The notes beneath the pieces are model-generated. The model was not told the DNA's origin. It made no database searches and saw nothing but the letters and a program-made list of their open reading frames with translations. From Tolypothrix carrinoi HA7290-LM1 (GTDB lineage: Bacteria; Cyanobacteriota; Cyanobacteriia; Cyanobacteriales; Nostocaceae), in assembly GCA_019358935.1 (NCBI GenBank), contig JAHHIK010000004.1:1-64000 (forward strand): a DNA stretch of 64,000 nt. Reading direction: 5' to 3'. Position 1 is the stretch's first letter. The number at the start of each line of letters is the position of its first letter. Positions 1-64,000 of this stretch are shown here, piece after piece. A program made the translations under genes and the position numbers.

Positions 1-384
1 AATACTGGTAACAACGGCATCGGCACGTTGGCGCTACGCACCAACGCCACTTTGTTGTACGCGATCGCATGAATTGAGTGATCACAAGCCGTATCAATCG
101 ATAACCCGCAACTTGGGTTATTAGAAGTGTTGAGCTAGGAAAACCGCTGCTCAAACTTTTCTATCTACAGCTATTTTTACCTTTATAGGGGTAAAGGGGA
201 AAGGAAAAAAGAAACTCATGAAGAGATATTGGGGTTTAAAGCCCCCGCTTATAAGCGCGGTTTTAACCAGTGCGATCTTCACAATCCCCGTTCAATTTCT
301 TCTCCCTTGTCTGGGTACCACGAGTTATTCACTAACCATTTACCAGTAAAAACTAATAATCAACAACCAATGACCTTTTAAGCT

Positions 385-1266
385 CTAAGCCGCATCTGTC
401 TGTTGGTCGGTCGGTTGTAGCACAAAGTCGAACTCGGCTGTATAGAAAGGTTTGCTTTGATTGTATGCGTTGAGTTTGTCGAGTGTCTCATGTTTTTGCA
501 GCTTAATGATGGCAGATCTGACCGCGAACGTTGTATCTGAATCGAGGTGCGGATCTCCATCAATATGAATTTGTGTAGTCAGGGGTATATAGCCAGCAGC
601 ACTCAACTTAAAATGGATATGGGCTGCTCGCTGGGTATGTCGTCCCAAAAGCAGCAACATTTCACCGCACGGTCCGCTTGATGGGATAGTGTACCCTATT
701 GGCACAACCGTTTCAAATGCGTAGGAGCCGTCCGAATTGGTTCTGAAACGACCTCGGAAGTTACCCTTTGCCTGGGATGCATCATGAACGTCATAGAGTC
801 CCTTTGAATTTGACTGCCAGACATCAAGAAGCGCATTGGCAATTGGTTTGTTGTTCAGGTCTAAGACGCGTCCTGATAGGAAGAGCGTATTGCCGTCGCG
901 ATCGATTCCGAGGCGATCGCCCATGTTGCGCTCTGGCGCATCCGCTACATAGACAGGACCCTCTAGATTACTTTCAGTAGCTGTGCTACTCTTGTTATGC
1001 AATAGAACCACTAGCTCTGAGATTCCCAGCAAGTCGAGCAGCATATGAATTTCCCCATTCGGTATCTCTTCTGTGTAGCGATCTGCCCGAATGAGAAAAT
1101 CGCGCAAGAACGATAACTCCTGTTCCGTCAGATTTACCTCCTGCACGAAAGCGTGCAGATGTCGAATAAGGCTGGTATAAATCTCATAAAAACGTGCATG
1201 AGTCTTGCCTTTATCACCGTGCTCAATCACGGCTTGAGTGATATTTTCCAGAGTAATGTTTCTCAT
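385..1266 (-). CDS. Intradiol ring-cleavage dioxygenase (catechol/hydroxyquinol 1,2-dioxygenase family)
   Basis: EGPVY motif, DVWQSNSKGLYD, GYTIP and RAAHIHF provide the 2-Tyr/2-His Fe(III) ligand set; N-terminal helical dimerisation region. Confidence 0.88.
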   Translation of the reverse strand: MRNITLENITQAVIEHGDKGKTHARFYEIYTSLIRHLHAFVQEVNLTEQELSFLRDFLIRADRYTEEIPNGEIHMLLDLLGISELVVLLHNKSSTATESNLEGPVYVADAPERNMGDRLGIDRDGNTLFLSGRVLDLNNKPIANALLDVWQSNSKGLYDVHDASQAKGNFRGRFRTNSDGSYAFETVVPIGYTIPSSGPCGEMLLLLGRHTQRAAHIHFKLSAAGYIPLTTQIHIDGDPHLDSDTTFAVRSAIIKLQKHETLDKLNAYNQSKPFYTAEFDFVLQPTDQQTDAA

Positions 1267-1530
1267 TTTTATCTGAAGAGTGAAACTTATCCATAGTTGA
1301 CTACTTTAGTTAGAGTCTAATTTTCTAAGTACTTCTAGCTTGAATCAACTCATTTTACAGACTAGTTTGGTGTTTACTTCCTACTGCTGTATTTGAATGA
1401 TAAGTCTTTTAGGTGCAAGATATGAGCGCCCCTACATCCCCCCCAACGGGAGAGCTCCTTGCCGGCACGTTCAAAGCAGCGTCTTTGCAAGGAGAGGGAA
1501 ACCCTCCCTTTCTCGCTGGACTCACCATCT

Positions 1531-1587
1531 CCCCACCCCCTTGTCTCCCTTGTCTCCCTTGTCCCCCCATCCCCCCCGTCTCCCCCT
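1531..1587. repeat. STRR-like CCCCTTGTCT-type short tandem repeat tract
   Basis: CCCCTTGTCTCCCCTTGTCTCCCTTGTCCCCC directly visible; the same family occurs at about 41198-41312 and 46507-46678. Confidence 0.8.
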
Positions 1588-1627
1588 GTAGGCTAGGATT
1601 TTAGTATTGCCAGAACTTTGATAACCT

Positions 1628-2023
1628 ATGAATGGATTAAACCGATTAGCTGAAGAATCCTTGTCCATAACACCAGCAGAACATTCCCAAAACGATATAG
1701 ACCACAGCCACACAGATCGTACTCATGGGCATGGACAGTCGGCTCATCCACACGTCCATAGCGAAGAGTCATTGCGACGAATTGTTAATCGGCTGTCGCG
1801 TATAGAAGGACACGTTCGCGGCATCAAAACAATGGTGCAACAAAATAGTCCTTGTCCTGATGTTTTATTGCAAATCGCCGCCGTTAGAGGTGCAATAGAT
1901 AAAGTAGCGCGAATTGTTCTCGATGAACATTTAAATGAGTGTATTGGTAGAGCCTGCAAAGAAGGCAATATTGAAGTTGAAATTCAACAACTCAAAGCTG
2001 CTTTGGATCGGTTTTTACCTTAG
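1628..2023 (+). CDS. CsoR/RcnR-family metal-sensing repressor (InrS-like)
   Basis: His-rich N-terminus, RLSRIEGHVRGI, C.DVLLQIAAVRGA, LDEHL.EC. Confidence 0.88.
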   Translation: MNGLNRLAEESLSITPAEHSQNDIDHSHTDRTHGHGQSAHPHVHSEESLRRIVNRLSRIEGHVRGIKTMVQQNSPCPDVLLQIAAVRGAIDKVARIVLDEHLNECIGRACKEGNIEVEIQQLKAALDRFLP

Positions 2024-2174
2024 AAAATAAACAAGAATAAAAAGTAGGGTGTGTTATTCACCGAACAGCAACGCACCTTGAATTCTTGACGGTGCGCTGC
2101 GCGACAAGACACCCTACAAAATTTCTTGGTGCGTGAAAGTTTAAGTGCTGTACTATCGGCGCTACATATATAAG

Positions 2175-2993
2175 ATGTCCCTGGAAAATTACCAATTTCA
2201 CTATTCTTTCACGGGCAATTACCAGAAAACGCCAATTCTTTTTTTACATGGATTCATGGGTAATTGTCATGAATTTGATAAAACAATAAAATTACTATCT
2301 GATGATTTTTATTGTTTGACAATTGACCTTCCCGGACATGGAAAAACTCAAGTTTTTGGTGGCGATGATTGTTATACAATGGCAAAGACGGCACAAGCAT
2401 TAATCAACTTACTAGATAAGCTCAAAATTTATCAATGCTTTTTAGTTGGTTATTCAATGGGTGGAAGATTGGCTTTATACCTAAATTTGCATTTTCCTCA
2501 ACGTTTTCCTCAAGTTATCTTAGAATCAGCTTCTCCTGGTTTAATAACAGAAGTTGAACGATTAGAACGAGTTAAATCTGATGAGCAAATAGCGAGAAAA
2601 TTAACAAGATGTGTTGAAGAAAGTGATTTTAGAGCTTTTCTATTAAATTGGTACAATCAGCCGATTTTTGGTTATATAAAAAATCATCCGGAGTTTGAGG
2701 GGATGATAGAAAGTCGGTTGCAGAATAATCCTTTAGAATTGGCTAAATCATTGCGCTTTATGGGTACTGGATGTCAACCTTGTTTGTGGGAAAAACTCGA
2801 AGAGAATACAAACCCGTTGCTGTTATTAGCTGGCGAATATGATGAAAAATTTCTAGTTGTTAATAGAAAAATGATTAATATATGTGAAGCCCAACTAAAA
2901 GTAATTAGTAATTCTGGGCATAATATACATTTTGAAAATACTTTTGCTTTTGTGCAAAATATCAGGAAGTTTTTAAATTTGAATAAGCGTTGA
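2175..2993 (+). CDS. menH: SHCHC synthase (alpha/beta hydrolase)
   Basis: FLHGFMG, DLPGHG, GYSMGGR, ESASPG, GEYDEKF, GHNIH; ATG at 2175 preferred over GTG at 2145. Confidence 0.85.
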   Translation: MSLENYQFHYSFTGNYQKTPILFLHGFMGNCHEFDKTIKLLSDDFYCLTIDLPGHGKTQVFGGDDCYTMAKTAQALINLLDKLKIYQCFLVGYSMGGRLALYLNLHFPQRFPQVILESASPGLITEVERLERVKSDEQIARKLTRCVEESDFRAFLLNWYNQPIFGYIKNHPEFEGMIESRLQNNPLELAKSLRFMGTGCQPCLWEKLEENTNPLLLLAGEYDEKFLVVNRKMINICEAQLKVISNSGHNIHFENTFAFVQNIRKFLNLNKR

Positions 2994-3008
2994 AACGCTT
3001 ACTACGAA

Positions 3009-3668
3009 TCAATTTTTCGTTGCGTTTAGTTCTTCTTGCAAGTTTTTCTGATAAATAGTAGGTAGATATCGACTTACGGAATTAGTTTCTATGCCATATC
3101 CGAGACTTGTCCAAGTGGGGGAAAGTCGGCGCAAAACTTCGTTTAACTTTCCTTGATGCAGCTTTTGAGAAATGTCAGTTCCCCAAACTTTGCGATCGCT
3201 TAACCAACTGTAAACTACTGCGTCTTGATATTCGGGTGCAAAACTATAATTTGCCCAAAACATAAACCGCGTCGGGTTGGGATGATAGCGAGGAGCAATT
3301 CTATACCAAGTAGTGTTGATAATTTGATATCTCCCAGCAGCGGTAGAACAATTGCCTTTGTTGGGACCAGTAACAATGACGATGCATATCTGAGGATGAT
3401 GGCTCAAATCGTTGACTTGCTGTCCACCATATAACAGAGAATAAGGGCGATCGCTATTTGCTTCACTCGCTGATATAGTTCGCATTAAAGCACGAATGTA
3501 AGGATCGCCACCCTTCATCACCAAAGGTGGATTTTTTTGACCAAAAACCGGATCGTTATGCGATCGCAAATCCCCAAATACATACCACTGCAACAAATAT
3601 ACAAAGCCGAGAAGTGCGGCTATCGGTCCAATCAGTTTTTCAACACCTTTCGATTCAACGCTTTTCAG
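3009..3668 (-). CDS. Lambda-lysozyme-like muramidase/lytic transglycosylase with N-terminal membrane anchor
   Basis: RALMRTISASE, STAAGRYQ, F.PEYQD and WTSL motifs; the frame is open to an in-frame CTG at 3668 preceded by AAGGAG (ORF track start is 3596). Confidence 0.8.
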   Translation of the reverse strand: MKSVESKGVEKLIGPIAALLGFVYLLQWYVFGDLRSHNDPVFGQKNPPLVMKGGDPYIRALMRTISASEANSDRPYSLLYGGQQVNDLSHHPQICIVIVTGPNKGNCSTAAGRYQIINTTWYRIAPRYHPNPTRFMFWANYSFAPEYQDAVVYSWLSDRKVWGTDISQKLHQGKLNEVLRRLSPTWTSLGYGIETNSVSRYLPTIYQKNLQEELNATKN

Positions 3669-3749
3669 ACTCGGACTCCTTACAATTTACGTATATTCAA
3701 CAATAATCGACGCATCCCCAAACGTACTCACAGTGAGGAGTGAAACTTA

Positions 3750-3835
3750 GTACAGACGTGACGGCAAAGTACAGACGTGACGGCAAAGTACAGACGTGAC
3801 GGCAAAGTACAGACGTTCCAGTGGAACGTCTCTAC
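3750..3835. repeat. Three 19-bp tandem units (GTACAGACGTGACGGCAAA) fused to a REP-like palindrome
   Basis: Units at 3750, 3769 and 3788, then GTACAGACGTTCCAGTGGAACGTCTCTAC. Confidence 0.9.
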
Positions 3836-3849
3836 AACTCCTAACTCTA

Positions 3850-4509
3850 TCAAGCTACGTTAGCAAATAATTCCCCAAAGCTTTTCGAGGTAGCCTCTTC
3901 TTTAGCAACAATCTCGACAATTTTGTTGCGTGCGGCACCTTCAAACAGCGACTCGACGCAAACTTGGGCGACTTTCTGCCGGGGAATGCTGCCATCGAAC
4001 AGTGTATCAGCACTTTGCATCACGATTGGATTGGAATTATCTTCATTTTTTAACCCGCCAGGACGGACTATTGTATAAGTTAAACCGCTTTTTTGGATAT
4101 ATTCCTCAGCTTGCTTTTTCCAAACTAAAATCAGCCAGAACAAGTTTAAAGGATGAAATAACTTGGAAGTACACAACGAAGAAACGAAAACAAAATGCTC
4201 TATTCCCTTGGCTTTGGCAGCATCCACTAAATTTTTAGTGCCTTCAAAATCGACTTTATAAGGTCCTGTGGGGTCAAAACTAGGTTTGGCTCCGGTGGCA
4301 CAAAGCACTACTGTGCTATCTCCTAAAGCAGTCGTCAGGCTTTCTGGGGTTAACACATCCCCAACTACCAACTCAACATTGGGAGGCAAAATCCCCTTCG
4401 CTTTTTCTGCGTCGCGCACCAAAGCACGGACGGGAATATTTTTCGCAATCAGTTCTTGCACTATCCTGCGACCTGTTTCACCTGTTGCCCCTGCTACAAA
4501 TGCTTTCAT
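3850..4509 (-). CDS. NAD(P)-binding atypical SDR (NmrA/Tic62-like)
   Basis: VAGATGETG Rossmann motif, YTIVRPGGL. Confidence 0.88.
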   Translation of the reverse strand: MKAFVAGATGETGRRIVQELIAKNIPVRALVRDAEKAKGILPPNVELVVGDVLTPESLTTALGDSTVVLCATGAKPSFDPTGPYKVDFEGTKNLVDAAKAKGIEHFVFVSSLCTSKLFHPLNLFWLILVWKKQAEEYIQKSGLTYTIVRPGGLKNEDNSNPIVMQSADTLFDGSIPRQKVAQVCVESLFEGAARNKIVEIVAKEEATSKSFGELFANVA

Positions 4510-4688
4510 AATAAACGCTATCCTGGGAAACTAATATTTGATTTCTTTGTTCCCTATTTTAGTGATTCTATGAAGTTGCTGGCAGATTTTTGAGGTTTCC
4601 GTCAAAATGTACTCTAGTGTGCGAATCGTCTGACCCGATATGGGAATTATTAATACAGGTAAACGCAAGATTATACAGGAATCTTTAT

Positions 4689-5363
4689 ATGCTTTCACAA
4701 AATCGTGAATATCAATCCTTTGAAATAAGCGAAGCAGTTGTACCTGTCCCATCAGTAGCGCATACTGAAGACGCGCTACAAGCAATTGGAGGAACACCTA
4801 CAAAGTTTTATGGTCGTTATCACGACTCTATGGAAATGTATGCCCAAGCTTGCTTGGTTGGTGAATATCTCAATGCTCATTCTTCATGGTTTTCGCGCTG
4901 CGCTGAACCGATGAAGGTGCAACCGCTGGGGGAAAATGGTTATGCTTTAGGAATCGGTCGTTTTGGCTCTTTTGGTTATGAGGTGGAGCCAAAAATTGGT
5001 TTGGAATTGTTACCTCCAGAGGATGGTATTTACCGCATCCACACTATACCCATCCCCGGCTACTATCCGCCCGGTTATGACGTAGACTATAACGCATCGC
5101 TACGCATGATAGAAGATGTTGCAAACGATGCACCCACAGGTATTAACCAGATAACACGAGTTGAATGGGAATTGGATTTAGTTGTTGATATTCACTTTCC
5201 CAAGTTTATTCAGCGTTTGCCTAAGTCTTTGGTGCAATCTACAGGCGATCGCTTACTTAACCAAATCGTCCGTCAAGTCTCAAAGCGCCTTACTCGCAAA
5301 GTTCAGCAAGATTTTCATCAATCTATAGGAATAGATTTTCCTGTCAATCAGAAAAAGTGGTGA
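4689..5363 (+). CDS. DUF1997-family protein
   Basis: Resembles the cyanobacterial DUF1997 family (WFSRCAEPM, LPKSLVQSTGDRLL); ATG at 4689 is the likely start. Confidence 0.7.
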   Translation: MLSQNREYQSFEISEAVVPVPSVAHTEDALQAIGGTPTKFYGRYHDSMEMYAQACLVGEYLNAHSSWFSRCAEPMKVQPLGENGYALGIGRFGSFGYEVEPKIGLELLPPEDGIYRIHTIPIPGYYPPGYDVDYNASLRMIEDVANDAPTGINQITRVEWELDLVVDIHFPKFIQRLPKSLVQSTGDRLLNQIVRQVSKRLTRKVQQDFHQSIGIDFPVNQKKW

Positions 5364-5371
5364 GTGGATAG

Positions 5372-5441
5372 TGGGGCATGGGGCATGGGGCATGGGGCAT
5401 GGGGCATGGGGCATGGGGTATGGGGCATGGGGCATGGGGCA
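5372..5441. repeat. STRR heptamer tract (GGGGCAT)n
   Basis: About 10 tandem heptamers directly visible; opposite-sense CCCATTG units near 5593-5625. Confidence 0.92.
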
Positions 5442-5480
5442 TTGGTAATAATTCTTTCCCCTTTTCCCTTTCCCCTTTAA

Positions 5481-5570
5481 CGCCACATGCTTCAAGTCGG
5501 CACAGCCGGACGCGGCTGTGCCTCAAGTCGGGAAACCCGCCCACGGCACTGGCTCCCCAACGCAGTGGCT
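5481..5570. repeat. Nested small dispersed repeat (ACGCCA...CAAGTCGGGAAACCCG...CTGGCT family)
   Basis: Related copies at about 38206-38250 and 47650-47703. Confidence 0.7.
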
Positions 5571-5634
5571 CCCCTTTTCCCCTCTTCAAAAAGCCCATTG
5601 CCCATTGCGATAGGGCCCATTGCCCAACCACTAA

Positions 5635-6102
5635 CTAACTATGTTGAGTAAGAAGTCTTTGAACAATTTGCACGCCAGTAATAGCCTGCCAAGTAAAAAG
5701 TCCCAAAAGTGCGAAATTTAACAAAATGTGAGTCATCCGCGCCCAATTTGCGCCTTTTTGCATATAAGGAGATAGGGACGCAGAAAATGCTATTATACTC
5801 GTCATCCCAAGCCCTGCTAGCAGGTGAGGTCCAAAAAATAACTTACCATTATTGATGTAAGTGACAGCCATACCACCGATGGAACCTGCCACCATCAAAC
5901 CTAGGAGTATTGACCCGATTTGATAGTGTTTGACGTTATATTTACCTTTAATCAGTTCTTTCTTCTCTTCACCTTGAGCATTTCTGGTACGCTGTACTTG
6001 CAAGCCTAGGTAGGCAGCGTAAAGCGAGAATAGCAATAGCGCCCACATTAACACCGGATGAAAGAAGTTCAGCCAATATTTCACGGATGGAGAAAGTTCC
6101 AT
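5635..6102 (-). CDS. DUF4079-family membrane protein
   Basis: FFHPVLMW, HYQIG, GPHLLAGL and ARMTH, a cytochrome b561-like His pattern with four TM segments. Confidence 0.75.
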   Translation of the reverse strand: MELSPSVKYWLNFFHPVLMWALLLFSLYAAYLGLQVQRTRNAQGEEKKELIKGKYNVKHYQIGSILLGLMVAGSIGGMAVTYINNGKLFFGPHLLAGLGMTSIIAFSASLSPYMQKGANWARMTHILLNFALLGLFTWQAITGVQIVQRLLTQHS

Positions 6103-6252
6103 ATTGATACGTGTTCCCGTCTAGTTATTAAATCTTTATAAAAGTTAGCATAATCGCTTGAGAAAAGATTGCAAAGCTATTTCTTATAGAAGAGGAGCGA
6201 AAGTTTCAATACAGATACTATGAGACTTTCGGGCTGTTGAAAGAAAGTAAGA

Positions 6253-7011
6253 ATGTTTCCGGTCTGGTTACAAGCGGGGTTTTGGGGTTTATTTAGTGGT
6301 TCAGCGTTGCTAGTTGGGGCTGCAATTGGCTATTTTTCGCGGGTTCCGCAACGGATAATCGCCGCAATTATGGCTTTTGGGGCTGGGGTGTTAATTTCGG
6401 CGCTGTCGTTTGAGTTGATGGATAAAGCTTATAAAGAAGGCGGTTTCGACTCGACGGCAATTGGCTTTGTTGCAGGTGCGATCGTGTATACTGCTGCTAA
6501 CTGGTATTTAGCAACTCAGGGAGGCAAGCATCGCAAGCGATCTGGCAAGCATCAACCATCGTCAGACGAAGATAGTGGTAGTGGTTTGGCGATCGCGATC
6601 GGCGCACTTTTAGATGGTATCCCCGAATCGATTGTCATCGGCGTTAGTATGATTGGTGGCGGATCTGTCAGCGCTGTCGCTGTCGCAGCAGTTTTCCTCT
6701 CTAATATTCCCGAAGGGCTATCTAGCGCTGCTGGAATGAAAAATGCAGGTAGATCGTTGCGCTATGTTTTCGGTGTTTGGGCTACTATTGCTGTTCTTTG
6801 CGGTGTGGCAGCACTTTTAGGTTATACCGTTTTCAGTCATTTATCAGCGGAAATCATCGCTGCGACAACTGCCATAGCCGCAGGTGCGATTTTAGCGATG
6901 ATTGTTGATACGATGATTCCAGAGGCATTTGAAAAAGCGCATAATTTCGCGGGATTGATTACTGTTGTCGGCTTTTTGGCTGCGTTTATTCTCAGCAAGC
7001 TGGGTGGATAA
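6253..7011 (+). CDS. ZIP-family metal transporter
   Basis: LLDGIPES, LSNIPEGL, DTMIPEAF; multiple TM helices. Confidence 0.88.
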   Translation: MFPVWLQAGFWGLFSGSALLVGAAIGYFSRVPQRIIAAIMAFGAGVLISALSFELMDKAYKEGGFDSTAIGFVAGAIVYTAANWYLATQGGKHRKRSGKHQPSSDEDSGSGLAIAIGALLDGIPESIVIGVSMIGGGSVSAVAVAAVFLSNIPEGLSSAAGMKNAGRSLRYVFGVWATIAVLCGVAALLGYTVFSHLSAEIIAATTAIAAGAILAMIVDTMIPEAFEKAHNFAGLITVVGFLAAFILSKLGG

Positions 7012-7299
7012 GTTACAGCAATTTTCAGGTAAATGAACCATGTTATTTTTATCTCACGCCAAGGAGCAGCGGAAAGTCTGAGCGGAGGTTTCCTCCGATC
7101 AGAGCTTTCCAAAAGAAAGGCCCAAAGGAAGAAATAAAGATATAAGCTAAACATTTTTGAGAAATCGCAGATAAACACAGATAAACACAGATAATGTCTA
7201 TTTGTGTATTCTGCCTTTTGCTTAGGGGGTGGGGTGCATCTGTAGTTATTTCCGATTCTCTTGTAGTGTGGAAGTAACCCAGTCATTTGTACTCGTTAA

Positions 7300-7328
7300 G
7301 CGATACCTACGGTAAGCTACGCTAACGC
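7300..7328. repeat. 21-nt SDR5-like insertion splitting a HIP1 site
   Basis: GCGAT + ACCTACGGTAAGCTACGCTAA + CGC. Confidence 0.75.
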
Positions 7329-7345
7329 ACTTCGGAGAATTATCA

Positions 7346-8626
7346 ATGGTTTCTACTCAAGATATTCCGTTAATACGCGCTACTACTCGTGGGGATCTAA
7401 AGCTTGTGCAAGCGCTACTAACTCATGGTACGCTTGCTGATACGTGCGATCGCACTGGAACTACGCCGTTAATGTTTGCTGCTTCTTTAGGCTATACCGA
7501 AATTGTGCGATCGCTTCTCAATGCGGGCGCAAATATCAATTTACCGAGAAAACGTTATAAGTTGACAGCTTTAATGTTGGCTGCTAGCGCCAATCAAGTT
7601 GATATTGTGCAGCTTTTAATATCGAGAGGTGCTGATGTCAATGCAAAGAATGAAGATGGCAGTACAGCTTTAATGGCAGCAGCTTTAAAAGGTTATGTCG
7701 ATGTGGTGAAAGTCTTGCTTGCCGCAAATGCAAATGTGAATGTCGCAGATAAAGATGATGACACTGCTTTGAAAGTGGCAGTTAAGCACGGACATTCCGA
7801 GATTGTAAAAATACTACTACAAACAGGCGCAGATGTCAATAGCCAAGATGAAGATGGTGAGACTTTGTTGATGGTAGCGGCAGACTTGGGACACTTAAAA
7901 GTTGTACAAGCATTGCTGGCAGGAGGGGCTGATGTCAAGTTGAGAAATCAAGATGGGGGAACTGCACTATCAGCAGCTGCGGCAGCGGGACATGATGCGA
8001 TCGCTTCAATTTTATTAGACAAAGGCGCGGATGTGGATAGCCAAGATGAAGATGGTGAAACTGCTTTACACCTTGCGGCTGTTGAAGGCTACGCTGATGT
8101 GGTAGAAGTCTTACTCAGCCGAGGTGCGGGTGTGCAAATAAAAAACCATCTGGGTGATACACCACTGCTTGTAGCGGCGTTGCAGGGACATAGTAAAATT
8201 GTAGAGGCGCTGTTGCAACGAGGTGCGGATATAAATGGAAAGTCGAGCGAAACGCCTTTGTTGCTTTCCATATCGCAAGGACACGCTGAGACGGCGAAAG
8301 TATTGTTAGATTACGGTGCTGATGTTAATACTCAAGCAGATGATGGCAAAACGGTTTTGATTAAAGCAGCAGAACGCAATCAAATAAGCATAATGCAGCA
8401 ATTGCTAGATAAAGGTGCAAATGTCAATTATATAGATTCAGCCGGGGCAACAGTTTTAATGTGGGCAGCATCGCGAGGTTATAACGAAGCTGTGCAAATG
8501 TTAATTAAAGCTGGTGCGGATGTGAATTTGAAAAATAAAGGTGGTTATACAGCTTTAGCGATCGCCGAGTTTAATGGTTATCAAGATGTCGTGCAAAGTT
8601 TGCGGGCAGCCGGCGCACAGGAGTGA
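7346..8626 (+). CDS. Ankyrin repeat protein
   Basis: About 12 G.TAL..AA..G...IV..LL..GADVN repeats. Confidence 0.95.
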   Translation: MVSTQDIPLIRATTRGDLKLVQALLTHGTLADTCDRTGTTPLMFAASLGYTEIVRSLLNAGANINLPRKRYKLTALMLAASANQVDIVQLLISRGADVNAKNEDGSTALMAAALKGYVDVVKVLLAANANVNVADKDDDTALKVAVKHGHSEIVKILLQTGADVNSQDEDGETLLMVAADLGHLKVVQALLAGGADVKLRNQDGGTALSAAAAAGHDAIASILLDKGADVDSQDEDGETALHLAAVEGYADVVEVLLSRGAGVQIKNHLGDTPLLVAALQGHSKIVEALLQRGADINGKSSETPLLLSISQGHAETAKVLLDYGADVNTQADDGKTVLIKAAERNQISIMQQLLDKGANVNYIDSAGATVLMWAASRGYNEAVQMLIKAGADVNLKNKGGYTALAIAEFNGYQDVVQSLRAAGAQE

Positions 8627-9019
8627 ACACAAATCACATATATTATTTATTATTGTAGAGACGTTCCAGCGGAACGTCTCTACGCCGGAACGTCTCTACG
8701 ACGGTTAATATTAAGAGAATTTGGCTAATCATTAAATAACAAAACTCCGTTGCAACTGTAAAGAGTTGTTGCAACAGAGTAGTAAAATTAGTGAAACACC
8801 AAGATATTACAAGCAAAAAGCCTGCTCCATGAAAATGCTTGCTTTCGCAAAAATGAAGAAGGAAATTTACCCCTTACCTTTTACCTTGTTTCCCCCTCGG
8901 CGTTCCTACTGTGCTTAATAGCAATATATAGATTATTGTTTGATGGAACAGTATTACAACGATCAGTTTTGATGTATCAATACGATACTAAATAAAACGA
9001 ATCATTTAATGGCGGTTGT

Positions 9020-9577
9020 TTGCGACGATTTAAGATTATTTTGGGCGTTGGCGCAGCCCGCCGTAGGCATCGCTATTTTTTTCTCTATATTGCTATTATA
9101 ACTAAAAATATAAATTCTGTGGCTAATGTTACAACAGTACAAGCAATAAAACTTTTGTGGGTGGGAATTGGTTGTAAGAAGGGAACTTCGCGAGAATTAA
9201 TTGCAATAGCTATTGAAGAAACTTTTAAAAAAAATCAATTGAATCTAAGTGCGATCGCCGGGATTGCGACTATCGACATTAAAGCATATGAAGTCGGTTT
9301 GTTAGAACTTTGTCATCAACGCAATTTGCCTTTGAAAACCTTTCCCGCAGATGTTCTCAGTTCTGTTGATGTCCCCAACTCTTCCCCAGTTGTTGCGCTG
9401 AAGACGGGAACTTCTAGCGTAGCTGAAGCCGCAGCCTTACTAGCAGCTAAGTGTCAAACTCTGCTGATTCCGAAACAAATATTTAAATCAAGCTTTAATC
9501 ATGAAAATCTCTCCCGCTCTACTTTACAAGGAGCGGTAACAATAGCCGTTGCCCAAGCCCAAAAAGAATACATTTGA
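9020..9577 (+). CDS. Cobalamin biosynthesis protein, CbiG C-terminal/CobE-like domain (true start probably downstream, near 9119)
   Basis: LWVGIGCKKG, IATIDIK, SVAEAAAL, GAVTIAVA. Confidence 0.8.
   Translation: MRRFKIILGVGAARRRHRYFFLYIAIITKNINSVANVTTVQAIKLLWVGIGCKKGTSRELIAIAIEETFKKNQLNLSAIAGIATIDIKAYEVGLLELCHQRNLPLKTFPADVLSSVDVPNSSPVVALKTGTSSVAEAAALLAAKCQTLLIPKQIFKSSFNHENLSRSTLQGAVTIAVAQAQKEYI
9045..9073. repeat. 21-nt SDR5-like insertion splitting a HIP1 site
   Basis: GCG + TTGGCGCAGCCCGCCGTAGGC + ATCGC. Confidence 0.78.
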
Positions 9578-9737
9578 TATCATGTCTGGCATTGGGACAC
9601 ATATTCTTTGTAGAGACGTTCCAATGGAACGTCTCTACGACGATTACGGACATGATATGATTTCTAAAAAAACAGTAATATTATAAAGCTGGTTGGGTTT
9701 TGGTTAAAAAAGATAAACTATCTTTTTTTACCTTTAT

Positions 9738-10091
9738 CTAGTGAATTACTCGGAGTAAGTAATTAATTATGGTAGAAACGATCGCCAGCACAATTGAACC
9801 TAACAAAGCAGGCAAGAAGCCGCGAATTTCAAAACCATAACCAGGAGTAAGGGCACTTGCCAGCCAAAGTGTAAAGGCGTTGATCACAAATGTAAACAAC
9901 CCAAAAGTAATCAGGTTGATTGGCAAAGTCAAAAGACTTAAAATCGGTCGGACGATCGCATTAACTAGTCCGAGAATAACGGCAGCAATAAGCGCTGTAA
10001 CAAAAGTCTTAACGATAAAGCCAGGAACGAAATGAGCCGTAATCAGCAATGCGATCGCTGTCCCTAACCAAGTTAACAAAAAGTGTCGCAT
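9738..10091 (-). CDS. Phage holin family (YvlD-like, 4 TM) membrane protein
   Basis: GLVNAIVRPIL..LTLPI...TFGLF.FVINA signature. Confidence 0.85.
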   Translation of the reverse strand: MRHFLLTWLGTAIALLITAHFVPGFIVKTFVTALIAAVILGLVNAIVRPILSLLTLPINLITFGLFTFVINAFTLWLASALTPGYGFEIRGFLPALLGSIVLAIVSTIINYLLRVIH

Positions 10092-10269
10092 AAGTTTATT
10101 ACATTTTCGTAGTAAGGACTTCAGTCCTTATCTTAAGCGAAGTAATTAAATAATAAGTCGATTTTCTCGTACTGAAAACTTCAGGTGAAAGAAAATCGAC
10201 TCACTACAGTTGATAAATAATGCTTATGTAAAATTCTCTTTTTGTCTTACATCAGTCGCAAGAGGTAAT

Positions 10270-11418
10270 CTAACGCGCTTGACTGCGACGCCGTGTGAGA
10301 ACGTCCCAAGTAGCACCACCAGCTATACCATCAGCTTCTAAACCATAGCGTTGTTGTGCAGCTTTCACCGCTGCTTCAGTAGATGCGCCAAAATTTCCAT
10401 CTACATCACCATCCAAAAAACCAAGTCTTTTCAGTCTTTCTTGCAGTTTAACAACTTCAGAACCACGCATTCCTATCCGCAAAATCGGCATTCCCGCTGC
10501 GGTGTATTGAATACTAGGCGTTTGCCGAGTAGTTTGTCCAGAACTGCTAGTTTGGCGAGTGCGAGAAGTTTGTCCAGAACTACTAGCTTGACGAGTGCGA
10601 GAAGTTTGTCCAGAACTGCTAGTTTGGCGAGTCCGAGAAGTTTGTCCAGAACTAGCAGTTTGGCTTCGAGGAGTTTGACGAGTGCGAACAGTTTCCCCAG
10701 AACTAGCAGTTTGGTTTCGAGGAGTTTGGCGAGTGCGAACAGTTTCGCGAGAACCATTGGTTGAAGTAGTGCGAACAGTTTCGCGAGAACCATTGCTTGA
10801 AGTAGTGCGAACAGTTTGCTCAGAACTAGAAGTTTGTCCACCGGAATTGGTTGAGGTAGTACGAATAGTTTGCTCAGAACTACTGGTTGAAGTACCACTG
10901 CCGGGTGATGATTGTCTGACGGTTGTTTGTGAGGTGCTTGTTGTCGTTGGGCTAGACGGTTTCGGCTCAGGAGTGGGAAACTTAGCTGCGGGGTTAGGTG
11001 AAGCAGAAGAAGCTACCGTTCCTTCGCCGGGAAAAAGTCTAGCCCAAGTGTTAGCATCAACAATGCCATCAGGAGCCAAACCCGCTGCGCTTTTAAATTG
11101 AGAAACAGCGGTTGCCGTCGTTTGGTTAAAGTTTCCATCGACTGTACCTGTGTAATAGCCCAAAAGTTTCAACGCTCCTTGTAATTCGGAAACGCGCTCT
11201 CCTTGACTACCAAGTTTTAGGGTAGGACGATTGACGCTACCTCCGACAACTACTTGGGCAATTTCTGGTGGTGCTGCAAATGATACTACGGATGAGCCAA
11301 TTAGTACAGGTGTAGCAAAGCAGAGAGGTAACAAATAAAACTTGCTGGCAGAAAAAAAACGAGATGCTATTGATGTGTGTAAGTAGTTAGTTCTACTTAC
11401 TGTCTGGCTGCCTTTCAT
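10270..11418 (-). CDS. Peptidoglycan-binding protein with two PG_binding_1 domains and a Ser/Thr/Gln/Arg repeat linker
   Basis: L..GS.G..V..LQ..L...GY....DG.F...T..AV..F......DGI motif occurs twice; signal-like N-terminus. Confidence 0.88.
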   Translation of the reverse strand: MKGSQTVSRTNYLHTSIASRFFSASKFYLLPLCFATPVLIGSSVVSFAAPPEIAQVVVGGSVNRPTLKLGSQGERVSELQGALKLLGYYTGTVDGNFNQTTATAVSQFKSAAGLAPDGIVDANTWARLFPGEGTVASSASPNPAAKFPTPEPKPSSPTTTSTSQTTVRQSSPGSGTSTSSSEQTIRTTSTNSGGQTSSSEQTVRTTSSNGSRETVRTTSTNGSRETVRTRQTPRNQTASSGETVRTRQTPRSQTASSGQTSRTRQTSSSGQTSRTRQASSSGQTSRTRQTSSSGQTTRQTPSIQYTAAGMPILRIGMRGSEVVKLQERLKRLGFLDGDVDGNFGASTEAAVKAAQQRYGLEADGIAGGATWDVLTRRRSQAR

Positions 11419-11478
11419 GGAATTTACCCCCGGTTGATTCTCATGCTAATAGTACAGCGCCTTGGCTTTACAAAAAAG

Positions 11479-12762
11479 CTAGTTGATTGCACTATTAATA
11501 GCTTCCTGTTGACCGACTAAGGATAAATAAGGTTCCCGTAAATATTGATTAGCTGCGGCGATCGCATCTTTAACACTCACACCGGCAATTAACTCCTGAA
11601 ATTCTTGGTCAAAATCAATTCCTAACCCTAAAATTTCATACCAGCCATATACTTGAGCAATTTGAGCGTTAGTTTGTTTACCTAAAGCATACTGCCCCAG
11701 TATCTTATTTTTCGCGGCTTGAAGTGCGCTTTCTTCTAGTTGGTTGCTAGAGAGTAAATCTACTTCTGTTCGCAGTCCGGTTAAAGCGATGCTGGTATTT
11801 TCCGGCGCGGTTCCCATGTAAACTACAAATGAGGCGGGATGCAGCCTTGTGGGATAAAATGCGGACACTTCGTAAGCTAAACCCCGTTTTTCGCGCAATT
11901 CCACAAACAAGCGACTAGAAAGCCCATTTCCCAGGTAGGTAGATAACAACTTCAATGGAGCATAATCAGCAGCACGCACTGATGGTCCGAGATAACCCAG
12001 CATAATGACTGATTGCTGTGTTTGTTGCACTTTGAGTCTTTGCTGCGGTTCAACCTTTATATGGGGAAAATGTACTTTTGGCAGTGGTTCGGGTGGAGCT
12101 TGCCAATCTCCAAATATGTTTTCTACTAAAGTAACTGCATCTTCTAGTGTGACTCGACCGGCAATACTAATTACTAGATTATCTGGACGAAAATATGTCT
12201 GATGATACTTGACTAAATCGGCGCGAGTCAAACTGCCCATAGTTGTTTCATCTCCCAGCAGTGACATAGCATAGGGATGATTTTGATACATCACTTGGCG
12301 CAGTTGGTCAAAGGCGATGGTAAATGGTTGCTCTTTTTGAGAGCGAATATCTTGTAAAGCTAGACGCCGTTCTAATTCTACTTCAACTTCGGGAAAAGTA
12401 GGCGATCGCATAATTCGCCCTGCCAAACCCAAAATATCCGCAAAATCTGCGGTAACAGTCTTCAATGACAATAAAAAATAATCGGCGGCACTATCTGCAC
12501 TCAAACCTGCCCCCATAGATTCTACATGTTCGGCGATTTGCAAGCTAGAAAGTCCATCACATCCCTTTGTCAGCACTGTAGATAACAAATGCGCTAATCC
12601 TGACTGCTGTGGATTTTCGTTACAACTACCAGCACGAATAAAAATCCGCGCTGCAATGATATCAGCGGCGGGATTTTCTGCTACCAATAATACGATGCCA
12701 TTGCTCAACACAGTGCGAGCGATCGGCGAGTGAGAAATAGAAGATTTTAGAGTTTGAGTCAT
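11479..12762 (-). CDS. M16 (pitrilysin) peptidase, non-catalytic subunit
   Basis: GLAHLLSTV lacks HXXEH; SSRLFVELREKRGLAY present. Confidence 0.88.
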   Translation of the reverse strand: MTQTLKSSISHSPIARTVLSNGIVLLVAENPAADIIAARIFIRAGSCNENPQQSGLAHLLSTVLTKGCDGLSSLQIAEHVESMGAGLSADSAADYFLLSLKTVTADFADILGLAGRIMRSPTFPEVEVELERRLALQDIRSQKEQPFTIAFDQLRQVMYQNHPYAMSLLGDETTMGSLTRADLVKYHQTYFRPDNLVISIAGRVTLEDAVTLVENIFGDWQAPPEPLPKVHFPHIKVEPQQRLKVQQTQQSVIMLGYLGPSVRAADYAPLKLLSTYLGNGLSSRLFVELREKRGLAYEVSAFYPTRLHPASFVVYMGTAPENTSIALTGLRTEVDLLSSNQLEESALQAAKNKILGQYALGKQTNAQIAQVYGWYEILGLGIDFDQEFQELIAGVSVKDAIAAANQYLREPYLSLVGQQEAINSAIN

Positions 12763-12770
12763 TTGTCAAA

Positions 12771-13043
12771 AGTTAGGAGTTAGGAATGAGGAGTTAGGAG
12801 TTAGGAGTGAGGAGTGAGGAGTTTGGAGTTAAGAGTTATGAGTTCGGAATGAGGAGTGAGGAGTTTGGAGTGAGGGGTTCGGAGTTCAAAGGCGCGAAGG
12901 CGCGAAGGCGCCGAGTGAAAAGCTAAAATTCATAAGTGATAACTCCTAACTCCTAACTCTTAACTCCTAACTCTTAACTCCTAACTCCTAACTCTTAACT
13001 CCTAACTCTTAACTCCTAACTCCTAACTCTTAACTCCTACCTC
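12771..13043. repeat. Inverted STRR tracts (GAGTTAG)n ... (CTAACTC)n
   Basis: Heptamer arrays in opposite orientation between the two M16 genes. Confidence 0.92.
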
Positions 13044-13047
13044 TTGA

Positions 13048-14313
13048 CTAACAAGGTTTGAGTACCGTAACTGCATAATCGTGCGGGGAAAGATAATCTT
13101 TAGCTAATTGTTGCAGTTCTTGGGCGTCAAATGACTGAATCTGCTGGGGATAGGTAACCGACAATTCAGCTTGGGCGATCGTGTTATAGTAACCATAAAG
13201 CCCGGTGAGTTGATTTGGCGTTTCCGTAGAAAAGGCATATTCATTACATAGCAGTCTGCGGGTACGTGCCAGTTCAGCATCGCTAATTTCCACATTCTGC
13301 AAATCTTCCAGGTGAGCGCAAATTAAAGATTCAACTTTTTCTAGTTCTTCTGGCTCTAACCAAGCGTTAATTGTAAATAAACTCGAATCTCGTTGGAGAG
13401 ACAAATTAGCGCAAATTCCCTGCACTAATTGCAGTTCTTCTCGCAAATCGCGAACTAAGCGCGAAGTTCTTCCTTCTGCTAGCAGTACTGATAATAAATC
13501 TAAACCGTAAGCGCTGCGGAGTTTTTCGACTCCTGGTGCTGTCCATGCCATTGTTAACCGCGCTTGCTCTAAGCGTGGTAAATGTAGTTCTTGACGACGA
13601 ATACCGGTAATTGCTGGTTGAACTACTGATTCAAACTGCGGACAATCGGTGCGATCGCCAAAATTTTCAAAGGTGCGATTTACTAATTCTAAAGCTGGTT
13701 TTTCCGCAATTCCCCCCACTACTACTACCGTCATATTTTCTGGTTGATAGTGAGCGCGATGAAAACAGCGCATTGCTTGTGCTGATTGCTGCATCAATTC
13801 TTGCTCAGTACCCAGCACCGAACGTCCGTAGGGGTGCTGCGGGTAGACGCTTTGAATCAAAGCTTGAAATCCCAGCCAATCCGGATCGTCTTGCGCTTGA
13901 CGAATTTCCTCTAATACCACATCCCGTTCTCGTTCAAATTCTTCTTCGGGAATTGCAGCATTAAGCAACAGTTCCCCTAAATGAGGCAAAGTATCTTCTA
14001 GATATGTGGCAGCTGTGGTGAGAGTGTAATGAGCATAATCATAACTGGTAGCGGCATTAGTCACGCCACCTCTATTTTCAATATTTTGGTCAAATACTCC
14101 GGGGGGTAGCGTCGCTGTACCCTTAAAAATCATATGTTCTAAAAAGTGCGCCATGCCGAACCACGGATTTGGCTCTCTTGTTGCACCAGCACGCACCCAA
14201 ACATCAGCTACTACTACAGGGGTGGTAGCAATTTCCTGATGAATAAAGGTTACACCATTGTCTAGTTGAAAAACTGAGGCTGGAAACACCGTATTAATTA
14301 GCTGTTGTGACAA
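13048..14313 (-). CDS. M16 (pitrilysin) peptidase, catalytic subunit
   Basis: GMAHFLEHMIFKGT, NAATS, EREVVLEE-like motif. Confidence 0.92.
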   Translation of the reverse strand: MSQQLINTVFPASVFQLDNGVTFIHQEIATTPVVVADVWVRAGATREPNPWFGMAHFLEHMIFKGTATLPPGVFDQNIENRGGVTNAATSYDYAHYTLTTAATYLEDTLPHLGELLLNAAIPEEEFERERDVVLEEIRQAQDDPDWLGFQALIQSVYPQHPYGRSVLGTEQELMQQSAQAMRCFHRAHYQPENMTVVVVGGIAEKPALELVNRTFENFGDRTDCPQFESVVQPAITGIRRQELHLPRLEQARLTMAWTAPGVEKLRSAYGLDLLSVLLAEGRTSRLVRDLREELQLVQGICANLSLQRDSSLFTINAWLEPEELEKVESLICAHLEDLQNVEISDAELARTRRLLCNEYAFSTETPNQLTGLYGYYNTIAQAELSVTYPQQIQSFDAQELQQLAKDYLSPHDYAVTVLKPC

Positions 14314-14599
14314 TTTTTGCTGCTTTCACCAAAATTTAACGCAGTTTTGACTATCTTATCTTTTATTGATATCTAAATTAGAAGCAATTTATACAGATTT
14401 CCTGACAAAAGATGCAGCTAAGATTTCCGAACTTCTATATATAAGTAATTTGCATCCTGAATGCAGCTAAAATACTTGGAATAACTTGTTTTGCTGTCTC
14501 TTATATAATTTTTTATTAACTCGGTGATAAATGATTTATATATAAGATTAAAGTCTTGTAGGGGACTCTTCATGAAGGGTCCCCTACGTAAATTCAATG

Positions 14600-14958
14600 G
14601 TGACGACGACTTTATATAGGTGAAGTACCCCAACTTGCTTGGCTGAAGTTGGGGCTTCCAAATCCAGCTAACAAGGACGGTTTTATTCGTCCTTCGGGTT
14701 TCCCGTCTCATCCGCCGAAGCCTCCTCAAACTCGTGTTTGATTTGGTCTTACACAGCGTCCACAGGCAGACACCCGCCAACCGAGCGGTGTATAACTTTA
14801 CGTACAACACGGCGTGGCTTTTCTTTTACCGCAGAGCTAACCCGTGCGAACCAGTGGTCGTGTTCTTTCCCTGTATCTAGTCATGTTTCTTCGGCAAGTA
14901 TCGTAACACTACTTTGAAGTTAGCCTTTATGTTCCATACAGTCAGGAGGGTCGCAACC
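14600..14958 (-). ncRNA. Putative standalone TnpB-type omegaRNA/reRNA with 5' extension
   Basis: Non-coding and hairpin-rich (AAGGACG..CGTCCTT; terminal RE stem); candidate extended -10 TGcTACCAT at 14973-14965; boundaries inferred. Confidence 0.5.
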
Positions 14959-15228
14959 ATATTTATGGTAGCATGGTTGTAGAACAATGGGGTAACAATA
15001 TGAAAGAGAAAGTATTGAGATTCCGAATGCATGAACGTAGATACAATAAGCTCAAACTATATGCTGAAGTGAAGCAAAAAACGATGACGCAACTAATAGA
15101 GGATTGGGTTGACAGGTTACCAAATCCAGAAATTGGCAACACCTCGGACACCCAAAAAGGGTGTACCTCGTAGTTGCCCGCCGTGATGCACCCCACCGTA
15201 AGACGGATGGGGAATTCCGGCGAATTAG
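14620..15228 (-). mobile_element. Non-autonomous IS200/IS605-family derivative lacking tnpA and tnpB (element 1)
   Basis: Minus strand ends GAAGCCCCAACTT...AAGTTGGGGTACTTCAC (RE-type hairpin). The other end reads TTTAA|CTAATTCGCCGGAATTCCCCATCCGTCTTACGGTGGGG (LE-type hairpin). An internal GCCTGTGGA motif is typical of tnpB 3' ends. Confidence 0.72.
15000..15173 (+). CDS. Small ribbon-helix-helix-like protein inside element 1
   Basis: MKEKVLRFRMHERRYNKLKLYAEVKQKTMTQLIEDWVDRL: alternating beta strand followed by two amphipathic helices. Confidence 0.65.
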   Translation: MKEKVLRFRMHERRYNKLKLYAEVKQKTMTQLIEDWVDRLPNPEIGNTSDTQKGCTS

Positions 15229-15274
15229 TTAAAAGCTCCCAAGTCTTTGCTGACTGTGGGAGCTAAAAATTTTA

Positions 15275-15458
15275 AGTTCACCGCGACGCCGTTTTACCTA
15301 AGTTTATGACCTGGGTTTATCCAGGTGGGAACCTAATTCCTCGTTTAAAGTTTCCGAGTCGTTGCTCGGTTTACTGCCACGAGAACAGTTGACTCCCTTT
15401 TCTTTAAAGGCATAGATCAAAAAACTTGATGGCAGTCACCAACGTCGTAGTGCAACTT
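15275..15458 (-). ncRNA. ssrS: 6S RNA (6Sa)
   Basis: About 185 nt with complementary ends (AGTTGCACTACGACGTT / GGCGTCGCGGTGAACT), a TATAAT box at 15469-15464, and the known cyanobacterial position downstream of purK. Confidence 0.88.
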
Positions 15459-15621
15459 CACCCATTATAACTATCAAAAAGATATTGTGTGTCTTATGTG
15501 GAAAATAAACCCTCACCCTAGAAGGGTGGGGCTATACATACGAAGCCCACGAAGGTGGGCTAAATAAAAAATAGGGTTTTTAGGCTGCGTAGGCAGCCTT
15601 CGTTCGTATAGCCATAGGCTT

Positions 15622-16788
15622 CTAGCCTATGGGTGTTATGGGTGTGGGGGTATTCGGATACCAGATAGATTCTATGCTGCGGGCGACATCCATCGCCTGA
15701 TTTTGATTATCGAGCAAAACGGTGACGTGTCCTAATTTGCGCCCCAAACGCGATTCAGTTTTACCATACCAGTGCAGGTGGGCTTGGGGAATCTGCTGTA
15801 AGAGCGATCGCTTTTCTCGGTAGTCGAAGAGAGAATTTTCATATCCCAAAAGGTTAACCATGACAGCACCAGCGCAACGCAAAGCGGGATTACCCAAAGT
15901 CAAACCACACACCGCTCTTAAATGTTGCTCAAACTGCGAGGTTTCGCAAGCATCAAGGGAAAAATGCCCGGAATTGTGCGTTCTTGGGGCAATTTCATTT
16001 ACCAGCACTTTTCCATCTGCGGTGAGAAATAGCTCAATCCCAAAAACGCCTACTACTTGCAGGCTATTTAATATAGTGTGAGCGATCGCTTCTATTTCTG
16101 CTGCTTGTTGAGGTGTAATCTGTGCCGGCGCAATTACCCGACGACATACTTGTTCTTCTTGCTGAGTTTCCACCACCGGATAGGTTACAACCTTGCCATC
16201 AACTGAACGCGCCGCAATTATCGCTAGCTCTCGTTGAAAAGGAATAAATTCTTCTATCAAAAATGCACTTTCTGTGATATTATAATCTAGCTGGTGCTGT
16301 AATGTCGCAAAATCCTTGATAATGAAAGTACCTTGACCATCATAACCGTGACGTCGGGATTTGAGAACTAAGGGAAAACCCAACTTAGATGCGATTTTTT
16401 CGTTGTCTTGAGGCTCGACGGCGAAAAATTCCGGGACAGGTAAACCCAAGTCGCGTAAATAGCAGCGTTGATGATATTTATCTAAAAGCGGAGTTAAAGC
16501 TTCTAACCTAGGACGGAAGCAAACGCCTTGCTGTTTCAGGATGGATAAACCGTCTAGGTTAACAAATTCGTTTTCAAAGGTGATGACATCGCATAAGCTT
16601 GCTAAAACAGCGGTGGCTGTGGCATCGTCAATTTTAGCTAAAACTGTATCAGCTGCGATCGCAAAAGCCGGATCTTGTTTGCTAGGAGTTTGCACCACCA
16701 ATTCTAATCCTAGCTTTTGTGCGGCATCTCCCATCATCCAGGCGAGTTGTCCACCACCAATTACACCAACACGCTTCAAAGTTGACAT
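15622..16788 (-). CDS. purK: N5-carboxyaminoimidazole ribonucleotide synthase
   Basis: IGGGQLA, ITFENE, GYDGQG, NEIAPRTHNSGH, RKLGHVT. Confidence 0.96.
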   Translation of the reverse strand: MSTLKRVGVIGGGQLAWMMGDAAQKLGLELVVQTPSKQDPAFAIAADTVLAKIDDATATAVLASLCDVITFENEFVNLDGLSILKQQGVCFRPRLEALTPLLDKYHQRCYLRDLGLPVPEFFAVEPQDNEKIASKLGFPLVLKSRRHGYDGQGTFIIKDFATLQHQLDYNITESAFLIEEFIPFQRELAIIAARSVDGKVVTYPVVETQQEEQVCRRVIAPAQITPQQAAEIEAIAHTILNSLQVVGVFGIELFLTADGKVLVNEIAPRTHNSGHFSLDACETSQFEQHLRAVCGLTLGNPALRCAGAVMVNLLGYENSLFDYREKRSLLQQIPQAHLHWYGKTESRLGRKLGHVTVLLDNQNQAMDVARSIESIWYPNTPTPITPIG

Positions 16789-17270
16789 CCTAAAGAATCA
16801 CGAGTTTCTACACCAGTTTGAGAATTTACACCGCTGGCTTTTGCACACAGTTCTTTGATTTGCACTTTATCCAAAATCGCATCGCTGAAATCTGCACCTT
16901 TGATATCTACATTAGTAAAGACAGCGCCAAGCAAAAGAGCTTCTGTTAAATTGGCATCGCTCAAATCAGCCCCTGTTAAGTTTACCTGATCCACGAGTGC
17001 ATTGCTTAAGTCTGCTTGATGCAGATTCGCTTGTGTCATCGTGCTTGCACTCATGACTGCCCCTCGCAAGTCAGCACCAGCAAAGTTAGTTAGTTCCATA
17101 TTGGCGTTAGAAAATTCAGCTGCTTGCAAACTTTGCCCAGAAAAATCCCGTTTTGTCAATTGTGCATTGCTAAATGACAATGGATGAGTCCAGTCTGCGA
17201 TCGCTGGTGTTGTCCAGCCAAAGCAAAATACAATCATTAAGATAATTAACGCCAATTGCCGCCAAAACAT
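16776..17270 (-). CDS. Pentapeptide repeat protein (secreted/lumenal)
   Basis: Signal peptide, A(D/N)LXX repeats, C-terminal LC..ASGVN..TGV.TRDSLGC. Confidence 0.92.
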   Translation of the reverse strand: MFWRQLALIILMIVFCFGWTTPAIADWTHPLSFSNAQLTKRDFSGQSLQAAEFSNANMELTNFAGADLRGAVMSASTMTQANLHQADLSNALVDQVNLTGADLSDANLTEALLLGAVFTNVDIKGADFSDAILDKVQIKELCAKASGVNSQTGVETRDSLGCQL

Positions 17271-17941
17271 ATTCGCTTGCTGGTTGTGTGTTCAATCGCA
17301 GATTGTGCGGGTTCAAGTTTTAGCTTACCGCAAGTCCCTGTCTTTTATTCGTTAACTTCTAGCTTTTGGCGGTGATAAAGGCAACTTGTAACAGTTTGTT
17401 AAGGTTGATAGCGGGGAATATGACGTGCGATGGCGCTTTGCGCCCGCCATCAACGCGATCGCACTTATGAAAGAGCGAAAGTTCTTACTTAATACTGATG
17501 ATAAATATTGTTCATCTGCGGCACAATTAGACAAGCGCAAGCTTTTACACAGCAACTTGTTTGAGAGCATAACAAAGGTAAGCACTCACTAAATTATTTA
17601 CAATTCTTTATTTACAGATATCCGAACAAAGCTGATTATTGAGTTTTCGCAAGTCAAGTTATATATTATGGAATGAAAGCAACTACTCACTGATTTATTT
17701 ACAATTGTTTATTAAGTAAAGTTTATTATCTTTTAACGCCAAGAGGCGATGAGTTACTGTTAGTCTTGTAAGAATGACAAGCATGATTTTAACGTTATAT
17801 AAGAAATGTTTCACATGCTTAAACATTGCTTAACCATTAAAGGACAATCGTTAACTAACAGTGCGATTGGTGGGCAGAGCAGAAATCAAGTAACTAATAT
17901 TTAACTTCTACAGAAATTTCCACTCGTCAAGATTCCCGACT

Positions 17942-18268
17942 TTGATTATGAAACATTACTCAATTGAATGGATCGAAGAATGGTGCCAAGAAAATGGCTG
18001 GACAGATTTATTTGTTGAGCGTCGTAACAACTATTGGGCTTTTCCGCCAATGGCAGTAATGCCCGAACCAATCCCTCCCAAAGTTTTGAACGTGATTAAA
18101 GCGAAAAAGGGATTAACTGCTGAGGAAAGATGGTTGTCGATTTCAGCAGTAGTGACAACAATTGCCGCTGTAGTTTCTAGCTATTTGTTAAAATGTCCAA
18201 TGCCATTAGTTTTGGCTTTTGCTTTTGATGCCGTGACGATGGCTCAACTTGAAATTGAAGATATTTAG
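17942..18268 (+). CDS. Hypothetical membrane protein
   Basis: Plausible ORF with WC..NGWTD and WAFPP.AVMP.P motifs and a C-terminal hydrophobic hairpin. Confidence 0.65.
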   Translation: MIMKHYSIEWIEEWCQENGWTDLFVERRNNYWAFPPMAVMPEPIPPKVLNVIKAKKGLTAEERWLSISAVVTTIAAVVSSYLLKCPMPLVLAFAFDAVTMAQLEIEDI

Positions 18269-18347
18269 ACTTGAAGTAGTAAGCAAAGCTGAAAAGCGAA
18301 AAAGAGCGAAACAATTATTCGCTCTTTTTTCATGTTTAACGTAATAG

Positions 18348-18584
18348 ATGAAAGTCCGTGAAATTATTAAACTAATAGAAGCAGATGGCTGGTATCTTGC
18401 TAGAACTAGGGGAAGTCATCGACAGTATAAGCATCCAACAAAAGCAGGTTTGGTAACAGTTGTAGGCAAATTATCTGATGATTTAGCACCTGGGACGTTA
18501 AACAGTATTTTTAAACAAGCGCAACTAATACAACACAAAGAAAAAGAAGATATAGAAGACAGTGAAGAGAAGGAAGAAGACTAA
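18348..18584 (+). CDS. hicA: HicA-family toxin
   Basis: MKVREIIKLIEADGW...RGSHRQYKHP...GTL.SI.KQA. Confidence 0.92.
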   Translation: MKVREIIKLIEADGWYLARTRGSHRQYKHPTKAGLVTVVGKLSDDLAPGTLNSIFKQAQLIQHKEKEDIEDSEEKEED

Positions 18585-18793
18585 TGCTTTATGCAGTTGT
18601 GATTGAAAAAGCTAAGAGTAATTATTCAGCTTACGTTCCCGATTTGCCGGGATGTGTGGCAACAGGTGCAACTATTGTAGAAACACAGCAACAAATACAA
18701 GAAGCGATCGCTTTTCATTTACAAGGTTTGAAGGAGGAGAATTTACCTATTCCGGAACCAACAACTTTATGTGAATATGTGGAAGCATCATGA
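18584..18793 (+). CDS. hicB: HicB-family antitoxin (short, no DNA-binding domain)
   Basis: YSAYVPDLPGCVATG.T..E....I.EAI..HL; stop/start overlap with hicA. Confidence 0.92.
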   Translation: MLYAVVIEKAKSNYSAYVPDLPGCVATGATIVETQQQIQEAIAFHLQGLKEENLPIPEPTTLCEYVEAS

Positions 18794-18879
18794 AGATGTT
18801 TTTACAGAAAGCCTCAAGGTTCATCACCCGTTTGCCAAAAGCATCATTGATTTGGGAATAAGTGATTCGACAAATAAAA

Positions 18880-18951
18880 TGGGCAATACTGGATTTGAAA
18901 CTGTTACCCCATCCGTGTGAAGGATGTGCGCTACCCCTGTGCTAATCGCCC
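18880..18951 (-). tRNA. tRNA-Val(CAC) with degenerate T-stem (possible pseudo-tRNA)
   Basis: GGGCGATTAGCACAGGGGTAGCGCACATCCTT-CAC-ACGGATGGGGTAACAGTTTCAAATCCAGTATTGCCCA; acceptor and anticodon stems pair, T-stem ACAGT/CCAGT has two mismatches. Confidence 0.78.
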
Positions 18952-19051
18952 AAGCAAGATTTATTATTTTAACATATTTAGAGCGCAAATAGCAACTTTT
19001 AACAGGGGAAGCGACGGTAGTGAAGAAAGCTTCCCCTTGCCTTAGTTGGTT

Positions 19052-19348
19052 TTAAAACCTGTCGTAGGGAGAGAATATAGTGTAGTAGAGCGAAGGATCA
19101 ACCCGATCTGTGAAGCGAGAATAGAACTGGTGCATCCTAATTGGATCTGGTTCGTGTTGCTCTTGTTGAGAATTTTCTGATGTTTCTGGCTTGCTGGCTA
19201 GGGTAGCATCAATCAAATCAACCAACTTCGACCATGCGACGGAAAAGGGATTTTGGAAAGAACTTGGAGGCAAGGATTTCTTTTCATTTTCAGATAATCT
19301 TGCTTTGTTTAAATCATCAACCAGCAAATCATTCATATTCTTAGACAT
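19052..19348 (-). CDS. Hypothetical protein
   Basis: 98-aa ORF with AAGGAG upstream; no recognised motif. Confidence 0.55.
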   Translation of the reverse strand: MSKNMNDLLVDDLNKARLSENEKKSLPPSSFQNPFSVAWSKLVDLIDATLASKPETSENSQQEQHEPDPIRMHQFYSRFTDRVDPSLYYTIFSPYDRF

Positions 19349-19746
19349 GTTTTTTCTCCTTTGAGATGTTGAGTTTGCGTGCAGTTTTTTGCATTTCGTT
19401 AGGAACTGTATTCTTTAGACATAGGAGTGTCCTGCGTCGTAGGGACAATTCATGAATTGTCCCTACACTCGTACCGGAAGGGCAACGCATAATTGTTTTC
19501 CACTCCGTTTGTCTTTTGGGAAGATTCCGCAAAGCTAACTAAATGCATTCTTATACAGATATAGAAATAAATCAAATCAAGTTATGCACTTTAAGGATAA
19601 AAATAGTAACGATTGATTACAGATGCAAAAATAAACGATAAAAGCATAATATTTTATGCATGTACAAGAATCTGTAGCTCACAAGATTCCCGACTTCTTC
19701 AAATCGGGAATCTGAAACTATCGACTATATCTTGGGCGATCGCATC

Positions 19747-20478
19747 TCAATCACCCTGCGGATAGTCCTCCCACAAAGCTGTAATTTCTCGCAGACTTTG
19801 GTGATTGCCATCGCCTAATATGAGATGATCTAACAGCGGAATGCCTAAAAACTGCGCTCCGGCTAATAATTGGCGTGTCAAGTCGATATCAGCCTGACTG
19901 GGTTCAACGTTACCAGAAGGATGATTGTGCGCGACTATCACCCGCGTTGCTCCATGACGAATAACTTCGCGAAAAATCTCGCGGGGAGGTGCTAAAGTTT
20001 CTGTGGCAGTACCGATGGTAATAACTTGCGTTCCCAGTAAACAATTCTTAACATCTAATAAAAGTACTGCAAAACGTTCTTGAGTTTGCCACATTAAATC
20101 TTGACTCAAAGCTGCCGCCGCCGCAACTGGACTATCAATTGGTGTACGGTCTAAAGGGCGAGATTGAAAAGCTCGTTTACCTAGTTCAACTGCTGCTAAA
20201 ATGGTAGTCGCCTTGGCAGGACCAATACCAGGTATTTGCATTAACTCAGCGGGGGTAACTTCTCGCAATACAGCTAAAGGGTCGCGATCGCATTTTGCCA
20301 ATTCATGTAGAATATATTGCCCCAAACCAATCGCTGATAATTTTCCCTGTCCTTGACCAGTGCCTAGTAAAATTGCGATTAACTCCGCTGTGGCTAAAAT
20401 TTTCGCTCCATGTGTCATTAACCGTTCTCGCGGACGTTCACTGGTTGGTATATCGGCAACTCTGAGGCAGTAGGTCAT
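19747..20478 (-). CDS. radC: RadC/JAB-domain protein
   Basis: ERPRERL, HhH GIGPAKA, HNHPSG...PS.AD, LLDHLI; ATG at 20478 is the likely start. Confidence 0.93.
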
Positions 20479-20619
20479 ATTGAGAATATACTGGAGATAG
20501 ATGAACCTATCTCTAGTTATCTCTTGTTTATTCTCCAAACCATTGTGATTTGACAAAATCTTTAATTTTGGTCAATTTTCTCTGGTTATCGAAATATTAG
20601 CTTCATATAGAAGCTAAGA

Positions 20620-21561
20620 TTAGTGGTGGATTTGGGTTGCTTTGAGCATATGGTAAGTAATCAGCAGCTGGGTGAGAGCAAGCGGGTAACTTTGGAGCGT
20701 TTCGCCAGTTGTACCGGCTATTTTACCCAATTCTGGATTGCTTTCGCGATCGCATATACTTTTTAAATGGGGCATATCAGAACAAATCAGCTGCTCTAAT
20801 TTATTAACTTGTTCCAAAGTTGCATGACCATCAACTTCTAAAACATCTACAGGTTTACCCATATCTCGATCTAATCCCAAGCGAATCGCTGAGTTAGAAT
20901 TACCATTGCCAAATTTAATAATCTCAGTAAAATCCGGATGGGGAATTGTCGGACGCAGTACCAACCGCACATTCAAGTGTCCGTTTGCTTGGTCTTCATC
21001 TTCACTCGACGGATAAAAACTAACTACTATATCAGACCATTGCCGCTGGGGACGGATAAACTGTTCTGAATCTGGTTCGCGCTTTTCTAATTCTGCCAGC
21101 ACTTGTTCTTCAGTGTAGCCGCGCTTTTGCGTATCCCGCTTGACTTTCCACTGAGCGCGTAGCGATTCTGGAGGTGCTAAGTAAACTTTTACATCATAGC
21201 AATCTCTGGCGCCGCGAGTTGAATAACCTAGCAATCCCTCAATAATCACGAATTTTGCAGGCTTGATATATATTGGTGGTTCAAAGGTGCCGGTTTTGTG
21301 GCTGTAAATTGGCTTGAGGATTGGCTGTCCTATCCGCAGTTGAGACAGGTGATGCTGCATTATATCAAGATAGTTGCAGTCAGGGTGTAAAGCTGTAATA
21401 CCGAGTTCAGATCGTTGCGTGCGATCGTAACGGTGATAATCATCTGTACAGATGATCGTCACATTCTCGGTTCCTAGTACCTGAGCAATTCCTTTAGTCA
21501 GTGTTGTCTTACCTGCTGCACTATCACCAACGATGCCAAGAATTATTGGACGGCTCATCAT
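20620..21561 (-). CDS. Phosphoribulokinase/uridine kinase-family protein (PRK-like paralogue)
   Basis: GDSAAGKTT, DDYH..DR, IEGL, WKVKRD..KRG. Confidence 0.85.
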   Translation of the reverse strand: MMSRPIILGIVGDSAAGKTTLTKGIAQVLGTENVTIICTDDYHRYDRTQRSELGITALHPDCNYLDIMQHHLSQLRIGQPILKPIYSHKTGTFEPPIYIKPAKFVIIEGLLGYSTRGARDCYDVKVYLAPPESLRAQWKVKRDTQKRGYTEEQVLAELEKREPDSEQFIRPQRQWSDIVVSFYPSSEDEDQANGHLNVRLVLRPTIPHPDFTEIIKFGNGNSNSAIRLGLDRDMGKPVDVLEVDGHATLEQVNKLEQLICSDMPHLKSICDRESNPELGKIAGTTGETLQSYPLALTQLLITYHMLKATQIHH

Positions 21562-21858
21562 ACCCCCAAAGTCAAAAATGTTTTGTATGTTATTTTACTT
21601 ATTTTAGAAAGTAATCATATCTAATTTCAGATAAAAATGTCTCTTAACAATCAAAATACTCACGTATTTCTGACGAAATTACATACAATCAATGCTTTTT
21701 TGCCATACGCAATTTTTTTGTATCGATTTATAAACGGTTTGTTACTAAATTTAATTTTGTAATAATAAAGGTAGATGCAAGATTCTTACATCTACCTTTA
21801 TAATGATTTGCCTGATGCCCATAAACCCGGTTTCGCAGGAGTTACCGGGTTTCTAAAG

Positions 21859-22149
21859 TTAGCGCGGACAAGAAGGTAAAGACTTATTAGCGTAATTACA
21901 ATCGAAATAATCTAGAGCATCACGACTAGATTCAAAACTATGGGTAATATATGAAGGTGCGCTATTTGTAGATGAATCGCGATTCCAGATTTTTAAGAAA
22001 TATTCGGTGTTATCAGTGCTGCGCCAAAGTTGATATTTATAATTGCCACCACCACCATTACTAATTAATGAATCAGCCATTGCTATAGTTGATGTAGTTA
22101 GCATTGTGGCTGTAGTTAAAAGGAAAAGAATACTCTTTTTAAATAACAT
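21859..22149 (-). CDS. Small secreted hypothetical protein
   Basis: Signal peptide ending AMA, two C-terminal Cys. Confidence 0.65.
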   Translation of the reverse strand: MLFKKSILFLLTTATMLTTSTIAMADSLISNGGGGNYKYQLWRSTDNTEYFLKIWNRDSSTNSAPSYITHSFESSRDALDYFDCNYANKSLPSCPR

Positions 22150-22311
22150 TTTTTTGATTCCTAAAGATTACATTACTTTTATATCCTTAAGAAACAGTTA
22201 AAAAAGTAAGTTAAATTAAATAAATCATCAATATATGATGAATGTAAAAGTCTACTTTTGAGACAAAGTAAGAGTTGTTACGGAAAATATTACAGCTTTT
22301 ATGTAAAGCTA

Positions 22312-22444
22312 CGTAGTAAGGACTTCAGTCCTTTCCTTATAAGATGAGTACTAAAGTCCTCACTACGAATGAAATAACATATCGTAGTAAGGACTTCAGT
22401 CCTTTCTAATAAGATGAGGACTAAAGTCCTCACTACGAATGAAA
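22312..22444. repeat. Tandem pair of REP-like palindromes (CGTAGTAAGGACTTCAGTCCT...CTAAAGTCCTCACTACG)
   Basis: Two near-identical units of about 70 bp; half copies near 10108 and 57946. Confidence 0.85.
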
Positions 22445-22451
22445 GAAGATA

Positions 22452-24146
22452 TTATTGCAGAATAACAAACTGCATTGGTTCTAAATCAAGTTTGACGCAT
22501 AATGATGGATTACTTGAGTCTGGATGCTTTTGCACGGTAACGCTTTCTTGTTGACCGTAAATAAACTTCATTGTGTCGCCACTTTTGTGGATGCTATTGT
22601 CTACAATTACGAAATCTTGTCTTCGTTCTGTGGTAGATGTATTGTAAGCAATTAAAATCTCTTCATTCGCAAGAATGCGAGAAAAAGCTAAAGTGCAAGG
22701 TTGATTTTGAGGTAAGCCAAAATCACGCCCATTACCAGAAATTTCCCGGAAGTACATGCGACCAAAGCGCAGTGGTTCTCTTGTTTGAAATAGTTGGGCG
22801 ATTTTGGCAATTTCTTGGTAAATATTGCAGTTTGGATTGAGATAGTTTTGTTTTGAATCCTCAAGGTTAAACATTGCCTCTCGGATAAATTCATCTCCAT
22901 TTCCTTTGCCAGAAAATCCTTGCTCAGTACCATAATAAATGCAAGGTGTCCCCATCGCACACAGCAAATAGCCAATACCTGCAATTACTTGCTTATCAGG
23001 GGAGTCTGCGGCAAATCTCCGCTTATAATCTTGTCCTATCTGGTCGTGATTATCAACAAATGTTACTAGATAACGTCCCAATTCACCGCGAGTTAATGCA
23101 TGACCTCTCAAGGCATCATAACGATTAATTAAACCGCTGGGAGAAGTCATTCCCTTGATTGCACTTGGTAAAGTCCAGTAAAGGGGAAAATCTAATACTG
23201 ATGTAAGTCCAAAATAAACGGTTTTACTATCAACTTGGGTTGGGGTATTTGGACCAGTGTAACGGTTAATCGCATCATCACCGCCGACTAATTCACCATA
23301 CAATAAAAACCAACGTTTACCCAATCGGTAAGCATATTCGCGAATTTCTGAACAAAAGCGAGAAACTGCGACTTCACCCATATGTTTGACAGCATCCATG
23401 CGAAAGCCGTCAATATCAGCTTCGCGCATCCAGTAACAATGAGCTTTAATAAGAACATCCTGAAGTTTCAGACCATCGGCATCGTCTTCATTATTAAAGC
23501 CTTTGAGGGAGAAGAAATCGCCATGCTGAGTTTCTGGATAACCATCCCAATTATTAATTTGACCTCGGCGATGATAATAGTTAGGGTTTCTTAATTCGCT
23601 GGGGATTGGTCGGTCTTCTCGTCTCCATTCGCCAAAAGGAAATTGTTGATCGTTGGAATAATAGTAGGGAAAATCACCTGGATAAGACCAATTATCCCCG
23701 GAATGATTGACTACTACATCAAGAAATACTCGCATATTTCTAGAATGGGCTGCTTCTACTAAGTCGATGAGGTCTTGTTTGGTGCCAAAACGAGGGTCGA
23801 TATCGAGATAGTTTTGAATTGAGTAGCCGTGGTATTTATCTGGATCGTTGTTGTTTTCAAAGATTGGGCTTAACCACAAAGCTGTACAACCTAAGTTTTT
23901 GATGTAGTCTAAGTTGTTCTCAATTCCTTTGATGGTACCACCGCAGAATTTCTTCAGTTGTTCTTGAGTTCCAGCGCCGGTGGATCTTGCAGGTGTGTTA
24001 ACTGGTGTGCGGTTTTTATCGTCATGAAAGCGATCCACCATCATGAAGTAGATAAACTCTTCTCGCCATTCGCGATCGCAGTTCCAATATCTTTTTCCTG
24101 GAATCGACTTGAGGTCAATTTCAGCTATTGAAGTTGGGCTAGTCAT
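22452..24146 (-). CDS. GH13 alpha-amylase-family glycoside hydrolase
   Basis: DVVVNH, DGFRMDAVKH, YGE and FVDNHD conserved regions I-IV; start at 24146 or 24176. Confidence 0.92.
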   Translation of the reverse strand: MTSPTSIAEIDLKSIPGKRYWNCDREWREEFIYFMMVDRFHDDKNRTPVNTPARSTGAGTQEQLKKFCGGTIKGIENNLDYIKNLGCTALWLSPIFENNNDPDKYHGYSIQNYLDIDPRFGTKQDLIDLVEAAHSRNMRVFLDVVVNHSGDNWSYPGDFPYYYSNDQQFPFGEWRREDRPIPSELRNPNYYHRRGQINNWDGYPETQHGDFFSLKGFNNEDDADGLKLQDVLIKAHCYWMREADIDGFRMDAVKHMGEVAVSRFCSEIREYAYRLGKRWFLLYGELVGGDDAINRYTGPNTPTQVDSKTVYFGLTSVLDFPLYWTLPSAIKGMTSPSGLINRYDALRGHALTRGELGRYLVTFVDNHDQIGQDYKRRFAADSPDKQVIAGIGYLLCAMGTPCIYYGTEQGFSGKGNGDEFIREAMFNLEDSKQNYLNPNCNIYQEIAKIAQLFQTREPLRFGRMYFREISGNGRDFGLPQNQPCTLAFSRILANEEILIAYNTSTTERRQDFVIVDNSIHKSGDTMKFIYGQQESVTVQKHPDSSNPSLCVKLDLEPMQFVILQ

Positions 24147-24292
24147 GCAAAATTCTCTTCCCTTATGATTGTACAATGGCTCTACAAAACTAATGCAGCG
24201 GTTCTAGGTTCTTATAGGCTGGTTGTAGTTTAGGTTATGCAGTTTCAGGCAGTGAAATTCTCTAAAGTGTAAGGAAAGCGATCGCATTCATC

Positions 24293-24970
24293 ATGGGAAA
24301 ACAAACTCTAGGACTGGAACAACATATTTATGACTACTTGCAGTCGATATCTCTGCGAGAGCCAGAAATTTTACGGCAACTACGTCACGAAACAGACCAG
24401 CAGCCACTTTCACAAATGCAAATTTCTCCCGAACAGGGACAGTTTATGGCGTTGCTGGTGCAGTTGATGGGTGCTAAGAAAACTTTAGAAGTAGGGGTAT
24501 TTACGGGTTATAGTTCGCTGATAGTTGCATTGGCGTTACCACCATCCGGTAAGGTTGTTGCTTGTGATGTCAGTGAAGAGTATACTGCGATCGCACGCCG
24601 TTATTGGCAGCAAGCAGGTGTGGCAGATAAAATTGACTTGCACATCGCTCCGGCAATGGATACTTTAGATCGATTGCTGGCAAATGGTGAAGCGGAAACT
24701 TTTGATTTTGCTTTCATCGATGCCGACAAAAGCAGCTATGACGGCTATTATGAACGAGCATTACAATTAGTGCGTCCGGGTGGATTGATAGCGATCGATA
24801 ATGTACTATGGTCAGGGCGCGTCGCCGATCGCGAAGTGCAAGACAACAGAACCAAGACGATTCGCGCCCTCAATCAAAAGCTACATCAAGACTCCCGAAT
24901 TACTCTTAGTCTTGTGCCGATCGCTGATGGTTTGACTTTGGCGTTAAAGCTTCCTCAGTCCTCTTCTTAG
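24293..24970 (+). CDS. Caffeoyl-CoA-type O-methyltransferase (Methyltransf_3)
   Basis: [27 protein letters not shown]. Confidence 0.92.
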
Positions 24971-25838
24971 CTAATTCTAACTGGCGTTGCTTCTGCTGCA
25001 TTCGTAATCTTTTATCCTCAGTAAGGCTATCAAAACAGTGCGAGCAAGAAATGCCTAATTCATATTTTGGGTCAGCTTTATCTGACTCAGAAATTGGATG
25101 TCCGCAACTAACACACTTTTCGTAAGTTCCTTCCTCCAAGTTGTGACGGACGGCAACTCGTTCATCAAAGACAAAACATTCCCCCGACCACAAGCTTTCT
25201 TCGGCGGGAACTTCTTCTAAGTACTTGAGAATGCCACCCTTGAGATGATATACTTGCTCAAAGCCTTGAGCAAGCAAAAAAGAAGAAGCTTTTTCGCAGC
25301 GAATTCCCCCAGTACAAAATAGTGCTACCCTTTTGTGTTTGGAGGGGTCGAGGTGGTCGCGAACATAATCGGGAAATTGCCGGAATGTTTCTGTTTGGGG
25401 ATTTTGCGCTCTTTGGAATGTACCGATATCTACTTCATAATCGTTGCGAGTATCAATCACGGTGACTTCTGGATCGCTAATTAGGTCATTCCAATCCTGA
25501 GGACTGATATAAGTGCCGACTTGCTGATTTGGGTCAACTTCTGGCAAACCCAAAGTGACAATTTCTGACTTTAAGCGCACTTTCATGCGCTCAAATGGCG
25601 GTGTGTCAGTATAAGATTCTTTATGTTCTAAGTCTGCCAAACGAGGATCGGAACGCAGAAAGGACAAAACTGAGTCAACCCTGTCACGCGAACCGGCAAT
25701 TGTACCGTTAATGCCTTCTTTTGCTAGCAAAATCGTCCCCTTAACTTCTTGTGCTTGACAGTAAGACAGCAGAATGCTTTGTTTTTCCGCAAAATCTGGC
25801 AAGCTGACAAATTTGTAGAATGTTACAACTAATATCAT
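24906..25838 (-). CDS. trhO: tRNA U34 hydroxylase, rhodanese-domain protein (YceA/UPF0176)
   Basis: [43 protein letters not shown]. Confidence 0.9.
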
Positions 25839-26015
25839 TTCTTTGTTTGTCCCCCTTTCGGAAAAAAATAATATGTGTTAATATAAGTCCAGCAGTTGAA
25901 TTTACACAATTTTGTTTGATTCTTGGTATTCGATTGTTGAAGCGACCTAATGGTAAGGTTTTCTCAATCAAAAATCTAAAATCCAAAATTGTATCGCCTG
26001 CTTTTTTAATTTTAT

Positions 26016-26088
26016 GGGGGTTTAGCTCAGTTGGTAGAGCGCCTGCTTTGCAAGCAGGATGTCAGCGGTTCGAGTCCGCTAACCTCCA
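26016..26088 (+). tRNA. tRNA-Ala(TGC)
   Basis: Cloverleaf, anticodon arm CCTGC-TT-TGC-AA-GCAGG, G3:U70 pair. Confidence 0.97.
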
Positions 26089-26192
26089 TTAAAGGTATAT
26101 TAAACTCTTATTCTTTGCGCCTTTGCGCCTACTCTTCGAGAACGGCTCCGCCGAATGCGTGAGGTAATTCATATAGAGTTTTTGCATAAGTC

Positions 26193-26813
26193 CTAAGTAT
26201 GTTGAAAGACTACTGATAGATTATTTGCTGGCATTTGGTAAGTATTTATCAAGTTAAGGTTTTGCGCTTTTGCCGCTGCTACAACGTCATCTAAGTCACG
26301 TACACCCCAGTTTGGGTTTTGTGCGCGTAAAGAACTGTCAAAAGCTGCATTACTTGGTGAAGTATGTTCTCCGTTTTGTTTGAAGGGACCATATAAATAA
26401 AGGATGCCGCCTGGTGGTAAGATGCGATCGCTAAGAGCCATTAATCCCAAGCACGCTCCCCAAGGAGAAATGTGAATCATATTGATGTTGACTATAGCTG
26501 TAATTGGCGTGGTATCTGGTAAAGTCCAAACTGACGCACTAGCATCAAAATCGAGAGGTGGATAAAGATTATCAGATGGTGAATGTGCAATCCAGGCAGC
26601 AATACTAGCTAGCGATCGCGGATTAGGATCTGTTGGCAGCCATTTACGAGGTTTGAGGTGTGGGGCAAAATATACTGCATGTTCCCCAGTACCGCTGGCT
26701 ATTTCCAAAATAGTGCCACTTGCAGGCAGAACTTGTAAAAGTATTTTTAGGATAACTTCGCGGTTGCGTTGAGTTGCTGGTGCGAATTGTCGTGCATCTT
26801 GTGGTGTATTCAT
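26193..26813 (-). CDS. DUF938-family SAM-dependent methyltransferase
   Basis: APATQRN, LEIASGTGEH, NMIHISPW, YGPF, MPANN. Confidence 0.9.
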   Translation of the reverse strand: MNTPQDARQFAPATQRNREVILKILLQVLPASGTILEIASGTGEHAVYFAPHLKPRKWLPTDPNPRSLASIAAWIAHSPSDNLYPPLDFDASASVWTLPDTTPITAIVNINMIHISPWGACLGLMALSDRILPPGGILYLYGPFKQNGEHTSPSNAAFDSSLRAQNPNWGVRDLDDVVAAAKAQNLNLINTYQMPANNLSVVFQHT

Positions 26814-26880
26814 AAATTTTCTCTGATATCAATATTGCACGAGTGCGATGGCGCAAAGCGCCCGCCATAGGCGATCGCTA

Positions 26881-27339
26881 TTATTCGATTATCTCATCAG
26901 TGGCGGGTGAACCTGGAAAAAAGCGATCGCTTAATATATCTTCCACTGTGTACGGACAATCTTGCGGAAATGTTTTCAGAGGAAGATTTGTTTCTCCAGA
27001 AGCTAGTAAAATTGCTTTGATATAAGCTTTCTGGAGAACTTCTTGCAGGTAAGGTTTGAGACTAGGATTTTCTGCAAGTAATTCCAAGGTATCTATACGT
27101 TGTATGCGAATCGTATTTAACCAACTACGACTTCGTTTTTCGGGTTGATATTCCCATTTTAGTAAATGTGCAATTAAGATACTCCAACGATTTCGCAGTT
27201 CAGCACGTTGCTGTTTACCCAAAGATTCAATTTCCTCGATTAAGTTGGACAAGTCAAGCTGGTTCCATTGCTGATGACGAAGCAGGTTAGCTTGTTTTTG
27301 AGTCCAAGCGTAGAAGTCAGTTTCATAAAGGTTTTGCAT
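26881..27339 (-). CDS. DUF29-family protein
   Basis: LYETDFYAW, LD..NLIEEIESLG, HLLKW.YQP, SW..TI..QR, NPSLK. Confidence 0.92.
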   Translation of the reverse strand: MQNLYETDFYAWTQKQANLLRHQQWNQLDLSNLIEEIESLGKQQRAELRNRWSILIAHLLKWEYQPEKRSRSWLNTIRIQRIDTLELLAENPSLKPYLQEVLQKAYIKAILLASGETNLPLKTFPQDCPYTVEDILSDRFFPGSPATDEIIE

Positions 27340-27724
27340 TACTTTTTGCTGCTTATGGTGTCTGCATAATAAGGTGAAAACAAGCGCGAACTTTCCCCTA
27401 TTTTAATGTCAGCAAGCGCAAATATACGCCCACAGGCTTCCAGCCTGTGGCTACACAAACAAAGCCTGCCTTGTCTGCGACACCCTTCTAGGGTGTTGAT
27501 TACTTTTGAATTAAGTTTCCGCATGTCATGGGATTTATTATTCAAAATTATGCACTTTATTAATAATACGTAAAATAAACTTTATTAAGTTACTACGTTT
27601 GAAGTGATATTTATTAAGTAAAAATTAACATTAGCGTGTCTGAAAATACCCTAAATTAAAATTGTCGATTTAATGGTGGTTGAGAAAATTTCAAAAAATT
27701 TTCATTGCTGCTTAGGGAAAACAG

Positions 27725-30700
27725 ATGACGCGAGAATCAGCTTCAACTTATGAATATCAAGTTGGGGGTAGTTTACCAATTGAGTCTCTCACCTACGTCC
27801 GACGACAAGCTGATGAAGACCTCTACAAGTACTTGAAAGCGGGAGAGTTTTGTTATGTCCTCAACTCCCGGCAAATGGGCAAATCTAGTTTGCGCGTGCA
27901 AGTAATGCAGCAGTTGCAACAAGAAGAAATTGCTTGTGCAGTAATTGATATTACCTCAATTGGGACGGCAGATATTACACCCGAACAGTGGTATGCTGGC
28001 GTAATAGATACATTAATTGGCAGCTTCAATCTTTACACCACTTTTGATTTAGATACATGGTGGACTGATAATCATTTATTATCACCAGTTCAAAAGTTGA
28101 ATAATTTTCTTGATAAAGTACTGCTGGAATTAGTTGTTACAAATATTGTTATTTTTATTGACGAAATTGATAGTATTCTCAGCCTTGGATTTAATCCTGA
28201 TGATTTTTTTGCGGTAATCCGCGACTGCTACAACCGTCGAGCAGACAACCCCGCTTATCGTCGTCTTACTTTTGCAATATTGGGAGTGTCTACACCTTCA
28301 GATTTAATTCAAGATAAGAGACGGACACCTTTTAATATTGGTAGAGCAATTGAATTAACTGGTTTCCAGCTTGAGGAAGCGCAACCGTTAGCACGGGGAT
28401 TAGTGACGGTAGGAAATCCGCAAACATTGATGGAAGCAGTGCTGTACTGGACAGGAGGACAGCCGTTTTTGACACAAAAAGTTTGTAAGTTACTGAAGAC
28501 TGGGAAATACGAATTGCTGATTGCTGATTTAGTCAGAAAGCGCATTATTGAAAATTGGGAAACGCAGGATGAACCAGAGCATTTGAAAACAATTATAAAT
28601 AGGATACTTTATAGTAGTGAACAGCGTAGCGGTAGGTTGTTAGGATTGTGTCAGCAAATTTTGCAGCAAGAAGAAATAATAGCCGATGACAGTGCCGAAC
28701 AAACTGAACTGCGGTTGACAGGATTGGTAGTGAAGCGCGATGGTAAACTGCGATTTTATAACCGCATATATAAGGAAGTATTTAATCAAGAATGGTGCGA
28801 TCGCCAACTTGCCAAACTGCGTCCTTATGCTCAATTACTCAATGCGTGGATAGCCTCACAGCGTCAGGATGAGTCACGCTTATTGCGGGGACAAGCGCTA
28901 CAAGATGCTCAAGCTTGGGTAGCAATGCAAAGTTTAACAGATTTGGATTATCAGTTTTTAGCCGCTAGCCAAGAGGTAGAACAGCGCGATATTCGGCAAC
29001 GATTAGAGGCTGAAGCAGTAACTGCAAAAGCAGAATTTGAAGTAGCAAGAACTAGAGAAAAGATTAAAGTTCAAAAGCAAATAACTCGACTAGCGATCGC
29101 ATCTTTTATCTGTATCACGGGATTCGCAATCTTTGCAGGAGTTAAATGGAGACAAGCAGATGAAGGTCAGATTCTACCACTAACAATATCCTCAAACACA
29201 AAATTCCAATTAAATCGAAGTTCGTTTGATGCCTTAATAGATGCTCTCAGAGCCGGAAAACGCCTAAAGCGCTCTATTTGGTATAGAAACGACCCAAAGC
29301 TAAAGGCTGAACTAATGGAAGCGTTTAATGCAGCTTACTGGGTTAGAGAAAGCAATATTTTACAAAAACACCAAGGCTTTGTTCAGAAGGTTAGATTTAG
29401 CCCTGATGGTAAAACAATTGCCACTGCAAGTTTCGATAATACTGCAAAACTTTGGAGTGCAGATGGCAGGGAACTCTTAACCTTGAACGGACACACTCAA
29501 GCAGTTGTAGATGTCAGTTTCAGTCCCGACGGTCAAACGATCGCTACCGCTAGTCGGGATGGAACTGTAAAATTTTGGAATCGTCAAGGAAAGCTTCTAA
29601 AAACTTTAAATGCACATAAAAATTCAGTCGTCTGGAGTGTTAGTTTTAGTCCCGACGGTAAGAAAATTGCCACCGCTAGTGAAGATAATACAGTAAAACT
29701 TTGGACATCGGATGGTCGTCTTTTGAAGACTTTAACAGATCATAAAAATGAAGTCTACAGCGTCAGCTTTAGTCCCGATGGAAAGACAATTGCTACCGCT
29801 AGTGCCGATGAAACAGTGAAACTTTGGGATATTGAAGGTAAATTGCTGCATACTTTTACAGGGCATAAATATTGGGTATCTAGTGCGCTTTTTAGTCCTG
29901 ATGGTCAAATTATCGCTTCTGCCAGTGCTGACAAAACTGTTATTCTTTGGGATGTAAACAAGAAAACCAAACTATTAACTATAATCGGGCATAAAAAGAC
30001 AGTGATAGATGTTGTTTTCAGCCCTAATAGTCAGAATATTGCGACTGCGAGTGCCGATAAAACAGTAAAAGTCTGGCAGCGACGAAATGGTGTACTTTTA
30101 CAAACTTTGGAAGGACATCAAGATGAAGTTAGTAGTGTTAGTTTTAACCCTCAAGGAAACATACTTGCATCTGCTAGCAACGACAACACGGTTAAACTTT
30201 GGCAAGTGAATGATTGGCTGACAAGTTTTACTGGACATGATGACTCAATCTACAGTGTTGATATCAGCCGCAAAGGTAATATTATTGCAACTGCTAGTGG
30301 TGATGCGACTGTAAAACTTTGGAACTTGCAAGGACAAGAACTCAAAACACTCGTAGGACATAGTGATACTGTAGCTAGTGCTACTTTCAGCCCAGATGGT
30401 AAGATGATTGCAACTGGTAGTAACGATAAAACTATTAGGCTGTGGAACTTGCAGGGACAGTTAATCAAAACACTCGCAGAACATATTGATAGTATTACTA
30501 GCGTTAGTTTTAGCCCGGATGGTAACACAATTGCCAGTAGCAGTCTGGACGGAACTGTGAAACTTTGGAATCGAGAAGGAAAACTTTTAAACACTCTCAA
30601 AGGAAATATTACAAGAATTTCTAACGTCAGTTTTAGTCCAGATGGCAACATTATTGCTTCTCCTGGTAGGGATGGAAAAGTACAACTTTGGAACCTGAAT

Positions 30701-31177
30701 GGAACTCCTTTACGTAGCTGGAAGGCACATGATGCGTCAGTCTATAAAATTCGTTTTAGCCCTGATAACCAAGTCATTGCTACTTCTAGTCAAGATAGTA
30801 CTGTGAAGTTGTGGAGTTTGGATGGTCGTCCTTTAAAGACATTAACGGGTCACACTGCTGGTATTTCCGGCTTAGATTTTAGTCCAGACGGTCAAATGAT
30901 TGCTACAGCTAGTGATGACCGCACAGTCAAAATTTGGAGTCGTCAAGGAGTGTTAATTACTACTTTATTTGGACATTATAATGCTGTTAATTCAGTCAAA
31001 TTCAGCCCCGATAGCAAAAGCCTTCTTACTGGTAGTTCAGATAAAACGGTGCTGAGATGGAATATCGATAAATTAACACTTGAAAAGTTTTTAGACAGAG
31101 GATGCTATTGGTTAAGTGAATATATCAAAACCAATAATAAAGCTCCCACTGATATTTGCGACGAAAATAAAAGGTAA
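27725..31177 (+). CDS. AAA_35 (STAND-like) NTPase - TM - WD40 repeat protein
   Basis: YQVGGSL, Walker A SRQMGKSS, Walker [18 protein letters not shown], a hydrophobic segment, about 14 WD40 repeats (SFSPDG..IATAS.D.TVKLW). Confidence 0.92.
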
Positions 31178-31253
31178 TTTCAACCTGAAGTTATCTTTTT
31201 GATAAAATTTCTAGGCAACAAGCAACTTATACAATTCATTAGGAAGTGCAGTC

Positions 31254-33752
31254 ATGGAAAACAAAGCAAAAGAACAAAATCAAAAAAACGATTGGAATAA
31301 AAAAGGACTTGGTTGGGTTCCCGACTATCCAGACCTGCGTGACTACGATTTAACTGATGAAGAAGTTAAAAATAAGTTGAGGTTAAAAACAGACGAAAAA
31401 ACTGATAACATTGAACAGCTTCTTAACTTAATAATTGCAAATTTAAGTGAAGAAACTAGAGAGACAAGTCCGATAGATGAAATAAAAAATAAAATTTTAG
31501 GGAGTGTTGTATTTACAAAGGTAAAAGTTCACAAAGTCTTTAGAGATGAAGTATCAGAAAAGTATAGTAAATATATTATTAATAAAATAAATTATGAAAG
31601 TATACTTTCAAAGCAGATACTTGAATTGAAAAAATGCCTTGTTCTTTTAGTTTTGAACAAATATTTACTAGGTGTTGAGCAATTATCTGAGCAACCAAAA
31701 GAAGATGATTTTGTTAATTTTGACGATCCAGCAGAAGTTGTCGCATGGATGAAAAAAGATAAATATGATAAAACTACTCAAGTGCTTGTGAAGCTATTTC
31801 AACGTGGTTCCCTCATTAACGATGCAGATGGAATAGTTAGACTTGAAACTTACACCAATTTGAATGAATATTTTTCTAACTCTAAAAAATTGTTAAGCCT
31901 GAAAAAACGTAAAAATCACGAATTGAAAAAGCAAAAATTAACATCAGAAAGTAGATTTTTTTCTGTTACTTCGCTAATACCAACTGTAGCATTTAAGAAA
32001 ATACTGGATATTTTGAAATTGAAAGCTGTCGAACAAATCTTAAAAGAAATTCAAGAATTGCCAAGGCAAGAAAATAATCATTTATTAGATTTTGAGGAAA
32101 ATTTTCTCACTAACATTAAAGTTCAAACAGATTTTTTTGAAAAATTCTTTAAAAAAATACCTAATGATATTGGACGAGAGGATATCAAAGATGACAAAAA
32201 GTTAAAAAATAAAGTCAATGAGTTGTTGATTGAATATCAGAAAAGAAATAACCATTGTGTACTTCAAGATAGTGATATTTTAGAAGTATTACAAAATTCA
32301 TATTTATTTGAACCAATAGTTTCAGCTATTACTTATAGCCTTTCTCCTTTAGCTCAATGGAGAAATCAGAGTTTTGAAGATCTTCTAGAAATGGGTTTTG
32401 AGAAATTTGAAGAAATTTCTCAAGAAACATCTTCTGAAACCAAAACTAATTTAGGATATTCTCAGAAAGAATTAGCTAAAGAAGCGATTATTAAAGTTGT
32501 ATGTCTTCTGAAGGTTGAAATACGTTCGCTTGTAGAAAAAGAAAAAAAACTCAATGAAGACGAACAGAATGCTCAAAGTACCGAAGAAAAAAAGAAATTT
32601 ATCAGTACTGTTTTGTTCTGTTTCTTGTTAAAAAAATATCTGAATCGTTTTACAGATTGTATTATAGATCCCGAAAAGGCAGCTATTGATGAAATTAAGC
32701 CTAACATTTGTGATAAACAAGAAGTATTTGAAATTGAAAACTTAGTTGATGATAAAAATGAGGATAGTACTCAACAAAAAACAGAAAAATTAGAGCTTTT
32801 CCCAACTTTACAATTATACATTCCTTTAGTAAGCAACAGTCTAATTAAAGAGTTAAAAAGACGTAATAAAGAGGGAAGTTCAAGTGAAAAGATATTCTTT
32901 CTTCTTCCTGGTATAGTAGATTTAAGCTTTTGGTGTTCTCCAGTCAGAGATCAGGGGTCACTGAACTCTTGTACTGCCTTTGCTGCGATCGCTTTGTTAG
33001 AGTATTTTGCTAATAGAAATTATCAACAGAAAATAAATCCTTCTGCTTTGTTTCTCTATAAAGCTGCACGCCAAAAAATGAATGTTACAGGAGACGTGGG
33101 AGCATCTATAAGAGAAACAATCAAAGTACTAGCGCTATTTGGTGTTCCCCCGGAAGATTCCTGGAGTTACGATGAAGATAAAGTAGACGAAGAACCACCT
33201 CCCTATTGCTACGCTTATGCTCAAAATTATAAAACACTGAAATACTTTCTTTTAGATTATGCAGGCATTTCTAAAGAAAGCCTTCTGTTTCAAATTAAAG
33301 CAGTTCTAGCCGCAGGTTTTCCTTGTATTTTTGGGTTCACACTTTATGCTTCTGCATACGAAGATTCAAACGAACCAGGTCATATTCCCTATCCAGATCA
33401 AAAGAATGATAAAGTTGTCGGTGGGCACACCGCTGTAGTAGTTGGATATGATGATTACAAATTCATGTTGTGTGCCGATCGCAAGCACTATTCCCAAGGT
33501 GCATTCTTAATCAGAAACTCTTGGGGACCTGAATGGGGAGTCAATGGTTATGGCTGGCTTCCCTATGACTACGTGTTAGCTGGACTTACTGCCGCTTGGT
33601 GGTCGCTGCTGAAGTCAGAATGGTTTAATGAAGATAACTTCGGTTTGGCAGGAACAGGTGGGGAAGAACCACATAGGGAGACAAAAGGCTCAAATCAGCC
33701 TCCCAAAAAGCCTCCCAAAAAGCCTCCCAAAAAGCCTCCTCACAACCTCTAA
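31254..33752 (+). CDS. C1A papain-like cysteine protease with a long internal insertion
   Basis: N-terminal GLGWVPDYPDLRD; catalytic motifs DQGSLNSCTAF, GGHTAVVVGY and IRNSWG; C-terminal (PPKK)3. Confidence 0.88.
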   Translation: MENKAKEQNQKNDWNKKGLGWVPDYPDLRDYDLTDEEVKNKLRLKTDEKTDNIEQLLNLIIANLSEETRETSPIDEIKNKILGSVVFTKVKVHKVFRDEVSEKYSKYIINKINYESILSKQILELKKCLVLLVLNKYLLGVEQLSEQPKEDDFVNFDDPAEVVAWMKKDKYDKTTQVLVKLFQRGSLINDADGIVRLETYTNLNEYFSNSKKLLSLKKRKNHELKKQKLTSESRFFSVTSLIPTVAFKKILDILKLKAVEQILKEIQELPRQENNHLLDFEENFLTNIKVQTDFFEKFFKKIPNDIGREDIKDDKKLKNKVNELLIEYQKRNNHCVLQDSDILEVLQNSYLFEPIVSAITYSLSPLAQWRNQSFEDLLEMGFEKFEEISQETSSETKTNLGYSQKELAKEAIIKVVCLLKVEIRSLVEKEKKLNEDEQNAQSTEEKKKFISTVLFCFLLKKYLNRFTDCIIDPEKAAIDEIKPNICDKQEVFEIENLVDDKNEDSTQQKTEKLELFPTLQLYIPLVSNSLIKELKRRNKEGSSSEKIFFLLPGIVDLSFWCSPVRDQGSLNSCTAFAAIALLEYFANRNYQQKINPSALFLYKAARQKMNVTGDVGASIRETIKVLALFGVPPEDSWSYDEDKVDEEPPPYCYAYAQNYKTLKYFLLDYAGISKESLLFQIKAVLAAGFPCIFGFTLYASAYEDSNEPGHIPYPDQKNDKVVGGHTAVVVGYDDYKFMLCADRKHYSQGAFLIRNSWGPEWGVNGYGWLPYDYVLAGLTAAWWSLLKSEWFNEDNFGLAGTGGEEPHRETKGSNQPPKKPPKKPPKKPPHNL

Positions 33753-33835
33753 TATTAATAGTTAATAAAGCAAACAGCGCTAACCAAAAGGAATGCGCTG
33801 TTCTCTGCAATTTGGCTATTAACCAAAATTAAAAA

Positions 33836-33908
<73 letters not shown>

Positions 33909-34024
33909 GTTTTGACTCACATTTATAAACTATAGCAAAGTATTCCAAATCGCGCTACTATTTTTGAGAAATATTTTGCCGATCGCTTAATCCAAAATCC
34001 ACGCATCCAAAATCCAAAATCCCT

Positions 34025-34639
34025 ATGCCCTCTGGACGGACGCACGATCGCATTACTTTATGGGCTTTACCTTTTGTTGTGGCGATCGCCTTCTGGCAAA
34101 CTCGCAACGGCAACTTGACTTTATTGGTTGCTGGTGGGTTTATGTTCGGTGGGTTGATGTTCGGTCCCGATTTAGATATTTACTCGCGTCAATTTCAGCG
34201 CTGGGGTTGGTTGCGCTGGATTTGGCTACCTTATCAAAAACGTTTGCGTCATCGTTCTTTTTTCTCTCACGGTCCGATAATTGGGACAACGCTACGGGTG
34301 CTTTATCTGACTAGCTTGCTAGCAATTTTGTCAATTTTCGGTTTGGTGGTTGGTGCAAAGCTGGGAAATGTAACTTTGAATTGGCAGGATATAAGTGAAA
34401 ATGTAGGGCGATCGCTCTCTTCTTACTCTAGCGAATTATTAGCACTATTTTTGGGGTTAGAACTCGGTGCTATGAGTCATTCTCTCAGCGATTGGGGCGG
34501 TTCGGCTTACAAGCGTTTCCAAAAGCAAGGGGTTCAAGGATTGCTGCCGCGTGCGAAAATGAAGAAACGTAAAGTGAGTCGCGGTAAGCGTCGGGTGACG
34601 GTAGCGAAGCCAAGGGGGAAAAGTCAAAAGCGACAATAG
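34025..34639 (+). CDS. DUF2227-family putative metal-binding membrane protein
   Basis: MPSGRTHD, GPDLD, HRS..SHGP..GT..R..Y, SH..SD. Confidence 0.85.
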   Translation: MPSGRTHDRITLWALPFVVAIAFWQTRNGNLTLLVAGGFMFGGLMFGPDLDIYSRQFQRWGWLRWIWLPYQKRLRHRSFFSHGPIIGTTLRVLYLTSLLAILSIFGLVVGAKLGNVTLNWQDISENVGRSLSSYSSELLALFLGLELGAMSHSLSDWGGSAYKRFQKQGVQGLLPRAKMKKRKVSRGKRRVTVAKPRGKSQKRQ

Positions 34640-34697
34640 TTAGTTTTGAAACGCAGAGGGACGCTAAGGAAAACGCAGAGGGACGCTGAGTTTATTT

Positions 34698-35525
34698 ATG
34701 GAATTGAATCAAAATCAAAGGAATGCTGAGACGTTGACAGCGTTACAAGAATTAATTGATGTGGTGGCAAAGTTGCGTAATCCTGATGGTGGTTGTCCGT
34801 GGGATTTGGCGCAAACTCCGCAAACGCTGACACCATATGTGATAGAAGAAGCTTATGAAGTGGTGGACGCAATTAAAAGTGGGGATAAAGAGGCGATCGC
34901 TGAAGAACTGGGAGATTTACTTTTACAGGTAGTACTGCAAGCGCAAATCGCTAGCGAATATCAACAATTTTCCCTCAAAGAAGTCGCTCAAGGCATTTCC
35001 CAAAAGTTGATTCGTCGTCATCCCCATGTATTTGGTGATGTGTCGGTGGAAAGTGTTGATGAGGTGCGGCAAAATTGGGAACAAATCAAAGCTGAAGAAA
35101 AAGGCGAAACTCCAGATAATAAAAAACTTAGTGCTAAACTCAGTCGTTATGCTAAGACTCTTCCTCCGATGATAGCGGCAATGAAAATTTCCCAAAAAGC
35201 GGCTGCGGCTGGGTTTGAGTGGGAAAATATTGATGGTGTCTGGGCAAAGTTTCATGAGGAGTTGGCGGAATTTGAACAAGCTTTAGAACAAGAAACACCA
35301 GCAGAACAACAAGCGGAATTAGGCGATTTACTATTTTCGATTATTCAAGTTGCCCGATGGTATAATCTTGACCCGTCAGAAGCTTTGCAAGGTACAAATC
35401 AGCGATTTATTCAACGGTTACAAAAAATGGAGGCGTTTGCTAACCGCCCCCTTTCCGATTACACTTTGGATGAGTTAGAAGCACTTTGGCAACAAGCTAA
35501 AGCTAAACTTGCACAAGAGTCATAA
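34698..35525 (+). CDS. mazG: Nucleoside triphosphate pyrophosphohydrolase
   Basis: GCPWD..QT, EEAYE, EELGDLL, KLIRRHPHVF, second ELGDLL domain. Confidence 0.95.
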   Translation: MELNQNQRNAETLTALQELIDVVAKLRNPDGGCPWDLAQTPQTLTPYVIEEAYEVVDAIKSGDKEAIAEELGDLLLQVVLQAQIASEYQQFSLKEVAQGISQKLIRRHPHVFGDVSVESVDEVRQNWEQIKAEEKGETPDNKKLSAKLSRYAKTLPPMIAAMKISQKAAAAGFEWENIDGVWAKFHEELAEFEQALEQETPAEQQAELGDLLFSIIQVARWYNLDPSEALQGTNQRFIQRLQKMEAFANRPLSDYTLDELEALWQQAKAKLAQES

Positions 35526-36998
35526 TTACAATTTCACCGTGACGGTTTTGATTTCGGTGTAATGCTCTAAACAATACTCGCCGAGTTCGCGACCCATACC
35601 GGATTGTTTAAATCCGCCGAAGGGTGCAGCAGCGTCAAACACATGGTAGCAATTCACCCAAACAGTACCGGCGCGGACGTTATTAGCGATCGCCAAAGCC
35701 TTGGTAATGTCCTTTGTCCACACCCCGGCAGCAAGACCGTACATTGTAGTGTTAGCTAAATGAATTACCTCGTCGATGTCCTTGAACTTAATAATGCTCA
35801 TCACTGGACCGAAGATTTCTTCTTGGGCAATCTTCATGTCGTTGCGAACATCTGCAAAAACAGTCGGCTGAATGAAGTAACCGCGATCGCCAACTTGATT
35901 ACCACCACATAACATCTGGGCACCTTCTCGCATACCCGACTCAATGTAGCTCATCACCTTGTCGAACTGGTCTTTATCTACCTGCGGTCCTTGCTGAGTA
36001 TTACTATCAAAGGGGTTGCCAACGACACGTTGCTTGGCTCTTTCCACACTCTTAGCAACGAACTCGTCGTAACATTTTTCTTCCACAAACAACCGCGAAC
36101 CGGCATTGCAACACTGACCTTGGTTGAAGAATAAGGCGTTGTGGGCACCTTGAATCGCTTCATCCATATCAGCATCGGCAAAGACGATATTGGGACTCTT
36201 ACCACCAAGTTCTAGAGTTACCCGTTTCAGGTTGCTCTTTGCAGCAGCCTCCATTATCAAGTGTCCTACTTCAGTAGAACCAGTGAATGCTACTTTGTCA
36301 ATATCCATGTGGTGGGAAATTGCCGCTCCTGCTGTTGGACCATATCCTGATAAAATATTGACCACACCAGGGGGGAAACCAGCTTCGATAATTAACTCAC
36401 CTACTCGCAACGCAGACAACGGTGTTTGTTCGGCTGTTTTCATCACCACAGTATTGCCCGTTGCCAAAGCAGGTCCGAGTTTCCACGCTTGCATCAGTAG
36501 CGGGAAATTCCAAGGAATAATCTGACCAACCACACCAACAGGCTCATGACGTGTGTAGCAGAAGTACGGACCATTAATTGGGATGGTCTTACCTTGCACC
36601 TTGTCAGCCCAACCTGCATAATAGCGGTAACAAGCGATGACCAGCCGTAAGTCAGCATTTAAAGAATCACTCAGCGGTTTGCCGTTATCGAGAGTTTCCA
36701 ACCGTGCCAACTCGTCGATATTCTGCTCAATTAAATCAGCCAGCTTGTAAAGTAACTCTCCGCGACGGGTGGCGGACATTTTTGACCATTCCCCACTGGT
36801 GAAAGCATTACGAGCTGCTTGCACTGCCTTATCTACATCCGGTGCATCTGCTTCTGCAACTTCGCAGATAGTCTCGCCGGTAGCAGGGTTAATCGTTTCA
36901 AATCGGCGATCGCTAACACTATTCACCCACTCATTGTTAATCAGCAGTTGCGTGGGACCAATTTTGACCTGTTTTTCTGGTACGCTAGCTATAACCAT
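35526..36998 (-). CDS. NAD-dependent aldehyde dehydrogenase
   Basis: [36 protein letters not shown]. Confidence 0.95.
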
Positions 36999-37179
36999 CA
37001 GGTTCTCCTTAAGCTTTGATAAAAAAATTTGCTTAAATCTATTAATTATGTTTGTTCATATACAGCACATTTTGTAATTTCTTTATGTAATTTTTCGATT
37101 TGATTTACATAAAAATATATAAAAAAACTTTAACTGTAGTAAGCGGCTTTAGCCCTTCTTTTTTAATCTTTAGATGATG

Positions 37180-37986
37180 CTACAACAATCGTGCCGCTGC
37201 CTCATAAAGCTTTTGGTTACAGTTAGTAATAATTGGGCTACCATGAGCAACACAAATTACGTGTAAGTCAGACGTATTGGCGGCTAATTCTTCAAGCCAT
37301 TGACGATAAGCTTGGCGATCGCTCATAAAAAACCGCTTACCTAACTCGGTAATTCCGAAGAACCCACCGCTTCCTATCCACTGAAGGATGAGCTTACCTT
37401 TGGGTGCGTACTGCTGAAGATAGGATTCTGTCAAGTTAAACAAGATGTCTGTAAACACCAACGCTTTGCCCGGTGATAATGGTAATTCGTAAACAAGCTC
37501 TTGCGGACGAATTCCGGCAGGTTGATGGCAGACAATTCCATAGTTAGGTAGAACTTCTTCGGCAAGTCCATCAACTGACACAACTTCTTCAACATATGGC
37601 AATGCTGCGGATGGACAAACAACCAAGAGTTTTGGGTAACGCTGTTTATACACAGCTGCATCCAAGCGATGAATTCGATTAGGCACAACCATGACTTTTG
37701 GAGTTCCGAGAGATTCAAGAGTTGTCATTGTCTCGGAGTCTAAAGCGATCGCGCTATGAATCAGCAAGTCACCATCTGCAAGCTTAAAGATCGCCATTTC
37801 CCGTGGTGGAAGCATCGGATTAGGCAGCGTGCCTGTTACATGCCATAGATTCGGGGCTAAATTTTCAATATTACTATGCGGCAATACATAAGATTGCCAA
37901 TTCTCAACAGGTTTTTGACGATGTTTGACTAGAGAGTTTAGGTAATAAAAGACTTCAGTAGGAGAGCCTTTCCTTCTCGGCTCCAT
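37180..37986 (-). CDS. Hypothetical protein, DUF4336/metallo-beta-lactamase-like fold
   Basis: LLIHSAI, VVPNRIHRLD, VFTDILFN, VAHG. Confidence 0.6.
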   Translation of the reverse strand: MEPRRKGSPTEVFYYLNSLVKHRQKPVENWQSYVLPHSNIENLAPNLWHVTGTLPNPMLPPREMAIFKLADGDLLIHSAIALDSETMTTLESLGTPKVMVVPNRIHRLDAAVYKQRYPKLLVVCPSAALPYVEEVVSVDGLAEEVLPNYGIVCHQPAGIRPQELVYELPLSPGKALVFTDILFNLTESYLQQYAPKGKLILQWIGSGGFFGITELGKRFFMSDRQAYRQWLEELAANTSDLHVICVAHGSPIITNCNQKLYEAAARLL

Positions 37987-38010
37987 AGGTACACCTCATC
38001 CTGCTTTGCT

Positions 38011-38505
38011 AAGAGAGTATTGCATAGATTTTGACACTCCCCGACTATCGCGGTACGGGGATTCTTGGTTCATCCAGCAAGCCGTAAACCTTCATATCCC
38101 TATTCCCAATCGCCGATTGGTACACGGGCAATACCTAACCAAACATCTGCTACTATTGTACAAAATGTCGAGCCAGTTTATGAAAGACCTAGAGGGCATC
38201 TGTCCACGCCAGTCGCTTCAAGTCGGGAAACCCGCCCAACGCGCTGGCTCCCAAGCTTTCGGGTACTTTGCCGAGAGTGCCTTAAAAGCGTGTTCCTCTG
38301 TTTTCCCCACATTCCGGCGTGCCCCGCCGTATGTTGTTAATTAAGTTGTTTCTTTTCTAGGTTCACGCGCAATCTGTTAGATAACGACTAGGTTTTTAAA
38401 GAGGATTTTCCTTACCCTCTTAGCATTACTACTTCCTAGCCAGTCGAGTGGAGACACCCCAGATTTGTATAGTCTCGTGCTAGCGGTTTTTCAGCCTGTG
38501 CTATA
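38011..38505 (-). ncRNA. Putative standalone, expanded TnpB-type omegaRNA/reRNA
   Basis: Non-coding tract between a near-consensus promoter and the RE hairpin; boundaries inferred. Confidence 0.5.
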
Positions 38506-38510
38506 TTATT

Positions 38511-38540
38511 AGTATAGGTTACGGTTCACTCTTATGTCAA
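38511..38540 (-). promoter_or_regulatory. Sigma70-type promoter TTGACA-N18-TATACT
   Basis: -35 at 38540-38535 overlaps the start codon of the divergent RHH gene; -10 at 38516-38511. Confidence 0.65.
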
Positions 38541-38731
38541 CGGGAAAAGGCAAAAAAAGAGTTCGGAATATTCCGGTATTGCATGACGAACCGAAGAAGA
38601 AACGCGGCGTATGGTTGACAGACACCGCGTGGCATTCAATACAGGAATTAGCTATAAAAGAAGGGGTTAGCGCTAGCGAGTATTTAGAAGAGTTAATTAG
38701 AGGGCATTGCACCACAAAGCGGAAAGTTTGA
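38534..38731 (+). CDS. CopG-like ribbon-helix-helix protein inside element 2
   Basis: KKKRGVWLTDTAW..IQELA..EGVSASEYLEELIR; last codons come from an inserted dispersed repeat. Confidence 0.75.
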   Translation: MSTGKGKKRVRNIPVLHDEPKKKRGVWLTDTAWHSIQELAIKEGVSASEYLEELIRGHCTTKRKV

Positions 38732-39041
38732 GCGGAGGTTCCCTCCGATCAAACATGAGTCAAGACGGCGTAAACGCAAAGTCTGCCGGACAGAAGCTTC
38801 TGTCCGGCGAGCTTTGCGCCTTTAACCGTTTTCATCCCTTGCTATCGCGTACAGATGTGGCACTATGACGTGCCACATCTTCAAGGGTTTTCAACGAGTA
38901 TTCTTATAAACAAGATTTACGCAAGAATTTTATCCGCTTTAACCCACACAATAAAAGGAGGCAGTACCCGCTACTCACTACCTCCTTTGTAATTACAGCT
39001 TGGATAAATTAGAAATGCTCTGACAGCAAGCTAAAATTTAG

Positions 39042-41039
39042 CTATTTGCCGGTCATAAACAACGTAATGACCACTCCTAGGATAATCGATCCGCCACCCA
39101 AGACAAATGACCAAAAGCGATGGTAACTGTTGACAAGAGTGCCGCTTTCACTATTGAGTTGACTTAAATCCATCCACGGTGCGACACCTCGACGGAACCA
39201 ACCTACAGCTCCAACTGATTCGCCAATCAAGCTTTCAACTCGTTTCATTCCAAACAAGAAATTACCAATCGGACCAAAGCGCGAAGCATAATGCAAATAA
39301 AGCATTCCGCTGCGGTCTTGAATTTTCAAGTCAGAACCAAATTTATAACCGGAATCGCCACGACCAATTAGCGTACCTTGCAGTTTCGCAGGTCTTCCAC
39401 GCAACGGACTAGCATAAGGGTCTGACATCAAAGTGAGAACGTCAGTTTCTGGCGCTTGGCTGTAGCTGGGAAACATAATGAAGGCTTTGATTACCACTCC
39501 TACACCTAAACCGATGAGTGGCGCACCCAGCATCAAACCTGGGTTTTGTGAACTTGACCACAAGATAGCGCCGATAATCAAGCCGGCGACAAACCCAATC
39601 GTTTCAGCACCGTAGAGGATAACATCTAAGAAGAAGCTGCCGTAAAGCTTACTTTTATTGAGAGTTTTGCCTTCGCCAATAACTCGCCCCATGTCGAATT
39701 CAGTTGCTAAACCAAGCTGTTCTGCATAGGTGCTGAGAGCGCGAACTCGTTTACCTGTCAAGGGGTGAGTGGAATTTAACTCCATCCACCAGCCCCACGG
39801 ATTAAACATATCCCACAGAAAGACGCGACCGATTTTTTGCGGATCGGAAGCAATGCGGTAAGCGGTTCCGGTAGACGCAGCAGCTTTATGATCGTAAATA
39901 CCCAAGGCGCGAGTACCTTCAATTAAACGGCTGGGTTCTTTTGCCCGCGAACCTTCTTCTAAAATGCCGTAGGCTATTTTCACTAAAGCACGGGAAAGTC
40001 CGTTGGGGTTGCCGGTGGTTTCTGCGGCAAAGTGGTCAGCAAAGTATTCTCGCGTGCGGGAGAGGTACAGTACTAGGTATGTACCAACGATGTAAAACAC
40101 ATAGGCAGCTAGGGCAGCAGCTTGTGCCGCATCTTTGATTTTGCTATCACCACCGCCACGTCCAAGGCTTCTGGCTGTGATGTAAATCAAATAGCAAATT
40201 TGCACTAAGGTGGAAGCTACTGTCATTACCGCAAAATCCCAGTGGACGATGTGTCCTAATTCGTGGGCGTAGACGGTAGCAATTTCATCATCATCTAGGT
40301 AGGTGAAAAGTCCGTGACTGACGACTAAGCGGGCGCTATTGGGTAATGAGCCGTAAGTAAAAGCCGTGGGGTTTTCGTCGTCAATGATTCCCAAACGAGG
40401 AATTTTTAATTTTTTCTGCTGACAAACGCGACGAATTACTCTGGCTGTTTCTGGACTGAGATTTTCAACTTCTGCCAAGTCTACCCAACGAGTATGGTAA
40501 AGCCAACTTTGGGTTAAGTCCATCAAAAAGGGAGACAAAAAGAAGGCAGCGAGGTTGAAAATAACTGTGATAGCTAGAGCGATCGCTAATCCATTTATCG
40601 GTGCATCGCTATTGACAATAAATACCAGCGCTAAACCTAAAACGAACACCATGCCAAACAGCAAGGTGAGGGTGACACCAGATGCTAGTGCTAAACTACC
40701 ACCGACACCCTTCATGGCTAACTTAACACCCGCTGTCGCAGCGCGTTCGCTTTTTTCAATTTTGCGAGGTGGCGTTTTTGCAGGTTGATGTAAAGTAGGG
40801 TAAGCTTTTTCTGCCCAGGTGCGTACCTCAAAATTATCGCTGTTAATTAACCGCTGACACAGGTCACAAGCTTTTTCAATTTTTCCTGTGGCTTGATACG
40901 CTTTCAGCAGCCACATCTGCGCGTTCAAATAGCCTGGAGAAGTTTCATCAAAATTATTTCGACTGAATTCTTCTAGTAACTCGATAGCTTCTTGATAACG
41001 TCCTTGTTTAAAGGCATCTAATCCTGATTGCAGTGACAT
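39042..41039 (-). CDS. HtpX-like M48 zinc metalloprotease with N-terminal TPR-like region
   Basis: PTAFTYG, AHELGH, LSRTREYFAD, STHPLTGKR, TM helices. Confidence 0.9.
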   Translation of the reverse strand: MSLQSGLDAFKQGRYQEAIELLEEFSRNNFDETSPGYLNAQMWLLKAYQATGKIEKACDLCQRLINSDNFEVRTWAEKAYPTLHQPAKTPPRKIEKSERAATAGVKLAMKGVGGSLALASGVTLTLLFGMVFVLGLALVFIVNSDAPINGLAIALAITVIFNLAAFFLSPFLMDLTQSWLYHTRWVDLAEVENLSPETARVIRRVCQQKKLKIPRLGIIDDENPTAFTYGSLPNSARLVVSHGLFTYLDDDEIATVYAHELGHIVHWDFAVMTVASTLVQICYLIYITARSLGRGGGDSKIKDAAQAAALAAYVFYIVGTYLVLYLSRTREYFADHFAAETTGNPNGLSRALVKIAYGILEEGSRAKEPSRLIEGTRALGIYDHKAAASTGTAYRIASDPQKIGRVFLWDMFNPWGWWMELNSTHPLTGKRVRALSTYAEQLGLATEFDMGRVIGEGKTLNKSKLYGSFFLDVILYGAETIGFVAGLIIGAILWSSSQNPGLMLGAPLIGLGVGVVIKAFIMFPSYSQAPETDVLTLMSDPYASPLRGRPAKLQGTLIGRGDSGYKFGSDLKIQDRSGMLYLHYASRFGPIGNFLFGMKRVESLIGESVGAVGWFRRGVAPWMDLSQLNSESGTLVNSYHRFWSFVLGGGSIILGVVITLFMTGK

Positions 41040-41197
41040 AATATCTCCCTTTGGGAGGAGTGGTATTTATCTATCAATACTCAATAGATACAGCGATCGC
41101 CACCGCAATTACGGAAAAGTTTTTCGACACATATATTAATATGTGTTTTCACTACTTCTATAAAGTTTCTTTAATTTTTATCAGTGAATCGCGCAAG

Positions 41198-41312
41198 TAG
41201 GGGAGGGGGAGAGGGGGGGACAAGGAGAGGGGGGGAGGGGGAGAGGGGGAGAGTATTAAATTTTGAATTCTCCTTGTCTCCTTGTCTCCTTGTCCCCTTG
41301 TCCCCTTGTCCC
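41198..41312. repeat. Inverted G-rich / CCTTGTC short tandem repeat tracts
   Basis: GGGGAGAGGGGGG... followed by (CTCCTTGT/CCCCTTGT)n. Confidence 0.8.
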
Positions 41313-41350
41313 TTGCGGTCTATTTGTATCAACCTTAAAGTAAAACGGTA

Positions 41351-41815
41351 TTAGTGGGGAATTTTGCTTAACTCGAACCAAGTGCGATCTTCGACAATGC
41401 CATCATGAGGCAACTCAGTACGTTTTTGCAGCTCTTTGACTGCACGTTCTAGCTTAGAACCAAATTCACCGTCGATCGCACCGTTATAATCTTTGCTAGA
41501 CTTGAGAAGATTCTGAACGGTTTTCACTAAGTCGCCTTTGCTGCCTTTCTTCAAAATTGGCATATCGACTGGCGCACCTTTAAACAATGCCCGCCAAGTA
41601 TTATCGGCAACAATACCATCTTCTTTGAGAAATACGCGATGTTGAAAGGCTATGACACCTTTTTTGGTCAGAGGACCAAATGCACCATCAATCGCACCCG
41701 TGTAAGTATTGTATTTTTTGAGAAGTTGTTGCAGTTCTTTGACTGCATCACCTGTAGAACCTTCTTTCAATACAGGTTTGTTGAGTTGAGCAGAGACATC
41801 ATTAGTAGATTGCAT
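41351..41815 (-). CDS. Peptidoglycan-binding domain protein (two PG_binding_1 domains)
   Basis: LKEGS.G.AV..LQ..L......IDG.FG..T...V..FQ......DGIV...TW occurs twice. Confidence 0.9.
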   Translation of the reverse strand: MQSTNDVSAQLNKPVLKEGSTGDAVKELQQLLKKYNTYTGAIDGAFGPLTKKGVIAFQHRVFLKEDGIVADNTWRALFKGAPVDMPILKKGSKGDLVKTVQNLLKSSKDYNGAIDGEFGSKLERAVKELQKRTELPHDGIVEDRTWFELSKIPH

Positions 41816-42116
41816 TATATTTACTCCAAAGAAAGTGAATGTTTCCGGAAAATCGAAAGTTTGAAAAGCGTATCAGGTACAAGCGAACCAAGGTTAATAG
41901 CAAAACCTTGCTCTATATCCTTAATAGGATAAGTCAAGTCAAATTATGCAATTATAGGATTAATTTAGAAATCAATAATTGCGAAACGCTTTGATAGTAA
42001 GGAAAAATCATAGTTATGTCAGATTGATTTTTAGATTATTGTAGAGACGTTCCGGACCGAACGTCTCTACAGATTGGTGTAGTCTAATAAAAGTGAAACT
42101 GCTGTATGCGTGTGTT

Positions 42117-43424
42117 ATGATTATTTATCAAGCTGCTGACTCTGATTTGATTACAATCGCTCAAAAAACGCGACTCGCTGCTAGTTCGTTAGCGGTTCTC
42201 TCTAGTGAAGTGAAAAATCAAGCGATTGAAGCGATCGCTATCGCTTTAGAATCGGCGAAAGATGAAATTTTACAAGCAAATATTACAGATTGTGAAGCGG
42301 CGGCAGAAAAAATTGCCAAACCGCTTTATAAGCGCTTGCAGTTGGATGAACATAAGTTAAGGGATGCGATCGCTGGGGTCCGAGATGTAGGTAAACTAGT
42401 TGATCCAGTCGGTGCAGTGCAGATTCACCGCGAAATTGATACTAACTTAATTCTCAAGCGAATTACTTGTCCTTTAGGCGTTTTGGGCGTTATTTTTGAA
42501 GCGCGTCCGGAAGCGGCAATTCAAATTGCAACTCTTGCTATTAAGTCGGGCAATGGTGTTATTCTCAAAGGTGGAAAAGAAGCGATTCGTTCTTGCGAAG
42601 CGATAGTTAAAGCAATTAAACAAGGATTATCTCAAACGGCTGTTAATCCCGATGCGGTGCAATTGCTGACAACAAGAGAAGAAACTTTAGAACTTTTGAA
42701 GTTAGATAAATATGTAGATTTAATTATTCCTAGAGGTTCTAATTCTTTTGTCAGATTTGTGCAGGAAAATACCCGCATCCCTGTGTTAGGTCACGCTGAT
42801 GGAATTTGTCATCTTTATGTAGATAAAGCCGCTGATATTGCCAAAGCTGTGACGATTACAATTGATTCTAAAACTCAATATCCGGCTGCTTGTAATGCGA
42901 TTGAAACTTTATTAGTTCACTCGGATATTGCGACAACATTTTTACCAAAAGTTGCTGATGCTTTGCAAAAAGTTAATGTGGAATTAAGAGGAGATGAACG
43001 TACCCGCGAAATTTTACCTAATATTGTAGCTGCAACAGAAGAAGACTGGGAAACTGAATACAGCGATTTGATTTTGTCAATTAAAATTGTCGATTCTTTA
43101 CAAGAGGCGATCGCACATATTAACGATTATGGTTCTCGTCATACGGAAGCGATCGTTACTGAAGATGTAGAAGCTGCGGAAACTTTCTTAGCGCTAGTAA
43201 ATGCAGCTGGAGTTTACCACAACTGTTCTACTCGCTTTGCTGATGGTTTCCGTTACGGTTTCGGTGCAGAAGTAGGAATTAGTACTCAACAAATGCCGCC
43301 ACGGGGTCCGGTCGGTTTAGAAGGTTTGGTAACATACAAGTATCAAATGATTGGCGATGGTCAGGTTGTAAGTACTTACACTGGAAAGAATGCTAAATCT
43401 TTTATTCATAGAGATTTGAAATAA
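42117..43424 (+). CDS. proA: Gamma-glutamyl phosphate reductase
   Basis: [53 protein letters not shown]. Confidence 0.96.
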
Positions 43425-43461
43425 TGTAGGGTGCGTTACTTCGTTAACGCACCCTACTAAA

Positions 43462-44877
43462 TTATACTAATGCTTTCAATAACGCTTGAAGTTTAAGTTG
43501 AATTTCTGCTAGTTCTTTGTCGGGATCGGAACCTGCGACGATACCTGCACCTGCATAAAGTCTAGCGCGATCGCCATCAATCAATGCCGAACGAATTCCG
43601 ACAATAAACTCGCAGTTCCCGTCAGAATCTACCCAACCCAGTGGCGCCGCATATAAACCCCTCTCAAAGCTTTCGTGACGAAGAATTTCTGCACAGGCAA
43701 TATCTCTGGCTGCACCGGCAACGGCTGGTGTAGGATGCAATTGAGCGACTATTTTTAACGGGTGTACGTTAGCCGGAATTATAGCGCTAATTGGTGTCCA
43801 TAAATGCTGAATGTTAGATAATTGTCGCAGACGCGGTGATAACATTTGCGGTAATAAACCTAGTTCAGATAGGCGTTGAGTGATAAAATCAATTACTAGC
43901 GAATGTTCGTGCCTTTCTTTTTCACTATTTAGCAGGCGATCGGCGTTTGCTGCATCTTCAGCAGGTGTTTTTCCTCTAGGTGCAGAACCTGCCAAAGCAT
44001 CAGTAATTAACTGTTTTTTGTGAATGCTAATTAACCGTTCTGGACTTGCGCCAATAAAGTTTTGTCCCTTCCCATTACTTGTAGAAAATACATAACAATT
44101 AGGATGTAATTGTCGAAGATTGTTTAAAGATTGAACTAAGTTAAATTCATGACTTGATTTTACATCTAACACATCCGCTAAAACAACTTTACTCAAGTGA
44201 TTAGCGCTAATTTGTGACAAAGCAGATAAAACTGAAAGTTTAAATTTCTCAGGGTTGGGTAGAGTTTTTTTACTGTATTTACGTCGAGAATAATCAATAT
44301 TTATTGCATTTGCTTCTAAAGATTGAATTTTCTCTACTTGTTCGCAAAGGTTATGTAATAATTTGTGAATATTTACGCTCTTGTTAATGATTGTATTCGC
44401 AACTAATATACAGCGTTCATTTTTCACAGCTACTTGCCAACGGGGTAAAAAAATGGTACCCGCAGGAAATGGATAATCAAGTTGGGCATTTTTATCAAAA
44501 AAACTGAAGCAACAAAAAAAGTGAGCGCGAGAAAAAGGTAAATTTGTACTACCGAAATTAATTATATTTTTGAGACAATCTTTGATAAAATTTTCAGCTA
44601 TAATAAAACGCTCTTTGTCGGCAATTTGTAATTTGGCGACAGCATCAATGGCAGCGATCGCTTCTTTTTTGCCTCTGTTCTCAAAGTAAAAATTTATTTC
44701 ATTTGCTTGATTAAGTTGTTCAAGTACTATCAAAGGATCAACATAGTCAATCTCCAGCGAAATACTAACAATCTGCCGACAATGATTTTGACGGCAATTT
44801 TCTTGAACCGCTAACAGAAATTGGTATAGCTCTTTATTATATACGCTTAAGTTGGCGCGACATGGTGAAACTGTCAT
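43462..44877 (-). CDS. menF: Isochorismate synthase
   Basis: GASPERL, ALAGSAPRG, LHPTPAV, RGLYAAP.G, GIRSA, YAGAGIV; located in the men cluster. Confidence 0.92.
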   Translation of the reverse strand: MTVSPCRANLSVYNKELYQFLLAVQENCRQNHCRQIVSISLEIDYVDPLIVLEQLNQANEINFYFENRGKKEAIAAIDAVAKLQIADKERFIIAENFIKDCLKNIINFGSTNLPFSRAHFFCCFSFFDKNAQLDYPFPAGTIFLPRWQVAVKNERCILVANTIINKSVNIHKLLHNLCEQVEKIQSLEANAINIDYSRRKYSKKTLPNPEKFKLSVLSALSQISANHLSKVVLADVLDVKSSHEFNLVQSLNNLRQLHPNCYVFSTSNGKGQNFIGASPERLISIHKKQLITDALAGSAPRGKTPAEDAANADRLLNSEKERHEHSLVIDFITQRLSELGLLPQMLSPRLRQLSNIQHLWTPISAIIPANVHPLKIVAQLHPTPAVAGAARDIACAEILRHESFERGLYAAPLGWVDSDGNCEFIVGIRSALIDGDRARLYAGAGIVAGSDPDKELAEIQLKLQALLKALV

Positions 44878-45124
44878 GGATCTAAATTTAGTAAACTTTT
44901 TTGAAGTTATCTTCCTAAAGTGCAATAATTCGTGGTCGTATTTTTACAGGTAGCATATTCAGTCGCTGTTTAACCAGCGTAGTGGCTAAGTGCAAATCAC
45001 GATGTTGCAATACTCCTTGATGTCATGCTCAGTTTAAAGCAAATCAGTCACAGAAAAAATGGCGATCGTTGCACATCTGACTTTTGTTTCGGTATAAGAT
45101 TGAAACCATAATTGCTTACACAAG

Positions 45125-46030
45125 ATGACTACAAAGCTGATTTCATATCCCAACAAAAAATTATGGATGGCGGCAATTAAACCGCCGATGTACAGCGTTG
45201 CTATTATGCCTATCTGGGTAGGAACTGCTGTAGCTATTGCGGAAACCAGGATTTTTCATGGAGCAGTTTTTTCTACTTTTTTAGCATCTGCAATTTTAAT
45301 TTTGGCGTGGGAAAATCTCAGTAATGATGTTTTTGATTCCGAGACGGGGATTGATAAAAATAAACATCATTCTTTGGTAAATTTAACTGCCAATAAAGCA
45401 TTAATATTTTGGTTAGGAAATTCTTGTTTGGGATTAGGTTTATTGGGGATACTAGCAATAGCGTGGTGGCAGCAAGACCTAACTGTGATTGGGATAATTT
45501 TGTTGTGCTGTGCCTTAGGCTACATGTACCAAGGACCTCCCTTTCGTTTAGGATACCAGGGCTTAGGGGAAATTCTTTGCTTTTTCGCCTTTGGTCCATT
45601 AGCAGTGACGGCAGCATACTACAGTCAAACCCAAAGCTGGAACATGACAAGTTTAGCAGCTTCGGTGTTCGTGGGGATTGCCACGAGTTTAATTTTATTT
45701 TGTTCGCACTTTCACCAAGTTAAGGATGACATAGCTGCGGGCAAGCGATCGCCTATCGTCCGTCTCGGTACCGCTAGAGGTGCGAAGGTTTTAACTGGGT
45801 TCACAGCAAGTATTTACCCTCTGTGCTTGCTGTTTGTCATGTTGGGGATGTTCCCCGTGTGGACATTGCTGAGTTGGGTGAGTTTACCCTTTGCCTTCAA
45901 GCTATGCAACCACGTTTTGCAAAATCATAACCAGCCAGAAAAAGTCAGCAACTGTAAATTCATCGCTGTTGCCGTGCATTTTTGGAGTTGCTTGCTGTTC
46001 GGTTTGGGTTTTATGCTGTCAGGAGGTTAG
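45125..46030 (+). CDS. menA: DHNA phytyltransferase
   Basis: AAIKPPMY, NLSNDVFD..TGID, YQGPPFRLGY.GLGE, D..AGKRSPIV. Confidence 0.93.
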   Translation: MTTKLISYPNKKLWMAAIKPPMYSVAIMPIWVGTAVAIAETRIFHGAVFSTFLASAILILAWENLSNDVFDSETGIDKNKHHSLVNLTANKALIFWLGNSCLGLGLLGILAIAWWQQDLTVIGIILLCCALGYMYQGPPFRLGYQGLGEILCFFAFGPLAVTAAYYSQTQSWNMTSLAASVFVGIATSLILFCSHFHQVKDDIAAGKRSPIVRLGTARGAKVLTGFTASIYPLCLLFVMLGMFPVWTLLSWVSLPFAFKLCNHVLQNHNQPEKVSNCKFIAVAVHFWSCLLFGLGFMLSGG

Positions 46031-46036
46031 TGGATA

Positions 46037-46206
46037 GTGGGGCATGGGGCATGGGGCATGGGGCATGGGGCATGGGGCATGGGGCATGGGGCATGGGGCA
46101 TGGGGCATGGGGCATGGCGACTGGAAAAAGAATTATTACCCATTACCCATTACCCATTCCCAATTCCCAATTCCCAATGCCCAATGCCCATTGCCCATTG
46201 CCCATT
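46037..46206. repeat. STRR tracts (GGGGCAT)n then (CCCATTA/CCCAATT)n
   Basis: Directly visible between menA and menC. Confidence 0.92.
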
Positions 46207-46225
46207 AACAACCAACTTGCAATTG

Positions 46226-47320
46226 ATGCGCTATCGATTTGAATTTCGTCCTTATCGACGGAGATTCATACGTCCCCTCGTTACGAGTCACGGTACTTGG
46301 GATATCCGCGACGGTATTATTCTTTGCCTCAGCGATGAAACAAATATTGGCTGGGGAGAAATTGCGCCTATTAGCTGGTTTGGTTCGGAAACCATAGAAC
46401 AAGCTTTATCATTTTGTCGCCAGCTACCCACGGAAATTACTGAGGAAACGATTTTCTCTATCCCAGATGAGTTACCCGCTTGTCAATTTGGCTTTGAGTC
46501 AGCGCTTTGGGGAGGGGGGAGTGTGGGAGGACAAGGGGGACAAGGAGGACAAGGAGGACAAGGAGGAATATCTCCCCCCTCTCCCTTGTCTTCCCCATCT
46601 CCCTTGTCTCCCTTGTCTCCCTTGTCTTCCCCCACTCCCCCTCTCCCCATCCCCCCCTCTCCCCCTCCCCACTCCCTCACCTACAGTGCTTTATTACCAG
46701 CAGGTGAGGCTGCTTTGGAACAATGGCAGAAGTTATGGGAACAGGGATATCGCACGTTTAAGTGGAAAATTGGAGTGTATGCGATCGCCTATGAACTGAA
46801 AATTTTTGAGTTACTCACTCAAGCTTTACCACCCTCAGCAAAACTGCGATTAGATGCAAACGGGGGACTCAGCTATGAAGATGCAAATTTATGGCTGTGG
46901 ACTTGCGATAATCATCAAGCCAATCAAAACCGAGTGGAAATTGAATTTATCGAACAACCGCTACCTGTAGATCAATTTCTCTTAATGCTGGAATTGTCTG
47001 ATTGCTATGGTACAGCGATCGCTTTAGATGAATCTGCCGCCACACTCAAACAACTTGAATGCTGCTTCCAACAAGGCTGGCGAGACATTTTTGTAATTAA
47101 ATCAGGAATAGTCGGTTCACCATCTCGTCTGCGTCAGTTTTGCCAAAAACATAAAATTGATGCTGTATTTTCATCGGTATTTGAAACTGAAATTGGCAGA
47201 CAAGCTGCACTTAACTTAGCAGCGGAATTATCTCAGCATAATCGCGCAGTTGGATTTGGTGTTAACCATTTTTTTGAGCAAGAGAAGGATAATTGGCTTG
47301 AAAATCTATGGAAATTTTAG
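46226..47320 (+). CDS. menC: o-succinylbenzoate synthase with an in-frame repeat insertion
   Basis: GWGEIAP, TFKWKIG, LRLDANG, IEQPL, ALDES; true start MRYRFEF at 46226. Confidence 0.9.
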   Translation: MRYRFEFRPYRRRFIRPLVTSHGTWDIRDGIILCLSDETNIGWGEIAPISWFGSETIEQALSFCRQLPTEITEETIFSIPDELPACQFGFESALWGGGSVGGQGGQGGQGGQGGISPPSPLSSPSPLSPLSPLSSPTPPLPIPPSPPPHSLTYSALLPAGEAALEQWQKLWEQGYRTFKWKIGVYAIAYELKIFELLTQALPPSAKLRLDANGGLSYEDANLWLWTCDNHQANQNRVEIEFIEQPLPVDQFLLMLELSDCYGTAIALDESAATLKQLECCFQQGWRDIFVIKSGIVGSPSRLRQFCQKHKIDAVFSSVFETEIGRQAALNLAAELSQHNRAVGFGVNHFFEQEKDNWLENLWKF

Positions 47321-48750
47321 ATTATATCAAACGTCAAAATGATGATTGGCTTATCAAAGGCGATCGCTTTCATTTTCAACAATTATTTGAAAACTTTTAT
47401 TTAGAATTATTAGCATACAAAACACCACAAAAAATCATCTTAGCAGAACGCGAACCCGTGCGTTTTTTAGCAGGCTTTCTTGCCGCTTGTGCAGCTAATT
47501 GTCCTGTTTTTCTTTGTAACCCCGACTGGGGAAAACAAGAATGGCAAGAAGTATTTAATTTAGTACAGCCAAACCTCATTTTAGGAGATGGCGATTCGGG
47601 AGGATGGAACAGAATTGTTTATGCCCCATTACCTATGCCCCATTACCCCTTCGGGGTTCGCCAGTCGCTCATGGGGGAAACCCCCAAGACCGCGCTGGCT
47701 CACCAATTACCAATTACCAATACAATCATGATTCCCACAGGTGGTTCATCGGGAAAGATTAAATTTGCCATCCACACTTGGGACACCCTCATGGCATCTG
47801 TAAAAGGATTTACCGAATATTTTCAGCTAAATAAAGTTAATTCCTTTTGTGTATTGCCACTATATCACGTCAGCGGTTTAATGCAATTTATGCGTTCCTT
47901 TACCACTGGTGGCAAACTCGCTATTTTCCCCTTTAAAGAAGTAGAATCAAATCAAATATATCATATTGAACCATCGGAATTTTTTATATCTTTAGTTCCA
48001 ACACAATTACAACGTCTTCTACAAAATCCAGATTTAACAACGTGGCTATCCCAATTTCAAACTGTACTTTTAGGAGGTGCGCCAGCTTGGAATGAACTTT
48101 TAGAAAAAGCGAGATTTTACCGTATTCGATTAGCACCAACTTACGGGATGACAGAAACCGCTTCGCAAATTGCCACAGTCAAACCTGACGATTTCCTCAA
48201 TGGTAAAATTAGCAGCGGTCAAATCCTCCCTCACGCCAAAATAACAATTTGTAATGAACAAGGCGAGGTTTTGAATTCAAATCAAAAAGGAAATATTATT
48301 ATAACATCTCAATCTTTAGCCCTTGGTTACTATCCAGAAATATGGAAAAATCAGGATTACTTACAAGTTGATGATTTAGGTTTCTTAGATAACGATGGTC
48401 ATTTAAATATTGTTGGACGCAGCAGTAATAAAATCATTACCGGCGGTGAAAACGTCTACCCAATCGAAATTGAATCAGCAATTAGAGCAACTAAAATGGT
48501 AAACGATGTTTGTGTAATTGGCATCCCAGATAAACAATGGGGACAAGCGATAACAGCCATTTATATACCCAAAAAAGCAAAGACATCTAGCTTAGAAATC
48601 CAAAACATACTCAAAGATAAACTTTGCAAATTCAAAATTCCCAAACACTGGATTTGCGTCCCAACATTACCTCGTAACACTCAAGGCAAAATCAACCACC
48701 AGCAGCTACAACAAATAGTAACAAACCTACTCCAAACCTCCCCCAAATAA
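47308..48750 (+). CDS. menE: o-succinylbenzoate-CoA ligase
   Basis: PTGGSSG..K, LPLYHVSG, YGMTET, DDLG, IITGGENVYP.EIE. Confidence 0.9.
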   Translation: MEILDYIKRQNDDWLIKGDRFHFQQLFENFYLELLAYKTPQKIILAEREPVRFLAGFLAACAANCPVFLCNPDWGKQEWQEVFNLVQPNLILGDGDSGGWNRIVYAPLPMPHYPFGVRQSLMGETPKTALAHQLPITNTIMIPTGGSSGKIKFAIHTWDTLMASVKGFTEYFQLNKVNSFCVLPLYHVSGLMQFMRSFTTGGKLAIFPFKEVESNQIYHIEPSEFFISLVPTQLQRLLQNPDLTTWLSQFQTVLLGGAPAWNELLEKARFYRIRLAPTYGMTETASQIATVKPDDFLNGKISSGQILPHAKITICNEQGEVLNSNQKGNIIITSQSLALGYYPEIWKNQDYLQVDDLGFLDNDGHLNIVGRSSNKIITGGENVYPIEIESAIRATKMVNDVCVIGIPDKQWGQAITAIYIPKKAKTSSLEIQNILKDKLCKFKIPKHWICVPTLPRNTQGKINHQQLQQIVTNLLQTSPK

Positions 48751-48764
48751 TCTCTCTATCCTCT

Positions 48765-49155
48765 TACCTTGGCGTCCTTGGCGTCTTCTCCTTCTCCTGT
48801 CGGAGACGCTGCGCGAACAAAGACGCGTTGGCGTTCGCCCTTGGCGTTGCCGCAGGCTAGCCTCTAGGAGAGCGTAGCGTCTCCCTTTGGGAGAAGAGAA
48901 GCGCGTTGGCAAAGCCTCTAGGAGAGCGCAGCGTCTCCCTTTGGGAGAAGAGAAGGCGGTTCGTTATCGTCGCTTCGCTCCTGGGTGTGGGGTTGCAGTG
49001 ATGGGGTGTGGGGAATACCTTGAAGAATGCTCACACCCCGCCCCAGGAGCATTCGGGTTTAAGACCCCACCGTCTTACGGTGTATAAAGGTTGGTTGGGG
49101 TTAGAATCCCCATCCAACCGAACCCTACACCCCACACCCTACCCCCTACACCCTG
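48765..49155. repeat. Composite of nested small dispersed repeats
   Basis: GCCTCTAGGAGAGCG(T/C)AGCGTCTCCCTTTGGGAGAAGAGAA twice, CTTGGCGT units, GGGGTGT/CCCTACA units. Confidence 0.7.
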
Positions 49156-49168
49156 TTCAATAACCCCC

Positions 49169-49615
49169 TCACATAGCCTCTCTAGACCTTCTTCTCTCTG
49201 CGCTCTCAGCGTCTCTGCGGTTCGTTTCCAACCATCGCATCAGCTCACCCGATAACTCCCTTTTACTTCTACTACTTACCTCAATACAAACGTGCCTAGT
49301 AACTGCCTTAGCAACCATTACACCATCAACTACAACTTCATAAGCAACTTCAAACTTATCAACACCGAGTTTTTGCGGAATCAAGCTAATAATTAACTTA
49401 TCCCCACAAAACATCGGGCGAAAAAAATCTACATCCGCGTGAACAATCGGAAAAGCCACAGATGTACTACTAAAAAAATCTTTGATATTAATACTTGATA
49501 CTTCTAAAGATGCTTCATAAGCTTCATGACAAATAGATAAAACATTGGCAAAGTAAACTACCCCAGCGGCATCAGTATCTGAAAATCGAACGGTGCGGTT
49601 ATAAGTAAACGGCAT
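49169..49615 (-). CDS. 1,4-dihydroxy-2-naphthoyl-CoA thioesterase (4HBT hotdog fold)
   Basis: [16 protein letters not shown]...CHEAYE, FPIVHA.VDF..P; adjacent to menE. Confidence 0.88.
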
Positions 49616-49739
49616 ATTTTATAATTAGCGAAAAAAATAGCAGGCTTATAACCTGCTACCAAAAATGATTTTACTGCAACTAGAACAATTTGTATGGTGC
49701 GTTAACAGAGTGTAACGCACCCTACTATAATTTCATGTT

Positions 49740-50807
49740 TCAATTTAATGGGTAATAAATGTCTTCAGAGTGAGGATTAAGGTAGGGACGCTGCAAATCT
49801 ATATTTAGCTGCGTAAAGTGTTGAGCGATCGCTTTCATTCTCTCCTCAGTACTATTATCACCTTTTTGCCAAACTGACAACAAAGAAGAAGCGACAATTT
49901 GACAACGATTCACGCCAAAATTCTCTTGTGCGGCAAATTTTTGGCTTGGTTCTTCAGCTAAACTCAAGCCAGGGGCTAAAAACTTGGTAAATAAAGGTAT
50001 TTCTGGCTGAAAATAAGATTTATACTCTGAATAAACAGCTTGAAGTACTTTCCGCACTGCTGGATAGTCGTTGCGTTGAAAATACAGCATCCCAGAGTCG
50101 TAACGTCCATACGCACAAGGGTTGTAAAGAACTTGAAAGTTAAAGAAAATCTCAGCCGCGTTTAATTGTTGGGTGAGACTATCCATGAGAGCGATCGCTC
50201 CATCAGGAGTTACATTAAAATAAATTCGCCCCATATCCAAATCAACGTCTGGATTATTGCTAACTGCTAAATAATAATTATTTTGCAGTCGATTTTTTGG
50301 CATCCAAATTCCAACCAACTTACCAACTTTGGCAGACTCCATACTTGGTTGCATAGGCGAGTTATACTCAACATGCAATGTCAAACCGTCTTTAATTACT
50401 ACCAGAGTACCATCAGGTTCTTGCCGCAAAACTTGCCAACCAGCATCAAAATAACCTATGCCGTGATTGCTAGCATCTAATCGTTCGTAAAATTCCCAAT
50501 CAGTACCGAAAATATAATTGTTTTCTAAAGTTTGATGTGGTAATAAATTAGCTGGTTTGGCATTTAGTGCCAAAATGTTTTGCAAAGAACCATTGTAATA
50601 AATTCCGTAAATAAAATTTCGCAGCAGCAAAGTCAGATATTTACGCTGCAATGCTGGCAGATTTTGTTGAAATCTGTCTGCTACTTTTTTTGGCAAGGCA
50701 AACGGTTGATAATTCGGATGAATAATGCAAAAGTTGGACTCAATCTGAATATTGCTGGCAATGTCAAACAGAGAATCTAGTAGTTGATTGGTAGGAGTAT
50801 ATAGCAT
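49740..50807 (-). CDS. HopA1-family protein (LanY-like lyase)
   Basis: RIYFNV, YGRYDSGMLYF, IPLFTK.LAPGL.LAEEP, FG.NRCQIVA. Confidence 0.78.
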   Translation of the reverse strand: MLYTPTNQLLDSLFDIASNIQIESNFCIIHPNYQPFALPKKVADRFQQNLPALQRKYLTLLLRNFIYGIYYNGSLQNILALNAKPANLLPHQTLENNYIFGTDWEFYERLDASNHGIGYFDAGWQVLRQEPDGTLVVIKDGLTLHVEYNSPMQPSMESAKVGKLVGIWMPKNRLQNNYYLAVSNNPDVDLDMGRIYFNVTPDGAIALMDSLTQQLNAAEIFFNFQVLYNPCAYGRYDSGMLYFQRNDYPAVRKVLQAVYSEYKSYFQPEIPLFTKFLAPGLSLAEEPSQKFAAQENFGVNRCQIVASSLLSVWQKGDNSTEERMKAIAQHFTQLNIDLQRPYLNPHSEDIYYPLN

Positions 50808-50874
50808 TTTAAAATGTAGTAAGCGCTTAAGCGCTTTAATAGATGAGCGGTAAACCGCTCACTACGAACTTAAC

Positions 50875-52110
50875 TTAACACCCACGCAGACGAGTTTTTG
50901 GGTAATAAAGAGGAAGCAAATTCTGCTTGCTTTCTGGTTGAGGCAACTTTTCTAATTTGGTAACGGGTTTGAGTATTTCCGATTCAGAAATACCGAAAAC
51001 GGTTAGCACAGCAAGCTGTGGCATGGTGAGTAAATTTTTGGCGACTTGAAGCATTGAAATGCTGATATTATCAAAGTATTTATCGTACTTAATCGTTGCC
51101 TCAATTTGATGCATCAGTGCTAAACCCGCAAACTGAATAACACGCAAGAGAAAATCATTACGATACTCTAAAATGTTGGGGAAGGCTTTGAGATAAGCTT
51201 GAGTCAGGGCAAGCATTGAAGGTTGAAGAGTCTCTAATGGTGTCACCGCTAATTGCAAAGATTCTTCTAATTCGATGGTGGGATCTACCACCAGACTGTC
51301 TAGCCAAATTTTTAAATAGCTTGCTAGCAAAGTTCCTAAATCAAAGGCTGGATCTCCCCAGGCACATGCTTCCCAGTCAATCAGCCGGACGATCGCATTA
51401 TCTAGGTGTTCCCACCTGGAATGGATCAAAATGTTGTCTAATTTCAGGTCGTTATGAGTCAAGCAGCAAGGTTGCCAATCGTTTGCTAAGTCTCCAATTG
51501 CTGATTCTAAATTGTCGTGACCCTGGTAGTAAGCATAAAATTTCAGCGCAGGAGTGGGAACCATGCCAAAAATCTCAGGTGTAATTGACTCGATTCCTTG
51601 CGCTGGATTGTTGAAGTGATAGCGAAACTGTCCTGCGGGAGCTGTTGCCATAAAATCGCGATACTCACGACGGTTGAATGTAGCACGATGCAGCGCTCCT
51701 AAGGTGTCACCAATGGTACTGGCGATCGCTTCCGGGAAAATATCGTTTTGTTGATAATAATTCCCCAGTTCCTGATACTCACTTAAGTAGTTGCGGATCA
51801 GGATCGAGTTTTCTTCATCGAAGTGCAGCACTTCGGAGGCGATCGCTCCGATGTTACCAATGACTGGAAATTGCTCAAGCAATTGGTCAAACAGCCACTC
51901 ATTGAAAAATTGCTCTTTTCCATCCAAAAGGTCAATGCTACGTTTTTGTTTAACCAGCAGTTTGCGATTATCTGCCAGAGTAACCAGTAAATTTAAATTT
52001 TTCTTACTTTCAGGTAACTCAGAATTAGAGGATGCGCCATCTTCTGAGCTACACAGACCTGAAGAACGCAGATACTGGATAACGTTATGAGAAGACAGTG
52101 AAACTACCAT
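50875..52110 (-). CDS. Aminoglycoside-phosphotransferase-family kinase (LanK-like)
   Basis: LLVKQ, LTHNDLKLDNILI, LIDWE...WGDPAFDLG. Confidence 0.85.
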   Translation of the reverse strand: MVVSLSSHNVIQYLRSSGLCSSEDGASSNSELPESKKNLNLLVTLADNRKLLVKQKRSIDLLDGKEQFFNEWLFDQLLEQFPVIGNIGAIASEVLHFDEENSILIRNYLSEYQELGNYYQQNDIFPEAIASTIGDTLGALHRATFNRREYRDFMATAPAGQFRYHFNNPAQGIESITPEIFGMVPTPALKFYAYYQGHDNLESAIGDLANDWQPCCLTHNDLKLDNILIHSRWEHLDNAIVRLIDWEACAWGDPAFDLGTLLASYLKIWLDSLVVDPTIELEESLQLAVTPLETLQPSMLALTQAYLKAFPNILEYRNDFLLRVIQFAGLALMHQIEATIKYDKYFDNISISMLQVAKNLLTMPQLAVLTVFGISESEILKPVTKLEKLPQPESKQNLLPLYYPKTRLRGC

Positions 52111-52904
52111 GTATTATTTCCTAATTCGTAAAATTAAAGAGCGTAAATCACCTAGATCCAGATTGGCTTAACTTTTATAGCTCGTGGTAGACAGCAATAA
52201 CACTGGGAATATTAATCACGATGATTACAATCTACTAATATCCGATCCCCAAAAGAAAAACCTGCCAAAATGGCAATTCTGTCTTTACTATTCCTTTAAA
52301 GTAAATTCTTTACCTGACTAAGCATTTTTACTTGAATTGATATTTAGTTTTGTGGTTAAGCTTTTTGCTGTTGTTCACTTTCCGGCTTTCTGGGCGTTCA
52401 AGAAAAATTCACGCATTAATTTTTCACTTCGCAATAAAAGCAAGTGCGAAATCAACTGTTTATGAGATGATTTCGCAATATTATTAGTATCTTCAGATGT
52501 TCACCGCGCACTAGACAACAAAATCGCTCTAACTTAGATAGGGCGGGTCATTCATGCTATTTGCGTGCATATTGCGATCGCTTCGTTTTCCTCTTTTTTT
52601 GAAAATGATTTTTTTAAGCCACATTTTTACCATCATCCCCAAATAACGATTGAGCTACGGTTTTTAACTAATTCCCAAAAAAACAAACATTTGCTCATGA
52701 ACTGAATCACAAGCAAACAAAACTGAGTCATGGTAAATATTGATTGATATTATGCTGCCATTTATATTCATTTACAATAAGATATTTCGGTTACATAAAT
52801 CAAGTGATAAGTTTTAATTGTGTTATATACAGCAGAGCCAATATAAATCTAATCAATTTAAATTCAAATACAGGCAATCTTGAAGTACTTACGTATCTAG
52901 CTAC

Positions 52905-52995
52905 AGGGGAAAGGGGAAAGGGGAAAGGGGAAAGGGGAAAGGGGAAAGGGGGAAGGGGAAGGGGAAAAGGGGAAAGGGGAAAGGGGAAAGGAAAA
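52905..52995. repeat. STRR heptamer tract (GGGGAAA)n
   Basis: Directly visible; complementary (TTCCCCT)n at about 54944-54982. Confidence 0.9.
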
Positions 52996-53129
52996 TTAAG
53001 AATTATTGAAATATGCACCCTTGATTTTCTTTACCTTTACCCTTTACCCTTCTTCGGTAATATAAATGTACTAATAAAGGTATACTAACTAAAAAGAATC
53101 ATGGAGGTGAAAAAAATAGTAGGCATCAG

Positions 53130-53459
53130 CTACTGGCTTATTATTGATGCCATAAGTTGATTCACCATCACCGCCAAGGTCAGCACACCGAAAAACAGCA
53201 TCAATCCCGCTGGCATAAACTTGCGTGTTTTAGCCAGTCGCAATGCAAACACAACTACTAAAACAGCAGTGACTAAAGCTGCTAAAATCAAACCCCAGAT
53301 TATACCTTGAAATTGGAGGTAAGCGGCAAAAAGTAATAATACACCACTAATGCAGCCACTGAGGAGCGAAACATTGCTAGTAGAGAGAATGTAACCAATG
53401 ATGCCACCGACCAACGCTAAAAACCCGTAGCCAAGAGAGGCGATAATACCTAAATTCAT
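53130..53459 (-). CDS. TMEM14-family small membrane protein
   Basis: YG.L.LVGGIIGY, SLLSG, TRKFMPAGL. Confidence 0.88.
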   Translation of the reverse strand: MNLGIIASLGYGFLALVGGIIGYILSTSNVSLLSGCISGVLLLFAAYLQFQGIIWGLILAALVTAVLVVVFALRLAKTRKFMPAGLMLFFGVLTLAVMVNQLMASIISQ

Positions 53460-53562
53460 TGTTAAAACCTATGTAGATTTTGATGTGTGCTGCAAACCTC
53501 GGCAGACAATTTACCATAGCTGTTTAGCTACCGAAACCTGTTAACTGATGGATAATTAAGCA

Positions 53563-54897
53563 ATGTCCACGGCAAGTAATTCGTTCCAGACAAAGGTTCA
53601 GTTCCTCCAGCGTCAAGCAGCATCTCTATTAATCTACCAATCCGTCCTCCAAGGCGAAGTCAGTAGAGCCTTTATGGATTTGTTGCAAAGTATACGATAT
53701 GCCGAAGCTGATGCACGCAGTTGTCTTCAAGCTTACGGCAACTACTTTAAGTGCTTGGCTGCTAGAAATCAAAACTGGGAGGACTATTTAATTACGCAAA
53801 TTCTCAGAGATGAGAATCCATTTTCTCAGCTTGCAGGGCAGCGAGAATTTGAGAATTTGCCTCCAGCTTTAATTGCAGCGACTCAGCATGATTTACAAGC
53901 GTTGCAAAGTCTTTATGAATGTAGTAGCGCGTTTTTGAGCGAATGGGTACAAGCTGTGGCAAATCTAGCTGTTTCACCAGTAGTCTGGTATGACGAGGAA
54001 CTTGCAGCGGTAGAAGAAACGAACGAATCGCTGCTAATAGCGAAACTGCACCATATGGAAGATTGGGCTGATGCAGTAGAAGATGTAGCTGCTTATTATC
54101 GGCAATTTGGTACGGGTTTATTTGCCGAATATAGTGCATTGCGCTATTGCGACGGACAATTTATTGGCATTGCACATGCCGATCCGGTAAAGTTAAGCGA
54201 ATTAGTGGGTTATGAGTCTCAGCGAGACGCTTTATTAAAAAATACAGAATTTTTGCTAGCAGGAGAGGTAGCGCAGCACGTATTACTTTACGGTAGTCGC
54301 GGTTCGGGGAAATCTTCTCTAGTGAAAGCTTTGTTGAATGAGTACGGCAAGCATCACCTGCGCTTGCTGGAAGTAGCAAAATCAGATTTGAAACACTTAC
54401 CACAAATTGTGGAACAGTTGCGCTCTGTGCCACATAAATTTATTATTTTTGTCGATGACCTTTCGTTTGAGGAAGATGACGACGCTTTTAAAGCGCTGAA
54501 AGTAGTATTAGAGGGGAATTTAACTGCGCGATCGCAAAACGTAGTCGTGTATGCTACTTCTAATCGTCGGCACTTAATTCGCGAGTTTTTTGGTGATAGA
54601 CCTGCTCCTAAGGATAATGATGAAATCCATGCTTGGGATACGATGCAGGAGAAGCTTTCGTTTAGCGATCGCTTTGGTCTAACTTTAACCTTCGAGCCTG
54701 CCGATCAGAAAACCTATTTAAACATTGTCCGACATTTAGCCACACAAGCGGCAATTAGCATTGACTCAGAAGATTTAGAATATCAAGCTTTGCAATGGGC
54801 AACTCGTCACAACGGTCGATCTGGAAGAACAGCACGACAGTTTGTTGATTTTTTGAAAGCAGATTTGGCACTTTCAGCTTCAAACGACCAAACATAA
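53563..54897 (+). CDS. DUF815-family AAA+ ATPase
   Basis: LLYGSRGSGKSSLVKA, FVDDLSFE, YATSNRRHL, SDRFGL, RSGRTARQF. Confidence 0.9.
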   Translation: MSTASNSFQTKVQFLQRQAASLLIYQSVLQGEVSRAFMDLLQSIRYAEADARSCLQAYGNYFKCLAARNQNWEDYLITQILRDENPFSQLAGQREFENLPPALIAATQHDLQALQSLYECSSAFLSEWVQAVANLAVSPVVWYDEELAAVEETNESLLIAKLHHMEDWADAVEDVAAYYRQFGTGLFAEYSALRYCDGQFIGIAHADPVKLSELVGYESQRDALLKNTEFLLAGEVAQHVLLYGSRGSGKSSLVKALLNEYGKHHLRLLEVAKSDLKHLPQIVEQLRSVPHKFIIFVDDLSFEEDDDAFKALKVVLEGNLTARSQNVVVYATSNRRHLIREFFGDRPAPKDNDEIHAWDTMQEKLSFSDRFGLTLTFEPADQKTYLNIVRHLATQAAISIDSEDLEYQALQWATRHNGRSGRTARQFVDFLKADLALSASNDQT

Positions 54898-55027
54898 GTA
54901 GCTTACATAAACTGCGTACAGTAGGACGCATTAAATTTCTTCTTCCCCTTTCCCCTTTCCCCTTTCCCCTTTCCCCTTCCCCAGAAATACCTACTCTGAA
55001 AAATTGACTAAACTAAAAACAAGCAAT

Positions 55028-56302
55028 ATGCAATCAGCAATGGTAAGTAATCGATTTTTGCTTTTAGGTATAGTTGCCTTTAGTGTGAGTTTTGGTCTAA
55101 GCCTCGTCCCAACTTGGGATTTTAGTAAAGCCTTTCTCACAGGTGCAATTACTGTAATAGCTAGTTATGCAGCAGCATTATTTGTCGATAACATCCGCAG
55201 AAATCATGAAATGCTCGTTTTGGGTTCTCTCCACAAGCGAATAAAAGAGCTTGAGGGCTTGAAGTCTCGTCTTGTCAGAGAAATCAACCAAATTGAAGAG
55301 CATCGCGCCTTATTATATACAGAGTCAAACCAACTGCAAAATCAAGTATCAGAACGCCGCAACCAAAGAGACAGTTTAAATCGAGAATTAGGCAGTTTTG
55401 TCGGACAGAAAAAACAGTTAGAAGTAGAAATAAACTTACTTAAAACAGAGCTTACTAAGCTGGACAAAAGTAAAGCCGAGCTAAATAATTCATTTTCGGC
55501 TCTCACAGCAGAAAAACGCCGTCTAGAATTAAATTCCAACGTATCGCGAGCGGAAATAACTAAACTACAAACTGAAATTAGCGAACTCCAACAACAAAAG
55601 CAAGACGCTGAAAGCAATTTAACTTTGCTAGACAGACTCAAACCTCAACTAGAAGAAAGACTCTACGAATTGCGAGTTGAACTGCAAGAACTAGAAAATC
55701 AGGTAACTCAGCACAATGAATTAATTTTCAATAAAAAATCCGAAAGAGAAAATACAGAAGCTAGCCTAAATTTATTACAAACCCAAATAACAGAACAAAA
55801 AATTGAATTAAATCACTTACAAGAGCAAATTTCCTTATTACAGCAAGAACGCGATTTGTTACAAAATCAAGTTTGGGAATTACTTCAACAATCCGAAACA
55901 TACAATCAGCAACCGTTCGCAGAAAAGGAGCATGAAGAAGATGTAGATTTATTTCCTTTTTCTGACTTAATAGATTTAGAAACAATATCTGAAAATACAT
56001 CTGATTTTCCCCAAGAATGGGCTAAATTATTAGAACAGCTACCAGCTTATGAAATACAAGTATTAAAAGCCATAGTAGAGCAAGAAAATCCCAAAGCTGC
56101 TATTAAAAAGATTGCCGAAACAAATATTACTATGCCAAATTTGTTAATTGATTCTATAAATGAACGTGCTAATGATACAATTGAAGAATTAATAATTGAC
56201 CCAAACTCGGAAACTCCAAAAATTTATCAAGAGCATATAACAAACGTAAAAAAACTGATTGCAATGTATGAATTAACAACTAGACAAGCTCCATCAAATT
56301 AA
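55028..56302 (+). CDS. Membrane-anchored coiled-coil protein with TerB-C-like C-terminus (SngA-like)
   Basis: Two N-terminal TM helices, a long heptad coiled coil, C-terminal MPNLLIDSINE.A.DTI.ELII. Confidence 0.72.
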   Translation: MQSAMVSNRFLLLGIVAFSVSFGLSLVPTWDFSKAFLTGAITVIASYAAALFVDNIRRNHEMLVLGSLHKRIKELEGLKSRLVREINQIEEHRALLYTESNQLQNQVSERRNQRDSLNRELGSFVGQKKQLEVEINLLKTELTKLDKSKAELNNSFSALTAEKRRLELNSNVSRAEITKLQTEISELQQQKQDAESNLTLLDRLKPQLEERLYELRVELQELENQVTQHNELIFNKKSERENTEASLNLLQTQITEQKIELNHLQEQISLLQQERDLLQNQVWELLQQSETYNQQPFAEKEHEEDVDLFPFSDLIDLETISENTSDFPQEWAKLLEQLPAYEIQVLKAIVEQENPKAAIKKIAETNITMPNLLIDSINERANDTIEELIIDPNSETPKIYQEHITNVKKLIAMYELTTRQAPSN

Positions 56303-56557
56303 GTTATTCTTGCCATCGTACAATTATATATAGCAGTCCTAAATAAAAGCGTGAAAGCCTCTTCCATCTCTTTCTCTGCGCTCTCTCTCTTGAAAAGGTC
56401 TGATCGGAGGAAACCTCCGCTCAGACTTTCCGCTGCTTCTCTGCGGTTCGTTCCATAAAATGATCTTCACAAATCAAAAAATTAAGGAACCACAAATAAA
56501 CACAGTTCTGTACTTGAGCCGGATGAAACCGCTAGAAAATAAAATGAGGTAAAGTAC

Positions 56558-57883
56558 ATGGCAAAACTTAAAATCTCCAAAAAAATATCTACTGCTTTAA
56601 TCAACTCTTTAAGTGCCGGAGTAGTACCAAGATTTGGACTGGAACATATAGCAGTAGGTCGAGAAAAAGAATTAAAAAGCCTATTACAAAATCTCGACGA
56701 TATTGGAGAAGGTGTAGCCGCATTTCGCTTCATAATTGGTAACTACGGTTCCGGCAAAAGCTTCATCCTGCAAATGATTCGCAACCGTGCTATGGAGCAA
56801 AATTTTGTAGTAGCTGATGCTGATTTATCTTCCGAACGACGACTTGCAGGAACAAACAACGAAGGTTTGGCAACTTATCGAGAATTAATGAGTCGTCTGG
56901 CAACAAAAACTCGTCCTGATGGTGGTGCTTTAGTCTCAATTTTAGAAGGTTGGATTAATAAAATTCAACAAGAAGTAGCTAAAGATAGCGGAATGCGTCC
57001 TAATGATGAAGGTTTTGATGATAAAGTTGAAACGAAAATTAGAGAAGTAGTTCAGTATATTGAAGACTTAGTTCACGGCTTTGATTTTGGTAGCGTCATT
57101 GTTGCTTATTGGCGCGGTTACAGGCTTGATGATGATGATTTGAAAAATGCTGCATTGCGGTGGTTGCGCGGCGAATTTAACACCAAAACTGAGGCAAAAG
57201 CTGCTTTGGGAGTGCGCGTAATTATTGATGATGATAGTTGGTATGACTATATCAAGTTAATCGCTAAATTTGTGGCGGAGATTGGCTATAAAGGACTTTT
57301 AGTTTTGCTTGATGAAGTTGTGCATATATACCAAATATCCACTACAGTTACTCGCGAAAAGAACTATAACAGACTTTTAGCAATGTTTAACGACACCATG
57401 CAATGCAAAGCAGAACATCTTGGTATTGTTGTCGGTGGAACTACAAAATTTTTAGAAGACCCAAATCGCGGACTTTTTGCTGACCCAGCTTGGCGAAGAC
57501 GCACTAAAGAAAGCCGTTTTGTTCAAGCTGGTGTTCAAGAATATTTGGGACCGGTGATGCGGCTAAATCCGTTGACGGAAGATGAAATATTAACGCTTTT
57601 GCAAGGTTTGATAGAGATTCATGCTCTTAATTTTGGTTATGATAAGGCTTTAACAAATCGCGAATTGAAGGACTTTATAAACGAAATTGTCAATCGTTTG
57701 GGTGCAGAAGCATTGTTGACTCCTGGCGAAATTGTCCGGGATTTTATTAGTGTGTTGAATATCCTGTACCAAAATCCAGAAATTTCTTTTAGTAAATTGA
57801 TTCATGGTTCGGATTTTAAGTTAACTGCTGTGGGTAAAAATACTGATGTTGATGATGACAATGCAGCAGAATTTAGTTTGTGA
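56558..57883 (+). CDS. DUF2791/BrxD-like P-loop ATPase (SngB-like)
   Basis: SL.AGVVPR.GL, VGREKE, G.YGSGKSF, LRWLRGE, GYKGLLVLLDE. Confidence 0.88.
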   Translation: MAKLKISKKISTALINSLSAGVVPRFGLEHIAVGREKELKSLLQNLDDIGEGVAAFRFIIGNYGSGKSFILQMIRNRAMEQNFVVADADLSSERRLAGTNNEGLATYRELMSRLATKTRPDGGALVSILEGWINKIQQEVAKDSGMRPNDEGFDDKVETKIREVVQYIEDLVHGFDFGSVIVAYWRGYRLDDDDLKNAALRWLRGEFNTKTEAKAALGVRVIIDDDSWYDYIKLIAKFVAEIGYKGLLVLLDEVVHIYQISTTVTREKNYNRLLAMFNDTMQCKAEHLGIVVGGTTKFLEDPNRGLFADPAWRRRTKESRFVQAGVQEYLGPVMRLNPLTEDEILTLLQGLIEIHALNFGYDKALTNRELKDFINEIVNRLGAEALLTPGEIVRDFISVLNILYQNPEISFSKLIHGSDFKLTAVGKNTDVDDDNAAEFSL

Positions 57884-58013
57884 TCGACGAACCGCACTCT
57901 TAGGTAGAGGACGCATTGTAAGTAGATGGGCATAAACACGCATTTTGTAGTAAGGACTTCAGCCTTAAAAGCCTTGCCCTGAGTGTAAAAATCCGCGTTC
58001 CCCTATCCCGCGA

Positions 58014-59642
58014 TCAACGTTCTGGTGTCATTGACTGAGCAACTTGAAGCGCTTGATCTAGAATTTCAGAGGCTTTGTTTTTATTTGAGGATCCGAATAG
58101 AGAATTTAAGCTATTAGTAAGCACAGAAAGGATTTTTTCAATAAGTTTTTTGTTCTCTCGTTCTCTAAGCACATATTGTTCTGCGATCGCTATCAAGGCT
58201 TGAGCTTTGTAACCCTTGTCTGTAATGGATTTCGCAACCTCAAGCGCTTGGTCAAATTGCCCCTGTTTTGCAAACCCACGGGCGATAGAGGGGAATCTCC
58301 AGTCCTTATGTTGTTCAGCATCAGGGTGGGGTTCGATGGACTTAGCGATTTGCAGCGCACGGTCAGGCTGCCCTGCCTCAAGGTAAGCGAATGCCACCTC
58401 CGACAGCATGTTCTTAAGATTCCACTGTTGGACGAACTGAAACGCTTGATCGTTCTGTCCGATTTGTAGATAGTGCCTCACAATCCCTCGAAAGGTGAAG
58501 TCTGGGTTTCCAATCGATTTTGCCAGTTTAACCGCTTGGTCAGGGTATCCGGCTTTAGCATAAGCGATCGCAATTTGACCGAACGCGCGCGACCTCTCAT
58601 TGACATTTTTGATGGAGCGGGCAATTTGCTGTGCCTGCTCAAAGTCTCCTATTTCTGCGTAACCTTCAGCTACCTTAGCTAATCCATCACCGTTAATTGC
58701 CTGTGCCGCTGTTCGAGCTTCGGCTAGCGTCTCGACTGCCTTGTTCTTCTGCTTCAATGCTGCATACTGAACCGCTGTTTCAACCAGTCGGATGGGTTTC
58801 TCAATGGGAAAGCGTTTGTCTGCAAACGTTCGTATCTTTGGCAAAGCTTGATCTAAAATCTCGACCGCTCGACGTTCTTGTCCGACTTCTGCAAATTGTT
58901 TAGCAATCCGTACCATCTGGTTAACTTTCCTTACGGTATTTTTGCCCGATTGTGCCTCATCAATGGCATATGCGTTCTCAAGCGCACGCTCTAGCACTTG
59001 CGGCACTTGTTCCTTTTGTCCAGCTTGACTAAGATGTTCGGCAATTACAATCAGGGTCATGGTTTTATAGAGGGTATTAGGATTGCTTTGTGCGATCGCG
59101 ATCGCTTGGTTCAGAACTTTCGTTGCCTGCTCAGGCTCTCCGGCTTTTGCATAATGACCGGCAAGCTCTGCCAGCGTCGTAGGCGTGGACATAGGATTGT
59201 TTACTTTTGTGATGATCTCGATACCAAAGCTGTAGTACCCAGCCTCTGCGTATTTCTTAGCTCGGTTTAGCAGAGACTCATCTGGAGAAGTTGCGCTGCC
59301 GCTACAGCCAGTTGCCGTTTGAGTGTGGGCAATTTGGATGGCTTCTTTTAGAAGTTGCTTCCCCTTAGTTTCCTGTCCAGCTAGGATATAGCCTCCAGCC
59401 ACTTTCACTAAGGGGTCGGCTTTGAAGCACTTATTGGGATTCGCTTCCGCCAAAGGCAGGACTTGGTTTAAAATCTTGACAGCCTGCTCAGATTTTCCTA
59501 CCGCCGCATACTGAAATGCAATGTCAGCCAATATACCATGTTTTTGAGAGTAGGTTTCTACTGCTAGAAGTTGACCCCCTGGAAAGAATGTAGCAATTAG
59601 TGCAGTGACTAAAATATTGAACTGGATTATTTTTCGAGCCAT
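58014..59642 (-). CDS. Secreted TPR/helical-repeat protein
   Basis: Signal peptide; repeated IA..YA.AG....A...L.QA...A units. Confidence 0.8.
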   Translation of the reverse strand: MARKIIQFNILVTALIATFFPGGQLLAVETYSQKHGILADIAFQYAAVGKSEQAVKILNQVLPLAEANPNKCFKADPLVKVAGGYILAGQETKGKQLLKEAIQIAHTQTATGCSGSATSPDESLLNRAKKYAEAGYYSFGIEIITKVNNPMSTPTTLAELAGHYAKAGEPEQATKVLNQAIAIAQSNPNTLYKTMTLIVIAEHLSQAGQKEQVPQVLERALENAYAIDEAQSGKNTVRKVNQMVRIAKQFAEVGQERRAVEILDQALPKIRTFADKRFPIEKPIRLVETAVQYAALKQKNKAVETLAEARTAAQAINGDGLAKVAEGYAEIGDFEQAQQIARSIKNVNERSRAFGQIAIAYAKAGYPDQAVKLAKSIGNPDFTFRGIVRHYLQIGQNDQAFQFVQQWNLKNMLSEVAFAYLEAGQPDRALQIAKSIEPHPDAEQHKDWRFPSIARGFAKQGQFDQALEVAKSITDKGYKAQALIAIAEQYVLRERENKKLIEKILSVLTNSLNSLFGSSNKNKASEILDQALQVAQSMTPER

Positions 59643-59839
59643 GTTTTTCCCACCTCAAGTTTTTGTTGCGCGACTACCCACGGGTGGTTAGCCTTGAACC
59701 TCTTATGTCAAGGACAGAAATGTTTGGCAGATTGTACTTATTTGTTACAAAAATTCATTTAGCAGCTGGGGGTGTTGAAAAGCAAAAGAGCGATCGCCTC
59801 AGACTTAAGGATAGCGAAAATCTAAAATCCAAAATTGCT

Positions 59840-62056
59840 ATGAGCGATCGCACGTTTTCCAGACTCGCACCTTTTATCCAAGAATATATTTATCATCACA
59901 ACTGGACTGAATTACGACCAGTTCAAATTGCTGCTTGCAAAGTTATTTTTGACACTGATGCTCATTTGCTAGTTGCTGCCGGCACAGCTTCGGGGAAAAC
60001 AGAAGCTGCGTTTCTACCGATTTTAACTTTATTATATGAAAACCCGCCGGAAACTATCGGCGCATTATATATTGGTCCGATTAAGGCTTTAATTAATGAC
60101 CAATTTGCACGCCTTAATGATTTGCTAAAAGAAGCAGATATTCCAGTTTGTCACTGGCATGGGGATGTTTCGCAAAGTCGAAAAAAACAGCTTTTAAAAA
60201 ATCCTAAGGGTATTTTGCAAATTACGCCGGAATCTTTAGAAAGCTTATTAATTAATAGAAGTAATGATTTGATGCGTTTGTTCGGTGATTTACGATTTGT
60301 GATAATCGATGAAGTTCACGCTTTTATGGGTTCTGAACGCGGTTGTCAGATTCTTTGTCAGTTATCACGTTTGCAAAGTTTGACGCAAAAGCAACCACGA
60401 CGAATTGGTTTATCGGCTACTCTTGGTGATTATTCGATGGCTGAAGAATGGTTGGGTTCTGGAAGTGATAAGTTGGTGATTACTCCGGAGATTGAGGTAG
60501 GGAAAAGGCAAATTAAGTTGGCTTTGGAACATTTTTATGTTGGTGATGGGGATTTAAGAGAAACGAACCGCAGAGACGCAGGGGACGCGGAGGGAAGAGG
60601 GGAGAGAGATGGAGGTGGGTATGAGAAATATGTTTTTAATGTTAGTAAATGTCGTAAGTGTTTGATTTTTGCTAATAATAAAAGGCAAACTGAATCTATT
60701 ATTGCTTCTTTGCGAGAAATTGCTGTGAGTGAGGGATTAGTTGATATTTATCATGTGCATCATGGTAGTATATCTGCTAGTTTGCGGCAAGCGGCTGAAA
60801 ATGCGATGCGTGAGATCGATAAGCCGGCTGTGACTGCTGCAACTTTGACTTTGGAGGTGGGGGTTGATATTGGTCTTTTGGAGAGGGTTATTCAGTTAGA
60901 ATCGCCACCTTCTGTAGCTAGTTTTTTACAGCGTTTGGGACGCAGTGGTAGAAGAGGTGCTGCTGCTGATATGCGGTTTGTTTGTACTGAGGAAAAAGTA
61001 TTGGCGGAAGCTTCTTTAGAGGAACAAATTCCTTGGCAACTTTTGCAGTGTATTGCGATTATTCAACTTTATTTGGAGGAACGTTGGATTGAGCCGATTA
61101 AGCCTGTTAAATATCCTTTGAGTTTGTTATATCATCAGACAATGAGTATTTTAGCAGCTGCGGGTGAAGTTTCGCCTGCTGCGCTTGCTAAACAGGTTTT
61201 AAGTTTACCAAGTTTTGCTGCTATAGCACTCGAAGATTTTCGGCTATTGCTTCGCTATTTAATTGATATTAATCACGTTCAGCTAACTGAAGAAAATAAG
61301 TTAATTCTCGGTTTGGCTGGGGAAAAGGTGGTACGTAAATTTCAATTTTATGCTGTTTTTCCTGACAATGAGGAATATGTTGTTAAGCACGCAGCAACGG
61401 AAATTGGTAGTATTGTTATGCCTCCCCCAATCGGTAATCAATTCGCTTTGGCTGGGAAAGCTTGGGAAGTTTTAGAAGTTGATTTCAGAAAAAAGATTAT
61501 TTTGGTTAAGCAAGTTGAGGGTAAAGCTAGTATTTTCTGGCGCGGTGGTAGCGGAAATATCCACACAAGAATTTTGCAACGAATGCGGCAGGTTTTGCAA
61601 GAAGATATTGAATACAGCTATTTGCAAGAAAATGCGCTGAAGCGTTTGCAGAAAGTTCGGGAATTGGCGCGAAATTCTGGCTTAGATAAACAAAATATTC
61701 TGCTTTTAGAAAATAATAAATGTTGCATTTTTCCTTGGATGGGTACGGTTGCTTACCGCACTTTAGAAAGATTGTTAAATTATTGGTGTCGGGAATCTTT
61801 AGAAATTAAAAGTATTGGTGGTGTTAATCCTTATTTTTTGACGATTAAATTAGGTAAAGATAAATTTAGATATCTTTACGATCAAATTGTATCGTTGTGT
61901 GAACAAAGAATTACCGCCGAGGATTTATTAGCTGATGCGGAAGCACCTAAAATTCAAAAATACGATCGCTTTATTCCTCACTCAATTTTAAGGAAAGCTT
62001 TTGCAAGCGATTATCTTGATATCGAGGAACTTAAGCAGCAAGTAGCGCTTTGGTAA
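59840..62056 (+). CDS. Lhr-like DEAD/DEAH-box helicase (SngC-like)
   Basis: AGTASGKTEAAF, PIKALINDQ, TPESLE, IDEVH, LSAT, HHGS, TLEVGVDIG, QRLGRSGR; start MSDRTF at 59840 preferred. Confidence 0.92.
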   Translation: MSDRTFSRLAPFIQEYIYHHNWTELRPVQIAACKVIFDTDAHLLVAAGTASGKTEAAFLPILTLLYENPPETIGALYIGPIKALINDQFARLNDLLKEADIPVCHWHGDVSQSRKKQLLKNPKGILQITPESLESLLINRSNDLMRLFGDLRFVIIDEVHAFMGSERGCQILCQLSRLQSLTQKQPRRIGLSATLGDYSMAEEWLGSGSDKLVITPEIEVGKRQIKLALEHFYVGDGDLRETNRRDAGDAEGRGERDGGGYEKYVFNVSKCRKCLIFANNKRQTESIIASLREIAVSEGLVDIYHVHHGSISASLRQAAENAMREIDKPAVTAATLTLEVGVDIGLLERVIQLESPPSVASFLQRLGRSGRRGAAADMRFVCTEEKVLAEASLEEQIPWQLLQCIAIIQLYLEERWIEPIKPVKYPLSLLYHQTMSILAAAGEVSPAALAKQVLSLPSFAAIALEDFRLLLRYLIDINHVQLTEENKLILGLAGEKVVRKFQFYAVFPDNEEYVVKHAATEIGSIVMPPPIGNQFALAGKAWEVLEVDFRKKIILVKQVEGKASIFWRGGSGNIHTRILQRMRQVLQEDIEYSYLQENALKRLQKVRELARNSGLDKQNILLLENNKCCIFPWMGTVAYRTLERLLNYWCRESLEIKSIGGVNPYFLTIKLGKDKFRYLYDQIVSLCEQRITAEDLLADAEAPKIQKYDRFIPHSILRKAFASDYLDIEELKQQVALW

Positions 62057-62124
62057 TTTCCTCAATAAACCATTATACGCTAGAATAGGCTAACAGTAAT
62101 CCTACTTAAAATTTGGGGATGGCT

Positions 62125-62241
62125 ATGACATCTCTGTTAGAGCGACTAAGTGCAGAACGACAACGCCGATTTGTAGGACGTCATTTTGAACTTCAATTAT
62201 TTCTGCAAGCGATCGCCTCACCACTTTCCATTCCGCAGTAA
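62125..62241 (+). pseudogene. Truncated N-terminal fragment of an AAA/STAND-type ATPase
   Basis: MTSLLERLSAERQRRFVGRHFELQLFLQAIASPLSIPQ*: FVGR..EL motif followed by a stop before any Walker A. Confidence 0.55.
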
Positions 62242-62289
62242 GGTTTAATAGTTAATTGTGGAAGTGTTGAGATTTATTAAGAGCGCATT

Positions 62290-62787
62290 ATGAAATTTTC
62301 GCGACTGCTAGTTAGCTTTGTCTTAGCTATGGTTTTGTTTGTGTTTCCCTTGTCTGCACAAGCAGCAAGTTCTTCTAGTATCACCCGTTCCGTTGGTGAT
62401 GCAGAATTCAAGGGCAAGGATTTTTCTGGTCAAAATTTAGTAGGGGTTGAGTATACCAATGTCAATCTAGAAAAAGCAAATTTTAGTAACGCTGATTTAC
62501 GCGGTGGGGTTTTTAATGGTTCGGTATTGCAAGGGGCAAATTTGCATGGTGCAGATTTTAGTGAAGGAATAGCTTATCTAGTAGACTTTAAAGGGGCTGA
62601 TTTAAGTGATGCGATTTTGACAGATGCAATGATGTTGCGTTCTAGTTTTAGTGACGTTGACATCACCGGTGCTGACTTCACCAATGCTATTCTTGATGGT
62701 ATTCAAGTGAAAAAACTCTGCGCTCAAGCAAGTGGTGTAAATTCTCAGACTGGTGTAAAAACTCGCGAGTCTCTAGGATGTAGGTAA
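62290..62787 (+). CDS. Pentapeptide repeat protein (secreted/lumenal)
   Basis: Signal peptide, A(D/N)L/F repeats, LC..ASGVN..TGV.TRESLGC. Confidence 0.92.
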   Translation: MKFSRLLVSFVLAMVLFVFPLSAQAASSSSITRSVGDAEFKGKDFSGQNLVGVEYTNVNLEKANFSNADLRGGVFNGSVLQGANLHGADFSEGIAYLVDFKGADLSDAILTDAMMLRSSFSDVDITGADFTNAILDGIQVKKLCAQASGVNSQTGVKTRESLGCR

Positions 62788-63113
62788 AATCTTACTCCCT
62801 GTACTCAACTCAATTCCCTCTCTTTGCAACCGAAGAGGGGGAATTTTTGCACTTGGAAATTGCATTTTTTGTTCAAAAGTATTGTAGGGGCAATTCATGA
62901 ATTGCCCCTACGTCAATTCAATGGTGACGACGAAGGAAGTGCGTAAGTCCTAATTAACAAAAAGCGATATCAGTAAAAGCGACAGCGAGCATCATTGATG
63001 CATATTGTACAGACGTTCCATCGGAACGTCTCTACAAATATGTGTGATTTTTGTAGAATTTCCTAACCCTCTCTGTTAATAAAAAACAGAGAGGGCATAG
63101 GGTGTGAGGTTCA

Positions 63114-63186
63114 TGGAGGTAAGCGGGTTCGAACCGCTGACCTCTGCAATGCCATTGCAGCGCTCTACCAACTGAGCTATACCCCC
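63114..63186 (-). tRNA. tRNA-Ala(GGC)
   Basis: Cloverleaf on the minus strand, anticodon arm CTGCA-AT-GGC-AT-TGCAG, G3:U70 pair. Confidence 0.96.
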
Positions 63187-63310
63187 TTGTCATGCGTTTT
63201 CGATTCTATCTTAATAATTGGCGCTTTGTCAAGATTATTATGAAAAACTTTCTGACGCCAATTACTTTGACTATCTCGACTGCAACAAGTAACGGCTATG
63301 AAACACTATC

Positions 63311-63502
63311 TTAAGATACTTGCAACAGATAGCTCATACAGTGTCCCATAAGGAAATAAACTACTAACATAGCCCCAGCAGCTAAGGCAACCAATGTACC
63401 CGCCAACATTAAAGAAAACTCTTTATGCTGAAAAGCTTTTTCCATTAGGTGCAGTGACCATGCCACTAGCGCCACATCAAATACTAAAATAGGAATCAAC
63501 AT
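63311..63502 (-). CDS. Small two-TM hypothetical protein
   Basis: 63-aa hydrophobic ORF downstream of hisF. Confidence 0.6.
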   Translation of the reverse strand: MLIPILVFDVALVAWSLHLMEKAFQHKEFSLMLAGTLVALAAGAMLVVYFLMGHCMSYLLQVS

Positions 63503-63604
63503 TTTTTTTAAAATTTATTAATACTTGTTTATTAATCTTAACACTGTTTCCAGGTACTGTGTCTAACCTTAGATAGATGTGGTTATGTGAAAAACCAATG
63601 GTCA

Positions 63605-64000
63605 CTATACTATTCTTACTGGTAGAGAGCGATCGCGCAAATAATTTTTAATTTCCGCTACACTTAATTGCCCGTAATGTAAAAGTGATGCCAGTAGTGC
63701 TGCTTCTGCTTTACCTTTGGTGAGAGCATCGTAAATATGTTCGCATGTTCCCGCGCCACCAGATGCTACAACTGGAATTTGGACGGTTTGGGCGATCGCG
63801 CTTGTTAAATCTAAATCATACCCGGCTTGAGTACCATCAGCATCCATACTTGTTACTAGCAGTTCACCTGCCCCTCGTTTTTCGACTTCTTGTGCCCAAA
63901 GTAGAGCGTCTAAACCCGTATTTTCCCTTCCTCCGCGTACATACACATCCCAACCAGGATTATTAGGGTCTTTTCGGCTTCTGGCATCAATAGCAACCAC
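63605..64000 (-). CDS. hisF: Imidazole glycerol phosphate synthase cyclase subunit (3' part; runs off the window)
   Basis: [39 protein letters not shown]. Confidence 0.96.

Follow-up and report, generated by a model that had tools for sequence, protein, structure and literature searches.

Tolypothrix carrinoi elements of IS200/IS605 type carry conserved leader domains in the place of tnpB

The window analysed here, a stretch of 64,000 nucleotides of Tolypothrix carrinoi HA7290-LM1 DNA, contains two short elements, E1 and E2, with the ends of IS200/IS605 transposons and neither tnpA nor tnpB. They raise the question of what such elements are and what their long non-coding tracts encode. Their features are as follows.

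14620..15228, minus strand: E1, non-autonomous IS200/IS605-type element (TTTAA / TTCAC class); empty allele in genomes G025 and G691
15229..15233, minus: E1 TAM TTTAA, directly 3' of the hairpin trailing the 6S RNA gene
15165..15228, minus: E1 left end (LE), subterminal hairpin (DNA fold), common to relatives
15000..15173, plus: E1 RHH (Arc/CopG/ParG-like) ORF, 57 aa (profile, model, dN/dS)
14959..14999, no strand: E1 divergent promoter/putative operator spacer (conserved -10 box; repeats seen by eye)
14800..14958, minus: E1 structured 5' leader with 5' hairpin, multi-helix junction and second domain (covariation, CM)
14620..14799, minus: E1 TnpB-type omegaRNA scaffold, right-end (RE) hairpin and TTCAC end (nhmmer, covariation)
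14692-14675, minus: extra hairpin within the E1 scaffold
14604..14619, minus: predicted E1 guide, the host flank after RE, matching the sequence 3' of the TAM in the empty allele
38031..38905, minus: E2, non-autonomous IS200/IS605-type element (TTTAT / TCAA class); empty allele in G025
38906..38910, minus: E2 TAM TTTAT
38830..38905, minus: E2 left-end hairpin (DNA fold), LE type as in the host tnpB element C92 and tnpA-tnpB element C133
38715..38829, no strand: short high-copy palindromic repeats between LE and the RHH stop (many genomic matches)
38534..38731, plus: E2 RHH ORF, 65 aa (Pfam, model, dN/dS)
38511..38540, minus: E2 sigma70-type promoter TTGACA-18-TATACT (11/12 consensus matches)
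38355..38504, minus: E2 5' leader domain with predicted H-type pseudoknot at about 38422-38388 (pair counts)
38031..38331, minus: E2 expanded TnpB-type omegaRNA scaffold with structured inserts, RE hairpin and TCAA end (nhmmer, covariation)
38204..38250, no strand: 47-nt high-copy genomic repeat inside the E2 RNA, missing from relatives
38015..38030, minus: predicted E2 guide, the host flank after RE (empty allele)

Both elements are insertions of IS200/IS605 type, and congeners have their exact empty sites, in which the TAM directly abuts the RE flank (G025 and G691 for E1, G025 for E2). The predicted E2 guide differs from the post-TAM sequence of its empty allele at one position within the first 15 nt. 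Both have the subterminal LE and RE hairpins, 5' TAM, fixed RE end and lack of target duplication of non-autonomous IS200/IS605 (PATE-like) elements. On the minus strand each element begins with the TAM and the LE hairpin; next come an RHH ORF that runs the other way, the promoter, the non-coding tract and finally the RE hairpin. The tract comprises 339 nt in E1 (14958-14620) and about 474 nt in E2 (approximately 38504-38031), including the 47-nt repeat; the palindromic repeats of E2 lie outside the family consensus. The preliminary description had given both elements these coordinates, ends (TTCAC versus TCAA) and flanks (TTTAA versus TTTAT), RHH-like ORFs of 57-65 aa, tracts of 340-480 nt with tnpB-3'-end motifs, no TnpA or TnpB, and little common primary sequence, all of which agrees with the present results. 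A TnpB HMM run against six-frame translations of the tracts returned nothing below E=3, and a coding origin of the tract was rejected on this search. E1 and E2 are unrelated in sequence: the E1 leader CM finds no match in E2 RNAs, and the best nhmmer cross-match has an E-value of 0.68.

The tract of both elements consists of two parts, a 3' TnpB omegaRNA scaffold and a 5' leader of about 150 nt. The E1 scaffold has nhmmer matches to the ends of tnpB elements C95, C33 and C97, and that of E2 to the 3' ends of tnpB elements C110, C92 and C27 and to an RE remnant in C1; by sequence, both scaffolds share homology with the omegaRNAs of tnpB elements that occur in the same genomes and have ends of the same type. 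The E1 scaffold covaries and retains the pseudoknot partner motif; the partner of the RE-end pseudoknot lies 98-102 nt upstream in 11 of the 19 E1-type copies that have no extra hairpin, near its position of -103..-105 in ISDra2 (PMC10097598). In the blind covariation test of E2, the top four pairs are all Watson-Crick and lie in the scaffold.

The leader occupies the place of tnpB; it is non-coding, conserved and outside Rfam, and in neither element does it match tnpB elements. Compensatory base pairs, G-U pairs among them, occur in five helices of the E1 leader. A structure-blind G-test covered 48 sequences and used a tree-based null from custom code rather than R-scape; module swapping breaks the tree assumption of this null. 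Of 14,706 pairs, the top 6 reached E<=0.05; all six are at least 92% Watson-Crick/GU, and five of them fall in five different leader helices. Both sides change in 22 of 28 pairs, and 91.9% of cells are paired, compared with 30-39% when partners are slid. Covariation runs were made on RNAs of up to 401 nt (E1) or 560 nt (E2), and the sets A2 and A3 comprised 30 of 58 and 22 of 25 sequences. The CM R1 scores the E1 leader at 117 bits. Leader identity is 66-90% in 15 pairs with window copies, while synonymous sites of the linked RHH genes are near saturation. Few nucleotides of the leader are invariant, and subfamilies show large deletions within it. The leader is fused to two different omegaRNA/end types, and in the second of these homology to host tnpB starts at the end of the RuvC-III coding region. 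Wherever the 3' part is intact, a TnpB scaffold follows the leader. The preliminary description had passed over this conserved structured domain standing where tnpB was.

The E2 leader is unrelated to that of E1 and fills the same position in the element. Its pair counts (85.5% against 73.2% shuffled) and a predicted pseudoknot pair found as GC 17 times and AU five times make covariation moderate, compared with strong for E1; in the blind test no single E2 leader pair was significant (E>=0.5). Single-sequence folding of the two was not better than that of shuffles (z -1.05 and -1.85), and RNAalifold on a mixed alignment recovered part of the structure only. By eye, the leaders seem to have multi-helix junctions and loops that resemble T-loops and GNRA loops, besides the predicted pseudoknot. 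Rfam gave no match on E1 or E2 at the gathering threshold, one chance-level HgcC match at E<=1 across 10 loci, and none at E<=0.5 across 12 loci. A resemblance between the E2 pseudoknot and those of small riboswitches or exonuclease-blocking RNAs received no support from Rfam.

A -10 box at a fixed distance is conserved in both families and constitutes a promoter-like site. In E1 it is an extended -10 (TG-n-TACCAT, 14973-14965); among relatives TAnnnT is present in 50/58 and the TG extension in 41/58, compared with 8/58 and 1/58 in a control shifted by 10 nt, and a sigma70 scan of the E1 spacer found no site. The -35 box of the E2 promoter overlaps the RHH start codon, and TAnnnT is found at the fixed distance in 20/25 relatives versus 2/25 when shifted. 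Short repeats in the E1 spacer, which by eye vary with RHH subtype, are likely the RHH operator.

Predicted models point to a strand-helix-helix domain in both RHH proteins. The E1 family profile matches ParG (E=1.1e-4), and the two-helix predicted model of E1 has weak fold matches headed by RHH proteins. The E2 protein matches Pfam RHH_1 below the cut-off (E=0.006), its model has weak fold matches to CopG/Arc/antitoxin RHHs, and its profile found no RHH match in PDB. RHH_1 is matched at E<=0.01 by 11 of 31 family members, and the fold matches are mostly RHH, none at E<=0.001. With dN/dS values of about 0.16 (E1) and 0.10 (E2), within a range of 0.1-0.2, the RHH genes are under purifying selection. 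The RHH gene accompanies 32 of 58 E1-type RNAs; the shared order in the preliminary description holds for both elements, but the RHH gene is no obligatory part. The E2 RHH family is also found divergent to intact tnpB (C71, L044 and L046). The RHH gene is optional, can be swapped and derives from RHH-tnpB elements; the RNA is the defining part.

Distinct full-length relatives at unrelated loci number 73 (E1-type) and 26 (E2-type), and in none of them does the RNA unit itself contain tnpB. A TnpB match occurs at one of the 73 E1-type loci (L008, where it belongs to another element, nested on the upstream side of the promoter), at none of the 26 E2-type loci and at none of 22 more distant loci. 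The host genome carries five full E1-type and three full E2-type copies, which places the pattern beyond chance. The E1 leader was detected in 12 of 151 cyanobacterial genomes and spans 11 families. Genome G721 holds 11 cassettes, of which four that were compared are 95-98% identical in unrelated flanks, together with three intact tnpB elements (406 aa) that have the TAM, LE and RE of the cassettes. Degenerate copies also exist (C87, a mini version, C86 and C18). A loose pattern run on the genome collection gave for the most part chance matches from outside cyanobacteria; among the matches listed, 8 of 80 loci passed the start/core/RE filter. A metagenome scan gave 15 motif matches, 8 of them full-length by profile. 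The plasmid search gave no match; viral contigs gave one exact E1 motif match, unconfirmed by profile or CM, and none for the E2 motif. Relatives occur in soil RNA contigs, which hints weakly at expression and speaks, for the relatives, against the refuting condition of a missing transcript. The window's own sequence is in none of the RNA runs (best share 0.05), and uncovered stretches in the RNA-library relatives carry no evidential weight. The E1/E2-type elements form old lineages that are still spreading, and the recent insertions and multi-copy spread fit mobilisation in trans.

Which TnpB could use these RNAs is suggested by the host genome. C92 and C110 encode intact D-E-D TnpBs and have the scaffold and RE of E2; an E2-type LE is found in C92 and in the tnpA-tnpB element C133. 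In the draft assembly, the TnpB class nearest to E1 is seen only as broken copies (C84, C95) or as ends at contig edges (C33, C97). Cassette scaffolds contain inserts absent from tnpB elements and the direct E1-C84 and E2-C92 alignments are short, so TnpB loading could be altered. TnpB was found in 30 of 30 cassette genomes, which is uninformative because TnpB is common and only cassette-bearing genomes were covered. Among seven Y1_Tnp matches in the host, none was seen to carry the exact E1 LE; an RE hairpin in C56 resembles some E1-type copies. The 12-mers after RE are distinct in 56 of 57 E1-type and 23 of 25 E2-type copies; guides would thus derive from the variable flank, in a role expected from TnpB biology. 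Each of the two window copies reads towards a host gene of the same direction, and no terminator is seen in the sequence.

These data are probably best explained by non-autonomous transposons that specify only a guide RNA, with the leader in place of tnpB and both TnpB and TnpA supplied in trans. A standalone guide RNA would be made from E1 and E2, the matching TnpB of a different IS would load it, and the loaded TnpB would cut empty copies of the element's own locus and so permit homing; TnpA in trans would move the element, and the RHH protein would repress the divergent promoters. The same-genome tnpB elements with matching ends and scaffold favour the earlier proposal of a guide cassette for a TnpB encoded elsewhere, and its term 'nuclease-free' suits the DNA and not the RNA, which probably still depends on a nuclease supplied in trans. 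In ISDra2, cleavage does not need the region 5' of -116 (PMC10097598), so TnpB guiding alone leaves the leader unexplained. TnpB is described as processing its own mRNA to omegaRNA (PMC10278001), and an RNA from a tnpB-free element cannot mature from TnpB mRNA in cis; the conserved base-paired leader that replaces tnpB may therefore protect the 5' end and keep the scaffold folded until TnpB is captured and trims it. Within the guide-only model, the chances for this leader role are about even. More tentatively, cyanobacteria may contain a class of protein-free RNA transposons whose leaders, of at least two unrelated folds, are portable modules on scaffolds of different TnpB clades and help the RNA to capture TnpB or self-mature, making the elements hyperparasites with a homing advantage over the tnpB elements on which they draw.

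The E1/E2 RNA could instead be a decoy or modulator, its leader and inserts capturing TnpB, blocking or redirecting its cleavage and so shielding the element or the host from other TnpB guides. The scaffold is kept yet enlarged with conserved inserts, the E2 promoter is close to consensus, and an RNA segment can inhibit the TnpB RNP according to PMC10278001; however, the pseudoknot motif at the RE end is preserved, as is the agreement of TAM and RE with cognate tnpB elements, both expected of a working guide, and for a pure decoy a mobile copy would seem to gain no locus-specific benefit, which makes this unlikely. Slightly less probable still is a leader that acts independently of TnpB, as a ribozyme, ligand sensor or site for another protein in RNA-only selfish elements. 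The junctions, loops and pseudoknot presumed by eye would suit it, as would persistence across 11 families, portability between scaffolds and two unrelated leaders in one position, but Rfam shows no ribozyme, intron or riboswitch, the few invariant nucleotides and large deletions are unlike a fixed catalytic or ligand pocket, and the TnpB scaffold always follows where the 3' part is intact. Known riboswitch and ribozyme families were rejected for want of an Rfam match and of orientation bias.

Ordinary decay of tnpB elements by deletion (PATE/MITE-like), with pairing left by single-stranded DNA transposition or history, is largely refuted and very improbable. The RHH gene and promoter do derive from RHH-tnpB elements, degenerate copies exist and the folding z-scores are not significant; however, the sequence of the leader does not come from tnpB, and its position is far from the LE/RE hairpins on which TnpA acts; compensatory changes, G-U pairs among them, occur in it beside a fixed -10 box, and it is conserved well above linked synonymous sites. 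The view of a recurring class rather than random decay is thus upheld by the 73 and 26 relatives, covariation and RHH dN/dS far below 1: the copies are not unique deletions, and the RHH gene is not neutral. Least probable of all is domesticated host regulation, by a guide for a nuclease-dead, TldR-like TnpB or by a cis leader or mobile promoter. The co-directional genes beyond both window copies, with no terminator seen, speak for it. Against it, downstream genes at 100 loci are co-directional in 49, opposite in 40 and without a long ORF in 11, and on this lack of bias a cis leader was ruled out; nearly every copy has a different guide, no 10-nt TAM+seed match of the window guides exists in the genome, and both insertions are absent at their loci in the closest congener. 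The suggested service to a domesticated TnpB-derived regulator is not borne out by the distinct flanks and missing seed target. TldR systems use guide RNAs, retain a TnpB-derived protein and are immobile, unlike E1 and E2; a fixed locus, a conserved guide with a host target and a linked dead TnpB were not found here.

Standalone omegaRNAs are already known, whereas searches, including Rfam, found no counterpart of the leader. They function in trans, their role being called unknown in a review (PMC10691335), and PATEs often encode omegaRNAs (PMC10055086). E1 and E2 share with such elements, as presented in these two sources, TnpA-type ends, absence of tnpA and tnpB, an RE scaffold with flank guide and dependence in trans; those elements are minimal, whereas in E1 and E2 tnpB has given way to a promoter and a conserved, structured leader of about 150 nt, with the RHH gene as an optional part, and their types form old lineages with a leader common to scaffold types. 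The LE-RHH-divergent-promoter module and RHH families are those of IS1341-group/IS605 tnpB elements with Arc-like RHH (10.1101/2023.11.20.567912), for which host C71 and loci L027, L044 and L046 served for comparison; in E1 and E2 tnpB is absent, the leader RNA begins at the promoter and RHH is optional. The ISDra2 omegaRNA, as described in PMC10097598, has the same RE-ending 3' scaffold, and its pseudoknot partner sits roughly 100 nt upstream, as it does in the shortest copies of E1 type. The 5' part of the ISDra2 RNA lies over tnpB coding sequence and is disordered and dispensable, whereas that of E1/E2 is non-coding and covaries, and their scaffolds have extra inserted helices. IStrons (group I intron with IS605/IS607), like E1 and E2, fuse extra structured RNA to an omegaRNA inside an IS200/IS605 element (10.1101/2023.11.20.567912), but E1 and E2 show no Rfam group I match and no flanking-gene orientation bias, and because their RNA begins inside the element, at an internal promoter, splicing could not remove the element as a whole; an IStron or group I intron was rejected on the missing Rfam match and internal promoter. 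HEARO/IscB omegaRNA (RF02033; PMC10055086) is likewise a long structured OMEGA-type RNA in IS200/IS605 elements, and was rejected because RF02033 has no match and the scaffold, whose guide lies on the 3' side, is of TnpB type and resembles the ends of tnpB elements. Archaeal RHH/MazE-TnpB loci, as outlined in PMC10691335, also place RHH beside TnpB-derived sequence; they are immobile and retain the TnpB protein, whereas E1 and E2 are mobile, free of that protein and variable in guide.

The two families indicate that standalone-omegaRNA elements are not mere debris: they combine conserved non-Rfam RNA domains with a promoter-like site and, in some copies, a regulator. Defined partners are at hand, namely the C92/C110 TnpBs for E2 and, for the 11 cassettes of G721, the 406-aa TnpB of that genome; structural work could also take up two large RNA folds. 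If the leader stabilises or loads omegaRNA, it would offer a natural part for TnpB editors with the guide expressed in trans. The gene beside the E1 TAM is that of 6S RNA, at 15274-15456.

The window, positions 1–64,000 of contig C4 in a draft genome of 7.96 Mb, contains two elements, E1 of the TTTAA/TTCAC class and E2 of the TTTAT/TCAA class:

14620–15228, minus strand: E1, exact ends from empty alleles; neighbours, an M16 peptidase gene and 6S RNA/purK
38031–38905, minus strand: E2, exact ends from an empty allele; neighbours, a gene without Pfam match and an M48 peptidase gene

On the minus strand, each element shows the layout given in the preliminary description, behind a target-adjacent motif (TAM): the left-end (LE) hairpin, a ribbon-helix-helix (RHH) ORF on the opposite strand, a promoter, a non-coding tract and the right-end (RE) hairpin. 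The congener G025 lacks both insertions and has the RE flank joined directly to the TAM; in a second congener (G691) the E1 locus is likewise empty, the TAM abutting the RE flank. A flank identity of 96–98% between empty and filled loci, together with these junctions, shows that both insertions are recent and that their ends are exact. Element sequence is absent from the E1 locus of all 10 congeners compared. E1 sits directly past the 3' hairpin of a 6S RNA gene (15274–15456, Rfam 104 bits), which lies downstream of purK; three congeners have other insertions or altered lengths at this spot. Short palindromic genomic repeats of high copy number lie at 14550–14610, 15480–15610, 38204–38250 and 38715–38829, and in many genomes short palindromic repeats are repeatedly inserted in cassette-RNA loops, leaving the core unbroken. 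The host genome has 7 Y1 TnpA and 51 TnpB-domain matches.

E1 and E2 fit a known kind, the non-autonomous IS200/IS605 element carrying a predicted standalone omegaRNA: such elements without tnpA and tnpB (PATEs) are reported often to encode omegaRNAs that need TnpB in trans (PMC10055086), and standalone omegaRNAs are described as acting in trans in a role called unknown (PMC10691335). Arc-like RHH genes next to TnpB have also been reported (10.1101/2023.11.20.567912). Conserved leaders or their portability, the subject of much of what follows, were not described in the literature searched or in Rfam 15; RNA-motif catalogues in supplements could list them.

Neither element is a unique simple internal deletion. 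Close relatives occur in Nostoc, Calothrix and Moorena records, which suggests a filamentous cyanobacterium as host. The fetched loci, mostly ±1.5 kb and picked as best matches so that the counts are no census, yielded 73 distinct full-length E1-type and 26 E2-type RNAs, which upholds the earlier proposal of a recurring class rather than random decay. Profile search found 5 full-length E1-type and 3 E2-type copies in the host. With E1 as query, DNA searches gave matches in 67 of 151 genomes from the family, many only partial, and with E2 in 135 of 151, mostly via embedded genomic repeats, about a dozen matches being long. E1 and E2 are thus members of families. Only one E1-type locus (L008/L063) gave a TnpB match, in a separate element nested upstream of the promoter; none of the E2-type loci did. 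In another genome (L241, G372:C12) an E1-type leader is interrupted by an E2-type cassette. A third host cassette with an RHH gene and divergent tract (G000:C57:35750–36455) has a TCAA end and a 5' part unlike either leader, and is possibly a further leader type or a decayed copy. A 137-bp mini-element (G000:C87:36184–36320), made up of the C77 cassette's RE part and an LE tip, is a classical PATE derived from a cassette.

The RNAs consist of a 5' leader of about 150 nt and a 3' TnpB-type scaffold ending at the RE. E1-type RNAs begin with a short hairpin just past a TAnnnT box and end with TTCAC. The box lies at a fixed distance in 50 of 58 sequences and is TG-extended in 41, against 8 and 1 of 58 after a 10-nt shift. 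The E2 promoter matches sigma70 at 11 of 12 positions, its –35 box overlaps the RHH start codon, and the –10 box is kept in 20 of 25 relatives. The 3' part of E1 matches the ends of host tnpB elements on C95, C33 and C97; that of E2 matches those on C110, C92 and C27 and a remnant in C1. No tnpB element matched the first ~150 profile positions of either RNA, a TnpB protein HMM found nothing in the non-coding tracts (best E 3.3), and Rfam search of both RNAs returned no family. In E1-type RNAs two inserted modules tend to be mutually exclusive: one, of two hairpins, precedes the pseudoknot partner, and the other is an additional hairpin just ahead of the RE. A similar purine-rich loop occurs in both.

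Covariation, proposed in the preliminary description as a check on RNA structure, was found in the E1 leader. For 48 sequence-aligned 5' regions, pairs were scored by a G-test blind to structure, with APC and a tree-based shuffle of substitutions (our own code, not R-scape). Of 14,706 pairs, the six best had E≤0.05 and were all at least 92% canonical; five fall in five different leader helices (RNA positions 15–87, 24–74, 51–60, 95–153 and 111–129) and the sixth in the first hairpin of the scaffold. In E2 (25 sequences) the four best pairs, 100% canonical at E≤0.07, lie in the scaffold, an inserted domain and the RE hairpin, while leader pairs were mostly canonical and none singly significant. 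Hand-drawn leader structures gave 91.9% paired cells for E1 (28 pairs, 30 sequences; 73.6% shuffled, 30–39% slid) and 85.5% for E2 (31 pairs with a predicted H-type pseudoknot; 73.2% shuffled), counts inflated by drawing and scoring on the same sequences. Double-sided changes occur in 22 of the 28 E1 pairs, and the E2 pseudoknot pair is GC in 17 and AU in 5. Single-sequence folding of both RNAs was unremarkable, which counts against structure. Leaders are 66–89% (8 E1 pairs) and 70–90% (7 E2 pairs) identical to the window copies, whereas the linked RHH genes differ at about 0.8 (E1) and 0.65 (E2) synonymous changes per site.

When 151 genomes across the class were searched with a covariance model of the E1 leader, 12 genomes from 11 families gave matches, one of them (G721) carrying 12 copies, and no TnpB was found in the 22 leader-bearing loci inspected. 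The model did not match E2 RNAs; therefore two unrelated leaders occupy the same position in E1 and E2. In six loci (L333, L335, L337, L343, L345 and L238) an E1-type leader stands on another scaffold and a TCAA-type end; this scaffold aligns with the 3' end of the host tnpB on C110 from where RuvC-III coding ends. The E1-type leader is portable between scaffolds. The 3' query matched 11 cassettes in G721, and the four compared are 95–98% identical within unrelated flanks; the same genome has three intact 406-aa tnpB elements with the TAM, LE and RE of the cassettes.

The proteins encoded by the E1 and E2 ORFs resemble RHH proteins. For the E1 family, the profile matches ParG (E 1.1e-4), and predicted models contain the two helices, with fold matches, all at E above 0.001, mainly to ParG, Arc, CopG and antitoxin RHHs. 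Their evolution is not neutral, dN/dS being 0.16 for E1, from 35 unsaturated pairs out of 325 among 26 sequences, and 0.10 for E2, from 5 pairs out of 21 among 7 sequences. Since the same RHH families are also divergent to intact tnpB (C71, L027, L044 and L046), part of this selection may date from the tnpB context. RHH genes of several subfamilies accompany 32 of 58 E1-type RNAs, starting mostly 37–43 nt from the RNA start, and Moorena copies are without one; the RHH is an optional, exchangeable part of E1-type cassettes. Short direct or inverted spacer repeats, judged by eye, vary with RHH subtype, which suggests that the RHH may autoregulate. An E2-type RHH is divergent to a TnpB-like ORF of about 480–510 aa (G000:C52:46300–48076), and E1-type RHHs flank such ORFs of 468 and 513 aa (L061, L062), so the RHH module pairs with several TnpB clades. 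On host contigs C24, C25, C34, C50, C70 and C125, several open reading frames of 200–256 aa encode a TnpB zinc-finger domain and have TTTAC ends; they could represent a class of short TnpB-like proteins or genes with frameshifts.

The cassettes have mobile IS200/IS605 ends, a conserved promoter motif, a structured leader, a TnpB-type scaffold and a variable flank, and matched tnpB elements occur in the same genomes. TnpB is reported to cut empty sites with RE-derived omegaRNA, thereby retaining elements (PMC10055086), and to trim the omegaRNA out of its own mRNA (PMC10278001); in ISDra2 the 5' region of the omegaRNA is described as dispensable (PMC10097598). We consider it probable that the cassettes are guide-RNA units served in trans. 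The RNA would be loaded by its cognate TnpB, which would cut the empty allele, and the leader would most likely stand in for the tnpB mRNA context, protecting and presenting the scaffold. Such cutting could favour the element where cells hold several chromosome copies; polyploidy is known from cyanobacteria. The earlier suggestion of a TnpB encoded elsewhere is favoured by the matched tnpB elements, but in the host draft E1-type TnpB occurs only as broken or contig-edge copies, a caveat on the trans-served model.

That the cassette RNA acts as a TnpB decoy is unlikely, and a TnpB-independent RNA activity of the leader is slightly less likely still. Neutral decay is improbable beside the many full-length relatives and the constrained RHH genes. 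Domestication, or regulation of host genes in cis, is the least probable reading, since downstream genes are on the same strand in 49 cases, opposite in 40 and lacking in 11, and the genome contains no 10-nt TAM-plus-seed target for the window guides.

The window's own sequence was present in none of the RNA runs. In four soil metatranscriptomes from two studies, contigs span relatives of the E1 tract, between 14618 and the 14918–14953 bin, as well as the 6S RNA. The same runs, which were not chosen with E2, also have contigs for relatives of the E2 tract, including its leader, between about 38030 and 38493. These contigs, which carry no strand, ends or level and could derive from DNA, give a weak hint that relatives of the cassettes are transcribed.

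Elsewhere in the window, a hicA-hicB-like toxin-antitoxin pair lies by a low-scoring tRNA-Val(CAC) (18357–18793 and 18879–18952). The tRNA, which scores 42 bits in Rfam, may be degenerate and mark an integration site. A 1150-aa WD40-repeat protein is encoded at 27725–31177 and, after it, at 31254–33752, an 832-aa protein containing a papain-family peptidase domain.
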